A stretch of DNA of 63,973 bases, filler included, from Perkinsus chesapeaki ATCC PRA-425 (taxonomy: Eukaryota; Protista; Perkinsozoa), in the NCBI GenBank assembly GCA_013115145.1. It is 6 parts of 6 records of this genome, joined end to end, with 100 filler letters (N's around TTAATTAATTAA, not from the genome) between each part and the next. Parts side by side here need not be neighbours in the genome. Positions count along the whole stretch, not along the records: positions 1 to 4,941 come from JAAPAO010001210.1; positions 5,042 to 7,746 come from JAAPAO010001534.1; positions 7,847 to 33,002 come from JAAPAO010000532.1; positions 33,103 to 35,758 come from JAAPAO010001549.1; positions 35,859 to 62,721 come from JAAPAO010000501.1; 1 more part is not named here. One strand, given 5' to 3'. Every line of letters begins with the position of its first letter. The first letter of the stretch is position 1. This document shows, in pieces, positions 1 through 63,973 of this stretch. Both the position numbers and the translations under genes were made by a program. A model generated the notes under the pieces. That model was not told the DNA's origin. It was given only the letters and a program-made list of their open reading frames with translations, and did no database searches.

Positions 1-1733
1 AACTAAAGCGCTCTCCTGCTTCTCACAACGACCTCAAGACACTTTTGACCTCTGACGGTTATAAAACAATGAATGTGGATTTCAATAACGAGATGGTCAA
101 TCTGAAGAGAGGCAAATGCTAACTTCGTAATGTTCGCAGTTATAGCAGGGTTAACGGTTCACCAAAAGCGAATTTCTTTTGGGCACTTTTAGCGATGTGG
201 AGGAGGCAAATGCTAGCACCCTCAAAGAAGGTATTTAAGTCATGGAGTCACTCGAATGACCCCCTTTTTTCTACGAATCGCGGCGAGTCGTGTTTTTATA
301 GTAAATAATCTATCCTAGATTTAAGCAACATGACAACGTTATTAAAAAAGAAAGTTGGCAATGGCGATGTGTTACATATAGGTCTCAGAGCTCAGCTTTG
401 AAAGCTCGGCGCAAGGTGCATTGCCGATGCCCACCCCAGCGGCATGCGGCATCGGCGAAAAGAAAACGCACTTGACAGTTGCGCATCATAGTGCATGTGT
501 GTAACTAGTGGTTCAGGTGCACTCGTGCGACGGGCCTTGATGGGTTCGTTAGGTTCGGTATTAGGATGCAGTTTTGCTGCCGATGAATGCAAAGTATGGA
601 AAATATCAGACTTGCAGGCAAGCTCATCTATGATAAATGAACCCGAAAGCTTTGTTGAAGATATATGGGACCACTGGGTTAGGAAGTTAGCTAAGAGGCT
701 ATTACACAATCATGATATTCTCATCGCATTGTGAGAAGCGCTCAACTCGAACAAGCGTAAAGTTTATATGCTGTCAGTTAACCATTAATCGTTAATATAT
801 GGCTTTGGTGCTCATGGACATAGCTGGCTGGTATAACCGGCCTTTCCGTTCTTCCTTGTAGCGAGTTGCTTCCCCTAGCCCAAGCTTCTTGCTATTCGGA
901 GTGCAGCTTATGCTATACGCAATTCTACTGTATATTACTGTACTAACTGTCTACTTTATATTAACACCGACCTACGGTAGCATCACGCTGTGTAACTCGC
1001 TTTTTACTGAAAGCTTTTCAGTAAAAACCGTAGAAAACCGAGGTTCTTTTCCCGGGGTTCGTAGCACGTAAGTTAGACATTCTAAGAATTACACCCATAA
1101 ATGAGCCAAGTTTAAGTGCACATGTGAATGGCCGCGTGTAGGGCCTACAGTGTAGGCTGACTATATGAAATCAATAAAGCAGGCTCCGATGTAGCAACCT
1201 TTTCAACAGAGTATTACATAAGTAGCTGGTGATTATTTCTATGCTACACAAAGTAGTGTTTGAAAGTTGGGAAACCAATCTCATATTGTAATAGCGGCGT
1301 TGTCACGTTGCTCAACCAACGATATCCACCATAAAAACACGACTTCACGGTAATATATACGAAAAAATGGGTCATTTTAGTGACTTAAACACCATCTCTT
1401 TAGGCTTCTAGTACGAGGCTACTACACATAGCTACTGATGAACCGTTAACCCTGGCATGAGTTAGACCATGGTTAAAATGCAGTCGTACTATATAACTGC
1501 GAACAATAACAAAAGTGAAGGCAGATAGGCAGACGGCATTACACTTACTTATCAACCAGTACGTATCTGCTTATCAGACTATGATATTATAATGCAGGCT
1601 ATATTTGTCTGTTCAATCAAGTAGACAAAAAATACAAATATTTCAACCAACTAGTCTAGAAGACCAGCGACTCGACTTGATATCAAAGATAAGCTCGGAA
1701 TCACGATAAAGGTTTTAAACGATTCCGGCGACA

Positions 1734-2177
1734 TCAGCATTTGCCTTTCTTCAGACTGACAATCTCGCTATAAAATTCCACTCGTATGACGCTATCGTCG
1801 TCATTCGGGAAAAATGTCCTGAATTCGTTCTGAATGGTAGAAGAGGACTTCAGCTGGCAACTATCATAGACATGCTCCCTATAGTCTCCAAGATCCTTCT
1901 CGCTGAAAGGCTCGACGGCAAATGGATAGTGTGGAACAAGCCAATCATAATCCAACTCAGGTGAACAAACCCGCAGACCTGTGCATTGAACCGTTAGCTC
2001 GACTTGCATCAATTTCCTGGTTGAACTATAATTGAAGACGACCTCTATGCACTGCTGCTTCCCATTGGTGTATCCCATATAAGTGCCGGTTTGACATTTT
2101 GTAGACCACATCATGGATAGCTGAACTACCACGCCCATAACCATCTTGTACTTGTTGAAAATTGTCTTGCGAGTCAT
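1734..2177 (-). CDS. Small single-exon secreted-type protein (147 aa) ending in Cys; lineage-specific family
   Basis: ATG-started ORF with a hydrophobic N-terminal segment (MVMGVVVQLSMMWSTKC) followed by GTYMG; beta-rich composition; ends ...IVSLKKGKC. Architecture resembles ORFs 21472-21915 and 49258-49650. Confidence 0.65.
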   Translation of the reverse strand: MTRKTIFNKYKMVMGVVVQLSMMWSTKCQTGTYMGYTNGKQQCIEVVFNYSSTRKLMQVELTVQCTGLRVCSPELDYDWLVPHYPFAVEPFSEKDLGDYREHVYDSCQLKSSSTIQNEFRTFFPNDDDSVIRVEFYSEIVSLKKGKC

Positions 2178-2748
2178 CAGAGATGAGTGACGAAAGCTGC
2201 GCCACGGAACGTAACGAAAGACGAAGAGAATAAGAAAGTTTCTCAGAGATACCTATCCGTACTTGGCCTTCAAATGCTTGCGTTCCACAGAAGCGCACGC
2301 GTGCATTGTTCAGGTGGCGCTAAGTCCGCCGCTGTGGTTCTGTCGACTCTGAATGTTTTAACGCAGGATAGCTTATGTAGCATAAGCTCTAGTAGAGCCG
2401 CTCTACGTATTATAATAACAAATGACTACATTTCATTGCGGGGCGAACAAGGAAGGGAGTCAATAGAATACTGTATAACTTCGGAGTGTAGCAAATCTGA
2501 CCTACGACACGGAGCGACTCCATTGCAGTTCATGGCGGCGATCGTTATGATTCATAAGTTATGAATGATGATTGAGTCAATCAGATTGACCATTGGTGAA
2601 GATGCACGATTGATAACTCTCCCACTTCTATCGAGCTCAATGGTGATGTGCCATATCATTGGCAATGATTCATTGCCACGCTTGCACAAGTCCACCGGCA
2701 GTGTTAAGAACGCTGTGTTATACCGAGTTCCCATAAGTGAACATACAC

Positions 2749-2779
2749 TCAGGTTCTATCCCTGGGTGGATGTTTTTTT
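2749..2779 (+). pseudogene. tRNA-like 3' fragment (T-arm + oligo-T)
   Basis: TCAGG TTCTATC CCTGG forms a fully paired 5-bp stem around a 7-nt T-loop-like sequence (one change from TTCGATC), then GTGGATG and T7. No 5' half seen. Confidence 0.35.
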
Positions 2780-3056
2780 CTGTATTCACTTAGCTGATAC
2801 AATTGACGCTAGTAGTTGAGCAACTCAATTTGAGTTGAGTTTTGACGCGAGTAGTAGTCTCCAAATTATTATGAAACAAGTACTTGCAGTTCCATATTTT
2901 ATAAGTTGTGCCACCAATGAGTAGCAAAGATGTAACCTCCCCTAAGGGAGTCATGGCACACCAGCCCTGCGTGAGCTCCCGAGTGGTCGGAGCAAGGTGC
3001 ATGGCTCAGCCATCATGGCTGCCGATATGATCCTTTTTGGCTTAATAACATCCGCT

Positions 3057-3078
3057 CGCTTCGGCGAAGCGGCTTCGC
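3057..3078. repeat. 22-nt zig-zag scar (putative hAT excision footprint; inferred TSD CGCTTCGC)
   Basis: C GCTTCG G CGAAGC G GCTTCG C, a perfect match to A-U-h'-U'-a'-U-H. Confidence 0.75.
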
Positions 3079-4074
3079 AGCCGTTTCAAGTAAACGCATC
3101 ATCGTATTGATACTTACCAACCCAGACAAAGAAACAGTATCCCGCCCCGTCAGAAGTAGGTATTGGCTAAACCCTGTTCAGTACCCAAGTATTATCGGAT
3201 TTCACGATCATTGAAGTCATATTTATCAAAACACGGCTCCGAAATACATGATGGAACGGGACAGCTCTCGGCTACAAAATATTTATCTTGCTATGATACA
3301 AGGATACATCCATCGAGTCTAAACAGTTGAGTGAGCTCAGCTCAGCAGTTAGTCTTCAATGACAACTCGTTTTTCCCTTAATAGTTGCAGTTGTCCGTCT
3401 TCAGTCCGTGCGGCAGTTAATCGATCTCCTCTCGCCACCTGCCCGCTAAACCTGTCCAGAGAATCATGGGATAAAAAACGTGACAGTTTACTCGGGGATC
3501 TCAATCCATCCCAGTTGTGAGTAACCCTTAAGCCAGAAAGTATCCTCCCAGATTGTCGGCCGAAATGCAGCTTGCCGCCCAGCAGGAATCTGAAGGCCGA
3601 ACAGACAATATTAATGAGTACCGAATCCGTAATGCAGATTGAGCGGCTCAATTTGAGCCGTTCCAGGAAAGGATAGCCTCACACTGCGGCCGGGATTCAG
3701 AGTGACTCGGGAGTTTCTGTATGAGGTAAGTCCATGTCTCACCTCCCGTTTGCCTTCGGATTCTTTCCCGGCACCTCCGATCGGTCGTACACAAACGACG
3801 TCAGTAGTTCGGTAAAGGTAGAATTTCAAAGTGGAATTAGTATCGTTCGTGATAACGATGGGGTGATATTTTCGAGCAACTTGTATCTGACACCACTAGC
3901 TGCGAATTACTCAACGTCACTTCCACGTCTTCAGTAAAAGAGGGTCAAGAAGAGGATAATGCGCCCAAGCTGTTGAGTGTTGCGCCAAACCTTCTAAATC
4001 TAAATTTTACGGCAACGCACGACCTTAAATGGACGTGCCGTGAGAGAGTATGAAGTCCGGCTTGGGCCTCCTCT

Positions 4075-4096
4075 GCAGAGGCCCTCTGCCAGAGGG
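4075..4096. repeat. 22-nt zig-zag scar (inferred TSD GCAGAGGG)
   Basis: G CAGAGG C CCTCTG C CAGAGG G, perfect. Confidence 0.75.
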
Positions 4097-4308
4097 TACA
4101 CTCGACCCGGGTCGTCACTTCATTCGAATATATCGGTCGAATTCGTTAGGGGTTCATCCAGCCTCCTCCAGCTGCCGGAAATCGGTCCTTATATGGAAAC
4201 ATAACATGCCCCAACGGTAATGACGATTATTTAATGTACTCCTCATCTGGTTTGCATTCCTCACAGGACCAGTGACGCTGGTTGAATATGGCTCAAAGAC
4301 AGCCTTAC

Positions 4309-4412
4309 TCGGGCAAGTTCATCACACTTCTGCTTGAGTTCTGCTGCTTGGTCTTGGGAGCCATTAACCAGATAGTGCCCAGCAAGCCCAAGGGCTCCAA
4401 GTGCTATCCCAC
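4309..4412 (-). CDS. Probable internal exon of an unidentified multi-exon gene
   Basis: Bounded by CTTCAG| and |GTAAGG; open frame GIALGALGLAGHYLVNGSQDQAAELKQKCDELAR. Other exons not resolved. Confidence 0.3.
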
Positions 4413-4941
4413 CTGAAGCACGAACATATCCTGAAGGCCTCGGCTCGAACTAGGCACGTCGTTGGTAGTAATAGGGAAATGAAATGCCCTCAGGAGGATT
4501 GTATTTGATGGATGCGCATAGTACATTAGGAAAGGGAAGGTTTCTATTGCGGAAATTCCTATTATAATTTGCTTAGAGTGAGGCTGCTCATAGAAAAGCC
4601 ATAAGCGGTAAGTCCTACTATCCAATTGAGATACCAAGTGAGATATATCCATGATTGATACATCACACGTTTTGACGTATCAATCATACGTATATGGTTG
4701 ATACATCGTTGATTAGGAACCTTCTATCATACGCTTCCATAGCATATAATACCCTAAAAAAGTTTGTTGTCATTGAATGACGTACAGTGCTTCCCTAAGG
4801 AAGGGCGATTCCCTGGTCATAAAATCCCATCGAACACGGGAGTGCGGGAGGAATACTCAAACCCGAACCCCGAACACACTCCAAAAGTTGAGCGGGAAGA
4901 GGTTTCGGTTTGGGTATCCATGTCAAAGCAGCAAGTGACCC

Positions 4942-5041
4942 NNNNNNNNNNNNNNNNNNNNNNNNNNNNNNNNNNNNNNNNNNNNTTAATTAATTAANNN
5001 NNNNNNNNNNNNNNNNNNNNNNNNNNNNNNNNNNNNNNNNN
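4942..5041. other. Artificial contig-joining spacer
   Basis: 44 N + TTAATTAATTAA (stops in all six frames) + 44 N. Confidence 0.97.
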
Positions 5042-5579
5042 TTAGAGGGTAAGTCGCCGATGGTGGTACCACTCCCTAAAAGCTATAGCAAGAGCGATGG
5101 TCTCTTCTACAAAGATTGCCCCCTGATTATTACCGTACCTGGGCCATTTGCTTGTCGACATCTCTCCCTAGAAGAGAACCGCATGCTCAATGAAAGATTT
5201 GTATGGATTTCTCTCAATAATCCGATACCCTTGTCGCGGAGGGTAGATCTACCAGCTTGCGGCACTTGTTTCGGGAGATTTATATTATCTTACACTCAAT
5301 AATCATTTTTTACTAGCTATTAATCGATTAGTTTAGCGGCGCGTAGCTCATGATAATCTTTTTGTCTTTCTCATGAACCATTATTGTTGTGTTGATATAT
5401 TTGTCGTACATTGGCCATCTCAGAGATTTCCCGATCCAATGCCATCGTCAAAGGCTGTCCTTAGCGAACCGCGCCGGAATGGAAATGCAGGCGAACGCAA
5501 AAGTAACACCAGGAAGTCTCGTGTCGCATGCAAGACGTCATCGTCTTCCCCCTGACCCCCTGGCCAATGTTGAACATAC

Positions 5580-7295
5580 ATGATAGAAACATTACATTCT
5601 TCACATGTTTTGCAACATTGGTCAGGGGGTAAGGGGGGAGAATCCGGTGAGTCATCTATTATAATTTTAACTGGTGTCTTGTACAAATTGTTTGATTCTG
5701 ATGAGAGCTGTCGATTGCGGCTCGTTCTGCCATCTTCAAACCGCTCGCCTGTTTGTAAGCAAGTGGCGTGGTACTTCCAGTGCAGTTCTGGTCATGTTAA
5801 CCTTGAAGACACTATTCGCCGTTTACGGCGTCATTTCTGGTGGCCGAGGTTGCGCAGAGATACAACGGTTATTTATTCTGGATGTTTACATTGTCAGTTA
5901 ACCAAGCAACCTCAATTGTCGAAGTCTGTAGGTTCACACCTTTGCCCTACTGAGATATTCAGTACTGTGGGTGTAGACCTATTTGGTCCTCTGAACGAAA
6001 GCAAAGGAGGGTTTAGATGGATATTGACATGTGTTGATCTGTTGAGTCGGTATACTGTTCTGATCCCTTTAGCCACTATAACTGCTGCTGTAGTATCTGC
6101 TGCAATAGAGCGAAATATTATCTTGACCTTCCGTGCGCCAGAGTGCATTGTTTCAGACCAAGGAGCACAATTTGTGCGATCTGTTCTACTTGATGGTCTA
6201 TGCCTCTTCTATAAGATTAAACATGTGAGTTTACCCCTCAGACATCCAGCAAGTGGAGGGTTTTACGAAAGGCAGAATCGCACACTAGGCTCTACACTTA
6301 GATCACTACTCTCTGAGCACAAAGGTCTAGATTGGTATGATGTATTAGCTCTTGGTCAGCTTCGTATTAATACTACAGTACACCCTGATTTGGGAATCTC
6401 TCCCCATGAAGTTGTGTATGGTATACCTCACTCATTCCCTCTTGTGTCATTCCTCTGTCCGTCTGATGATCTCTCCGAGAAAGATATTGAAGAATTTGTA
6501 TGCTTTCAAAATCGTTACAGGAGAGATGCGGTTCTTGATGTCTATGCAGCTTCGAAGAAGAAACGAAGCCGTCAGCTACGTGCTTGGATTGATGAATGGA
6601 CTCGATCTAGAGCCAAATATCAAAAATGGGATGCTAAGTCAACATCAACGACCTCCTCTGAGCCCTTGTTGGATGTAGGCTGTAGAGTGCTGGTCCTAAA
6701 GTCTCCAAGTCATAAGCTAGATGGTAAATGGTCTCATGGTGTTATTAAAAAACATGTTGGTCGAGCTTGTTATGAAATACAGCTGGATGACTCTCAACCA
6801 ACTCAAATATACCATAAAGACCATGTCAAGCGATTTGTGCCCGCGGATCCAGATATTACTACTATTCAAGGCAGTCATTATTTCTCTTCAAAAAGGTCAA
6901 GGACGTTTGATGATGCTATTTACGATCCTCAACCGAAAAAGTTGAAATCTGATGTGGAACCTTTAGGTTCTCGAGGTTTGCATCCTTTTGATATGCACAC
7001 CTTAGTCGGTTGGAGGTCCCCTGGTTCTATTCCAAGAATTGGCTTAGTCCTAGGCAGAGATGTCAATAATCAGGTCATTATTCATGAGCATCGGATTTCT
7101 GATGATGCTGCTGTCCCACTATGGCTGGACGATGATGGTGTTGTTAAGGCAGGAGGCATTCCCTCAACTAAGCCAGTCATAGTTGCTGTGGAGCCTAAAC
7201 TACTTGTTAGGCTGACTACAACAGATGGTCTAAATTTCACCCCTCGAGCCAAGAAGAAGCTGACTGAGATGGGACTTCCATCTGAGGAAGGATGA
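5580..7295 (+). mobile_element. Ty3/gypsy LTR-retrotransposon pol, integrase portion with a long C-terminal extension
   Basis: Zinc-binding GH...FWWPRL...CLHC; catalytic VGVDLFGP, IVSDQGAQF and GGFYERQN (D-D-36-E); SH3/GPY-like KLDGKWSHGVI..YEIQL. ORF intact over 571 aa. Confidence 0.92.
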
Positions 7296-7497
7296 TGTTA
7301 GTTTTGTGTCTGACTTAGTTTATTTGTTGATATGCTTGTGCGCCCTTGTAGTTGTACGCATGCGCATAGCTAAGTCGGTGCAAATGGCTCCCTGTGGGGT
7401 TAAGCTCTGCTTTCATTTATCTCTAACTTGAGTTACACCAGTGCGACTCCTCTTCCCCTCTCACTACTAGTCCCTTAACTGCTTATCAAACCCAACA
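7284..7497 (+). repeat. Polypurine tract and probable 3' LTR
   Basis: GAGGAAGGA (7284-7292) overlaps the pol stop and is followed by TGTTAG at 7296. A possible ...CCCAACA end at 7497 gives TGTT/AACA termini. No second LTR is available to confirm the end. Confidence 0.5.
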
Positions 7498-7746
7498 GTG
7501 ATCCTTGTGCCGCTAACTTTCTCGGACGGGTTTTTATACACTGCCCGCAAGCTGTAACCAGCCTCGCTACCATGCGCCGCATTGAAGGCTAGTAGTAGTT
7601 CTTGACCAACTCGTTGTAGGTAGCGTTTACACCATGGTGACTTTTGCCATGAATCGACTTGATGATAAGGCGCTGAAGCGCATGTTCTCTAGGTGGGACC
7701 ACATACTGTGAGTGTACCATACCGTTAGTGTCTTGTCGACACTTGC

Positions 7747-7846
7747 NNNNNNNNNNNNNNNNNNNNNNNNNNNNNNNNNNNNNNNNNNNNTTAATTAATT
7801 AANNNNNNNNNNNNNNNNNNNNNNNNNNNNNNNNNNNNNNNNNNNN
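7747..7846. other. Artificial contig-joining spacer
   Basis: 44 N + TTAATTAATTAA + 44 N. Confidence 0.97.
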
Positions 7847-7973
7847 TTTTAACTGTGTATAGAGCGCACTACAAATTTCGTTTCGGTCTAAGGTCAGCAA
7901 AGGAGGAAATAATAGAGTACATAATACGGCCGCCGTGTTCTACGGCTACCAGACCACCTCGTCCAGGTCACCC

Positions 7974-7995
7974 CTAGCAAGTTGCTAGTAGCAAC
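7974..7995. repeat. 22-nt zig-zag scar (inferred TSD CTAGCAAC)
   Basis: C TAGCAA G TTGCTA G TAGCAA C, perfect. Confidence 0.75.
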
Positions 7996-8049
7996 TCCTG
8001 AAGCGAAAATAGTTATGCTATATGGGAAGTAATATTTTATGAAATACTG

Positions 8050-8126
8050 TGAATCCTGGCTAAGCCAGGATTCATCTGGCAGGCCATTGGCCTCAGGCCA
8101 AGCCTTGGCCTGAGGCCAATGGCCTC
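8050..8126. repeat. Cluster of odd-centred palindromes (arms 12 and 22 bp) containing a zig-zag scar at 8105-8126
   Basis: TGAATCCTGGCT A AGCCAGGATTCA (8050-8074); AGGCCATTGGCCTCAGGCCAAG C CTTGGCCTGAGGCCAATGGCCT (8081-8125); T TGGCCT G AGGCCA A TGGCCT C (8105-8126). Confidence 0.85.
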
Positions 8127-8133
8127 GTCCTAG

Positions 8134-9117
8134 ATGAGTCGAGGACTCAGAGTTATGTACTCAGGTCCGCATGATTTTGCCATCGATACCAAAAAGACAA
8201 CTCTAGAATACTGGAAACCGTTCGATCACTCAGAACCATTCGTAAGCTGCATAGTCGCTTTCTGTGAGAGCCCGTGCTCTAGCGCCACAATCGAACGAAT
8301 GTTTTCTCGGGCACGATTGGTTTCCAGGTGAGTCGCTAAATATTGTGTAAGTTACATCATGTAACTTACACGCACTGCGTGTCATTCTGGTACATGCTTT
8401 GCTTCTTCTCGGGTGTAATATGAGACCTGATACAATTTTTAAGAAAATGGCAATTGCGTGGGATTCGAAACAAAGAATGCTTCATAAGGAGCCTGCTCGG
8501 AAAGTAAGCCGAAGTACCCCCCTCTTTCCTGGTTTCCAATCGTTATCTTTGTCCTGCCTCAGGTGCATCAAGACCCCGTTGTTCTGGATACAGACAGTGG
8601 TGAAGATCAGCCTTCTCGTGCTTAATCGGTGGAGCGGGAGACCCGAGGACCCCACCTTCTCGACACCATTGCCTCCCTGCGAGCTCTCGAGACAAGCAAA
8701 TCCACGGCTCAGCGAGCCAGAGCAAAAAGCAAGCGACAAACGCTGGGCAGTCGGCCAGATGAAAAGACGGTGAAAAAATCATCTAAGAAGCCTTCTAAGC
8801 ACCGGCATAAAAGGCCCTCGACCCTGAGAGGCATAACTGATGATTTTCTGAGAAGTGGTGGTGATATGGGTATAGCATGTCTTCACATGCCACCTGGCGA
8901 AGCACTCTCCTATGAGTGTATCATATATGTAGAGGCTAACTCGGCTGAAGGAGGTGCTGCCAATGGCAAAAGACAGCGATCTAGCAAAGGGAGTTCATCA
9001 GTTCAATATATCCTTTTCTATCCAGAGTCACAAGAGCGAAGCGATGCCAGTTATGATCTTGATGCCATTCGCGGGAAGTTCTGCACTGGGGAACTCGACT
9101 TTCCCGACGAAGAGTAG
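8134..9117 (+). pseudogene. 3' part of an intron-containing hAT-transposase-derived gene (hAT C-terminal dimerisation domain + basic tail)
   Basis: TTLEYWK...ESPCSSATIERMFSRAR matches the hAT W..PxSSAxxERxFS motif. After a GTGAGT donor (8328) it resumes as CNMRPDTIFKKMAIAWDSK; that acceptor reads CGG, not CAG. The downstream frames are K/R-rich. Confidence 0.7.
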
Positions 9118-9284
9118 CAGTGTTACCCTTCTTGCTACTATAGGACAGCGTCTTGACTCTCATGTCTGATTCAATAATGAACTGCACACTCAATACTGTT
9201 TCAACATACTCTTCGTAGGAACAATTTTGTTTGCTAACGTTCGTGCGTTTGACGTATCTCTGACAGTTGACTTCAGCCTTCCAT

Positions 9285-11466
9285 ATGACAAAAACTCCAT
9301 CAGCCTCCAGCAAGCCCACTAAGGAAGCTCCGGCTGACTTCGACTTTGAAGCTCATTTTGTTAACGGGCCAGGCGTCGATCCGAAAGATAAATCGGCCAC
9401 CAGAGTAGTAACATGTGTTCACTGTCGTAAAAGTCGCCGATGAAATGCGACTCGAGACAAAGCGCACATCTGGTTTGATCATCGAGAGATTTTAACTGGC
9501 CTGGGAGTTGTACCTGTCAAGAATAGCACGCCCGGGCGTCGGAGAAGCCTTAGCCGGAAAAGTACTAGCCCACGGCGCTCCCCGAACTCCTTCAAGGATA
9601 TGCCGATGAGTAACCCTCTACGTGGTTCTTTAGCTGCCGGCAAACGTTCTGTGGAGCGAAGCACTAACAAGAAATCAAAACAGAAAACGAGCCCATGTCT
9701 CGTTGATTTATCCACAGCTGGAACTCCGGCGCCGAGTCGACATTCGAGCTCTCCCATTCGCGGGTCGAAGGCTTCTACTTCCTCAGTATGGTCCCCTGGA
9801 CTAACAAAGTCTCAGATATCTAAATTCTGGCTCATGCTCGTGGAAGGGTGCTTTGTCAACGATTTTCCAGTAGATCGGTTCCTCAAGGACGAGAACATAA
9901 CGCTGGCGCTAGATAGGTTGCGTCCTGGTTATGCAAAGTCATCTGCGAATATCTGCTTGGATGTGAGTCATATGGAGCAAAGTATAGTACAAGAAGCACT
10001 GGCTCGTGCAGTTCATACGATATCGAGTAAAGTGTCACGGCAACCACTTGCAGTGCTGGCCATACAAGTACACGAATCGGAGGCTCGGATGGGTCCGTGC
10101 GCGATCACCGCGTGTGCTTGTATATGGCAAGGATCGAAAGACAGAGCGGGAGAGGCTTGTACAGTACCACTGCGTGGGACTATGCTACCTGAGCACCTAT
10201 CCACGATGTCTACAGCGTCTTCTGGTCCGCGATTGGTACACTCCTCCGATATGGGTAAGCTTATATTCGAATTCGTTGAAAAAGACTGCACCGATCTGCT
10301 CAAAGAATGTGATACCCATTTTGTAAAGACTACATGAGACTTCTTCTATCAGGTGGAGCCACGGTCGTGGGAGTTGCTACTGACAACCAGATTCTCGCGG
10401 ATGCCTTTGCCAGCAGATCCCCATCCCAGCTAATCGTCATGTCTTTCTCTGATACTCTCAAGGGTGCTCTTGAGGCTTGCTTACGCGCTGACGATGCCTT
10501 CAAGCCTACTATAGAGGTTGTAAAAGAACTTCTAGAACTCTTGGAGGCATACAAAGCCGATACACGGTGTCCGGCTCTTCCATCACTGGCAGCAAACTGG
10601 ACTTCAAAACTGGAGTTTGTAATCGAAAACTGGAGGTCGATCAAAAACTACTTATCCGATATGGGAGAGCAGGAAAATTGGAGGAGGTACGCTGCGCACT
10701 GTACACAAGAAATTTCAACTCGACTTTTAGTATGAAAGCAGGCCTCAGAATGATTCACTCGAATGTATCACAAGCCTTCCTGCCCCCCGAAGCACAACAG
10801 GGCTTCCAGACAGTTGTTGAAAAACTGCGCTCCGTAGAAACTCTTATACAGAAGCTGAACGATCCCAGTACCAGTTTGTTTCGAGGGATTTGCCTGATTG
10901 GCGACTTCCTGGAAAACGAATTGGTTCTACCAGAGATCGAAAGAGCGTAAGAAAGTTACTGCGTACCTATTACTGGACCCCACCTCTTTAGGAGTATTTT
11001 TATATTGAACTACTTTGGTTGGTTAAGGAGGTTTGATCCGCCGGCTTATCAGGATACGGATGAGTGGATTCGCGAGAATGCCAGCGGAATTGCAACGGAT
11101 ATCCAGAGATTCAACGATCGTAGGGTGGCGGATGGCATTCCGGCTGTCCCGCTTGATGCGGGCGCATCAACACTAGTCGACTACTTCAATCGCGACGGTA
11201 AGTAGGAAACTTAGATTAATCCCTGAGGTCACTAGTAATGACTCACTACGACTCCCAGACTGGGAGTCCCAGTCAACTAGATCGATCTTGTATTGTTATC
11301 TTGATTAGGTGAGCATGCTGATATTAGCGTTCCTCTGATGAAGAAAATGACAGCTTTTCAATACTGGAGACAGAAGCATAGCAGCGACGCGTTCGCCAAA
11401 TATATTTTCTGGTCCACAATATGCCCGTGCAATGTTGATGAAGCGAGGCATATTTTCCGAGGGTAA
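9285..11466 (+). pseudogene. BED-finger hAT-transposase-derived gene, disrupted and apparently catalytically dead
   Basis: ATG 9285 runs in frame into ORF 9600-10337 through one TGA (9441) in BED finger CVHC..RR*NATR..AH...H. Then come LDRLRPGYAKSS (hAT DNA-binding region), VGVATDN (second catalytic Asp) and a final exon MTAFQYWRQ..ICPCNVDEARHIF homologous to the dimerisation domain of the upstream copy. There are frameshift or intron junctions near 10330 and 10700. Confidence 0.7.
11252..11273. repeat. 22-nt zig-zag scar (inferred TSD CTCCCAGT)
   Basis: C TCCCAG A CTGGGA G TCCCAG T, perfect. Confidence 0.75.
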
Positions 11467-11700
11467 CGAAGCAGATGGAAATTCAATGAATTTCCTGAAT
11501 TCAAATCACCTTCAGGTCAGTGGATTTATTAAACTCTTTCCTCAGTCCCGTCACACCTGAAAAAACATTTTGCCGAGGCCTCATTAGATGGAAGCTTGAT
11601 AGTAAATGACTTATTTAAAATAAGGTCTTTCGACTTCAACAGTTGGGTGTTGTGTTCTTTGCATCAGAAGCTAGTCCACATTGCATTAGGCAGGTACACA

Positions 11701-11838
11701 AGATTTCACGAAATTTCGTGAAATTTCGTGAAAGTTCACTTGAAATTTCAACGATTTCATCGGCCTCATGAAATTTCTGAAATTTCATGAAATTTCAGAA
11801 GTGAAATTTCACGTGAAATTTCAAAGCGGCACACCCTA
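11701..11838. mobile_element. Probable DNA-transposon end: array of TGAAATTTCA-type subterminal repeats ending in a hAT-like TIR
   Basis: About ten variants of (T)GAAATTTC(A) in both orientations, ending GCGGCACACCCTA. Its reverse complement TAGGGTGTGCC resembles the TAGGG/CAGGG termini of hAT elements. No matching opposite end found. Confidence 0.5.
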
Positions 11839-12079
11839 GTTGTGATAGTCGCTGGTACTACTAGCTCGGCTCGTCTCGCATTCTGAGTCTGCAAAGAAAT
11901 AATATCCTGTAACCTGAATCAATAAAACTGAGAGGCACAATGCCGTAGTAGGCTCACCAGAGCTGTCGAGTGCTTACATCTTCCAAATATTTACCTCGCA
12001 GACCAAAATCAGTCTCGAGTTCCCGTCGGCCAGCTGGAAAAGACGAGCTGCATCTGAAGTTTACGAATCGACTTGGGCA

Positions 12080-12101
12080 TTGCTGACTCAGCAATGCTGA
12101 G
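12080..12101. repeat. 22-nt zig-zag scar (inferred TSD TTGCTGAG)
   Basis: T TGCTGA C TCAGCA A TGCTGA G, perfect; the left palindrome extends to 10-bp arms (12077-12097). Confidence 0.75.
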
Positions 12102-12299
12102 ATATACAGGCTACAAAAGCTGTGCACTCTGGACTGCCTTCAACACTTGGTTTAGCATATGCGGCCCCAACGGCCTCAAGGAAGCTGGAAAGGTGAACAC
12201 TGCATGATTGGAGACTCAGTTTCCGAGACTGTATGTTGTGCGATGAATGTTGGGCTTACCCAACGAATTCATATTTGACATCTAGCACGGGACAGCTAG

Positions 12300-12591
12300 C
12301 GACTGCTCCCAAGAACAGATCAGGGTGCTGAACTCGGGCCCAGGCCGCGACGCTCTAAAACGAGATAACATGTACTGACAAGTTGATAACACGACTATGG
12401 GGGATTACCCCAGAAAAGCTGCAACCAGTCGAAACAAACTTGACTCCGGTGAGGTTATACATCTTGATGAGATACTCTCGGAAGTTCCAACTTGGGGCAA
12501 GCCGTTGGATGAATCTGCAGAGCTTCAAAATTCGTAAACCCATGTAGAAAAGAAGCCAGGAAAGGCGCCCTGAATGCGAAAAACCTGCCAC
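12300..12591 (-). pseudogene. Frameshifted coding fragment paralogous to 14313-14558
   Basis: YLIKMYNLTGVKFVSTGCSFSGVIP, then after a frameshift FRASRPGPEFSTLICSWEQ; the paralog reads YLIKTYNLTGLKFVLMGCSCAGVLP...FRVSQHGPVFSTLICSWEL. Confidence 0.55.
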
Positions 12592-12991
12592 AATGAGTGA
12601 AATTGTGGAACGAGAATCTAAAAAATCAGAAGTGACACAAGTATACTGAACATTGTTGAACGCAGCAGAAGCCCAAAGATCAAGATATGTTGACCAACCG
12701 ACATTGTCGATAGACTAACTAGTCGAGTGCTAATTACTATTAGTGGTTGTCGATTCGACAACGCCCTATCAGATATTACAAGCCAAAAGTTGATTGACAC
12801 CGGGTTTACCGGTACTATTCGGTGAACCAAAGCTGTCCGTGATGAATGATAAGTGATCGAGAGAGTGGGATGATATTATCATTAGATGGAAAAACGATAC
12901 GGTTCGTAACTTAACGCTCCGTTGGAGTGAAAACAATCATAGATTATGAGAGTATCCCGGCAGCCCAGACTTGCCCGACGGCTCGAGCCTG

Positions 12992-13327
12992 CTACCAATT
13001 ATCGAAGGAGTTAATACCGAAAGTACGACCTATTCTGAGGTAGATGTGGTTACCATTGAAGATCTCCCGATAACCGGATTCTATATACCACATACACTGC
13101 GGCAACCCGGTCTTGTTTATTAAGGTATGGATGCATTCGGGAAGAATCTTGTTGTAGCAATCTACAAGCTGGACGTTGTCGCATTTGTGCACCGTACCAG
13201 TCGGCGATTTCATTTGGATATCAGCAAGTATATGAGTATCATTGCGTTCTGAGACATACCAGTCCATAATCCATCCCAAAGAATTTTCTCCATGGAAATG
13301 TTTTTTTGTAGGAAACGTCATGTACAA
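12992..13327 (-). CDS. Hypothetical protein or exon (111 aa)
   Basis: ATG-started ORF with natural-looking composition; no recognisable motif. Confidence 0.35.
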   Translation of the reverse strand: MYMTFPTKKHFHGENSLGWIMDWYVSERNDTHILADIQMKSPTGTVHKCDNVQLVDCYNKILPECIHTLINKTGLPQCMWYIESGYREIFNGNHIYLRIGRTFGINSFDNW

Positions 13328-13440
13328 AGATGACTTCTTATAACTTCGAAGCAGTGAGGATCAACACTAACTTTTTCATTCGCTCACCACTGGAGGGTCG
13401 TAGTGGCAGGCCCACACAGGTACCGCGCGCCAGCGCGTCA

Positions 13441-13512
13441 CCCCGGGGGGGGGGGGGGCCCCCCCCCCCCCCCCCCCCGGCCCCCCCCGCCCCCCCCCCC
13501 CCCCCCGGGGGG
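13441..13512. repeat. Poly-G/poly-C low-complexity tract
   Basis: About 70 nt of G and C runs flanked by CCCCGGGG. Confidence 0.85.
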
Positions 13513-13812
13513 CACGCCACTTCCGCAGTCTTCTTTTGCAGCCGTTCTCTTAAGCTATTATCCGCAACCCGTCGGTTGTTGTGTTCGGGCATCCAACTGT
13601 CGTCAGAGTGCACTAAACGCTTAGCATCTCATGGTGACGTGACGATGGTGGTGACGGTTCGGCGACTGTTTCCATCATCACAAATGGGTCACAAGTAGGT
13701 TCACAGATAGGGGGCCAAATAGGTTCAACCAACTGATTCTGAGTTATAGTAAGTGAATCAGTGGTGAAGAAAAATAAGCGATTAGTAGTAAACAGCCATG
13801 AAGATGATTGTG

Positions 13813-13873
13813 AGAAATGATAACTCCAAACTAATAACAGGGCCCCTGTTATTAGTTTGGAGTTATCATTTCT
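13813..13873. repeat. Perfect palindrome, 30-bp arms, 1-nt centre
   Basis: AGAAATGATAACTCCAAACTAATAACAGGG C CCCTGTTATTAGTTTGGAGTTATCATTTCT. Confidence 0.95.
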
Positions 13874-14312
13874 GTTACAGGGGTGTCGATCCTCGAAGGA
13901 ATCCTACGGTAGGATAACCTCTTCGATAGTATCAGTGGTGCACTATGTCGGAGCTGGTAAACTTCAGTTTGATAACAGGATGGTTGTCCGTTACGGGGAT
14001 AATGAATAAAGTATTAAAGATGATAAACTACATGTACGGTACATGATATACCTCGATGAACTGACGAACATTGCGACTCCGGACGCGAAATCGAAGATCC
14101 CAGTGGCAAAATTGAATGACCTTGTTGAGAGAGCTTGAACGTATTATTTGATGATAAAGCGAATTTTTATACGAACGACAGTATGAGCATCTGTGCCTTC
14201 GGGTGTAAAATATCTCCTTTTCATTGCGGACGGGGAAATAACATGAATGAATCTCTCTGGAAAGATTAAACTCCATGAAGCTTTGTCGGGAAAGCTAGCT
14301 ATGGGCCATAGT

Positions 14313-14558
14313 CTATAACTCCCAGGAACAGATCAGGGTGCTGAACACGGGGCCATGCTGCGAGACTCTGAAATAACTCACGGGTGAGTTGACGACGCAA
14401 TTATAGGGGAGTACCCCGGCACAGCTGCAACCCATCAGAACAAATTTGAGTCCAGTGAGGTTATACGTCTTAATGAGGTACCCGTGGGACGATACCAGAT
14501 CGGCTATTGCCTGTGTCACGGTGAGTAATGTAAGGTCGGCGGCTGTTGCGGAGGTCAA
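14313..14558 (-). CDS. Coding fragment paralogous to 12300-12591, function unknown
   Basis: Amino-acid-level similarity to the 12.3-12.6 kb fragment; this copy has no frameshift. Confidence 0.45.
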   Translation of the reverse strand: MTSATAADLTLLTVTQAIADLVSSHGYLIKTYNLTGLKFVLMGCSCAGVLPYNCVVNSPVSYFRVSQHGPVFSTLICSWEL

Positions 14559-16149
14559 CGGGAGCGATTGCCCATAGGACGTACCACCAAATACTGCCGG
14601 GTTACAGATCGCTCAATTACAGACGGTCGAAGGCCACAGTATCCCATCTATGTTCAAGAGCCGCCACAATGCTTTGTGTGCACAAACCGATAAAGAGCAA
14701 ATCCGAAGGAAAGTCGTTGATCTCCTCTCGGTTTGAGTTGCCTCTCACATCGATTATAACCAGCTGAAGAGCAGGGGAATGACAGACCGAGCAGCAGTTA
14801 ACTTATGTACTTGAGTTGAACTCAATGACTTCCCGAGGGCTTCACAAGTTCTGTAGTGTATAGATACAGCTGCTTGAATGTACCTGGAAAAACGGTTGAT
14901 GGATTATGAGTCCGATGTCAAGTAGTTGGATTCCTGAACAAATATGTTCTTTTCAGATAAAGCAAGGAGAAGCACGGAGCGAGGAACGGCGCCAAACTGG
15001 CAGTGTAGATTATCATTTTATCAAAGCCGATTGACTGCTACGGCAACTTACAGACTGGGATACACACTCTTAGTACAAAGTCGAGCATAGGAGGAGCGAA
15101 GATACAAGATGAGTATCGAGCAGGTTATTCAGAATAAGTTGTCGATGATTTCATACCGTTCGTGACGCCCGGCCGTGTAATTATGACATCGAAGATCACT
15201 TATGATTTACAAAGATCGTTTATGTCGTACACGTAGTAAAAGCGAAATTAACTCTCTTAAAGATTGCGTTTGTAAGTATGAGTTCCGCAATATGCGTTCA
15301 ACTTGCCGTTCCTTGCCGTTCAACTTGCAGCCCTCAAATATATCTAAGCAGTTCAACACATCCATAAGCCAGTATGCTTTATCGATACTATCTTATACAG
15401 AAATGCACTTCGACCTCAAACAAGGGGTATAATCAGTTTAACATAATCAGTGTATCTCATTATCGCTTTAAAAAATTCGTATTTTCGGTTATCGAATAAT
15501 TTCAAATTATCAATAACCGAAATGGTAGGTTTATCGTAACCCTGGTGAGAGTGTCTACGGGTGTGAAGGGGGCGCAACTCCATTATATCTCGAGTGCTCT
15601 GTGTCACACAAGTTTTATGTGAGTTATAGGCTAACGTATACTGCCATTGTCACTGTACGGTTCACCGAATACGAATGCAACTAATGCCAAGAGTTCCAAC
15701 TTGCCATACGTGTAAAGGACAGCTGCTAACTACTACTTTTTGTTCATATTATTGGATGGTTTCATTTCTGTTGCATATCGGTACGATCAGTGCGATAGTA
15801 CTCGATATTATCAATACGGCAATGACTTCGGTTGAATGATGTTTGGTTTCTAACGGAGTGTCTCTTGTGGACCAAACTGCCACGATTACATCACCTGCCA
15901 GTTTCGGTATGATGTCAAGTGAAAAGCGTGAGCCACTGATGAACCAAACAACTAGAAATAAAGCAATATCACAAGACATGTGGGCCGTGCGACATCAAGC
16001 TCCCTCTACTGTATGGTCCTGAAAATACAGTGAAGGAAAGATGTTTTAGGTAACACTTACAACGGCTGCTATTGGCTCTGCGTGAGGAGCACTCGACGCT
16101 GGTCCGTCTGAAGCATCTATCAACGAAGTCTATAGGATTCGGATCTTAC

Positions 16150-16673
16150 CTGACGCGGATGGCTGCGCTCCCATAGACTTGAAAAGCAGGACAGTATTTC
16201 CGGAATTAATGTCATGAAAAAGAACCTGAAAAAAGCTAACTAAAGTTAAAGTTGAGTTCTTACCGCATGGCTCCTTTCGTACGTCACCGATCCGCCAAAG
16301 GACTTCCCGACTATACAGTGCCATGGGCCCTATAAAAAGAGATATCCAACTGCGAGCCAAATAATCACTTTTCCTGGTATCTGGTTGAACTCCGGATCTT
16401 GGTCCATGGTCGTCTTTATGCTCTCCGCGACGTCTTTTGATAGCGCATGCTTGCCCAGCGCATCCGCGACGACTGAGATTGAATAGTAATTCCAGCGACG
16501 ATGAAAGTGCCACTCACGCAGTCTAATTTTATTAGTTTGCTCCTCATCGAAGTCGCACTTTTTCATCCGAATCCTAAATAACAGTATCGCCTCCCTTCGA
16601 GTGTTATCGCTTACGGTGGCAAACTTTCGAGTTGCTTTCGAAGAGCGTCTTCCTCCTCGTCGATTTCGGACAT
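16150..16673 (-). CDS. Dynein light chain type 1 (LC8-family) protein, at least 5 exons; last exon unresolved
   Basis: Splicing at canonical GT-AG sites with consistent phases gives MSEIDEEEDALRKQLESLPPIRMKKCDFDEEQTNKIRLLVADALGKHALSKDVAESIKTTMDQDPEFNQIPGKGPWHCIVGKSFGGSVTYERSHAVLFHDINSGNTVLLFKS. It carries the LC8 signature WHCIVGxxFGxxVT..E and the terminal LLFKS. Confidence 0.88.
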
Positions 16674-18016
16674 TTAATCAACGATTACCTTAACCACCGC
16701 TAATTTACTAACAAAATGCACTTGGTTCTTAAGGACAACATAACTCCTAATACAACATGCTCACTCTGGTGAAATATCGATGCTCTCAGCGACGGTACCT
16801 TGAGAAACTGTAAGACAGGAGGATGGTCTTATTTGCGACCCTACTTATTGTTTCACGTTCAAGTGCGTCACTATGCCAAGCGCGTAGACTTCTTATTTCT
16901 TCAAGTGACATCTCCAGTTCCATCAGAACGGATGCAACTACCAAAGACGCTTCACACTTCCAATATCGATTCCCGTACCATCATCGGCCTTGCTCTTCAA
17001 GAGGGCTTCCAATTCCGGTGCGTAAGATCTGCTATCCTAAAGAGGAAAAGCTGACTCGCATTTTTCTTCGATTTTTTTGTCGTATTCTAGACATTTATAA
17101 TACTATACTATAATTATCACATAACTTTTCTGATAACACTCCTGAAGCATCCTCCAGAATGGGTACTGGATGCTCCCCATTAAGCCGTAGCAAGGCACAA
17201 AAAATTGTTATGAACTTCCTTTACAGGTAGAGAATTTCGCTACCGCAATTGAGTATTCCCAAACAGCGCAGTTTAAAACGGAGAAGATCATAATATAGAA
17301 GAGTACAGTGTCCGAGTTAGAGGAATGTTTCAAATATGCTCCTTACCCTAGGAGACTGTTGCAGTCTTTCCTCCCTAGTGGATGCTCTGTAGTGCTCGTG
17401 GCTCTCTGATGGCTTATAATATTTACAGCAATAAATGCATTTCTTCTTCGGCTCAACTGGCCTCGCTTCGATAGTATCGACGGCGACTTTAGGTGGACGG
17501 AAGTGTGTCATTAAGAGAGACTTGCTACATCACAGAGGTCATGTTGCCGAGAACGCTAAAGAGGTATACGCACTTGCTCGTCTTCATGTGTAGTCGGAAA
17601 GGAAAAGAAAATTTCTCCACAGTTCTTTCCAGAGAAAACTCACTAAGTTCCATTATCTTTCCTTCGGAAAAGCGTTTACGGTGATTTATACCAAATTATT
17701 TAGCAACGGACAGTGAGGTATGGTGGGTCCTACCAGAAAAAGTGTTGAAAACGATTTCGGACTTCGAAAAGCACGTCCCTAGCAAATGAGAAACCATTGA
17801 AAATGACGTGAAATCGAAGCAAGGACCAGACTCTTCACCAAAAGGTACAAACTGCTGAAGTATGATACTTCAAGTATCTTTGTTAAGTCACCAATCATTA
17901 TCGGTACTACAGACTTTGATGTCGGCAAGCGGGGAGACCGTACGGGAATCATCAAAGATATCACCAACAGACCTCTCCGTTAATAACACAACCCAACTAT
18001 AGTGTACAAATATTCA

Positions 18017-19102
18017 TCAACTTAGAAACGTATCACGTAAAGGGTTCGGTGGTGGCAACGGCGAGCTGATAAGTTCGTCAGCTGGTCCTCCTGTCAGAGG
18101 CCTCTCCGGCACCTTCGATTCTCGCCATAGTTTCTCGTATTTATCGTCCTCCTTAACGATCTCTGTCCGTGGCGGCGGCGGTGCTGTCGTTTTTCTGGAC
18201 TTCAGCTCAGCTTCCAAAACCGCTACTCGAGCTGCAAGATCCTGTTTTTGCTTCACCGCATCGAAAGCCCTATCTCGCCATTTAACGATCTCGGCCTTCA
18301 ATGAGGCGATCTCCTTGGAGTACTTCTCCTGGCTTGCAATGTCCGACCATTCTGATTCGTAGTTCCTTTTATTTTCATCAGATCGTAGCGCTTGTGTTTC
18401 ATCTGGCAGCTTCCCGTGCACTTCGTTATTATTGCATGTTTTCTTTATCACCGAAACTATTCTCCTACTGGCTTCCTGAGTCGGCGCCTTTCCAGCATAA
18501 TAATACAGGTCATCTCCACAAAGACTTCTATCTTTCTCGAGCATCAACTCAAAGGCTTCATCCCTGCCTTCTGCACAGGCCACTTCAATCAGAGCCATGC
18601 CAGTGGGGTCTTCCTCTCTGGGATCGACCCCCATACCGATCAACGTCGAAACTATCTCCAAATAGCCCTTCCGACCGCTTTGCAGAGCATAGTGCCCACA
18701 TAGCTGGCGATCATTGGTCGTAAGAGTGTGACCGTACCGGTCGACGATCGCCCGGAAAGCTCGCACTTCCCCAGAACCGCACGAGTTCAAAAACACCGAG
18801 GAAAGTTCCTTGGCTGCCGGCTGCCTGGCTAGATCGTTGAACTCTCTTTGTGGCGATGGGACTGATGTACCAAGTGTAACAAAGCAGATGAGGGACGCTA
18901 TTATTATTAGGAAGACTATAACCCTGACAGGGTCCATAGTAATCGCTTCATGCCCTTTTCGTATCGTTCCTCTTATCGAATCCTCCAAGTCCACCATTGG
19001 TGAAGTGGTGTACGACTTTCTCCGTGATTTACTGGGCGATATGTCTAATAGATCATCTCCTTGTTGCCGCATACGTTGTTGAGGGCCTCTCATCGGTTGC
19101 AT
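18017..19102 (-). CDS. Single-pass membrane protein with ankyrin repeats, a coiled coil and a Pro-rich tail
   Basis: 361-aa ORF with TM VRVIVFLIIIASLICFVTLG; ankyrin-like GYLEIVSTLIGMGVDPREEDPTGMALIEVACAEGRDEAFELML; coiled coil EIASLKAEIVKW...RVAVLEAELK; PPPP motifs. It may continue through further exons toward ~17.3 kb. Confidence 0.75.
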   Translation of the reverse strand: MQPMRGPQQRMRQQGDDLLDISPSKSRRKSYTTSPMVDLEDSIRGTIRKGHEAITMDPVRVIVFLIIIASLICFVTLGTSVPSPQREFNDLARQPAAKELSSVFLNSCGSGEVRAFRAIVDRYGHTLTTNDRQLCGHYALQSGRKGYLEIVSTLIGMGVDPREEDPTGMALIEVACAEGRDEAFELMLEKDRSLCGDDLYYYAGKAPTQEASRRIVSVIKKTCNNNEVHGKLPDETQALRSDENKRNYESEWSDIASQEKYSKEIASLKAEIVKWRDRAFDAVKQKQDLAARVAVLEAELKSRKTTAPPPPRTEIVKEDDKYEKLWRESKVPERPLTGGPADELISSPLPPPNPLRDTFLS

Positions 19103-21471
19103 AGGAATGCCTCCAGGATCTGGCGAACCATACCTACTAAAGTTAATGAAGTTAAACGAAGGAGTCGAGGCTTACCGCGAGTCAGCGCTAGAAGAGGATG
19201 AAGGCTTTGAAGGCTCAGAGGAAGGTTGAAGCATGAATTATAGGAACACTGTTGCGACGAAGGTCGCATCTTGGACACCCGTTGAGGAAATGCAAGACTG
19301 AGTAAGAATGGCAAGAATTGATTTTGATTCTGACGCGCTCGCCTAGAAAAACCACGGCCCCGAGAGAACGTAGAATGGCTAGATGGCTGCAGGTGGTGAT
19401 GCTATAGTAGTACGCATGGGAAAATGTGACACGTGAGCTCTTCTAGCTTAAACATTAAGTATGAACGCAAGACAACTTGTTCTGAAAACGCCAGGAGTCC
19501 ATGCTAACGTTGCAGCGGTGAAGCGAGACGTATACGATTCCCGGTGTACTAACCACAGGGATGGATTCGTTACTGAGAGACTGGGACAGCGTTTGCTTGA
19601 GAATTGAACAGCAGTATCACACCGCGTGGGTTAGCGTGCGATGTGAAACAGAGAGATAAACGAAGAATGTTGCGATGTGAGTGAGATCATATCACGTCTA
19701 TAGAGTACCTGTAGAGAATATTCAGTCGTATGCAGTGTGTACTCTACACCGGGTTCATACTGTTGACTGGTGCACTTCATACTGTTCGAGCTACCAGTCG
19801 ACTATGCTCAGTGGGCTACTACCTTTCACAAAAAGGGCCGGAGCATAGGCCGCTAGACGGACGCGTGTGGATACATAGCAAAAGCCGTACATCCCAGTGT
19901 TTGGAGCAGTCAGTAGGGGGTTGAAATACGGTAGTCTCGCATAATCAACGTCGATCGAGCTCAGAAGTTGTGATGTCGTGAGAATAGGAACCCCAGACTC
20001 GGAGAGGGAAGTGCCAGTATCTACAGGTTCCTCAATTAGCGCCGAGCCGCCAAGATTCAGCTGGGAGTGCAAAGCCAGCAAATTATTTGCCTCCTCAGGG
20101 TTCCTGTTAATAATTACACCTCTAAAAGAAAACAACCGTCACTGGATACCTATTAATTCGGAGATTCTTACATTCTATTGTTCTGGAAACATCGGAAAAA
20201 CAACATGGAATCATAGGGTAAAGCTTGATCCACTCCTCGCTTGCGCGAGTTCGACCCCTGCATATGGCGGAAATATGACAGGTGATCCTTGTCGCGGGAT
20301 TTGACGAAGAGCATGAGCTGTACCGCTGAGGATCGATCCTTGCCGACAGCCCATTGCTCTTCGACACTTTGGTATGTTAAAACTTGTGGCAACGTGACCT
20401 TGGGTAAGTCTGCAACCGCACGCAGAGCGGTAATCGTATCCTCGCCTGGATGATGCTTAGACTGTCTAAGTACATGTCTAAGTTAGACATGACGAGTGTC
20501 GTAAGTACGATGAACGCGAGAAGTTGTAACTAAGACAATGCTAATGAATTTCCAACGAATATTGACGCATGACGAATATTTTAGCAGGGAAATTTGACGA
20601 TTATTTATTCACATTTTTTATGTGATTTTACACTTTTTCGTACTTGAGAATTACAAGGAAGGAAAACGGACGACAGATAATATTGACGGTGTGTGATTCT
20701 GCGCGATTGCCGTGATTAGTCACAGGCTGTGAAGGTTTCGAGACTAACGACCGAACATGACCACTCAACGCACAAGGGGATACACCATCAGGGACAAATA
20801 ATGCAACCCTCCCTTGGAAAAGGTCAGAATATACAAATTAGTATCAATTGGTATCCGAGTGTGCAGTGGGTAAGTTGGTATCGCTCTGAGGTATACAAGA
20901 TGCTACGTGGATGAATTGGTCCGTGGATCAGTTGATAGTGGGAGGAATGGACTACACATACCTTAGTGAGGGATACACAATCATCGAGTAACAGTGACAG
21001 CGGGTTGAATGATCTCGGTTTTACACCCAAAACCTCCGTGCCTTGAAATCCGGCCCGTCTACAACCCTAGCTCGAGACACAATATGAAGGTCTACGTCCC
21101 TCGTAATGCACACTCCCGTCTGACCTCTGCCTCGTGCTTATTTAATAGTTAGTTTCCGGAAGATGACATAGAACGTGTCACCTCCGTATGACGTGACATA
21201 TTGAATCAGTCACTCGCGTGGGCGAGGTAACAGTCCCACTGTGAATATGGCTTGGTTAGACTTTCCAGTATTTGTGCAGCTTTCGAGAGGGTCAATACCT
21301 ATACTGTTATTGCCCTTCAATCGAGAAGAATGTACTGTGTGTATGAATCAATTGCGCTAGCCATTCAATCATTGAATTTCAATAGCCATCAATGGCTGTC
21401 ATTGATAACCATTGAGCCGTCTTGCCATTTTGGCCTCGTAAGAGCTTGTCCTAAGAAACCACTGGTTATTC

Positions 21472-21915
21472 TTGACAAGCTTGCTTCATCTACATCTCTG
21501 CTACATCATCATCTGCTTCTTACTCGTGGTGCTTGGAGCTCATCTCTCGATGCCAGCTTCTGGACTCGATGGTAATTATTCCTATGCGAGCGACTATAAA
21601 TGGTGTGTTCAAACTGAATGGTTCACAGATGAAGAATACAAGTCAGTCACATTCCGTATACATCGTTATATTTATCCTAGTGCGAGCTTTCATGCGCAAT
21701 TCTCTGTTAATAACAAGTCTATGACCCATTACTATGTAACTGGTCCTGAACTGTATTATTACGACTTAATAAGATTCGCGGCTCGATACTCTGTACCGTT
21801 GCGCTCGGGAGATCTTCGTGAATTCTCTTATGTAGCCGAGAATGATGAACTGCGTACTCTTATTGATGGTACTGATACAATACTAGCTCATGAAGCATGT
21901 CCACCGGTTCGCTGA
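21472..21915 (+). CDS. Small secreted-type protein of the same architecture as 1734-2177; no in-frame ATG before the signal peptide
   Basis: Hydrophobic CYIIICFLLVVLGA, then LDGNYSY, ...GDLREFSY...LRTLIDG..ILAHEAC. The ORF starts at TTG; the first ATG (21549) lies after the hydrophobic core. Confidence 0.6.
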   Translation: MTSLLHLHLCYIIICFLLVVLGAHLSMPASGLDGNYSYASDYKWCVQTEWFTDEEYKSVTFRIHRYIYPSASFHAQFSVNNKSMTHYYVTGPELYYYDLIRFAARYSVPLRSGDLREFSYVAENDELRTLIDGTDTILAHEACPPVR

Positions 21916-24422
21916 ACAAGAGTAGCTCCGAGTCATAACTCCTGATACTCGGAAAAAGCAACTCCCAATGTAGGCTGTATGTATTTATCTTTAATGCCTT
22001 GAAGTGATGGTCTATCGAGTATACGCTTCGATTCCTCAGATAAGTTGCATATACCTGGTCATCTGTTTCGGCACTATTGCCTTTCTATTCTCCAAATGCT
22101 CCATGTAAGTTTATAAGATATGAATTGTAACCGTGGCTTTCGTATGGGCCGTGGCATGGTTCTGGCCCTCTTAGTAAGATAGAGATAGATTCCAGTTAAG
22201 AGTTCACAGTTACTTCAAGCAACTTGCTTGCCTTTTTTGTGATAACTTCATATTGTCTATCAGAAATTATTTAACAGGCTTGCATCGGCAGATTTTGAGT
22301 CTACAGTGCACTGGTACACCATCTTTGATCTACGTCTATACTACTACCACGTTACGCCGTTCGTTAGTGGGCACTTGGCAGTATGGTACCAGTCATTTCA
22401 CTACGTAGGCACTTTGCTGGGTTGCGTTACATGTAGTGTTACAAGATTGATTCAATCTCATTGAAATATGCGAGTGCTAGAGCCCCTTTATGGCTTGAGT
22501 GCACTAGTCCCAATTGGCTGTGGTTTCGCATCCTGTATGTCTGTCAAATGAGATTGGGTTTTCCGGTATCAATCTGCTAAGTGAAGCTCACGGTTACGGC
22601 GGTTGCGCTGCAGCATCGCCGATGCTGCCTGAGCTCATGTATGACATCTGTACTAGAGACGCCTAGTCTGATGTCTACCATGCGTTATATAGCTATATCG
22701 TCGGCCTGCAAAGTCCTGGTGACAGCAATTGTGTCGCGACTAGTGTGTGTGAGTTTATAGTCCAACGGCGAAAATTGGCTTAGTTAGACTATCCATTCCA
22801 TGTGCAGCTTCAGAGCGAGAGTTTAATACCTATACTGTTATTGTCACGACTCGTGACAGCATTTCGTCCACCGGAACTCAAAGAATGCTCATTGAGAATC
22901 ACAAGTCGCGAATCATGACTCGTGATGTTGCTCACTTCCGATGCAGCCCGCTGATAGGGTAGACGGTTACGGGAGAGCAACTGTAGTCAAAAATAGCCTT
23001 TCCGAAAGAACTGGGGACGTCCACAACGTTGGTTCCGCTACGGGGGATGTAGACTACATCATGTAGTGTGATACTCGAAGCCTTTGAGTATCCGTGACTC
23101 ATTTAAATCTTAATCTGACACTTAACGATATTTGCTGAATCACCTAAAGTATTGTCATCTGTTCAATATACGCTTTCTCAAACGTTGTGTATCCTCGGAC
23201 CCATCATTTGCTATAAGCCTCTATCTATGTTACTCTATGTGCGAACCATTTCCTGGCGTCACCTGTCTTTGTTCATTGCCGGTGTCCGACATTCGTTATT
23301 GGTTGGCATCTGGTAGTACTCAAGTCAATCCGTCGAAGCATCAGTGATGCTGCATCGCTGGCTCGTGTTGATCGATTTGACCCTCAATTATCGGCTAGGC
23401 CAATTAAATTCGCCTTACAGCATTCTTGCTATTACATTGCCAGATTTGTGTGGAGACTTGCCCCTTCGCTTCTCAAGAATCGTACTACTTTGATAGTAGA
23501 AAACCTGGTATTACATACCCCCCGCAAATGCGTAAAGAATATAAGTTATACGCATCGGGCGTCACCTTCTATTATCATGCTTATCTTCTTTCATGCTAAA
23601 AACGGGCTCACATCATATCCTATATAAACTCTATGGTGATGTATGGCATTATAATAGTACATTGTATTACAACATTGGGGAGTCTAACTATTCTCAACGT
23701 TGCAAGATGTGCACACTGCTATAGCTACACAGTGGACTTACAGTTCGTCTTACTACTTCGATATCATCTGACTACTGATTACTGTTTCACAAATATTGCT
23801 ATCTCAACGCTTCAATGAATGACCGCATATCACTCAGGCCCTGTGTCCCAGGATAGCCTACCCTCGGGTCAGCGAGAAACACGAGGACTCCAATTGGGCA
23901 GTTCCGGCAAGCCATAGACTCCCTACCACGATGCGGTTTTTTTGAGCATCCCTGCTTCACCCTGCATCAGCGAACCGTCAGCCCTTGATCATTGTTCCTT
24001 GCGGTGCGAATGGTTTGGAAGTTCCAAATTGGAAGCACTGGTCTCGCTGAGGACCCCTCAGCGAGGATATATGATGAGTATAAGAGCTCGTGCTTTTCGA
24101 AACGTTTGTGTAAACGAGCGATTCTAGTACGCTAGTGCGGGTAAGTCTCTCTTGGGTAACCCAAGAACCCAAGATGGGTTCATCGCCGATAATGGGCATG
24201 ACTATATGAAAGCAAATCGTATATTTCCCGAAGGAATACATTCGTGTTTCCTTTCGGTTTAATGAAATGTACTGTACCGAAACTTTCATTCTATCTCCTA
24301 TATAAAATACATCCTTATTTCTGAGGGACACTTCTGTGGGACTAGACCCCTCCCTGACTTCGCGTAACGGATCGCTAACAACAGGCCACGCATACTATGC
24401 TGAACCAAAACGGTCACGGTGA

Positions 24423-24444
24423 CATACCTCAGGTATGATACCTG
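24423..24444. repeat. 22-nt zig-zag scar (inferred TSD CATACCTG)
   Basis: C ATACCT C AGGTAT G ATACCT G, perfect. Confidence 0.75.
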
Positions 24445-24879
24445 TTACGGATTTCATGATCAACAGAAGTGTGGTTGGAAAACATTTACTGACACACTTT
24501 CACTGAAGTGTCATCTGAACACCGCGGACACTGACATAAATATGCACCGTGCATAATGCACGAAGGCACAGCCAGTCACTGTAGAGAGTGATCGATGTTG
24601 GGCTTCATGATGGCCCTCTTAAGGGGCTGTCACGGCTCATGAAAAGGCTTCGTAACATAGCACGGTAGGAACCCAGTCGTATAAGCCAACATGACATCTG
24701 GTGTGTTCGCTCCGAATGCCTAGGCCCCAGGCTTCGGTCATAATTGCGCTCACTTGGCCGATCACTTCAACCGTCGCCGCTCCAATTCCACATTCGTAGC
24801 GGAATCATTAACGACGTCATGAATTATTCATAGTTACTATGAATTAAACATTATCATGTTGTTCAGGTGTCTCGTATCG

Positions 24880-25560
24880 TACGAAAATTCGTATGCTTCC
24901 TGCAAGACCTTTGCAGTGTTTGCGTCGATAACGTAGATCCAGCTCACCGAGTTTAGCTTAGTGGAAGTCGTCGCTTGATAAAGGAGAGGCATCGTACCTC
25001 AGGTACGTACAAGTGTTACTTTTATTTAACCTTCACGAGGTAAAAATAGTTCACAATCTAATTCATCGGTTACAGAACGAGCCAGTTTGCCGAAGTGTTT
25101 CGGGTATGCCTTTAGAATCTAGGAGTCAAGAACTTTCTTGTGAGGTCCTACTTCACATTCTACGTCTTAGAAAGGATCTTTTCGACCTCCTTTCTATTCC
25201 AGTCATCGTTTCAATTGAAAAGGTTTATCAGACACACACTCTTCTATTTAATGGGCTCCTCCAGAAAGCCTTTTTGCTCTACCTTTCATCAGCGATCCGT
25301 CTGTCATCGGTAGATGTTTCTTGCGCTTCTGCTGAATTCGTTGAGGAGAGTATACGAGTGAATCTTAGTGATTTCTCAAATCACGTGTTCGCCTGCTGAG
25401 CTGAGTGAGACCAGTCCGCTCGTGCGGTGACATCTTTTTCGGGGTCTTTGCCGAATACTGGCGTAGAGTCATGGAGCAATATCACCCCAGAAGGACTCTT
25501 TAAAAACACATTCGATGTTTTCCTTCGGTCTAAGCTCAAATTCTTCGTGAGGCTCCCATC
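24880..25560 (-). pseudogene. Heavily degraded retroelement-like coding remnant
   Basis: One minus frame gives ILKAYPKHFGKLARSVTDELDCELFLPREG*IKV, reminiscent of the gypsy protease-RT linker. All minus frames carry many stops. Confidence 0.25.
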
Positions 25561-26453
25561 GCATTAAAACACGTTATATCTTCGAGGGGCGTTTCTGTGA
25601 CTCGGAGACTGTGGAACTAGTCCGATTTCATGTACTAGCGAGATAACCCAACACACTTATGAAGGTAGATACGAAACATGGAGGACTTAGCGAGCTAGAC
25701 ACACCATAGATCAACTCGATGCATCATCGTCGCTGCTGCTGCTTCCGCTACTTCTATTATATCCAACACACAAAGTATTGTCGAGCACGTACCTGTCAGA
25801 GTATCGAAGGGCAACACAAGCGGATAAACTGTGTATGTGATACCGAGACATGGTTCTCATACGAATCTGATAGAAAAAACGTAAATGGGGCTCGTTCATA
25901 TAGTCGCATCATATCTATCAGATTGAGTCACTAGCGACACCATCATTAAAGTGAAGAGAACTGGTGGCTTTACCACAACAAACTTACCTCTCTAACTGGA
26001 GCAACAGACCACCTTCGACAGCATCATTCGGGCACACACAGGTCATTAGAGCGGCCAGCAATCGGAGAGATATCTCAGACGAATGATGCTCGCACCATTG
26101 CAAAACCTACAGAGTGCGACAGCCCCAAGATGCATCTTTGACCTCACCTCCGGGCCTTCCCGCATCTTGAACGCTTCAATATAACCCATAACCAGGTCCC
26201 AAGAGTGAATCAGCTCGTCACTGTGTTTACTATTAACATTAGAACCCGGCAATGCAAGAGATGCCGATATGTTACCGAGATATCTGAGATCACCAGTGAG
26301 TCACACGGGAGCACCAGATGTTCCCAGAAGGAATGCGTTCGACGCTTCTTATTGGTCTTGTAACATTTTTGCTAGCTCTGATGCCAAATGCATGGTCGAA
26401 TCAAGAACCTCTTCTGCTCACCGAGTAACACATTTCTATATAGGTAGCTCTAC

Positions 26454-26897
26454 TCACTCGTGAACGCTGTCCGACACTGTAGGTGCCATGGGTCGTATTA
26501 GTCCTGTTATTTCACCGGCTTGCTGCGCCACACGTCGGTACATACAAACACCCAACTGGTGCAAGAGCGAGGCATCTTGGATGTAATTCAAACGGACATC
26601 GGATAAGATACTATCCAACTGAATAGCGATGAGGAAAATAATCGCAGGAGTAGCACTTACTGATGACACCAAAGCATCTGCCTCATCGTTCTGAGATTGA
26701 GAGAATTTCCTCTCTTCTGCCTCCGACGAAGGTGAGCCGGCGGCAGCCCCGAAGTGTCGCAATGCTTGTTGTGTCCATTTAGCCAGCGGTTGATTTACTA
26801 TACTGGCCGAACAATCATCAAGTAAGGCAATGGAGAGCTCTTCTATGACATCACTAGTTGTCGAGATGAAAGCACTTATATACCTAAGCAGTACCAA
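26454..26897 (-). CDS. Hypothetical protein or exon(s)
   Basis: 147-aa open frame with helical, natural-looking composition; no motif recognised. Confidence 0.3.
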   Translation of the reverse strand: MVLLRYISAFISTTSDVIEELSIALLDDCSASIVNQPLAKWTQQALRHFGAAAGSPSSEAEERKFSQSQNDEADALVSSVSATPAIIFLIAIQLDSILSDVRLNYIQDASLLHQLGVCMYRRVAQQAGEITGLIRPMAPTVSDSVHE

Positions 26898-27449
26898 AAT
26901 GGATTAGAAGGCTGTCTCTAGAATAACATCGTAATAGCGAGTACTAGTATGCATAGCTAATCACTAGTTTTCCAATGAATAAGTAATAGTTTGGATTAGA
27001 GAGGGTTCTGGTGAGTCCTGTATTGCGAGCCATAATATAAGCAGCTATTGGCATTGGAACTCGATCATGACCATCGACGGGATTTCATCATTGTTGTGCT
27101 TACCAAAGCTAGACGATGCTCCAAAAGTGGGGAAAAAACGAAATCAAGTTCGCGAGAAAGGTCCACCAAACTGTGCTCATAAGACCGTCGTACCTCTCCT
27201 GTGTCCCATCAAGAGTATCAATGCTATCTAGACGATACCGTAGACATGTTAACAGACCGCTACAGCTCTTAAGTGCAGAGCATCTCTCTCGAAGACCGAA
27301 CCTGTCACACTTCACAGGCCGCCAGATGGGGCTTTCCTTACAGTGAAGAAGCAGACCTCAACTTATGTGTCGGGTGGATTTCGTTGAGTAACAACCTGTT
27401 AAACGACCCGCTGGCTAATATAAGCTGGCGAAGTTTAAAAAACTGACGG

Positions 27450-28250
27450 CTCAGTGTATCTGCATCATTATCGTAATGTACAACGGTTGGTTGTTACGGT
27501 AATGTCGATTTAATATGTATTTATCATGTGCTTCGTAAATGGCATGTCGATCATTGACATCGGGCCTGGATTGATAGCCAACGTTAACTACGTCCTCAAA
27601 TGTTGGATGACGGGCTACAAGGAGACCGAACACCTAAGTGGCAATGGACACAAGTCGGCGAAGACTTCGTACCGTGTGCAGGTATAACTCTAACAACTGG
27701 GTAACACATATAATAATATCAAACTGTGCCTAATGAAGCTAGAGGTGTCAGAAAGTACCGCAGCATGCAGCTTACCGATGGATGGACTACTCCAAGTTGA
27801 AGAAGCTCAACAATTCGATTAGCTGTGGCTTGTGTTAATAATGGCCATCGTGGAGATACCATACTAGATACTCTGAAAATTATATTTCCCTCACCTAGCA
27901 GCATATTACTGGCCTACCCGCTCAAGTCCAAGTTATATATCGCAGCGGTGATAGAAGGCTTTGACAGCGCGTTTTGGCGGCCACGATTCGTCATAGTGCG
28001 CAGAGTTCTTGAGGGAGGTATCAAAGGCTAATCGATCGGTTGTTGTTAAGTTGGCCCTAGGAGCGATAACCTACATCAGACGCCTCGATAGGTTTCCATG
28101 TCTCCTTTTGTGCTAGAGTTAATAACTCTCCGTTCCATATTCTCAGACTGCAATCTCGAATAACAAAGTTGACTATGTTGTCCATGACCTACCAAATGAA
28201 AGCCAATATGAATGTGACCGATGACAATCCTCATGTAGGTTCGATATCAC
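27450..28250 (-). pseudogene. Degenerate retroviral-type integrase, possibly BEL/Pao-like
   Basis: Across shifting frames: LDLSG, WPLLTQATANRIVELL, HAAVLSDTSSF and NNQPL, loosely matching the rve core order. Many stops and frameshifts. Confidence 0.3.
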
Positions 28251-29951
28251 GACCGCCTGGCACTGCAAGACGGAATCCCACATTTCGAGAGCACTGGGTG
28301 CACCCGTTAAAATTCCCATCAAAAATGGATCATTTAAATGTATTACAGATGTTACGGACATATAACAATGAAACTTGCAAGCGCAATCCTTCAAGATGGA
28401 TTCCCCAAATTTCACACGAATGCTTGGCGCTACATTCTTGTCAAGGATTCCTTGAAAACGCTCCGTCGAAATCATTATTTTACAATACAACAATAGTTCA
28501 ATATATCTAGTTACCTACCTTGAAGACTTCTCTTGAGGAACTACTGACATCATTAGTGCACTCACAGAACACTTTAACAAGTCCGCAAATGTCAGATACA
28601 GCTGATATCGACGAACCTGAAAAAAAGAACTTTTTGGGACATCCTATATCGAATGAAGAATAGTATCGCCGAAACGCAATGATTGATGTAGTCTCAAAAA
28701 ACACTGAAATTAGCGGATGTTCCTAAGCTACATGAGAAGCTTACAAAGCATGCCAACAGTGGTTCAAGAAAACCACTTTGCCGAATAGAACGACGTGAAC
28801 CGGTCGGTGATGACAGAATAAGGAAATCAATTTAGGCTCATTTTATTCTCGAAGGTAACCCGGTAGTAATGGAGCTATTCGAAGGCAAGTAAAATCATGG
28901 ATTCGCAGTAATATTGGTGAACGATGCTCTCAGATGAGATACTCCGTATCTGCTAGATTAGTTAATTCAGTGTTGATAGTTCGAATAGGAGGGACACCCT
29001 ACGACTCAATTCCGGGGTTACAGTTTTATATACTTAACAGTTGCTTACTTGCTATATCCAATGACTCCAATAAAATTTGAAGCTGTTTATACATAATCTC
29101 GACAACTAGCTCCCGACGTGCTGTTAACTCCGCTGATAGGTTATTGATGAAGTCCACTACCGAAGGGTCGCATTTCATACCGTATCCTCCCTAAATACTC
29201 TAAAAATTGACATAGTGGCGTCGGTGATGAGGTACCTTAAATTGAGCATGCCATTCTATGAGTCTATCATACCTAGTAATGAGGCTGAGATAGACTTCCA
29301 ACCTGAAATCCACAACTATAAAACCCAACCAACTATATGTATTGTACAGTCTATGAAGGAAGTGTGGTAGCTGCTGGTGATCTAGTAGGTGACACAGATC
29401 ACAGACTGGTAGAGTCTTCCTTCCCTTATAGACAGCTTCATCCATACCGGAGCCACCAAGGTTAGTAGCAGCCAGCAAGCACTGTCTAGCGATTGTCCCT
29501 ACCTACCATATGATTAGATAGAGTAATTGCCATGCTACTCACTAGATTGCAGAAATTACAGCATATATCGGCAGCAGGGTTAATATCTCCCTCATCGCAT
29601 AACACTAGTAGTTGCCAGTATCTGATCCACCCTAAATGCCAATGCGTTGGTCATCCCTACCCGGACAAGGCATCGATATAATCGCTCTGGAATTCTGTGA
29701 TATCATCAACCAAGGCGAGAGGCTTCAATCGTGCTGCTAGGTTGGAACGTATTTCGGCCAGCAATACCGCTGGATGTGCCTAAGATAAGGAGCAAGTTTG
29801 TTTTAACTCAGTCACTGGGAAGCGTGGGATGCTGGTCCGTAAAGAATACACTTGATGGGTCAACATCATACTTCCTATCACACCTCCACAAAGGTACATA
29901 TTCTATATTATATATCTTCGCACTACATGCATTAGGAGAGTTCTTTCTCAT

Positions 29952-31450
29952 CTACTTCTGCACTGGAAGCGCTTTAGGTTCTCTGGATAGCGGATTTCCA
30001 CCGCCTTCAAGCCTGATGGATCCCCGCTTTAATACCCAATTTTTATCCTCCTCATCATCCTCCTTAACCATCCAACACGGCAGTTGTACCCCAGATCTGA
30101 GCAGTCGCTGTAGCTCTAATGCCGCATGTATCGACTCTGCAACTGTAGTCGAGCGTCGATAGGCCGCTAGTGCTCGGGAAAGGCTCATTACTTCTAGTAG
30201 CTGACAGAACGCAAAGGAGATTAGGATAGAAGCGACATGGTCTTTAACAGTAGAAAGTTCCGAAGCCTTACTAAGATATATGGTAATGTAAGCTTTGAAT
30301 ATTAATCTGAATGATAAATAGGTTATAAAGGAAACCGTTAGAAAGTTATAAAACCACGTGCATGATGAATTATATGCTATTATGTGTACTTCCCATATTC
30401 GTGAACTATACCGTGAAGTGAAAACGCTGAAAACTGGTGGGGACAGATAAAGCTTCTGAGTTGGAATATAATTGCCAATTATTACTCTCTTCCTCACTAA
30501 TGCCAATCTATGCCTCCTCCTAGCCAGTACCAGCGCCTTTATAGGCATTAAAACCTTCTCTTCAGTAAGGCTCTGTAAAGCTCTTCTAGAGTTGACCGTT
30601 GATACCAATGCTAGACATACCTATCTCGAGTGATATCGAACCCCATAACAAACATCGACCGTAGGAACGTTTTCACGAATCCAAGGTTATATCGAAAATT
30701 GGAATTCATTTCTGTTAGTGAGATTCATCGGTACCCATCTAAGCCTACCTCCCGAGAGGCCTCCTCTACAATCCTCTCTCCTTTCGACAGCATTTCCCTC
30801 CTATTGTTGAGTTCCTGGGCCAGTTTGTGTTTCAACGACTTCTCCCAGCGTTCACACTGAGTTATACGACTTCTCAATGCATTCATATCGACAATGACAT
30901 CTTCATCAAATGAAAGCATAGTTGCCAACTCTGCCACCAAACATCTGAAAATTTACGTGAAGCCTATTAAGTTAACTGGACTAGGTAGCCTGTAATCACC
31001 GTGAGCCATCGAGTACGACAAAATGCAAGCAGAATTCTTGAAGCATTTCCGACGAAAATTTCGATGACGATGAACCTTCAATGAAAATGCGTGAATCACT
31101 GTGCCACGAAGGTTTCGGTGCTGCCACTGTCGAAATGCCTCACATGCTATCCTAGCTGGCATTCATAAACCGGGTAAATTTTCGGGAAAATTTTCAAGCT
31201 TTTTGGGGATAATGCAAGACATACTCTGACAAGTATATGCATATTTGATCGGTAATGTGAGGCAAGCTCAAACCAGCATAACCATTCTATTACGTACCTT
31301 CTATAACACCATATGTAACCATTGTGCACGGTAGATTGTGATGGTGATTTATGACATGGATCCATAACAGGATCAACAGGTAAGAAATGTTGTGGTAGAT
31401 CGAGGTCTGCTATATATGACGACGATGACATTTCGAAAAACTTTGAATCT
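29952..31450 (-). CDS. Probable multi-exon hypothetical gene (C2-like segment followed by a coiled coil)
   Basis: Phase-consistent junction ...PKPSWHSDSRIFIEG...EFCLHFVVLDGSR|CLVAELATMLSFDEDVIVDMNALRSRITQCERWEKSLKHKLAQELNNRRE. Further candidate exons lie within ORF 29952-30608. Boundaries uncertain. Confidence 0.35.
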
Positions 31451-33002
31451 TTGAAGATGAGATTCCGAGTCAGAAACGTTATAAAGCAAGTGAAGCAAGG
31501 AAACCCCAACATCGGGTTCCCGATTGAGAAACCCGCTTCTAGAACCTATACATAACTCAACGCAAACTTACTATGCCATTGTGAAGAATTGAATTAACTA
31601 ATATCATGATCGATGATGAAGCTTGCTTGCTAAAGTGCATTTTAATCATTGAACTGTTGCCGCTGACAACCTTGACTAGTCAGCGTCGTACGGGACGCTC
31701 TCAAACCTTTGTTGCTGAAATTTGGTTTGTTACTATGAAACTTCTCAATCCAGGTAATGCCAGGCTGGCATCAAATTCGAGACTTCATCACTTGTAAAGC
31801 AGAACAACCCGAATACAGTGTGTAACCAGCGGCTCTCGTCGGAATGATCCTGGCCCTGGGCTCTCACGTAGACCGAATCGAAGCCGTCTGAACGGATGTG
31901 CGTCTACCAGGCTTTGTGTACGTGGAACAAGCAGCCCCTCAAGTTCTCTTAATGCATACCGAAGACCGTAAACTATGATAGTGAGCTGAGGACTTACAAA
32001 CCGAGCTCAAAAATGTTCTCGTAAGGTAACTGTCTGTAACGCTGCGTCTTTTCATACGTTTACTTTGAGCGGTCCACAAAACGTAGTGATCCGTGAACGG
32101 CAACCGTTCAACGGTTCACGTGGTTCGCGTCCAATAAATCTTGGGGGTCCCAAGTTGGGTCACAGACATAATGATGGTACCACGGTTCGCAATGGTACTA
32201 CAAGTTGCCTGATATGTTGCCTAAAACACATGGTCTTAGGCAATATATCACATGTCGCAGGCATGTGGTGTGTGCAGGGCATACCATATGTGCAGAACAT
32301 GCGATGTAACTTGGAGATCATGCTTTGAGACAGGCTACTGAGTCCGTAGTACGGGATGATGGGAGATGGATAAATTCAGATCATCTGAGTCAGATGGCAC
32401 CTCGGTGTGCCTCTATACAAGTAGCCTAGTAACAAGGCCCTGGTCACCGAAAATGTAGTCACAAGCCGCACCTCACAAAGATGAGGGTTGAAGTGCAGTA
32501 TTTAGATTAACATCTAGTGACCACTATAATGCTAGTCACCAAAAATTAGTCGTAGTTTTATCGGAATCGATTTTCTATCGGACTGCCTTCTACATGATAC
32601 TTCAACAACCCTCATTCCAGGGTGATCGCGAAATCACTAATTTCGAGAATTCAAATACACGTGTTATGACACTTGTAAGTGTTTTCCTGCGTCAACCACA
32701 GATGAATCAATTCTGCGTAGCATTTAAACACAAGAAATGTAACACAATGTTGAGCTACCACCTTTCCCGTTTAAATGCACTCACCGCCTTTCGGTCAGCT
32801 AGTGGACTAGTATGCCGTTCCGTTGCCTCCTTCCAACACCACCTTCTCAAACAATTACAGTCACAAGTGCGCCGTGCGACAGGCTGCATCGCTCCGCTAA
32901 CCGGTAAATTTTGTTTCTGGTTTTTTAAATGTAGATGCATGACGTTTGTATATCTGTGATCCTTCGCTTCGCTCATGCGAGCGCGGTTTCATTTCCGTTT
33001 CG

Positions 33003-33102
33003 NNNNNNNNNNNNNNNNNNNNNNNNNNNNNNNNNNNNNNNNNNNNTTAATTAATTAANNNNNNNNNNNNNNNNNNNNNNNNNNNNNNNNNNNNNNNNNN
33101 NN
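33003..33102. other. Artificial contig-joining spacer
   Basis: 44 N + TTAATTAATTAA + 44 N. Confidence 0.97.
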
Positions 33103-33572
33103 GATGACTCCTGAAGGTAGGTGGTGACCCGGCATCGTTGAGTATCTGCAGTCCTGTATAGTCTGCCCAGTCTTCTAAGACTTGACCACGCCGTCTCTGA
33201 TAGGAGCCTCCATCTGGAGGGGTACCCCAGTTATTCCAGGCGTTGCTGTCACAGCATAGTATCACATGGTGACCAGTGATGAAATTGAAGTTGAGTCCCT
33301 CCAGGCAGTCCTCCATCGTGATGCGACCGTCGGAGGGGCAGTAGCCAGAGACTAGTCGGAGGGTTGGATAGCGAGTACCGCAGCAGTCGATGTCTATCGC
33401 CGTCCAGTCGCGACAAGCCTCGAGACCCTTGACGAGTACAATGGAAAATCTTATATTTTTCATTCTCCATCACTTTAGAACTGTAGCCGCATTTGAGTTT
33501 TATCTGGACAACCTGCTGCACTTTTTGCTTAATATTGGCCGGCCAGACACCCGAAGATCCTAATTTATCCAT
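33103..33572 (-). mobile_element. Non-LTR retrotransposon APE-type (EEP) endonuclease domain, cut by the contig edge
   Basis: LVSGYCP, VILCCDSNA (GDFNA-equivalent), WG, RRGQVLEDW..GLQILND...PTF. Confidence 0.88.
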
Positions 33573-33631
33573 TTAAAGGCGGAGAGTTGTAAAGCGAGGG
33601 CCGTAAACGTTGCGAGGATGAGGAGGATCAG

Positions 33632-33658
33632 GAGGACTCTCCGCTGCGGAGAGTCCTC
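33632..33658. repeat. Perfect palindrome, 13-bp arms, 1-nt centre
   Basis: GAGGACTCTCCGC T GCGGAGAGTCCTC, at the junction between the non-LTR and gypsy remnants. Confidence 0.9.
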
Positions 33659-33699
33659 TCGCGAGCATAATATGCTCGCCTATCTGGTACTCAAAGGCT

Positions 33700-34680
33700 T
33701 TAGATACCACAACCTTTTCAGCAAGATCTGCTGCATTCCTACCATGAACATCATGCTCATCCCGGTAAGAAGGCTTTGTATGATTTGGTATCCCGTCATT
33801 GGTGGTTTCCTCGCTTATCTAAAGTGTGCAGCAAATATCAGTGCCTAGCCTGTACCCTCTGCAAATCTTACCAATGGAACTTTGTGATGGAATACTCTTA
33901 CCATCATAAAAAGCCACTTTGTCGACTACCTCAAGCGCAAGGACCCCTATCTTATCTTGCTATCGACTTTACTGGACCCTATGGTGATACTGAATTACCA
34001 TATGCAGTTACCATTTCAGATATGTATACCCGCCTCTTCAGAGTATTTCCAAGTTGGAAATTCCAACAACACACCCTACTACGGCAAGTGTCTGTAAAGC
34101 GCTCGTGCTTATGCACGATAACGACAAGGCCTTCTCTCAACATTTCGCTCAGTGGTGTCTGGAGCGGTCTATTAAGGAAGCTCGCACAGCTGTTTACAGC
34201 CCTGAGTCCAACTCGGCAGCTGAAAGACCCCACCGCACATTTCATGATGGGTTAAGAGCTTGCCTCTATTCGTCAGAGGAAAAAGACTGGGTTCGTCACG
34301 CAGATGCTGTTGTTTATCGTATGAATATTATGAAGAATGCCTCCCGGTAAATCACCATACGAGATGTTGCTCAATACAATTCCCCGTTGCCCTTTCTATG
34401 TCCAACTTAACTGTACAGGTCAATCCCGGCTTTGCTCCAGTGATGACAGTGTCATCATGACACTCTATTTCCTGTTGGTACAGTGGTTGCCAGAAGGGTG
34501 GAGGTTCCACCCTTCTGGCAACCACTGTGGAACAACCTTCCAAATTGCAGCCCCGTTATGAAGGCTGTTACGAAGTGTTAGCTGAAGTCCGACCTGGTAC
34601 CTTCCAGAACGGGAAGCTAGGCTCAACTCCCCCCCAATTGAAGTAAAGCAAGATCGACTCAAAGCGTACCCTATCTCTCC
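33700..34680 (+). pseudogene. Ty3/gypsy integrase pseudogene
   Basis: Zinc finger ..WWFPRLSKV..CTLC; LAIDFTGP; MHDNDKAF; SNSAAERPHR; SPYEML; LQPRYEGCYEV (GPY/F module). Split by frameshifts and stops. Confidence 0.88.
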
Positions 34681-35293
34681 TGTTATCCAGCATTTCTGAT
34701 TACCCTTTGCTTGGGAGGAGTCCCCAGAGCTCCCTATCAGTGTACATTGCGCCGACGCCCATAGCTTGATAGATTATAGCACGGTCAAGCTGTTATAGCA
34801 GATGTATAAGAGCAGCATTAGTATTTGCCCCTTGTCGCGTTACTAGTATGGACGGATCCCCAACACACATATGGCTCGGACCCAGTGGCACTGGGTCAGT
34901 GGCCGTATTCATGGCCGTCAGTTATTTTTGTGGCCGTCAGTTACGTATCTGTCCTGAAATTCGAGTCGTCACTAATGATTTATTACACACGCTGCGGTGT
35001 TTGATAATACTAATGTATCTACTGTGTGCAATATGCAGTCGGGAGGAAGGCCGGCACCATCGTATGTAAGAGACTCTTACTAAGATCCTTGAGGTAAGGC
35101 GTAACATAGTGCCCATGCCAATCATTTCTTGCCAATAAGTCACTAATTGCCTTACTTTTTAGCATTCTCAATATCGTCTGCTATACCATATACATAGTAT
35201 TAGAGTCTATAACGTGCTGTGTATTCAATGGCTCCGTAGTGAAACAATTTTGCACAATTTATCATGTCGGCAATCGCTCAGATTCATACCCCC

Positions 35294-35315
35294 CCCCTGT
35301 GACAGGGGCCCTGTC
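35294..35315. repeat. 22-nt zig-zag scar (inferred TSD CCCCTGTC)
   Basis: C CCCTGT G ACAGGG G CCCTGT C, perfect. Confidence 0.75.
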
Positions 35316-35758
35316 AAGAGCTCACGGTGGGCGACTCACCCTAGCATATGGTGCTTATTCGGTATGTAAGGAGCCAGGAGGGGGCTCCAGAAGCTACCCT
35401 TGACTGGAACAACCCTTCATCTTATTTTTGCTGCGCAGTGGCGCACAATGTAGACAGCCATTCGATGTCACCAACAGAAGTTGCACCTACACATGGCCAA
35501 CTTCGCAAACTCGGATCTCTCCAATTAGAGCACTGATTGCTACCAAACCTTCACCAGTTAATGTATAGCTATAGGGCACATCGGTCTGTTCAAAAGGCAA
35601 CCGATTTCAATGGCTCAGAGCGATTTTGCTTTTTCATTTTGCCCTTATACGGCGAGCAGGTCGGCCCCTGCAACATGAAATTTTGGGGTAATTCCTTTTT
35701 TCCAGGTCAATGGGTTGTACTACAGGGCGGCAATCTCGCCTGCCCGAGCGGTTTCAGA

Positions 35759-35858
35759 NNNNNNNNNNNNNNNNNNNNNNNNNNNNNNNNNNNNNNNNNN
35801 NNTTAATTAATTAANNNNNNNNNNNNNNNNNNNNNNNNNNNNNNNNNNNNNNNNNNNN
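35759..35858. other. Artificial contig-joining spacer
   Basis: 44 N + TTAATTAATTAA + 44 N. Confidence 0.97.
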
Positions 35859-36255
35859 GAGGTTGACTGCGCGGAGCTATGTTTCAGTTGTACGCATGCG
35901 TTGATCTTCCCTCCGCGCGCGCCATTTGACATGGTCCAATAGATTGAACTGTTACCAACCAGTGGAGCAGACTCTGCACTGCTGCACTGCAGGGTACCAC
36001 TGGCAGTACTGTTCCAGAAGCAAGTTAGGTTCTTCCAGTTAGTTGAGTCGAAAGCCAGTAGATTCCGCTTGGCAGATCCGTCCAGCTGCCAGTGCAACAA
36101 CCTCTTCCCCCAGAATCACGAGAGCCCGAGTTCCCTGAGCCCTAAGATCTACAATCACACTGCCTACTGTATACAGCATATGTGAAGTAGCTTCGATTTC
36201 TAGCAATGTATCAAAACCTTTTGGAAAGCAATCCAGTAATACCATCGCTCCTTAC

Positions 36256-39138
36256 TTGTTAAAGGTAAATATATAATGTTAACTACAATAGAAGCAATAG
36301 CCTGTATGCCCAAAGCACCACCGTTGGCCGAGGTAGATAAATGATATTGATCGGCGCCTATGAGACCAGAGACAGTCGACCAGTTTATCTGGAGGTACCT
36401 AAGCAGTAACAACCTCCGAACAACTCGTTTCCTTAAAGGAATCTCTGACACACTGTTGTGAAGTATCTGCACCGCTGCGAAAATTTTCGAAGGACAAGTT
36501 CGTCCTTGAGAAAGCTTTATCCCGATGCCATTGTGTCGAATCACAAGCAAAGGAAAACCGCGCCAACCTTCCTACGCGACATCTAGAGATGCGCCGACTC
36601 GGCGGTAATAATATCGATAAGCACGTAAGTGGTAGAGTTGATATTACTTAACCCATTGACACCATCGACCAACTTGCCCGACTTACTGTCCGCAAAATGA
36701 GGCCGTCGCTAGGCACATGACCGTCGGCCAAAGATACTTGTTTTTCGGTGGATCCTTCGCGTCTGGGTTTGCAAACTTATTTATAGGAACTCCGTTTTTA
36801 TCTTTTTCAAGCGACTCTCGCAGAAATAAGTACATCAAAACGAGCAGAATGGCCGAAATAACACCGATAAAATAGAAGGGGAATGATAGAGTCACACTAG
36901 CGAGGGCACCACCTGAAAAAAGGACAGCAAACCGTGACCGGGCTATCAATCGGGCGGACGTTTCATTTCTACGTGGATGGCAACTTCAATTCGGCGCACC
37001 CGACTACTAGTTGCATGTAAAATGGCAGCAATCATTGGTGGGCTACAGTATTGCTGCTCACAGCAGTAAGACTGCTGTAGATATATTTTCTCAGACTTAG
37101 AGAGCAAAGTGTTCCCCAACTCCTTAATGCACTGTGAAGCAATCATAATAACATTTAAAGTCGCGTTTGACAAGACCCCGGCAAAATGACACCATAAATT
37201 CAGCCGAAGCATCCTATTACCGACTGCAGGTCCCAGACTCTGTCCAACAACGACAAAGAGCCCCATGAATACACCATACATCTTCATATCGATCGGCCGA
37301 CTGCTATCAGTCAGATACGCCATAATGCATGGTCGAGTTCCTGAGGAGAAAGCTCGCAGGTTCGATCCCGGTGCCCTCCATTTTTACCAGCAGCAACACC
37401 GGCCATTGCTCGAAAGCCAGCAAAACTTGCTATGTCCCAAGCGACTGCCATCAGGAACTGCGCAACAGTGTAAATCGTCATCGCTGCGAGAAATACTGGA
37501 CGACGACCAAGTCTGAGGAATATTCAGAGATAAGTCTCGCGGACGACCCATTCAGAAATACGAGTGTCTTCTCTACAGTATTCGGCCTCGCCAACTCGAC
37601 TATATAATGTGCTGAATTATAGAGCGAAAAATATCGCTCGAAATTTCCTCCGTCAATTCCCCCGCGCTACATAGGGCCAGCATGCTCACATAGGGCACGC
37701 CACATTATTACTGAATACAGTTGCTCCCGACGTCGAGATTTCAAAACTAACATTGGAATACGGTAAAGCTTCAAGCTGGAAATTTGCAGTGCATGTCGGT
37801 GGATACAGTTAGTTGCGGGAACAAGTACATTTGCATCACAAGACCGTCTAGCATTGAACCAGCTACGAACTGCGCCCAAATCGACAGCCTTATAACCGAA
37901 TTAAACAGCGACCCTGCTCCTCCTAGAAGGCATTCCACATTTCAGAAGCTCGCATACTAGAGTACTGCGGGGGGAAGCACTACACTAGTGCATGCAATAA
38001 CACATACTGTAGCTCCACCGAGAAAAATGTGAATTTTCCCACTCCCTCTCGGAGCACTGTATTAATACCTATCACTCAGCGGTCCAGTTACCAAGGAGGC
38101 TATGAAGGTACCAACAGCATAGGCAGCCATCAATATAGAAGCCGCAGTGCCTTGGTTCATATCTGGAGCCAGATCTTCGATATACCTTGAGGAGGATAAG
38201 GCAAGAAATATGAACATAGAGCGTGTATCGATGTGCTTGATTTTGTCCATTCCAGACGCAAGATTACGGTGTTCCGAGATAGAGGTAAACGTATAGGAAT
38301 ATCGCAGGAAAAGGAAATAATGAAGGAATTCCCTCACGCATGAGGAAATATCTTACTAGCATTGTCATAATCGATCACGAACCACTAGGCTCAGAGTTGG
38401 TGAGTTCGATAGAGAGTATGTTTCTGAAGTGAGGGAACCGTTGAATCCCGCTAGGAACCTTCGATGCTATCGACATCAAGTTTGCGAAGTTTTCAGGGCT
38501 GACTGGCCTTCTCGCGAAATTCCATCATAAACTGCTCCAGAACTCGCCCTGGGGCCTCGAGCGGCCGAACGAAGGCCTTGGCGAACAAGATCATCATAGT
38601 GTTCCGAGTAACGTTACGTTTGAACGTTCTGATCAAAAGAGATGCTCGCGAGACTCGTAATACGTTTCAGAGCTTGCCAAAAGACTTTATAAAAATCCTA
38701 CAAAAGCGTATAAGAAATGGTAAAATTATGGTAACTTGGCCGAGCCCTCCTTGAAAAAAATCGTCCAGTCGAAACCGCGAAATAAGCCTGAAGTTAAATG
38801 CATTGCAATGAAAGCCTCTAAGACCTGAAGGCCCATGAACATACTAATACGGCCGAGTGTCCGACGTTCAATAATACGATATTCAACTAGCAGCGACGCC
38901 CCCCCGATCCCCACTACTACCATGGCGTCACAGGTGCCAACAGCGTACTTCCCAGCCACTCAATAAAGATGCTGAAGAATATCATAGCCAGATCCAGCAC
39001 TCTTCTGGGTCTGTATTTGAGCCGATATATGAGCCGTCTCCAATAACCTAGTTTATAGTATTCCGCGGGTGGTAAAGGACCGTCACTGCCGCCGTCAGGA
39101 ATTGGTAGGATTTTCCGGTAGGATTTGCATTTCAGCAT
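36256..39138 (-). CDS. MFS transporter paralog 1 (DHA1/Tet-like), exons 1-6; 3' exons missing at the contig edge
   Basis: Motif D1 LLAPVTPWY, motif A GPLSDR|LGRRP, motif B FRAMAG and antiporter motif C VGQSLGPAVG|G; GT-AG introns at the same positions as in paralogs 3 and 4. Confidence 0.9.
36573..36621 (+). repeat. Dispersed repeat, copy 1 of 3 (partial)
   Basis: TACGCGACATCTAGAGATGCG...AATATCGATAAG is shared with 47861-47970 and 52229-52339. Confidence 0.7.
37356..37385 (+). pseudogene. tRNA-Ala-like 3' fragment + oligo-T, antisense within the 47-nt intron 3 of MFS paralog 1
   Basis: GCAGG TTCGATC CCGGT GCCCTCC A TTTTT is in exact tRNA register (positions 49-73) with the U70-C71-C72-A73 end typical of tRNA-Ala. 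Confidence 0.65.
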
Positions 39139-39999
39139 CGAAAATGATGCAAAAGGAATTTAGTAACAGAAACTGCAAAAATAAATACAATAACCGAATG
39201 ATGATGAAAATCGGACTGCCTAAAGTTCAAGTATCCCTCTTCCCTCAAGTACATGTTTTGGTCGAGCGAGTCCAGATATGATAGACATTCTTGCAGATAC
39301 TACCTTGCTAGAGCAAAAAAACGTTAAAGCCTTCTTTCTGAGACCTTGCAGTGTTTCTCAGTCACTTTCCAAAAGCGTCAAATTACCACACTCGCCTTCT
39401 TAGCACGACGCCAAGTATTTATCAGAATTCACTCAGAAGTTTCTCTTCGAATGGCAATGATTTTGAAACTAGTACTTGCCGAAAATCAATACCAGATTTC
39501 AGATTGAGCTCCTATCCTGTTATATTATAAGTAACTCAATGGTAATGGTTCCCCATGGTAAAATTCCATCCTCCATTCGGATGAGGCGTCATTATGGCTA
39601 ATCGATGGTCATAAAAGTTCGCATTCTTAGCCGAGCCTTCAGCATGAAGGGCAAAGCCCGTCATGTGAAAGGTATAATGATTACCCCATAGTTCCGACGA
39701 GCTCGAAGCTGCTCGGCCCTCCCTACTTGTATCAACCCAACTCGGCAGCTTTCCCACAGGAAACAACGAATGTAGATAACACGCAACAGCGACACGGCCT
39801 CAAAACAGAGGCTTTCTAAGACTGGTGAAGATGCGAGAAACGTCCAAGTCGACGTGAGTGGTACTTACAGTACTGAAGGATACTTTGCTAAATGCGCAAC
39901 AGCTAGACATATTTCTGGGACCGGTTTTCGGCCCGAGTGCGTTTGATACTGTTATAGCTCTTCTAAGATGGAGTGAACGAGAAGCTTGGAAAGATCGTT

Positions 40000-42938
40000 T
40001 TAAGCTTGTCCGGCCACGTCACTATTACAAGCGGACTCATCATCAGTAGACCCTTCCGTCATAGCCTTTTTGTTGAGGTGTTGTTGATACCTGATGCCGA
40101 CGGCCATACCGATACCTGTTAAGAGAAGAAACCAGTCTGATGGACGAGAAATGGTGAATTAAAATGCAGCTTTATTTCATTCCAAGGTGACCAACACGTA
40201 AACCCTGAAAACCTTCTATTATATTACAAAACCGCACTGTTTACTCATCTTCAACAACGTATTCTAAATCACACTCGGCGAACCTTCTGTGCGTTCCAAT
40301 CAGAAAGCGTGATTGAAAAAAATGGCAATCGATCTCGAATGGAAAAACAAGTCTGACTATGCAGCAGCCATTCTGATCATTCGAACTATTAACACCTTAA
40401 ATTCGCGGCGCGCGCTTCGCCGTTCGAGATTGTGAATAGTTTCCCGGAAGCTTACAAGTGATAACGCCAAGACAGGATATTCCAACAGAAAGATAGAACG
40501 GATCTGCGGGATCCATATCGTAGAGATTTCCGGCAGCGAAAGGCCCGAAGACTCCACCTGAAACCAACAAGTGAGCCATGGCAGTCACGGGCGTCGAGAG
40601 GCTACTACCAGAGTTGGCAGAGGCCATTATTATTGAATTAACAAGGCCTCTGGTTTTCGGAGGACATATCATCGTAGAGAAGTAGGCCATGCCAGCAAAG
40701 TACAACCCGACTGAGGTGAAATGAGTTAGCTCGGCGAGCAGAGAACCACGTTTAACAAGCAAACGACCCAGGTTCGAATCCCAGCACTTTCAAAACACGC
40801 AGCAATCGCTATCGGGCATTCGTTTACTACTGATAGACGAGATATGCTTACCTCCTCCCTGAATAGCCATACCCAAGAAGATAACTCCGACGAGATTGTC
40901 AATAAAGGGGACTACGACGATCAGACAGGAGATGGCGTAACCTATGCTGGCTAGCAGTGCGGGCTCTATCAGACCTGATCAGAACTTAAATCAATAGAGC
41001 TTATCTTAAACACCAAAAGATGTTAATTTTAAAGCAAATATAGATATTAACTTTGTATCAACATCAGAAGAATCTTTTGACTTCGAATATCTTTATGAGT
41101 TCAACATCTTTTCAAAGGATGTTGCACATAAACTCACGTAGATGTGTTACACTTATAATTCTATCAAAACTATTAATTCTATATTTCTATATACTGCATG
41201 ATATAGAATTCTCTTACAGGTCGAATGTACGTTAAAACAGCAAGGAGATGCTTACGTGTGAGAGGGACATAAATGACGTTTACAAAGATGGTAGCAATAA
41301 CTTCAATACTGAGGACACCTCCATTTTGTGAGGGGTTCAGATGGTATTGCTCAGACCCCAGCAGACCGAAGACAGTCGACCAATTGATTTCCAGGTACCT
41401 TACGTGAAGCTATCAGAGGGAACGTTCTCGAGGAAGTGCTTACTGTCCTGAGAATGCCGCGAGAGACATACACATAACAGTCGGTATAAGATATTTATTT
41501 TTCGCCATGTCACATTGTCCTTCACAACCAACCTTACGAATCGGCATACCGTTCTCGTCCTTAATTAGAGACTCGGTAAGGAAGAGAAGTAGTAATATAA
41601 CCAAAACGGCACCGAGGACGCCGACGAAGTAAAATGGGAACGACAAAGTTATCTCGGCCAACGCTCCGCCTGACACGACGAATCTTTGCCGAACCGAGGA
41701 TGAGTTGAAGCCTACCTATGCTGGGACCAATGGCCTGTCCAACGACAATACAGAGACCAAAGAATACACCGTACATTTTCATGTCAACGGCTCGACTACT
41801 GTCGATCATATACGACATGATAACCGGACGAGTACCTACGGGAGAAGTGCTTCGGTGTGGAGGAAGACGTCATTGATCTCGTAATGGTGTGCCCCAAAAC
41901 TACTGGACACAGAAGACTACGGTCACGATAGAAATGGTAACTATATCCCACTAACTAGTTTCCCACTGACTTCATCATCCCAAGTGAACATTCCCGATGA
42001 GCAAATTAAATCGCATTTTCACGGACCCTGTATTGGCTTACCGGCGGCAACACCGCCCATCGCACGGAACCCGGCAAAACTGCCCAGGTCCCACGAGTTG
42101 GCCACTAGGAATTGGGAGACCATAAAGATGGTCATAGCCAGGATGATGACTGGTCGACGACCGATTCTGTCCGATAGTGGACCGGTAACCAATGATGAAC
42201 AGAATGTACCAATAGCATAGGACGCCATTATTATCGAGGCGGCGGTGCCTTGGTCCATATTAGGAGCCAGATTTGCAACGTACCTGATAGTAATGAGGTT
42301 ATCTCTACAACGTCGAATTCCTACTCCCAAGGGGAGCTAGCTTGGGACAGAGGCTTTGACGGTGAGTAGGACTAAGTCGCGATCTAGCAGCTCTATGAAG
42401 GCAAATTCCGACCCTTGGAATCTTGAAGTGCGTTTATGGTACAGCCATGCAAATGGCTCAGTTAGAGCATCCGTTCCATGTGCAACTTCCGAGAGGGTAT
42501 AACACCTACACTATTATCGGCAAGGAACGGTTCACAGAAGAAATAATAATTTAGGGAGTGATCCGTGAAACCAGCGATACGAAACCGCAATGAACACAAC
42601 GTCGATAAATTTCACCAGTAAACAAGACTGATGAACAAACAGATCAAGTGTTAGATCAGTTCTAACACTACCAAGATGCAAGAGAGGAACTCCCCTGACC
42701 GTGACATCCACAGATGCAGACAGACGTACCATGGAGTCATAGGAGCAAGCATAGTGTTTGCCATCCATTCGATAAGTAGACTCCCAAACAAAAGTATGAG
42801 GTCCACAATACGCCTAGGGTGATACCGAAGCCTATAAACAAGACGACGTGTCGGACTGAGATTGTAGTAGTCGTCCGCCGACAGAGGGCCTTGTCGGGGA
42901 TGGTCGGGGATGAGCAAGATATTCTTCCAAGCGGCCAT
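40000..42938 (-). CDS. MFS transporter paralog 2 (DHA1/Tet-like), complete, 9 exons
   Basis: Starts MAAWKNILL; GPLSDRIGRRP is uninterrupted; motif C VGQAIGPSIG; 12 hydrophobic segments; last exon IGMAVGIRYQQHLNKKAMTEGSTDDESACNSDVAGQA*. Confidence 0.9.
40718..40792 (+). pseudogene. Degenerate full-length tRNA-like sequence, antisense in intron 7 of MFS paralog 2
   Basis: 75 nt with an A-box-like TAGCTCGGCGAG, B-box GGTTCGAATCC and partial acceptor pairing GAAA/TTTC + A. The anticodon and T stems are imperfect. Confidence 0.5.
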
Positions 42939-43422
42939 ACTAGCAAAAATGCAAATGATCTGAACTAATGTTAAAATAACACTGGAAATCTCGAAGAGAG
43001 TTCTGGTCGATTTTCTCTCAGTCTCGAAGTGGCGGGGCGAATTGGAAGAGATCAACGGCCGTGAAGTCGCAGCTGGTGGGAAGTACAACCCAAGATTCGT
43101 GAAAATCGTGGCAAAATTCGGACGCTAGCGTATCCCGTCTACGGGCCCCGAGTGACAAAATTTGCACAAAAAACCGGCTGTCCCATCCTAGGGGACAGCG
43201 AGACACAGCCGATTGTGTGCTGACTGACTGGCAGAGGACAACACTTTACGGCTGCTCCTGCTAGATGATGCTCTAAAATGTATACGCACCGAGGACATGA
43301 CCATGTACAAAGGCAATCTATCGGCACGACCGGATTGTAACGATGACTTCGTGAGTGTTATATGGGACGGAAGAGCCATCTGGCCTTGCAGTTCAGAAAG
43401 TGTTGCTACTGCCGAGGTGATG

Positions 43423-43577
43423 CAATGGTAAATTACCATTCAATGGTAATTTCATTACAATTCATTACCACTCAATGGTAATGACATTACCATTCATTAC
43501 CATTCAATGGTAATTTCATTACCATTAACATATTTCCCAGCGAAATTACCATTGGTAATTTCGCTGGGAAATATGTT
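43423..43577. repeat. Iterated inverted/direct array of TTACCATT/AATGGTAA ending in a perfect 25-bp-arm palindrome
   Basis: Repeated TTACCATT C AATGGTAA units; AACATATTTCCCAGCGAAATTACCA T TGGTAATTTCGCTGGGAAATATGTT (43527-43577). Confidence 0.9.
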
Positions 43578-43945
43578 CCTGGAATACAAGGGAACGTCGA
43601 ACGCATTCCTCCGGGGCCTAGAATTCGGTGTTACTTCATGAATCCCTGCACGGCTGGACAACGGCTAGAAAAGTAACCTTACTCGATTCACAAAATAGCA
43701 GGGCTGGCTTTTACTTCACCAGGGCAACACAAAACATGTTAACTGTGAGCAAGAAAGAGTATATAAATCTGACCAACTCAACGTAGGGGAAATTGCCGCT
43801 GTGAAACCACAGCACTAAATGGGATAGGTAACAACCTACAAACTAGTCATCCAAACAGGAGACCGAGTTGGACCGGCAAAAGGGAGTTCAAAACTGGAAT
43901 ACTCAAACGGATCTCGTAAGCGTCACAATAACATAAGTTTGAGAG

Positions 43946-46900
43946 TCACTGTGTTGACGGCAGTGATGCAACCGTGTCATGATCGCTATCAGTTGGTAGC
44001 ACTGTCGGGGTTACTTGGTCCTGCTCCACTAGGTGAAACAAGCTCATCTGGTACTTGATTCCGAAGTAGATGCCGATACCTGAAACGGTCGTGCCGAAAG
44101 TGACATGGTTCATGTCACATGAAGCGAGCCCATATTCCGGGAAGGTACTCGTGTTCCCTATCAAGTAACAAGCCACACAATCGGAAGAATCCGAAACTAC
44201 CGCTCCTTCGGCTCCTGGACCTGGGTGAATGTCACGCACGCATGCACACTGTATGCCGTGTCACATTTTCGAGTGCAACTAAGAGCCGGCTTCGGTAGTT
44301 ATTCATTACTCCAGGGGAGAGTGAGATGGTGATGATCTTATCATTTTTCAGAGCTGGTAATTTCCGTGCTATAAGGCTCACGTTCCCACTGTACAAGTAG
44401 TTCTCGATTGGCAGTTCAAAAATTATCCCCAACAAATACGATTTAGATTCCCAGCAAACGAGCGTACATGCAACCGAGCCCGTCGCCGAAAGCGAGATAC
44501 TAAAGTAGAATGGATCGAGCAAACCGATATCGTATAGATCGCCAGCCACAAGCGGCCCCACTATACCACCTGAAGAGAAATGCACATCTGTGAGCGAAGC
44601 GAAGCAGACAGGCTGCTGACTTACCAACATTTGAAGACGCCATCACACACGAATTGATGAGGCCTCTCTTCTTTGGAGGAGCAATCACCGAATTGTAATA
44701 TGCTTGTCCGGCAAAGTATAGGGACGCTAAAACAGACATAAATGGTGAAAAGCCTAGCCAACGGTGAAAAACAGAAATAACGCAGCGTTGGCATAATGCC
44801 TACGGGGGGATAGAATGATGCGCAGACGCGCTCACAGTTGGCGCATTCCATCTCGCTTTAGCCTCCGTCTCTCAGGCCGACGGCTCATTACACGAAATCA
44901 GGTCAGTTCCACGTCGTTTCGTTCGTAGGCAAGGATGTGGCGGCTTTCATGCATTTGCTTTTCAAAATCGAATAATTTACTGTATAGTTTTCTTTACGCA
45001 ATAATGACGTGTACTGTCATTATTTCACAAGAAATGGTTAAAGCTTCCAATCAACGCCATTTAACTGAAGATGCGCCTCGACATTTCAAAAACCGGTGTG
45101 CATAGAACGGAAACACTTTCACGGCCATAAAGGCTATTTACTAATTTCCGGCAAGGGCGGGCAGGACACGTAACTCACTTCCGACTTGCATGAAGACGCC
45201 CAACAGTATAACGGCGGTGATGCTATGAACAAATGGCACACCAATGATGACCATCGAAATGATCATACCAGTGCTGCCCAGAATAGCGGCTGGAACGAAA
45301 CCTGAAAGAAACAAGCTCGACGCAAAAGAGAGGACGGAGGTGTCGTCTCTCTGCCTCGTGGCTGATCAACAGATCCGCGCGTGTGTAATTCATCGATGAC
45401 TCACGCAGGTGTATTGACCATGTCGACCATTATAACCATGTATTGGATATACGTATAATATAAAGAATATTACTCTGGTGATTTCTAGTGGATTTTGTTT
45501 TATATTTTAATTCGTTTAGTTTTGTGGATTACCTACTTGTGCTAGCACGTCAAGCATGCGGAAAATTTTGCAGCGGCTGTCGGGCATTCCCACCGAATTC
45601 GCCGACCAAAAGCGGACTGCTGCTCATTTCCTACCATGCTCTTATGCCTATGTTGTCACGGTAATCCGCTGATCCTGATTTTCACGAGGCTATCAAGTAT
45701 TGGAGATCGGAAAGTGGTCGATTCTGCAGGGTGACCCTGCAGAATCGACCATGCCAATTTGAATGAATTAGACCCTGCCAGGGTCTATAATGACTCACGA
45801 GTAAGTGGGAGATAGAACAGGTTCGTCACAATTGTGCCAACTGCTTGCACGCCGAGGGCAGCTCCGTTCTGTGAGGTGGATAGGTTGTAATCATCCACAC
45901 CAATGAGACCAAAGACCGTTTGCCAGTTGATTCCGAGGGTCCTGAAAGAAGTTAGAAATTGATATTCGGAAGAGGCGCATCCCTAACCAAACGCCACAGT
46001 GTCCAACTTGGACCCAACAAGGGTCGGAAACGACAAGGAATTTCCAAGAGAGCTGCTACGAGGCGTAACAGCTTGATTTGTTTTGATCCACAGTTCGCTT
46101 GATTAATGATGTCGTCGGAGCCTACCGCGAAATCATTTATCAGGCGAACAGTCCCACTTGCAACCCTCAAAGCTAGGGTACTCTACATTTCGTGAACTTC
46201 ATTCAATGAACGTCTACGGTGCGCAACCGAGCGAGGGAATGCGTTCCTCGAGCAACGCATGTCCAGTAGGGCTGTCACACCGACAATATTTATCCGCTTA
46301 CTTGCTTTAATTTTTCACCATTCAGTTCAAAAATGTTCAGTGGGCCAAGACGAACCAAATTATTCAATCGGATATAATTTAGATGACGAAAGACGTGCTT
46401 ACTGTCCGCAAAATGACGCAAGTGCCAAACACATAACTGTGGGCACAAGGAATCTGTTCTCCGGCGGATCTTTCGAGCTCACCCCGGCCGGTCTGATGGG
46501 CTTGCCGTCCTCGTCTTTGACCAGAGATTCTCGTAGAAACAGAAACATGAGAATCAACAGGATTGCGGCGACCACACCAATGAAGTAGAACGGGAAGGAA
46601 AGAGAAACACTGGCGAGGGCGCCGCCTGAGGAAACTATACTGGTCACAATGTAGCAGGCGGAGCGACGCGAATTTCATTATAGCGATGTGGTAGGATTTT
46701 CTTACCAATTATTGGGCCTATACTTCGACCAATTACAACTGATAGCCCTAACATGGCACCATACATCTTCATATCGATAGGTCTACTGCTGTCGATTAAG
46801 AATGCCATAATCACTGGTCGGCTACCTAAACGTGGGGGGGCGCAAAATAGAAAGAGTTAAACTTTAGTTCTTTCCATGATTTCAAGAAAGCCTCGGTTCG

Positions 46901-47799
46901 CTATATGTTACCAGCAGCAACTCCACCGATTGCACGGAAGACTGCGAAAGTTGTCAGATTCCACGCGTTCGCCACTAGAAATTGAGCCACTGTGTAGATG
47001 GTCATACCGGCAAGAAATACAGGTCGTCGGCCCAACCTGACTAGCACATGTGTTACCCTCAGCAAGGGCGGCGCTTTTGATTAGATCACCTGTCAGATAG
47101 GGGTCCGGTTATGAGAGAAGCAATGAAGGTGCCGACGGCATAGGACGCCATAAGAATGGACGCAGCAGTGCCCTGGTTCATGTCAGGAGCTAACTTCTCA
47201 ACATACCTGTATGCAGCAAACAATACAAACACTGTGGATCTTTGGCTACATGGATGGAGATCTGTCACAGATCATCTGTGGTCAACTGATCAAGGCTATT
47301 GTTAGGTAATTAAGTTCCATGTGTGATACGCAGCATAAGGCTTTTCGGCACTATCGGAATGAACCGTACTATAGTATTACTATAGTACGGTAATATTGTA
47401 CTATAAAAGTACAGTAACTACTCATCATTATTCATTTCGAAAGCGAGGCTTGGGCCCCAAATTGCGGTCTAGAACCAGCAGTCTATATGAGTACGCCTGG
47501 TGCTTAGCAATGAGTTTATTGTCTAACGCCGGAGATGGCTTAGTTACATTATAACCGGACAATGAAAGCGCCGCGATGTCTCACCATGGCGTAACGGGTG
47601 CCAGAAGTGTACTTCCAAGCCACTCCAGGAAAATACTGAAGAACAGCATGGTGAGATCGACTACTCTTCTTGGGCGATATTTAAGACGATAGACGAGCCT
47701 CTTCCAGTGATTGAGGTTGTAATACTGTGAAGGAGGCAAAGGACCATCACTCCCTCTATCAGGAAGTGGTAATATCTTTCTAGAGGGCAAGCAAGCCAT
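43946..47799 (-). CDS. MFS transporter paralog 3 (DHA1/Tet-like), complete, 10 exons
   Basis: Starts MACLPSRKIL; GPLSDR|LGRRP; IGRSIGPIIG; RGLINSCVMASSNVG|GIVGPLVAG; last exon ends ...ASLPSTQ*. Confidence 0.9.
45715..45751. repeat. Perfect palindrome, 18-bp arms, 1-nt centre (intron 6 of MFS paralog 3)
   Basis: TGGTCGATTCTGCAGGGT G ACCCTGCAGAATCGACCA; a second one with 9-bp arms lies at 45769-45787. Confidence 0.92.
47259..47280. repeat. 22-nt zig-zag scar (inferred TSD GATCTGTG) in intron 1 of MFS paralog 3
   Basis: G ATCTGT C ACAGAT C ATCTGT G, perfect. Confidence 0.75.
47363..47391. repeat. Perfect palindrome, 14-bp arms, 1-nt centre
   Basis: ACCGTACTATAGTA T TACTATAGTACGGT. Confidence 0.9.
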
Positions 47800-47860
47800 T
47801 AAAATAATGTACAACTAGGAACACAGGAGATACTTCGAACGAGTAATATGTTCATAGATA

Positions 47861-47970
47861 TACAGTACGCGACATCTAGAAATGCGAGGCTTGGACAGCC
47901 AAAAATATCGATAAGAAACGCGAGTTTCGAGCTTATTCTTCTTTTGTTGAATTCTTCGCACTCGATTACC
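47861..47970 (+). repeat. Dispersed repeat, copy 2 of 3; begins TA|CAGT like a Tc1/mariner end
   Basis: Aligns by eye over about 110 nt with 52229-52339. Confidence 0.7.
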
Positions 47971-48261
47971 CCCCAAAAAAATTCTAAAAATTTGCCTAAA
48001 ATTTTTTGCCATTTATCGTGCTGTTGCGCGACTGGTGTAGTAGATATATAAATAAGTAAAACAATATACATTACTTTTTACTAAAAAGTTTCAAGCCGTG
48101 GCGATCAGATTGTTAGAGGCGATGGCAGTGGCGGATTCTGTAATGGCAGTACCTTGGCCGTGGCACGTTCACCATACCTTGCATACTTCTTGAAGTTCTT
48201 GCTATTCCTTACTGTAATTGAAATAGCTGTGACAGGAAGTTGAAAATTATATTGATATCCG

Positions 48262-48501
48262 GTATTGGTGATACTAGGCTATCCTGCATTGGTGATACTA
48301 GGCTATCCTGTATTGGTGATACTAGGCTTTTCTGTATTGGTGATACTAGGCTATCCTGCATTGGTGATACTAGGCTATCCTGTATTGGTGATACTAGGCT
48401 ATCCTGTATTGGTGATACTAGGCTATCCTGTATTGGTGATACTGGGCTATCCTGTATTGGTGATACTAGGCTATCCTGTATTGGTGATACTAGGCTATCC
48501 T
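48262..48501. repeat. Minisatellite, 24-bp unit x10
   Basis: Unit GTATTGGTGATACTAGGCTATCCT with few variants. Confidence 0.97.
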
Positions 48502-49257
48502 GGATTGAGCCACTATGAGTTGCACGCATATCTTCGGCTAATAGCTATACAGAAGGCCGCTTGCGCAGTCTCTAGATAAACAGTCTCACTGTCAGTCAGT
48601 GCGCTATCGCCATCACTGCGTTAGGCCCTCGAGCGAACTCTGTAGTTAAACGACTCGCAGAGAGTATCTAGTTTCACCAAGGTACATTCTTGATTGGTGC
48701 TAGATGGCCAAATCACTGCGAAAGTAGCACAGGTGCCAGCCGCTGGCACTCAAATGGCGGCGCGTGCTGCGGTCGCAGCCCGCACTCTGTGGGGCCCGTG
48801 CATAGATTGCGTAGACGAAGAGTAGGATCGATGATAATCATTGCTGGCGCAAGTCGTGTTGCACACCGTCTCCTCGGTAGTGAATCCTGGCTCAGCCAGG
48901 ACTGGCAGAGGCAAGCGTGCGGAGCGATAAGCGATTCTTGCGACGCGTGTTATCCCAGCACGTTCGCGCGCAAGAGATTCACTCGTGTAATGCGCCCTTA
49001 GACGACCCAGAAATGTTCCATCCATCGATATGTGCATAAAGCGCATTAGAAAGTGGAAAGTGAGAGAGTTATCAGTGTTGAAGTATACATCGAGGACGTT
49101 CCTTCTTGTAACATGTGTTTTTTCATCTGAATTTCGTAAGGGAATTTCCCTGCCGTGTTCCTGAAGGGAGCACCTTACGGGGAGCCTTGAAGGGTTAGCC
49201 TTCTAAGTACAGTTTCCCCATTTGAAACTTGTTTTTCAGTACTTTTTCAAATCCACG

Positions 49258-49650
49258 ATGGGTCCTTTAGCCAGCCTCCTAGTCCTCGCCCTCAACATAA
49301 TCACTATTGAAGCCCAGTACGCATTTCAAGGTCGTCTTTATTGTAGGAAGGTCTGGTCGAGCTTGTTACTTCAGTATCAAGAAAGAATGTCTTTCCATCC
49401 TATGAACCATCACATGACCCTTGAGATGTATGACCCTCCGAACCATGCGAGGCTCGCACAAGGATTTAGAGAAAGCGACTTCACCTTTGACAACCAAACT
49501 AATTGGTTGGCTGTGTCAGATCAGTCCATTTGGAAAAAAGGCTCTGGCTTTTGGGATCCCAAGTGGTGGACTAAGTTTGTATTTCATGAAGACGTCGATG
49601 GTTGGACTGTTGGTGGATCTGCAGGAGATAGATGGTTTAAGCGATGCTAA
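49258..49650 (+). CDS. Small secreted-type protein (130 aa) ending in Cys
   Basis: Signal-like MGPLASLLVLALNIITIEA, then GRLYC; Trp-rich; ends ...DRWFKRC*. Confidence 0.65.
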   Translation: MGPLASLLVLALNIITIEAQYAFQGRLYCRKVWSSLLLQYQERMSFHPMNHHMTLEMYDPPNHARLAQGFRESDFTFDNQTNWLAVSDQSIWKKGSGFWDPKWWTKFVFHEDVDGWTVGGSAGDRWFKRC

Positions 49651-51044
49651 TAATGAGTTATGCTATCACACTCTTCTTGACATTAGAAAACAGTCTTACT
49701 AGGGTATCGCGATGACGTGCATTTGCGTTACACGCACCTCACACATCGCTCCTAGAATGACTCATTTGCTTAGGCTTTTGTTGCTTTGTTCTGTGATCCC
49801 TTATTCTTGTATATTGCTCGAATGGCATCTCATATGTCTTCGTGCCTTAGTTGCATCATTTCATTCTTGAACATTGAGTAACCCACTCGGTCACTCCTTG
49901 ACATTGTGTTCAGACCTCACTGTCTGGCTGCCAGCTCTGAAACCAGACTCTGGCACCACGCGTGGCTCATGTGTAGCGAGTGAGGCCCAGTAAAGATCAC
50001 AAGTCATTCTGGTTGCATGTTATTGAGTTCGTCAATGTTGACGATGAATCAAGCCCCATCTGGTGAATTAGCAGTGCTAATGTCTGTGATAGTATATACA
50101 GTATTCGTAGCGTTCTCTCCTAGAACTCTTCTGCTATTTTAAAACAAACCATTCCAAATTTGAGGCACCAATTTCACCTCATCAAACTCGAGCCAATAAC
50201 ACATCCAATCGAATGATTGGCAGCTTGTGTGTGGAAGCCGTAAGCCTCTTCAACTCACGTACAACGAAGTAAATTTAGACCGAATCTGGAAAGTTCTCAG
50301 TCGGGGCTAAATAATAACTATAACTAAATAAATTCTTTAGCATAGATTTCAAGGTGGTTACTATCATCAACCATATTCCCAATCGAGTGGACCTCGGACA
50401 TCCCACCTATCACTTACAATGGTATATGTATTGGCCTACTCCACTTACCGGTAAGCTGCTGCAAGTAGATAGGTTTTGTAAAAAGATCTTTAAGAGTTTC
50501 CTGGGCATCACCGTTCTCAGAGTGCCCCTCTCTTTTGAGCCAGGGTATTACCCGACCGACCAGGCAGTGCGGCTGACTGGCCACTGATATTTCCTCTGAG
50601 AAGGACTTGAATGATTTTGAATCAAAATCATTTGAGTCCTTCGAGTTCGTCGACAAAAATTTTCGATCGGCTCCACACCGGAGCCTCTCAAATCGCCAAG
50701 AAGTATTTTTATCGTTATGTCCACGGGGAACTCTACAAAGGTGGCTGCTGATCAGCCAAGGCAGCTCTCCTTACTAGACAACACAACAGACATCCTTTTG
50801 AAACTTCTGCTATGAACAAGTTCGATCAATGTCGAACGGTAACACCGTTCAACATGAAGAGTAAGGGAGTACTCTGTCGAATAAGAGATACCAGAAGGTG
50901 TGATAAGATAGCACGCCCCTCCTGTAAGCCTTTGGGCTAAATAGGAGGGAAGCTAACAGCATTCGGTGCCACCGTAAGATGTAGAAGATACAATTTCCGC
51001 GATAGGGAAAGATTATTTGATTCCAGTATATCCTTGAGCTCGCA

Positions 51045-54000
51045 TTAGACACTCTCCTCAGGTGAGCAACTAGCCGAGCTCGAGCACGCACTGGAGGTAT
51101 CGGATTCGACACTGCCCGTATCTGCGTCGGGTTTCGATGCCTGTCTGAACAGGCTCATCTGGTAACGGATGCCAAAGTTAACAAATACACCTGACAAACA
51201 GCGCACGAGTTTCGCAACGTCACACTCAAAAGACGCAAAATCCACGCTAAAATTCCCGACCGTGGAAATTTTTGGCCTCACGGTCTCTGAACCATTCAAG
51301 GAAGACAGGTATGTCTCGCCGAGGCAATAAACCGTGCAACTTCGTCGCTCGAAACAAGACGGAAGCGATGTCGATTTTCAACCTTACTGTACGCAAGCGT
51401 CGTGGTGCTAGAATTATGCACGGCCAGGCCGTGACGGCCGCCCAAGCATTACACACATCAGTAGTACAGCTTCAAATGCAATAAAGTAAAATCCAAGTAT
51501 TGGAACGCCAAGTGCGAAACGTCCCAAGAGAGCTTACATGCGATGGCACCCACACCAGAAAGAGCTACGCTTAAATAGAATGGGTAAGCGACGCCCAGAT
51601 CGTATAGGTTTCCAGCAACCAAGGGGCCAACGACGCCACCTGCAAAAATAAAGGGATGCAACCGGACATGCAAGAGCAACTCACCAATGTTAGAGGCGCC
51701 CATCACACATGAGTTAATCAGCCCACGTTGCTTGGGAGGAGACAGAATTGCCGTGAAGAACGCTTGGCCAGCAAAGTAGAGCCCGACTGAAGCAGATAAG
51801 GAATCACCATGGTGAATCGCAAGCGACTAATCTGAACCGGACCGGTTCAACCGGTTATTAACCGGTCAAAAAAAGACTATTGTACGTTACGTACAGTACG
51901 TACTGTGAGCGACCTGCTAAGGCCCCCTTACTGAGTCCAAACCCTCTCTTACTTCCAGCCTGCAATCCCATTCCAAGGAAGATAACTCCAACAAGGCTAT
52001 TGATGAAGGGCACTACTACGATGATCATAGCCAAGGTAAGCCCACAGGTACCCAGGAGGGCGGGGGCGATCCATTCTGAAGAGACCAGATGAGACTAGAG
52101 ACAATTGACAATTTCCGCGTCACGATACGGATACGTTCGTGGAGATATACACTACCCATTCCGGAAGATCCCTTCTAAAAAAGGCAACATTAACCCCTTT
52201 CCAGTTGCGGCCAAAGAGTTTGTGTAAATACAGTACGCGACATCTTGAGATGCGCGGTCTGGACGGGGAAAATATCGATAAGTATGTCGAATTCCGAGCT
52301 AATTCCTTTTCTGTCCGAATTCTCCGCATTCGATTATCCATAAATCGAGCTTGCCCGCTCTAACTCGCGGGGCACTAAGTTGATAGCTCTACGAACGAAG
52401 TACAAGGTCGGACGGATCATAGAACACAGCCCATACTGGATGAGCTATACTGTATTATCTAGAGAAATTGGACGAATCCTCCGATTCAGCAACGATACAG
52501 TAGTTGTGAAGACTTCACAGTGAAGTGGTCGTCTATCTTATTGCATTGTTCAGGAGAGACGACACTTAACGAGGAGATCCTTGATGCATGAAGAGCTTTG
52601 CACGAGCATATAGGTATTTGACTCGGCGCAGGTGATGCATACGAGACACGTTTAGTCCACTCAATTACCAAAAGAACAACCTGCTCACAATGGTGGAATT
52701 CTTTGGCGTCGCTGAGATGGGAACAATGCCCGTGGCGCTGAGCTGTTTGAACTTCCCTAGGCAACCAACGTCGCTGAATTCGATTCCGAAGTCAGTTTTG
52801 ACTCCAGAAATCATTCCATGGAAATACGAAATTTTCAAAAATTGCGCGCTTTTTGCATTTCCAAATCGAGTAGTGTAAAAACTCCACTTACTAGTAAGTT
52901 GCAAGTAGATAAGGTTGGTAAATATTGTACCAACCGCTTGGATTCCCTGGGCACCGCCATTCTCGGATGGATTCAAATGGTATTGATCAGCTCCGACCAG
53001 CCCAAATACCGTGGCCCAGTTGATACCGAGATACCTGGAAAACAAGGCTCGTAGGTATAATCTCCTGATCTTGGTATACATCTTCGTGTAAATTCATACG
53101 GAGACAGATATATGGGTACAATATTACTTTATTATTATCCTATTATTATCCCTAATATTAATAATTTATTATACCTATTATTAATCCAATTATTATCCCT
53201 ATTGTTATCCTATTATTATCCTACTACTGTACTTTTATTGTATTCCTAACATATTACTTGTACTTTTGTTATAAAAGTTTTATGAACATACTAATTACTA
53301 ATACAGTGCGAACCAAACCATCATGATCCAAGGTCATGATATTACAACACTTATTTTTAACTGTTACCATCATGCTATCTTCCAAGTTTCATGTTCTAAG
53401 TCGTAAAATTAAAAAAGCTATGCCAAAAAGACGAATTTGCATAACGGTTTGGTTCGCACTGTAGTATCAATCATTAAATCATTCAAGTCACCGAAAAGCT
53501 ATAAAACTTCGCTCCGCTCACATTTCTACATGACCTGTACTATATCCGCTCCCCCACTTACTGTGCACAAAATGACGCCAATCCCAGGAAGAATATAGTC
53601 GGCCAAAGGTATTTATTTCTCGGTGGGTCTTTCGCTTCAGGATGAGCAAACATATTAATTGGCACACCGTTCTCGTCCTTCTCCAACGACTCACGGAGGA
53701 ATAGAAGTTCCAATATGAGCAGGATAGCAGCCACAACTCCCATAAAGTAGAACGGGAAAGATAGGGATACCGACGCCAAGGCACCACCTGATAAATCAAG
53801 AACTGGATGCCAGGTAATTGTGAAGATCTACAAGACCTCCATTTAACGACACCGACTGGATCGGCTACAAATGCATAAGCAGTCGAAGCCCGAAGAGCCT
53901 CTCGATTTCTATGGATTCAATTCGACTCCCTCGATGAAAATGGGCCCATCGGAGCGATTCGTCACGCGCCAGGAAATTCTACAAAAACTCAAATACTCCC

Positions 54001-56284
54001 ACGAATCCTTGCGTTAGAAGATAATATTCCATCTCCCTTCATCACTTCCCGATGAATCGGGTTTCGAAGATCGCACACAGTCTACGAAGCACTTCTTAAT
54101 GATGAGCCTTTGTGATAGGACTCTCATGTCTTTCATTTCATAATCGTTACCACAAGCTCTAGTGGAGAGTTTTCTCCTGCTGTATTTTCCTAATTTCTTC
54201 CATATCATCCAGTCCCATTACTTTCCATTTACGGCCCTTATATCCACTCTCCGAATGCTATATGAACAGCATTCAAAGTATCACTACTTCTACTGGTACA
54301 CATTATCCCATATATTGATCATTATATAGCAGGGCCACAACTAGGTTGATTCCCCATGCGTGGACCCTGAAGTTCGGGCATCGACTAGGGCCCATCCGAT
54401 TCACACTGTTGACACTGGCCGGGGACCCTTCCGGCAGGGCGGGGCCCTAAAAATGTTTTCAAAGGTTTCTCCCTAGTTGGGCCTAGTTGTATAGTTCCCT
54501 CATTATTCATATTAGCATATATCATTTCATATATATTCATTATTATATTATATTACTAATCATTTAACACCCACACTGTTATTACCAATCGCGGGACCCA
54601 CAGCTTGTCCAACCACCACGAAGAGTCCCATTAGGACTCCGTAGAGCTGCATATCCACAGGACGGCTACTATCGGTCAAGTAGGACACAATAGCAGGACG
54701 AGTACCTAATATCAATAACATCACAGGTTCGATCCCCGGGACCTCCATTTTACCAGCGGCGACACCAGCCATTGCTCGGAAACCTGTAAAACTGGCTATA
54801 TCCCAGGCGTTGGCCATGAGGAACTGGGCGATCGTGTAAATAGTCATTGCCATGAGAAGAACTGGACGCCGACCGAGCCTGAGAATTAATACTGATGCCA
54901 TAAAACCGCTGTTTAAAGGCCACTAATCAAACAGGACATAAAAGCGCCACTAATCAAAGAGGACATCAAAGCGCCACTAATCAAACAGGACATAACAGCG
55001 CCACTAATCAAAGAGGACATCAAAGCGCCACTAATCAAAGAGAACATCAAAGCGCCACTAATCAAACAGGACATAAAAGCGCCACTAATCAAACAGGACA
55101 TAAAAGCGCCACTAATCAAACAGGACATAAAAGCGCCACTAATCAAACANNNNNNNNNNNNNNNNNNNNNNNNNNNNNNNNNNNNNNNNNNNNNNNNNNN
55201 NNNNNNNNNNNNNNNNNNNNNNNNNNNNNNNNNNNNNNNNNNNNNNNCAGGACATAAAAGCGCCACTAATCAAAGAGGACATCAAGGCGCCACTAATCAA
55301 ACAGGACATAAAAGCGCCACTAATCAAAGAGGACATCAAGGCGCCACTAATGAGATACTACGGAGAATATTTCTGAATGATTTAGCATGCAACAAATATC
55401 CAATTATGCAACGAACTAGATAACGCCCGGAAGCAGATTTGCGTCCTCCTCCTCCCATCCTCCCATGGAACCCTCAATACTACCTATCACTCAGTGGGCC
55501 AGTGACCAAGGAGGCCACCAGTGTGCCGACCGAATAGCCAACCATAAGGATAGACGCTGCTGTGCCTTGATTCATATCGGGCGCTAGATCATCTATATAC
55601 CTGAGAATGGCGAAAAACTTGGAAAATTAAAATAGAAGGATCCTTAACGTAGCACCGACTTGGACGTTCGCCCCCACATACAAGCCTCTCCGACGCTTTT
55701 AAGGAGCCCCTGATAATATTATTCGTTATTATACATCTAATTCATAGGATATATTTCGAGACAGCCGGATTTACCCTGGCGGGCTAGTCCCAATAGTGTT
55801 GAAAATGGCAAGCTGTTCGAGTTACTCGAACTCGTATTTTCTTGGGGATGTGAATATAAAGTAAACGAACACGTATGAGTTCATAGACATAACAAATGTA
55901 TCACAATAAACCACTATAAATAGTATAGGAGTAAAAGTGATGATAATAGATATATTATATATCTATTATCATCATATTTACCATAATACCATACCTATAT
56001 ATCATATATACCGTAAAACTTATAACCACTCCACCGCCCTTTAGATGCTGTATGATAAAAGCCACATTATTATCTTACCATGGTGTCACAGGGGCAAGTA
56101 GAGTGCTGCCAAGCCACTCAACAAAGATACCAACGAATATGATAACCAAATCCAGAACCCTTCTAGGATTGTATTTGGTCCTGTAGACCAGACGCTTTGG
56201 GTAACTTAGAGCATAGTACTCCTCAGAAGTGAGCGGACCTTCTCTGACTTTTTCAGGAAGTGGTAGGAAAGATTTACAAGGCAT
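51045..56284 (-). CDS. MFS transporter paralog 4 (DHA1/Tet-like), complete, 10 exons
   Basis: Starts MPCKSFLPLP; GPLSDR|LGRRP; VGQAVGPAIG; WIAPALLGTCG; RGLINSCVMGASNIG|GVVGPLVAG; last exon ends ...CSPEESV*. Confidence 0.9.
51834..51855. repeat. 22-nt zig-zag scar (inferred TSD GAACCGGT) in intron 7 of MFS paralog 4
   Basis: G AACCGG A CCGGTT C AACCGG T, perfect, followed by a further odd-centred inversion ACCGGTTA T TAACCGGT. Confidence 0.75.
51881..51902. repeat. 22-nt zig-zag scar (inferred TSD TGTACGTA) in the same intron
   Basis: T GTACGT T ACGTAC A GTACGT A, perfect. Confidence 0.7.
52229..52339 (+). repeat. Dispersed repeat, copy 3 of 3 (intron 6 of MFS paralog 4)
   Basis: TACAGTACGCGACATCTTGAGATGCG...AATATCGATAAG...CGATTATCC. 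Confidence 0.7.
53304..53461. mobile_element. Tc1/mariner-type MITE (158 bp) in intron 5 of MFS paralog 4
   Basis: Perfect 16-bp TIRs CAGTGCGAACCAAACC / GGTTTGGTTCGCACTG, flanked by TA on both sides; non-coding interior. Confidence 0.88.
54723..54751 (+). pseudogene. tRNA-Ala-like 3' fragment + oligo-T, antisense within the 48-nt intron 3 of MFS paralog 4
   Basis: ACAGG TTCGATC CCCGG GACCTCC A TTTT is in exact tRNA register and homologous in position to 37356-37385. Confidence 0.68.
54915..55351. repeat. Minisatellite, 27-bp unit, in intron 2 of MFS paralog 4; spans an unresolved 98-N gap (55150-55247)
   Basis: Unit AAAGCGCCACTAATCAAACAGGACATA with variants, on both sides of a linker-free N run. 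Confidence 0.95.
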
Positions 56285-57229
56285 ACAGTTAATAACCAAG
56301 AAGGAGAAACGTAGAAACTGTTAAGGGAAAGCGTATTAAATGTGTACTATATTAACTCACTGTGATTTACTCACACAATTCCTGTCTATCGCACAATTGC
56401 CGTAGCACGGTATTACTAGCTTCATTTACTCGTGGTATTCTACTCATTCTGTTTACTGCTCTATCTTCCTTCGGATACACCTCATCCTTGTGGTCTTATT
56501 AATACTGCAAATGTATTAAAGGTATCCGAATTTACCACGAGATGCTCCCAATGGGAATGAGGACTGTTTTAGAATGAAAATGTGAAATATTTTCCGAAAA
56601 ACTATCAATTTACCGTGAATGGTCTTACACTTCACTCGCCAGAAAATGCAATAAATGTAACGAAAGTATTGAATAGTATTTCGACCTTGCGGATATTTAC
56701 TAATGGCAAGAATTATCCTCGCCAATTCAATTGACGCGACGAAACCTATGCTCTAAACTGGCCAGGAAAACCGAGAGCAATACATTTGGTTGTAGGGCGG
56801 AAAACTGAGCTTAATTTCACTCCCGGAAAATTAATATTCGCTTTATCGGCACCAGTTTGCTCCCATTGTGTACAATACACTTTTGTACATACACAAAACA
56901 CTCGGAAAACGGTATTTTAATTGCAAAGGATTCTTATGTTACATTTCTAGAGAAAGCATCGTCTTCATGGACTTGAACAATTCGCCGTCTTTCCGAATAC
57001 ATTCAAACCAGCCCGTAATAGTCGATCAACAGTTAGGAAAGACGATTAGTCCGGTACCAATATCGAAAAAGCGACCCCGGCCTACATTTTTTAACGGGGT
57101 GAAAAACACAAAATAGTTGATGGGAGAACTAGACGAAAAATATTATTGAGTGCAGCCGTTTAGATGTACAATATGGAGCAATGGACACCTTGTGAGAATC
57201 ACGGCAGACCAGGAGGCGCTTAAAGTCAA

Positions 57230-60200
57230 ATGGGCTTCCGAGATTACCCTAGTGATAGGCACGACGAGAAAACAAAATCGATCATCTGGGCGTGCCCTTT
57301 TTTGTTCCTTCTCGCGCTCGCCTCCGCGCTTTCACCTACTACTCTAAGTAAATTGCCTTTATGGGATGTTCAACACATTTTAGAGGCGCAGCAGGCAGAT
57401 TTGCCAGGGCGAGGGGATCCTCACTGTGGGCAAAAAAGTAAGGTTCTTCGCACTGTGTTTTCATATATTTTGCATATCAGTTACAACGCGAATTTTACAA
57501 GGAGATCTATGTGTTCCGTGGTGAGTAAAATACCTACATTGGTGGGCGAGCTGCCTATGCAAGGGTTTCCTGAGCAACAGCGGTAAGCTGGTATTTCCTT
57601 GAAGCTGCACATATAAAACTCATTGAAGACTCCTCATTGAGCGTTCCATCATCTGGCTCAACATTTTGAAGTTCTTATTATGATTCCACTGTTACGTATA
57701 TTTCTATTACAAACCTGTTTTGATAGTTATACCGCTTCCCTTGTATATTTCCGACACCCAATCCATCTGTCGTCCATGACAGTGCAAACGTACAGATACC
57801 CTCGTCGGCATTTTTGCGTACTTGAATTTTAGTACGATTTCTTGACTACAAATCGTAGCTCTTTTTACTAACGAGCTTTCTGCCATGTCTAGATCCGCTC
57901 ACGTCTCTATTTGATTTCAAATTTGTCAGGTCCGTTGGTTCTTCGGCAATGGCCTCGTTGATTTCATCTAGTTTAGCTGACGAGTGCGGGCAGTCGGTGG
58001 AGGCTGTCGAATCGGCAGATGAGTTGCTTCAAGTGAGATTTTTATTTTGTTGTTTTTATGTATTTTCTTCAGATTATTTTCTGCGAAGTTTGCACGGTTA
58101 ATTGGATGGAAAATATAAGTTTTTTATACAAAAGACAAGAAGCTCGTTGTTGACCTCAGAAGTATCTTTGCGCATGCGTGCAAATAATTATTCCTTAGGA
58201 TAACGTATGCTAACCTTACCATGCATTTATGGTTACCCGAGTATGTTTCTGTGACTCGTCTTCTTTGTGTTCAGTAGGTCCTCGGTTCGATCCCGGGACC
58301 TGTCATTTAGTCTGTCGAGTGCTGTAAATAGCGCGCGCCCTGGTAACCGATTATAAGTTTTATGGTTGTTAAAGCTTGTCAGACGCCTACTAGTGAAGAG
58401 GAAGGAGAAACTAAAGATGCTAGAAGGTAGTAAATGGAATGCTTGGGGAAGTGGAAATGGTAACACTTCTGCAGCGGGAAAAAGTTTATACCTGAAACTT
58501 TGAGGCTATATTAGATTTAGTATTGTCATAACCCTGTGCGAAGGGGGGACACAGCACAGGTATGCGGGGAGAAAGCGATTGTGGTAAAATAATGTGGAGG
58601 GGTGTATATTAGCTAATTGATTAGCTGAGAAATATAGAAATCATTTTGGTAGAAGGCGAAAGATATCTCGTGAGTATATATGTTAGTTTGCCATCTAAGC
58701 GGAAATGAATAGAATGTGTTAAGAAATTGGTTATATTGTATTAATGAATATAAAAATTGATATACGAGCGGTATAAAATGTAGTGTAAAGGGTGAAGTGG
58801 GGTATTTTATAGTAGTACTTGTCTTAGAGTAGTAAATTGTAATGGGAGATTTCAATGGTAGCCGGACGGGACAGACTCTTGCAAACTCATAAAACGTTTC
58901 CTTGCCGCCGTACTCCTGCGCAAAGTTCGCACCGGCACGTAGAGAACGATGAACTTGGAGGCTTGTATGGTAGATAGTATCTTTAACTCAGGCATTTTAA
59001 GGAAGGCCAGAAGCATGTCACGCCGCCACAGGTTGGTGTGTGGTTGATGGGGAAATGGAGAGTGTGTTGCTTTAGGGGGATTCAACAAGAGGGTTCTACG
59101 AGTCCTTGTTGGAGGAAAAGCCGGGGAGTGTTATGGCTATACGGTACTGTGTTGAACATGGTATATTTGCAGGGGAAAAGTAATAAAGGAGGGGATAATA
59201 GGGAATATATAGGAGAGCTAGGGATAGGAGGGATAATAGGGAATATAAAGGAGAGCTAGGGATAGGAGGGATAATAGGGAATATAAAGGAGAGCTAGGTA
59301 TAGGAGGGATAATAGGGAATATATAGGAGAGCTAGGGATATGAGGGATAATAGGGAATATAAAGGAGAGCTAGGGATAGGAGGGATAATAGGGAATATAT
59401 AGGAGAGCTAGGTATAGGAGGGATAATAGGGAATATATAGGAGAGCTGCATGTTACATATAGTATTTCATATTGTGTTTTAGGCATAGGAAGTTATTGGC
59501 CCGTTATAATGAGTTGAAGGCTAGTGGAGACTTGAACCCCAACAAGAGGGCTTTGGATCGGGTGGCTGAGAAATACGGGTACTAATAGTGCAGGGAAGGG
59601 GACAGTATTGAGAGCAATTATATCGGTAATGACAAGGAGCTATTGGAAGTGTCAGTGCGGAGCCCTTTGTATTCGAATGGGACTTCTTTCATCATTTAGA
59701 TTTAAAAAAAGTATTTTTATGGGCTACAGTTTATTTCTGAATTTTAGGAATAAACGGTAGCCTCGTGTACTCGTATAAACAGTAAATTCAAGGTGATTGT
59801 TGCATTATGGATTGCTAGTTCTTGAGGAACATTCCAACTGAGGCAGCAAATTCATAGGTGTTAGTTTTCAGAAGATCTGCATCAGCTGAGTCTAGGGTTC
59901 TCGTTGATTTTATTTTCGCCCTATTTACCAGCTGACAGGTTTGAATATATTGCCTTCCGGTGATACACTTGGTTGCTAAGAGCGAATTTATAAGGAGATG
60001 TAAATACGTAATTAGTATTGCTGTGAAATTAGGGCCATTGGGACGTTCTACTCAAAGGGCAGGAGCGCTCGTGCAATGGTGCTCCGTCCCTCTCCAGAAC
60101 CAATGCCCACTAGTCTATGGCTGGCTAGTGCGCGCTCTTCCTCCCTCTTGTGTGGCAAACTGAGAATGGCGCCATTGTAGAGGCTCAGCGCGTTCTCTGC

Positions 60201-60907
60201 TTATGCGCTGGATTTTGTCTAATATCATATGCTCGCCGCTCGGGATTAAGAGCAAAAAAATTTAGTGGAACTATCCTTCTCGGTAACACAAGTGTGTTTT
60301 ATATAGTAAGTTTACTATTAGTAGTATATTTATAAGTATAGTTTATTATCTTATAAGGTATAATATATATTATTAATGTCAAGTGTTAGCAAATCTTTGC
60401 TATCAAAAAATCTAATCCTGACAGGATTATCCTGTATACAATATTTATAATATTATATATAGTACGCACAATCCAGCGCAGTGAATCAAGTCACCTGATT
60501 CAAGTGTATCAAAAATGCAGTGAAAAAACGTTTTGAGAAAATGCAACATGTGAAGTATTATTTCGATACAACAATATTAGGAGAGTATCTCCACAAAATT
60601 TGATATCAATATGTGGTCTGGTTGAGAAGTTACGCCGGTGAGGGCAAACGCGTGCTTTAGACCGCGCGGACTGCATTCCGTACATGTCATGTTTAATGTG
60701 GGACGTGATATAGTGGAGTCATTATTATTTATAGAAATTGTGCGATTGTGTTTTTGCCTACTCCTGTTGTACTTCGTCATGTGTAGGCTTGCAAGCGAGG
60801 AAAGCTCGGCGCCGAGCGCGAAGCGAAGAAAAACAACCAAGGATGACAAGAAGTCCTCAACGGCTAAAGTTAAAAAAGAAAAGAAGAAGAGCAAAAAAAG
60901 CAAATGA
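57230..60907 (+). CDS. Conserved Lys-rich eukaryotic protein of unknown function, 8 exons (start uncertain)
   Basis: Phase-consistent GT-AG exons 57384-57437, 57481-57520, 58394-58426, 58992-59031, 59076-59179, 59483-59578 and 60787-60907 give ..DLPGRGDPHCGQKITTRILQGDLCVPCEEEGETKDARRHFKEGQKHVTPPQGDSTRGFYESLLEEKPGSVMAIRYCVEHGIFAGEKHRKLLARYNELKASG..ALDRVAEKYGLASEESS..KKEKKKSKKSK*. The GQK..PP.GD..R.FYE.L..E.P.S.MA core is one I recall from uncharacterised plant and protist proteins; not verified. Confidence 0.75.
58276..58308 (+). pseudogene. tRNA 3'-half fragment in an intron of the Lys-rich gene
   Basis: AGGTC CTCGG TTCGATC CCGGG ACCTGTC A TTT: variable loop, fully paired T-stem, canonical T-loop, 7-nt acceptor strand and discriminator. 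No 5' half upstream. Confidence 0.6.
59192..59447. repeat. Purine-rich minisatellite, 38-bp unit x~6.7, in an intron of the Lys-rich gene
   Basis: Unit GGGATAATAGGGAATATATAGGAGAGCTAGGGATAGGA; starts recur every 38 nt (59192, 59230, 59268...). Confidence 0.95.
60414..60435. repeat. 22-nt zig-zag scar (inferred TSD AATCCTGT) in the last intron of the Lys-rich gene
   Basis: A ATCCTG A CAGGAT T ATCCTG T, perfect. Confidence 0.75.
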
Positions 60908-60997
60908 CAATGGAAATGTTAAGTGCCTGTGATTGAGTTGTGTTTGATTGCTGAGGTTATTCTGACACTTCTAGCTATAAGTTGAGTACATTCCATT

Positions 60998-62708
60998 ATG
61001 TCTAACGAGAGCGTTCATGGACCTCCAGACGCCACTGCGATGGCTGTTACCGTAGTACTGGGTTTGGTTTTCTGGGACATCGGGGAGACAGAAATTGTGT
61101 GAAAAAAGTCATATAAGCTTACCGTACGAAATACGAACTTGAAGCTTCTGTAAAGTGCCGTCTGTCGTATGTTATATTTGTGCATACTCGCGTAGACCTT
61201 TCCATGTCTAGTCGATGCCAACCTGAGTACATCTTTTTGAACACGGAAGTTTGCCTATTAGGGAAGTTCTTCTTTATATATAGCGTCTTGTATACTGCAA
61301 TAGGTTTAAAGCTTTGCTAGGGAGGTGTTTGGAAGCTGGACCTTTATTACGGCCTGATAAGTCGGTGCAGTGGTGTGCTTCAGTTCGCCAAGACCATTGG
61401 TCGCATTGCGGACTTCGCTGTTGATCTGGCTGAGCAGCTTCATAAGGATCTTGGACTGGAGTATAAGCCAGCACCACATGGGAAGAAGACTAAGAAATCC
61501 GTAAGTGGCCATTTATCGTCTTCAGGCTCTATAAAATGCGTTGATTGCGAAATGTGCCATTCGGGATTCGTGGGAACGGTAGAGCCGTTGCGATGCTCTC
61601 GCAAAGGTGTTATTATGAATCGGACTTCCGCGGACTTATTCCACACTGGAAGGACTTATCACGCGTCATGCAATGAACGGGATAACTCGCGCAGCAATTT
61701 CCAGCGTGCACCTTGCGGACTACGTATCATCTGAGAGAATCACACTTCTTTGAACTCATCGATGATGCAAGGTACTAGTTAAATCTTGATGGTTAAGACA
61801 TTGAGGGCTCTTATATTGGTTCCTCCTCAAAGCCTATCGTATCAAAAAACTTGTCCGTCAAATGTCTTGTGTGATTGTGCAGGTCCGGGATCCTAATATG
61901 CCTAAGAAGCCGAAGACTGCATTCTTCCTTTACTGTGATACAGAGAGAGAAAAAGCAAAAGAACGGGTGGGTGGAGCGTGATCGAAAGGTGCCTGGTTCA
62001 ATTCCCGGGTGGGGTGTTTTAGGGCGAAAATCCACCGAGTGCTAAGGATATGGCTGAGACATGGAAGAACGCTGATGACAATGTAAAGGTGGAATTTGTG
62101 GCAGGATTTTTATTGGCTACCAGGTGCGTGCGCAGTACTCTAATGAGCAGGCTAAACTGAAAGAACAATACGACAAGGTAAGCGGAGTTATGAGCCGCTG
62201 TGGATGGGTCGTTAGAGAGGGTCTATTGGGGGCCGACGAAGAGACCCAAGAGAATTTAGAATATTGTTAGATATGGACTTTCTCGAAAAGTGCACGAAAA
62301 ATCGATAGTGGATCTTAGATATCGGAGAACATCAAAGTGCAGCCTCAAACCTGTATCAGCTATTCACTTTGGAAACACTAAAATTCCGGTGAGGATCTCA
62401 CCGTGAGGTCTTGTCACGGGACCGATGGGGGCGCTCTCCCATAGGGGGCAGACTAGAGGGTTACACTAGTAGCCGCTATAGTGAATGACCTGCGTTAGTT
62501 CGGCCGTGGAAAAGCATTGCTTGGTCAGGATATGAGCGCCTATAATGCAGGGAAGCACCATAGTCAGAGCGGCAGTCCGCCACCAAAGAGAGAGGTAAAT
62601 CGAACGGTAGGTTTTATTGGAAGTGAATTTCTGCAGAGTCCCGACACTTCGAGTGGGTCGGAGGATGAGGAGGAGAACGCCCAAGTGCCTAAGAAACTGA
62701 AGCGATAG
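60998..62708 (+). CDS. HMG-box protein (single box, acidic/basic tail); 5' exon uncertain
   Basis: Spliced product ..PHGKKTKKS|VRDPNMPKKPKTAFFLYCDTEREKAKER|GENPPSAKDMAETWKNADDN|VRAQYSNEQAKLKEQYDK|DMSAYNAGK..SEDEEENAQVPKKLKR* matches the HMG DPNxPKRPxSAFFLF..W..Y..Y consensus. ATG 60998 is tentative. Confidence 0.88.
61969..62020 (+). pseudogene. tRNA-Phe-like fragment making up most of a 56-nt HMG intron (61967-62022)
   Basis: GGGTGGAGCGT--GATCGAAAGGTGCCTGGTTCAATTCCCGGG versus the eukaryotic tRNA-Phe GGGAGAGCGTTAGACTGAAGATCTAAAGGTCCCTGGTTCGATCCCGGG (recalled from memory). The anticodon segment is deleted and it ends in TTTT|AG. Confidence 0.55.
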
Positions 62709-62721
62709 ATTATGGACGAAA

Positions 62722-62821
62722 NNNNNNNNNNNNNNNNNNNNNNNNNNNNNNNNNNNNNNNNNNNNTTAATTAATTAANNNNNNNNNNNNNNNNNNNNNNN
62801 NNNNNNNNNNNNNNNNNNNNN
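62722..62821. other. Artificial contig-joining spacer
   Basis: 44 N + TTAATTAATTAA + 44 N. Confidence 0.97.
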
Positions 62822-63965
62822 ATACTTGCCATGGATGAAAGGCCTTAACTATTTGTCGCATAGGCAGTACAGCTTGAGGCTTTTTATTAACATAGCACCT
62901 ATAGCATTTACCAATTTCATCATACGTGCGCTTCCACATATACGGGAAGAAACATACACTCTTCAGGACTTCCACAGTTTGCTCAGCGTCAGTATGGCCT
63001 AACACATGAGCTTTCTTAATACTCTGATCAATCATACTTTCAGGTAATATTGGCACATGTAGTGAATTTCCAGGACCCGCAGTACTGCGCCACCAATATA
63101 GAACACCTTGTCGAAGTCGTAGCTCATGCACAATCCTTGAGTAGAATAACAATACCTTGTTATCACGCGGGATCATCGTCCCATTTTGCAGAGCATCCTT
63201 GATGATCTGAATATCTTCGTCTTGGTCCTGGGCGTCAATTATATCTTCTCTAGGGATGTCCAATTTCGTCGGAATAGTTGAATAACAGTTCGAGCAGCAA
63301 TGATCTTGTACTTGAACCAAATGTGTATATCCTGGCCCACTATCATATACAGTCTCCTCACCAAGTTTATCACGATAAAGCAATAACTTATTCAAGAAAG
63401 GATGACGGGTAAGGTAATCAGCCCTATTCTCGTTTGTGCCGACCAAATGAACATCGAACCTGGTCCAATCACCAATCGGAAATAGTTCTTGTAAAAGCAT
63501 TAAATACTTCCACAAAACAGGGCAATTTTCACGCTTTGATATAGCTGAAACCCGTCTAGTCCTTAAGATAGTAGCCACAACTGTATTATCGGTATTGATC
63601 ACGATCTTATCGAACTTGTGCTTTGAGCATTTCTCCAGCTCATAAACTGATGCCAGGCCCAAATATAAAGCTTTCATCTCCTTGACAACTATAGCTACAT
63701 TATTGGCGCTCATTGGGAATAAAGTCGATGCTTCTTCCATAAGGATCCCATCTTGCTCAATTACATACGCACCACAGTACTTGCTGGAGTCAGCGGACAA
63801 TACAACTGGCTTGCTGAAATCATACAACCGGGGGAGCTTAAGGGTACCGTTCTTTACTGTGAGGTCATGCCAGTCCTTTAAAAGCCTACAAAGAGAATCA
63901 CTAACCTGGGTACTCCAGGAAACTTTACGTTTGTGAACTTCTTTAGATACAATACTCTGTAGCAA
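62822..63965 (-). mobile_element. Ty3/gypsy pol fragment: RT connection, RNase H and integrase zinc finger
   Basis: LYDFSKPVVLSADSSKY, VKEMKALYLGL, INTDNTVV, VGTNENRADYLTR (RNase H); AHVLGH...FFPYM...CYRC (HHCC). Open across the whole contig. Confidence 0.92.
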
Positions 63966-63973
63966 ATGCTTAA

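What the first reader, a model, noticed from the sequence alone, without database searches (positions are those of the whole stretch)
1136..62409. Sequence-independent 22-nt zig-zag scars every ~3 kb: an apparent fossil record of hAT excisions repaired by hairpin annealing
SEEN: twelve perfect instances of A-U-h'-U'-a'-U-H, where U is 6 nt, U' its reverse complement, and the two single-base spacers are the complements of the last and first base. They start at 3057, 4075, 7974, 8105, 11252, 12080, 24423, 35294, 47259, 51834, 51881 and 60414. Six more have one substitution (13894, 14811, 32095, 32375, 56354, 62388). In two (1136, 3000) the second spacer equals A instead of its complement. The cores share no sequence, only geometry. 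They occur in five of the six contigs, in introns, intergenic DNA or unannotated/degraded regions, never in the confidently annotated intact exons. Fourteen positions are constrained, so about 2e-4 perfect hits are expected per window at uniform composition. KNOWN: hAT transposases (Hermes, Ac, Tam3) make 8-bp TSDs, nick one base into the flank and leave hairpins on flanking DNA; their footprints are palindromes centred on the single base next to the element. INFERENCE: if both hairpins are opened beyond the TSD, the two 3' overhangs (h'..a' and A..H) are 8-nt complementary and anneal to give exactly this 22-mer, 14 nt longer than the empty site. Opening on the other strand gives the spacer = A variant seen twice. 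One stereotyped microhomology-type repair route therefore seems to dominate, perhaps because classical NHEJ is weak or absent. The genome may hold thousands of datable excision scars that pad introns. I am not aware of this being described as a genome-wide motif.
Basis: partly seen in the sequence, partly recalled or inferred. Interest (0 to 1): 0.92.

Follow-up and report, generated by a model that had tools for sequence, protein, structure and literature searches.

The report
Uniform transposon-exit scars across Perkinsus DNA
This stretch of DNA from a shellfish parasite (Perkinsus) carries about one 22-letter zig-zag per thousand letters, each built from a different 8-letter word, and they are likely scars left where cut-and-paste jumping genes exited and the cell rejoined the ends in almost the same way every time.

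Summary
The motif is real and denser than reported: 21 perfect 22-mers, 26 with one mismatch and 17 with two, against 0, 0.08 and 0.57 in shuffles. Each is an 8-mer T written as T1-7, reverse complement of T, T2-8. Of 27 geometries tested, only an 8-bp unit losing one base per side is clearly in excess. A homologous copy in run X1 has a 14-base insertion that turns the plain 8-mer at 8911-8918 into exactly this 22-mer. Five longer pairs of hairpin arms imply the same 8-bp unit. The DNA is from Perkinsus. Best reading (0.75): hAT-type excision leaves two hairpin-capped flanks; once opened they anneal through the duplicated target. Not shown: no element between two 8-bp copies was found, the local transposase remnant is only a lead, and one empty/scar pair does not fix direction. 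The idea that classical end joining is missing is contradicted for P. marinus, scored as having Ku70, Ku80 and Lig4. The chemistry is known; the uniformity and density were not found in ten literature searches.

The parts
2569..2590 (.). perfect 22-mer scar
2655..2676 (.). perfect 22-mer scar
3057..3078 (.). perfect 22-mer scar
3638..3659 (.). perfect 22-mer scar
4075..4096 (.). perfect 22-mer scar
7974..7995 (.). perfect 22-mer scar
8105..8126 (.). perfect 22-mer scar; its inverted copy lies at 8080-8101 inside a palindrome with 22-bp arms centred at 8103
11252..11273 (.). perfect 22-mer scar, beside one-mismatch scar 11228, in a stretch that the database gene model P0010 skips
12080..12101 (.). 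perfect 22-mer scar
17857..17878 (.). perfect 22-mer scar
23046..23067 (.). perfect 22-mer scar
24423..24444 (.). perfect 22-mer scar
24541..24562 (.). perfect 22-mer scar
34046..34067 (.). perfect 22-mer scar in the zone where two out-of-frame ORFs of a broken retroelement integrase overlap
34442..34463 (.). perfect 22-mer scar
35294..35315 (.). perfect 22-mer scar
47259..47280 (.). perfect 22-mer scar between MFS exon matches
51834..51855 (.). perfect 22-mer scar in the gap 51818-51935 between two MFS exon matches
51881..51902 (.). perfect 22-mer scar, second one in the same gap
52505..52526 (.). perfect 22-mer scar between MFS exon matches
60414..60435 (.). perfect 22-mer scar
1136..62409 (.). 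26 scars with one mismatch, each 22 nt, starting at 1136, 2385, 2544, 3000, 8080 (nested copy), 8351, 11228, 11603, 12210, 13894, 14031, 14811, 21363, 22209, 22444, 22605, 23337, 24014, 28434, 32095, 32375, 44102, 51419, 56354, 60485, 62388
   Evidence: shuffle mean 0.08
386..53284 (.). 17 scars with two mismatches, starting at 386, 2231, 2700, 2815, 4261, 8344 (nested), 22905, 24986, 31026, 31750, 32140, 34881, 35066, 48074, 49182, 50060, 53263
   Evidence: shuffle mean 0.57, so about one may be chance
8911..8918 (.). plain 8-mer (empty state); a homologous copy in run X1 carries 14 extra bases here that make the exact 22-mer
13836..13883 (.). long variant: centres 13843 and 13876, same 8-bp unit, arms 30 and 4, joined over a 2-base overlap, no unexplained base
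20456..20489 (.). long variant: centres 20463 and 20482, 8-bp unit, arms 7 and 9
43425..43559 (.). long variant: centres 43432 and 43552, 8-bp unit, arms 8 and 25, middle filled with short direct and inverted units
45726..45785 (.). long variant: centres 45733 and 45778, 8-bp unit, arms 18 and 9, 17 unexplained bases between
55949..56010 (.). long variant: centres 55956 and 56003, 8-bp unit, arms 18 (36 at 81%) and 7
8060..8103 (.). 44 bases absent from another copy in X1; two single-centre palindromes (arms 12 and 22) that imply a 4-bp, not 8-bp, overlap; unexplained
9242..11838 (+). multi-copy broken transposase-like gene with subterminal repeats and a TAGGG-type right end at 11838; candidate element, family not established

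Best explanation
Each 22-mer is likely the healed donor site of a hAT-type DNA transposon that duplicated an 8-bp target T on entry and later left. Shown by sequence: the product is T1-7 + reverse complement of T + T2-8, 14 bases longer than a plain T, contains no foreign base, and both states exist at one homologous site. From established hAT chemistry: the transposase cuts one base into each flank and seals it as a hairpin whose tip is the complement of the base next to the element. Inferred: the host does not open these hairpins at the tip and ligate them, as yeast and plants mostly do; it opens them beyond the duplicated 8-mer on the strand 3' of the tip, so the unfolded tails carry rc(T) on the left and T on the right. 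These pair over all 8 bases, flaps are trimmed and gaps filled. Any opening point beyond the 8-mer gives the same 22-mer, which explains the uniformity. When the tails join elsewhere, long-armed variants result (5 seen). Scars that hit exons shift the frame (14 is not a multiple of 3) and are likely purged, so they accumulate in introns, spacers and dead repeats.
For: Only unit 8 with one base lost per side is clearly in excess among 27 geometries: 21 vs 0. One 14-base insertion in an X1 copy equals, letter for letter, the prediction from window 8911-8918; it is 1 of the 13 indel rows listed. Single-base-centred palindromes with arms of 7 or more: 101, against 4, 7, 12, 1, 5 for spacers 0, 2, 3, 4, 5; 70 of the 101 belong to 22-mers, and 5 long pairs imply the same 8-bp unit with unequal arms, as two separately opened hairpins would give. 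The inferred 8-mers show a weak symmetric bias at all four half-positions (P 0.0009 to 0.036; S-W-Y-R) and none at six flanking positions. Ac/Ds footprints are palindromes centred on the complement of the base next to the element, with arms up to 20 nt in budding yeast and microhomology at 85-100% of joints in yeast and Arabidopsis (PMC5873905 passages). hAT duplications are mostly 8 bp (PMC5499845 passages). A transposase-like remnant and CAGGG/TAGGG-type ends occur in the window.
Against: No element flanked by an 8-bp duplication was found in the window; the one perfect 16-bp inverted pair (146/1454) has flanks matching at 1 of 8. None of the 39 scars in the laid stretches was listed with an occupied or 14-base-shorter copy (loose-end tables were cut). 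The empty/scar pair has no direction: slippage between the two U copies would also give the plain 8-mer. The transposase remnant has no Pfam match, its model is poor (pLDDT 42), Foldseek found nothing, and Atlas hits are under their bars and split between P/THAP9-like by features and hAT by structure. In tested hosts hAT footprints are short and varied, unlike these. One presence/absence pair implies a 4-bp overlap.
Confidence: 0.75

Rival explanations
1. No element ever sits at the site. A symmetric enzyme (an abortive strand transfer by a transposase, a domesticated transposase, or another nuclease) makes an 8-base staggered break; each end is filled to one base short, sealed as a hairpin, and resolved by the same annealing.
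For: 62 scars but no TSD-flanked element in 63 kb; only empty and scar states were seen. The symmetric target bias fits any symmetric cutter.
Against: It needs an extra, undocumented hairpin-sealing step, whereas hAT cleavage gives this tip directly. Cut-and-paste elements leave many scars per surviving element, so the ratio is expected (inference). Transposon-like ends and a remnant are present.
Confidence: 0.12
2. Same hairpin-and-anneal route, but the element is from another superfamily with 8-bp duplications (MULE, Merlin, P-like).
For: Muta1 also leaves flank hairpins and MULEs duplicate 8-10 bp. Merlin (8-9 bp) remnants occur in P. marinus. Atlas feature hits for the remnant are P/THAP9-like at 0.84, a lead only.
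Against: No scar with a 9- or 10-bp unit at any offset. Muta1 excision was over 90% precise in yeast. P elements leave element sequence and no flank hairpin (recalled). Merlin excision chemistry is not known to me.
Confidence: 0.08
3. Replication template switching: the polymerase turns back onto the other strand for 8 bases and returns.
For: Template switches make inverted triplications from local sequence alone (recalled), and the scars contain no foreign base.
Against: Switching should give a spread of lengths; there is none at units 5-7 or 9-12. The empty site at 8911 shows no pre-existing inverted repeat. The fixed one-base loss at both turns is unexplained.
Confidence: 0.04
4. Library or assembly artefact (fold-back chimeras).
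For: X1 may be the same sample as the window.
Against: A separate contig assembly at depth 48-84 reproduces 30 of 39 sites without a difference. Sites show graded decay with a transition bias of 27:16, avoid exons and nest in order (8105 copied by the 8103 palindrome).
Confidence: 0.01

Closest known systems
Ac/Ds (hAT) excision footprints in plants, S. cerevisiae and C. albicans (PMC5873905 and PMC1978519, passages seen); TcBuster footprints (PMC3499496, passages seen)
   Same: 8-bp unit; palindromes centred on the complement of the base next to the element; long arms and microhomology joints occur.
   Different: Those footprints are varied and mostly short (28 types among 128 events in C. 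albicans, longest arm 3 nt). Here one 22-mer dominates regardless of sequence, short Ac-type footprints are at chance level (3 vs 1.55), and scars are fixed at about 1 per kb.
TSD-microhomology repair of mPing and Muta1 donor sites (PMC4561436, search listing only; PMC5499845, passages seen)
   Same: The target duplication guides repair of the donor site.
   Different: There the direct copies pair and restore the empty site. Here the inverted copies exposed by unfolded hairpins would pair, adding 14 bases.
V(D)J coding-end P nucleotides (named in PMC5499845 and PMC1978519 passages; details recalled)
   Same: Hairpin-capped flanks opened off-centre give palindromic additions.
   Different: No target duplication, no one-base offset, additions of a few bases, joined by classical NHEJ.

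Membership tests
hAT excision footprint | Built on an 8-bp target duplication | tested here: met
   Only unit 8 in excess among units 4-12; five long variants also imply 8
hAT excision footprint | Palindromes centred on the complement of the base that bordered the element (one base lost per side) | tested here: met
   Offset 1: 21 perfect sites; offsets 0 and 2: none at unit 8; rule stated in PMC5873905
hAT excision footprint | No element sequence left at the donor site | tested here: met
   All 22 bases follow from the 8-mer; three of five long variants hold 17 or more unexplained bases
hAT excision footprint | Pre-insertion site holds a single copy of the 8-mer | tested here: met
   One pair at 8911-8918; direction not established
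hAT excision footprint | Occupied allele: element with terminal inverted repeats between two 8-bp copies | tested here: inconclusive
   None found in the window or in the two laid stretches; no whole genome or second strain held
hAT excision footprint | A hAT transposase encoded in the genome | tested here: inconclusive
   Remnant at 9242-11460: no Pfam hit; Atlas structure rows mostly hAT clusters at TM 0.32-0.40, under the bar
Classical NHEJ-type short hAT footprints | Short, varied footprints predominate | tested here: not met
   Ac-type 16-mer 3 vs 1.55; tandem 8-mer 7 vs 3.0, both within shuffle maxima; 22-mer 21 vs 0. Footprints with deletions cannot be counted without a reference
Alternative end joining in a lineage that lost classical NHEJ | Ku70, Ku80 and Lig4 absent | not testable with these tools
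   No genome held. The congener P. marinus is scored 3 of 3 present in PMC6635534 Table S1, which argues against loss
MULE donor-site footprints | Duplications of 8-10 bp, mostly precise excision | tested here: not met
   No unit-9 or unit-10 scars; precise excisions would be invisible here
Template-switch inverted triplication | Variable length, seeded by a pre-existing short inverted repeat | tested here: not met
   Single length; no inverted repeat at the empty site; the family's features are recalled

The most novel reading that the evidence does not exclude
The scars are written without a resident transposon: Perkinsus has an enzyme that cuts DNA with an 8-base stagger, caps both ends as hairpins and heals them into a fixed +14-base zig-zag, tens of thousands of times per genome, making this a main engine of its non-coding DNA growth.
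Probability: 0.12. Interest if true: 0.9.

Novelty: new variant of a known kind. Interest (0 to 1): 0.62.

Why it matters
Excision normally erases its own trace or leaves marks too varied to recognise without a reference. Here each event leaves a self-describing mark: the target 8-mer can be read off, and three copies of U give an internal clock. At this window's density (62 per 63 kb, 1.4% of bases added) a genome of some 40 Mb would hold roughly 40,000 scars, an extrapolation from one possibly repeat-rich window. That would allow dating of past transposition, mapping of target choice and selection, and near-homoplasy-free markers for a shellfish parasite. It also points to a hairpin repair route that bypasses tip opening although the end-joining genes appear present in the genus, which bears on how gene editing breaks are healed in this lineage.

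Tried and rejected
No whole genome is held, so the genome-wide scan and the search for Ku, Lig4, Artemis/Pso2 and Pol theta were not possible. Only one run holds the DNA, so there is no second strain. Searches for TSD-flanked elements gave only chance-level or satellite hits. The remnant transposase found no relative but itself, no useful PDB sequence match and no fold match from a poor model. The metagenome scan with an MFS protein gave two distant loci at 33% identity, used only as negative controls. The integrase remnant in contig 4 changes frame in the zone that holds scar 34046, but matches were too weak to pin the break, so it is not counted as proof of direction. Site 8080 was dropped as a 'flip' because it is an inverted copy of 8105. 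A unit-4 geometry is marginally high (25 vs mean 16.2, max 23 of 40 shuffles) and is not claimed. Yu et al. 2004 is not held and is known only through PMC5873905. PMC11936186 and PMC8062965 passages say nothing on Perkinsus end-joining genes or such scars.
Full report
Observation. A complete scan finds more. Exact U-x-U'-y-U cores number 30 at U=6 and 0 at U=5, 7 and 9. Scoring all 14 constraints gives 21, 26 and 17 sites with 0, 1 and 2 mismatches; 60 local Markov shuffles give means of 0, 0.08 and 0.57. Dropping two nested calls leaves 62 sites in 63,375 bases, in 4 of 6 contigs. The motif is simply stated: for an 8-mer T it reads T1-7, the reverse complement of T, then T2-8. The inferred 8-mers are all different.

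Source. The window is a scaffold of six contigs joined by N-linker-N spacers, with one further N gap. MFS transporter exons match proteins labelled Perkinsus chesapeaki, P. olseni and P. marinus, two exons at 100% to a P. chesapeaki protein, and a second locus matches a P. chesapeaki gene model. No whole genome is held.

Not an artefact. One public run, X1, holds the DNA. Its separately assembled contigs bridge 30 of the 39 sites in the two stretches laid with no difference. X1 may be the source sample, so this tests the assembly and not the strain. The sites decay like old mutations (27 transitions to 16 transversions in the arms), avoid MFS exon matches (0 of 64; 0 of 14 in contig 5, P about 0.013), are absent from five long ORFs checked, and nest: the palindrome centred at 8103 carries an inverted copy of scar 8105.

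Geometry. I tested 27 geometries (unit 4-12, loss of 0, 1 or 2 bases per side). Only unit 8 with one base lost is clearly in excess, 21 against 0; unit 4 with one base lost is marginal (25 vs mean 16.2, max 23). Short classical footprints are at chance level: Ac-type 3 vs 1.55, tandem 8-mer 7 vs 3.0. Palindromes with arms of 7 or more number 101 with a one-base centre and 4, 7, 12, 1, 5 with centres of 0, 2, 3, 4, 5. Seventy of the 101 belong to 22-mers. Among the other 31, five pairs imply the same 8-bp unit with long unequal arms, one pair implies a 4-bp unit, and the rest have no partner. The pair at 13843/13876 is fully explained as 30 bases from the left fold-back and 4 from the right, overlapping by 2. 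Three other pairs leave 17, 21 and 86 bases unexplained, and one leaves 2.

Empty versus scar. In the multi-copy region near 8900, an X1 contig has 14 bases put in behind 8911. They equal, letter for letter, the insert predicted from the window's 8-mer at 8911-8918. It does not give direction, since slippage between the two U copies would delete the same 14 bases. No site was seen with an element in it, and none of the 39 scars laid was listed with a 14-base-shorter copy; two larger joints (8059-8104, 14773-14840) skip a scar along with other sequence, and the loose-end tables were cut.

Target bias. Pooled with their reverse complements, the 62 inferred 8-mers deviate from background at all four half-positions (P 0.0009, 0.036, 0.008, 0.004; G/C, A/T, pyrimidine, purine) and at none of six flanking positions. 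This weak symmetric profile fits a symmetric integrating enzyme; the tests are not corrected for number.

Mechanism. Ac/Ds footprints are palindromes centred on the complement of the base next to the element, formed through flank hairpins; budding yeast gives arms up to 20 nt and most joints use microhomology (PMC5873905 passages; PMC1978519 passages; PMC3499496 passages). hAT duplications are mostly 8 bp and host enzymes open the hairpin (PMC5499845 passages). Applied to an element between two copies of T, the left hairpin reads flank, T1-7, rc(T), and the right hairpin reads, on the other strand, flank, rc(T2-8), T. If each is opened on the 3' side beyond the duplication, the tails carry rc(T) and T, pair over 8 bases, and after trimming and fill-in give the 22-mer whatever the opening point. 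This step is inference. It predicts the long variants as joints made elsewhere. Opening on the other strand would put the base itself at the centre; 6 of 14 spacer mismatches are of that kind, all G/C, P about 0.05, suggestive only.

Which element, which pathway. No TSD-flanked element was found. A multi-copy broken gene at 9242-11460 with a TAGGG-type end at 11838 is a candidate: Atlas features point to P/THAP9-like transposases (0.84) and most of its ten structure rows are hAT clusters (TM 0.32-0.40), all under the tool's bars; Pfam, PDB and fold searches gave nothing. Merlin remnants and Dada elements are known from P. marinus (PMC8101967 and PMC3706591 passages). On repair, Table S1 of PMC6635534 (supplement rows only) scores P. 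marinus 3 of 3 for Ku70, Ku80 and Lig4. So missing end-joining genes are an unlikely cause; a missing or slow tip-opening nuclease of the Artemis/Pso2 kind is my preferred, untested alternative, since pso2 loss raised atypical Ds repair products in yeast (as cited in PMC5873905).

Novelty. Ten searches of the held library (listings read, ten papers opened at passage or supplement level) showed no report of a fixed 22-mer footprint as a genome-wide motif or of such scars in Perkinsus. Most subscription papers, including the classic Tam3, Ascot-1 and yeast Ds footprint tables, are not held, so single instances of this footprint may be in print. Earlier notes of this scan report the same scar in other Perkinsus windows (19 findings, 8 shown); they are unchecked AI notes, read after my analysis, and are leads to a genus-wide range rather than support.

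Verdict. A real, dense, sequence-independent scar with known chemistry and an unusually uniform outcome: a new variant of a known kind. Confidence in hAT-type excision with annealing through the duplicated target 0.75; interest 0.62.

Noticed in passing
window 146-1454: Perfect 16-bp terminal inverted repeats starting CAGGG around 1309 bp, multi-copy in X1, but flanks match at 1 of 8; it lies inside a longer inverted pair 75-127 / 1729-1781 (81%).
   Followed up: partly
window 15544, 29575, 58536: Lone CAGGGTT-type ends with no partner found in the window.
   Followed up: partly
window 11700-11830: Cluster of GAAATTTC direct and inverted units before the end at 11838; another X1 copy lacks 107 bases of it.
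   Followed up: partly
window 8051-8071 and 48880-48900: Two distant palindromes share a 12-base left arm and following sequence, so the 44-base difference at 8060-8103 may involve an older repeat or be a deletion in the other copy.
   Followed up: partly
window 22743-22847; copies near 21212-21312 and 42428-42517: Short repeat with summed X1 depth up to about 20,000 against about 84 nearby; a second very deep repeat at about 4817-4941.
   Followed up: no
window 5574-7295: Open 573-aa Ty3/Gypsy-type integrase ORF (H2C2 and rve); its contig holds no scar.
   Followed up: partly
window 33103-35758: Broken retroelement pieces (endonuclease on minus strand, integrase on plus) with five scars in 2.7 kb and a palindrome with 23-bp arms and a 3-base centre at 34480-34528.
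   Followed up: partly
window 36254-56299: Tandem array of at least four intron-rich MFS transporter genes on the minus strand; two P. marinus relatives carry an automatic 'norA, putative' label.
   Followed up: partly
window 2646-2888, minus strand: Weak Pfam match to a herpesvirus glycoprotein B PH-like domain (E 0.0019, below the cut-off) in a broken frame that holds three scars.
   Followed up: no
window 12229-12354 and 14409-14576 (minus); 16237-16500 (minus): Two peptidase S28 remnants in a duplicated region, and a dynein light chain match.
   Followed up: no
window 48208-48543, 54878-55405, 59154-59495, 13445-13510: Tandem arrays of 24, 27 and 38 bases, and a G-run/C-run tract.
   Followed up: no
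window 51834-51866: A third single-centre palindrome (centre 51858, arm 8) directly follows scar 51834; several such unpaired palindromes remain unexplained.
   Followed up: partly
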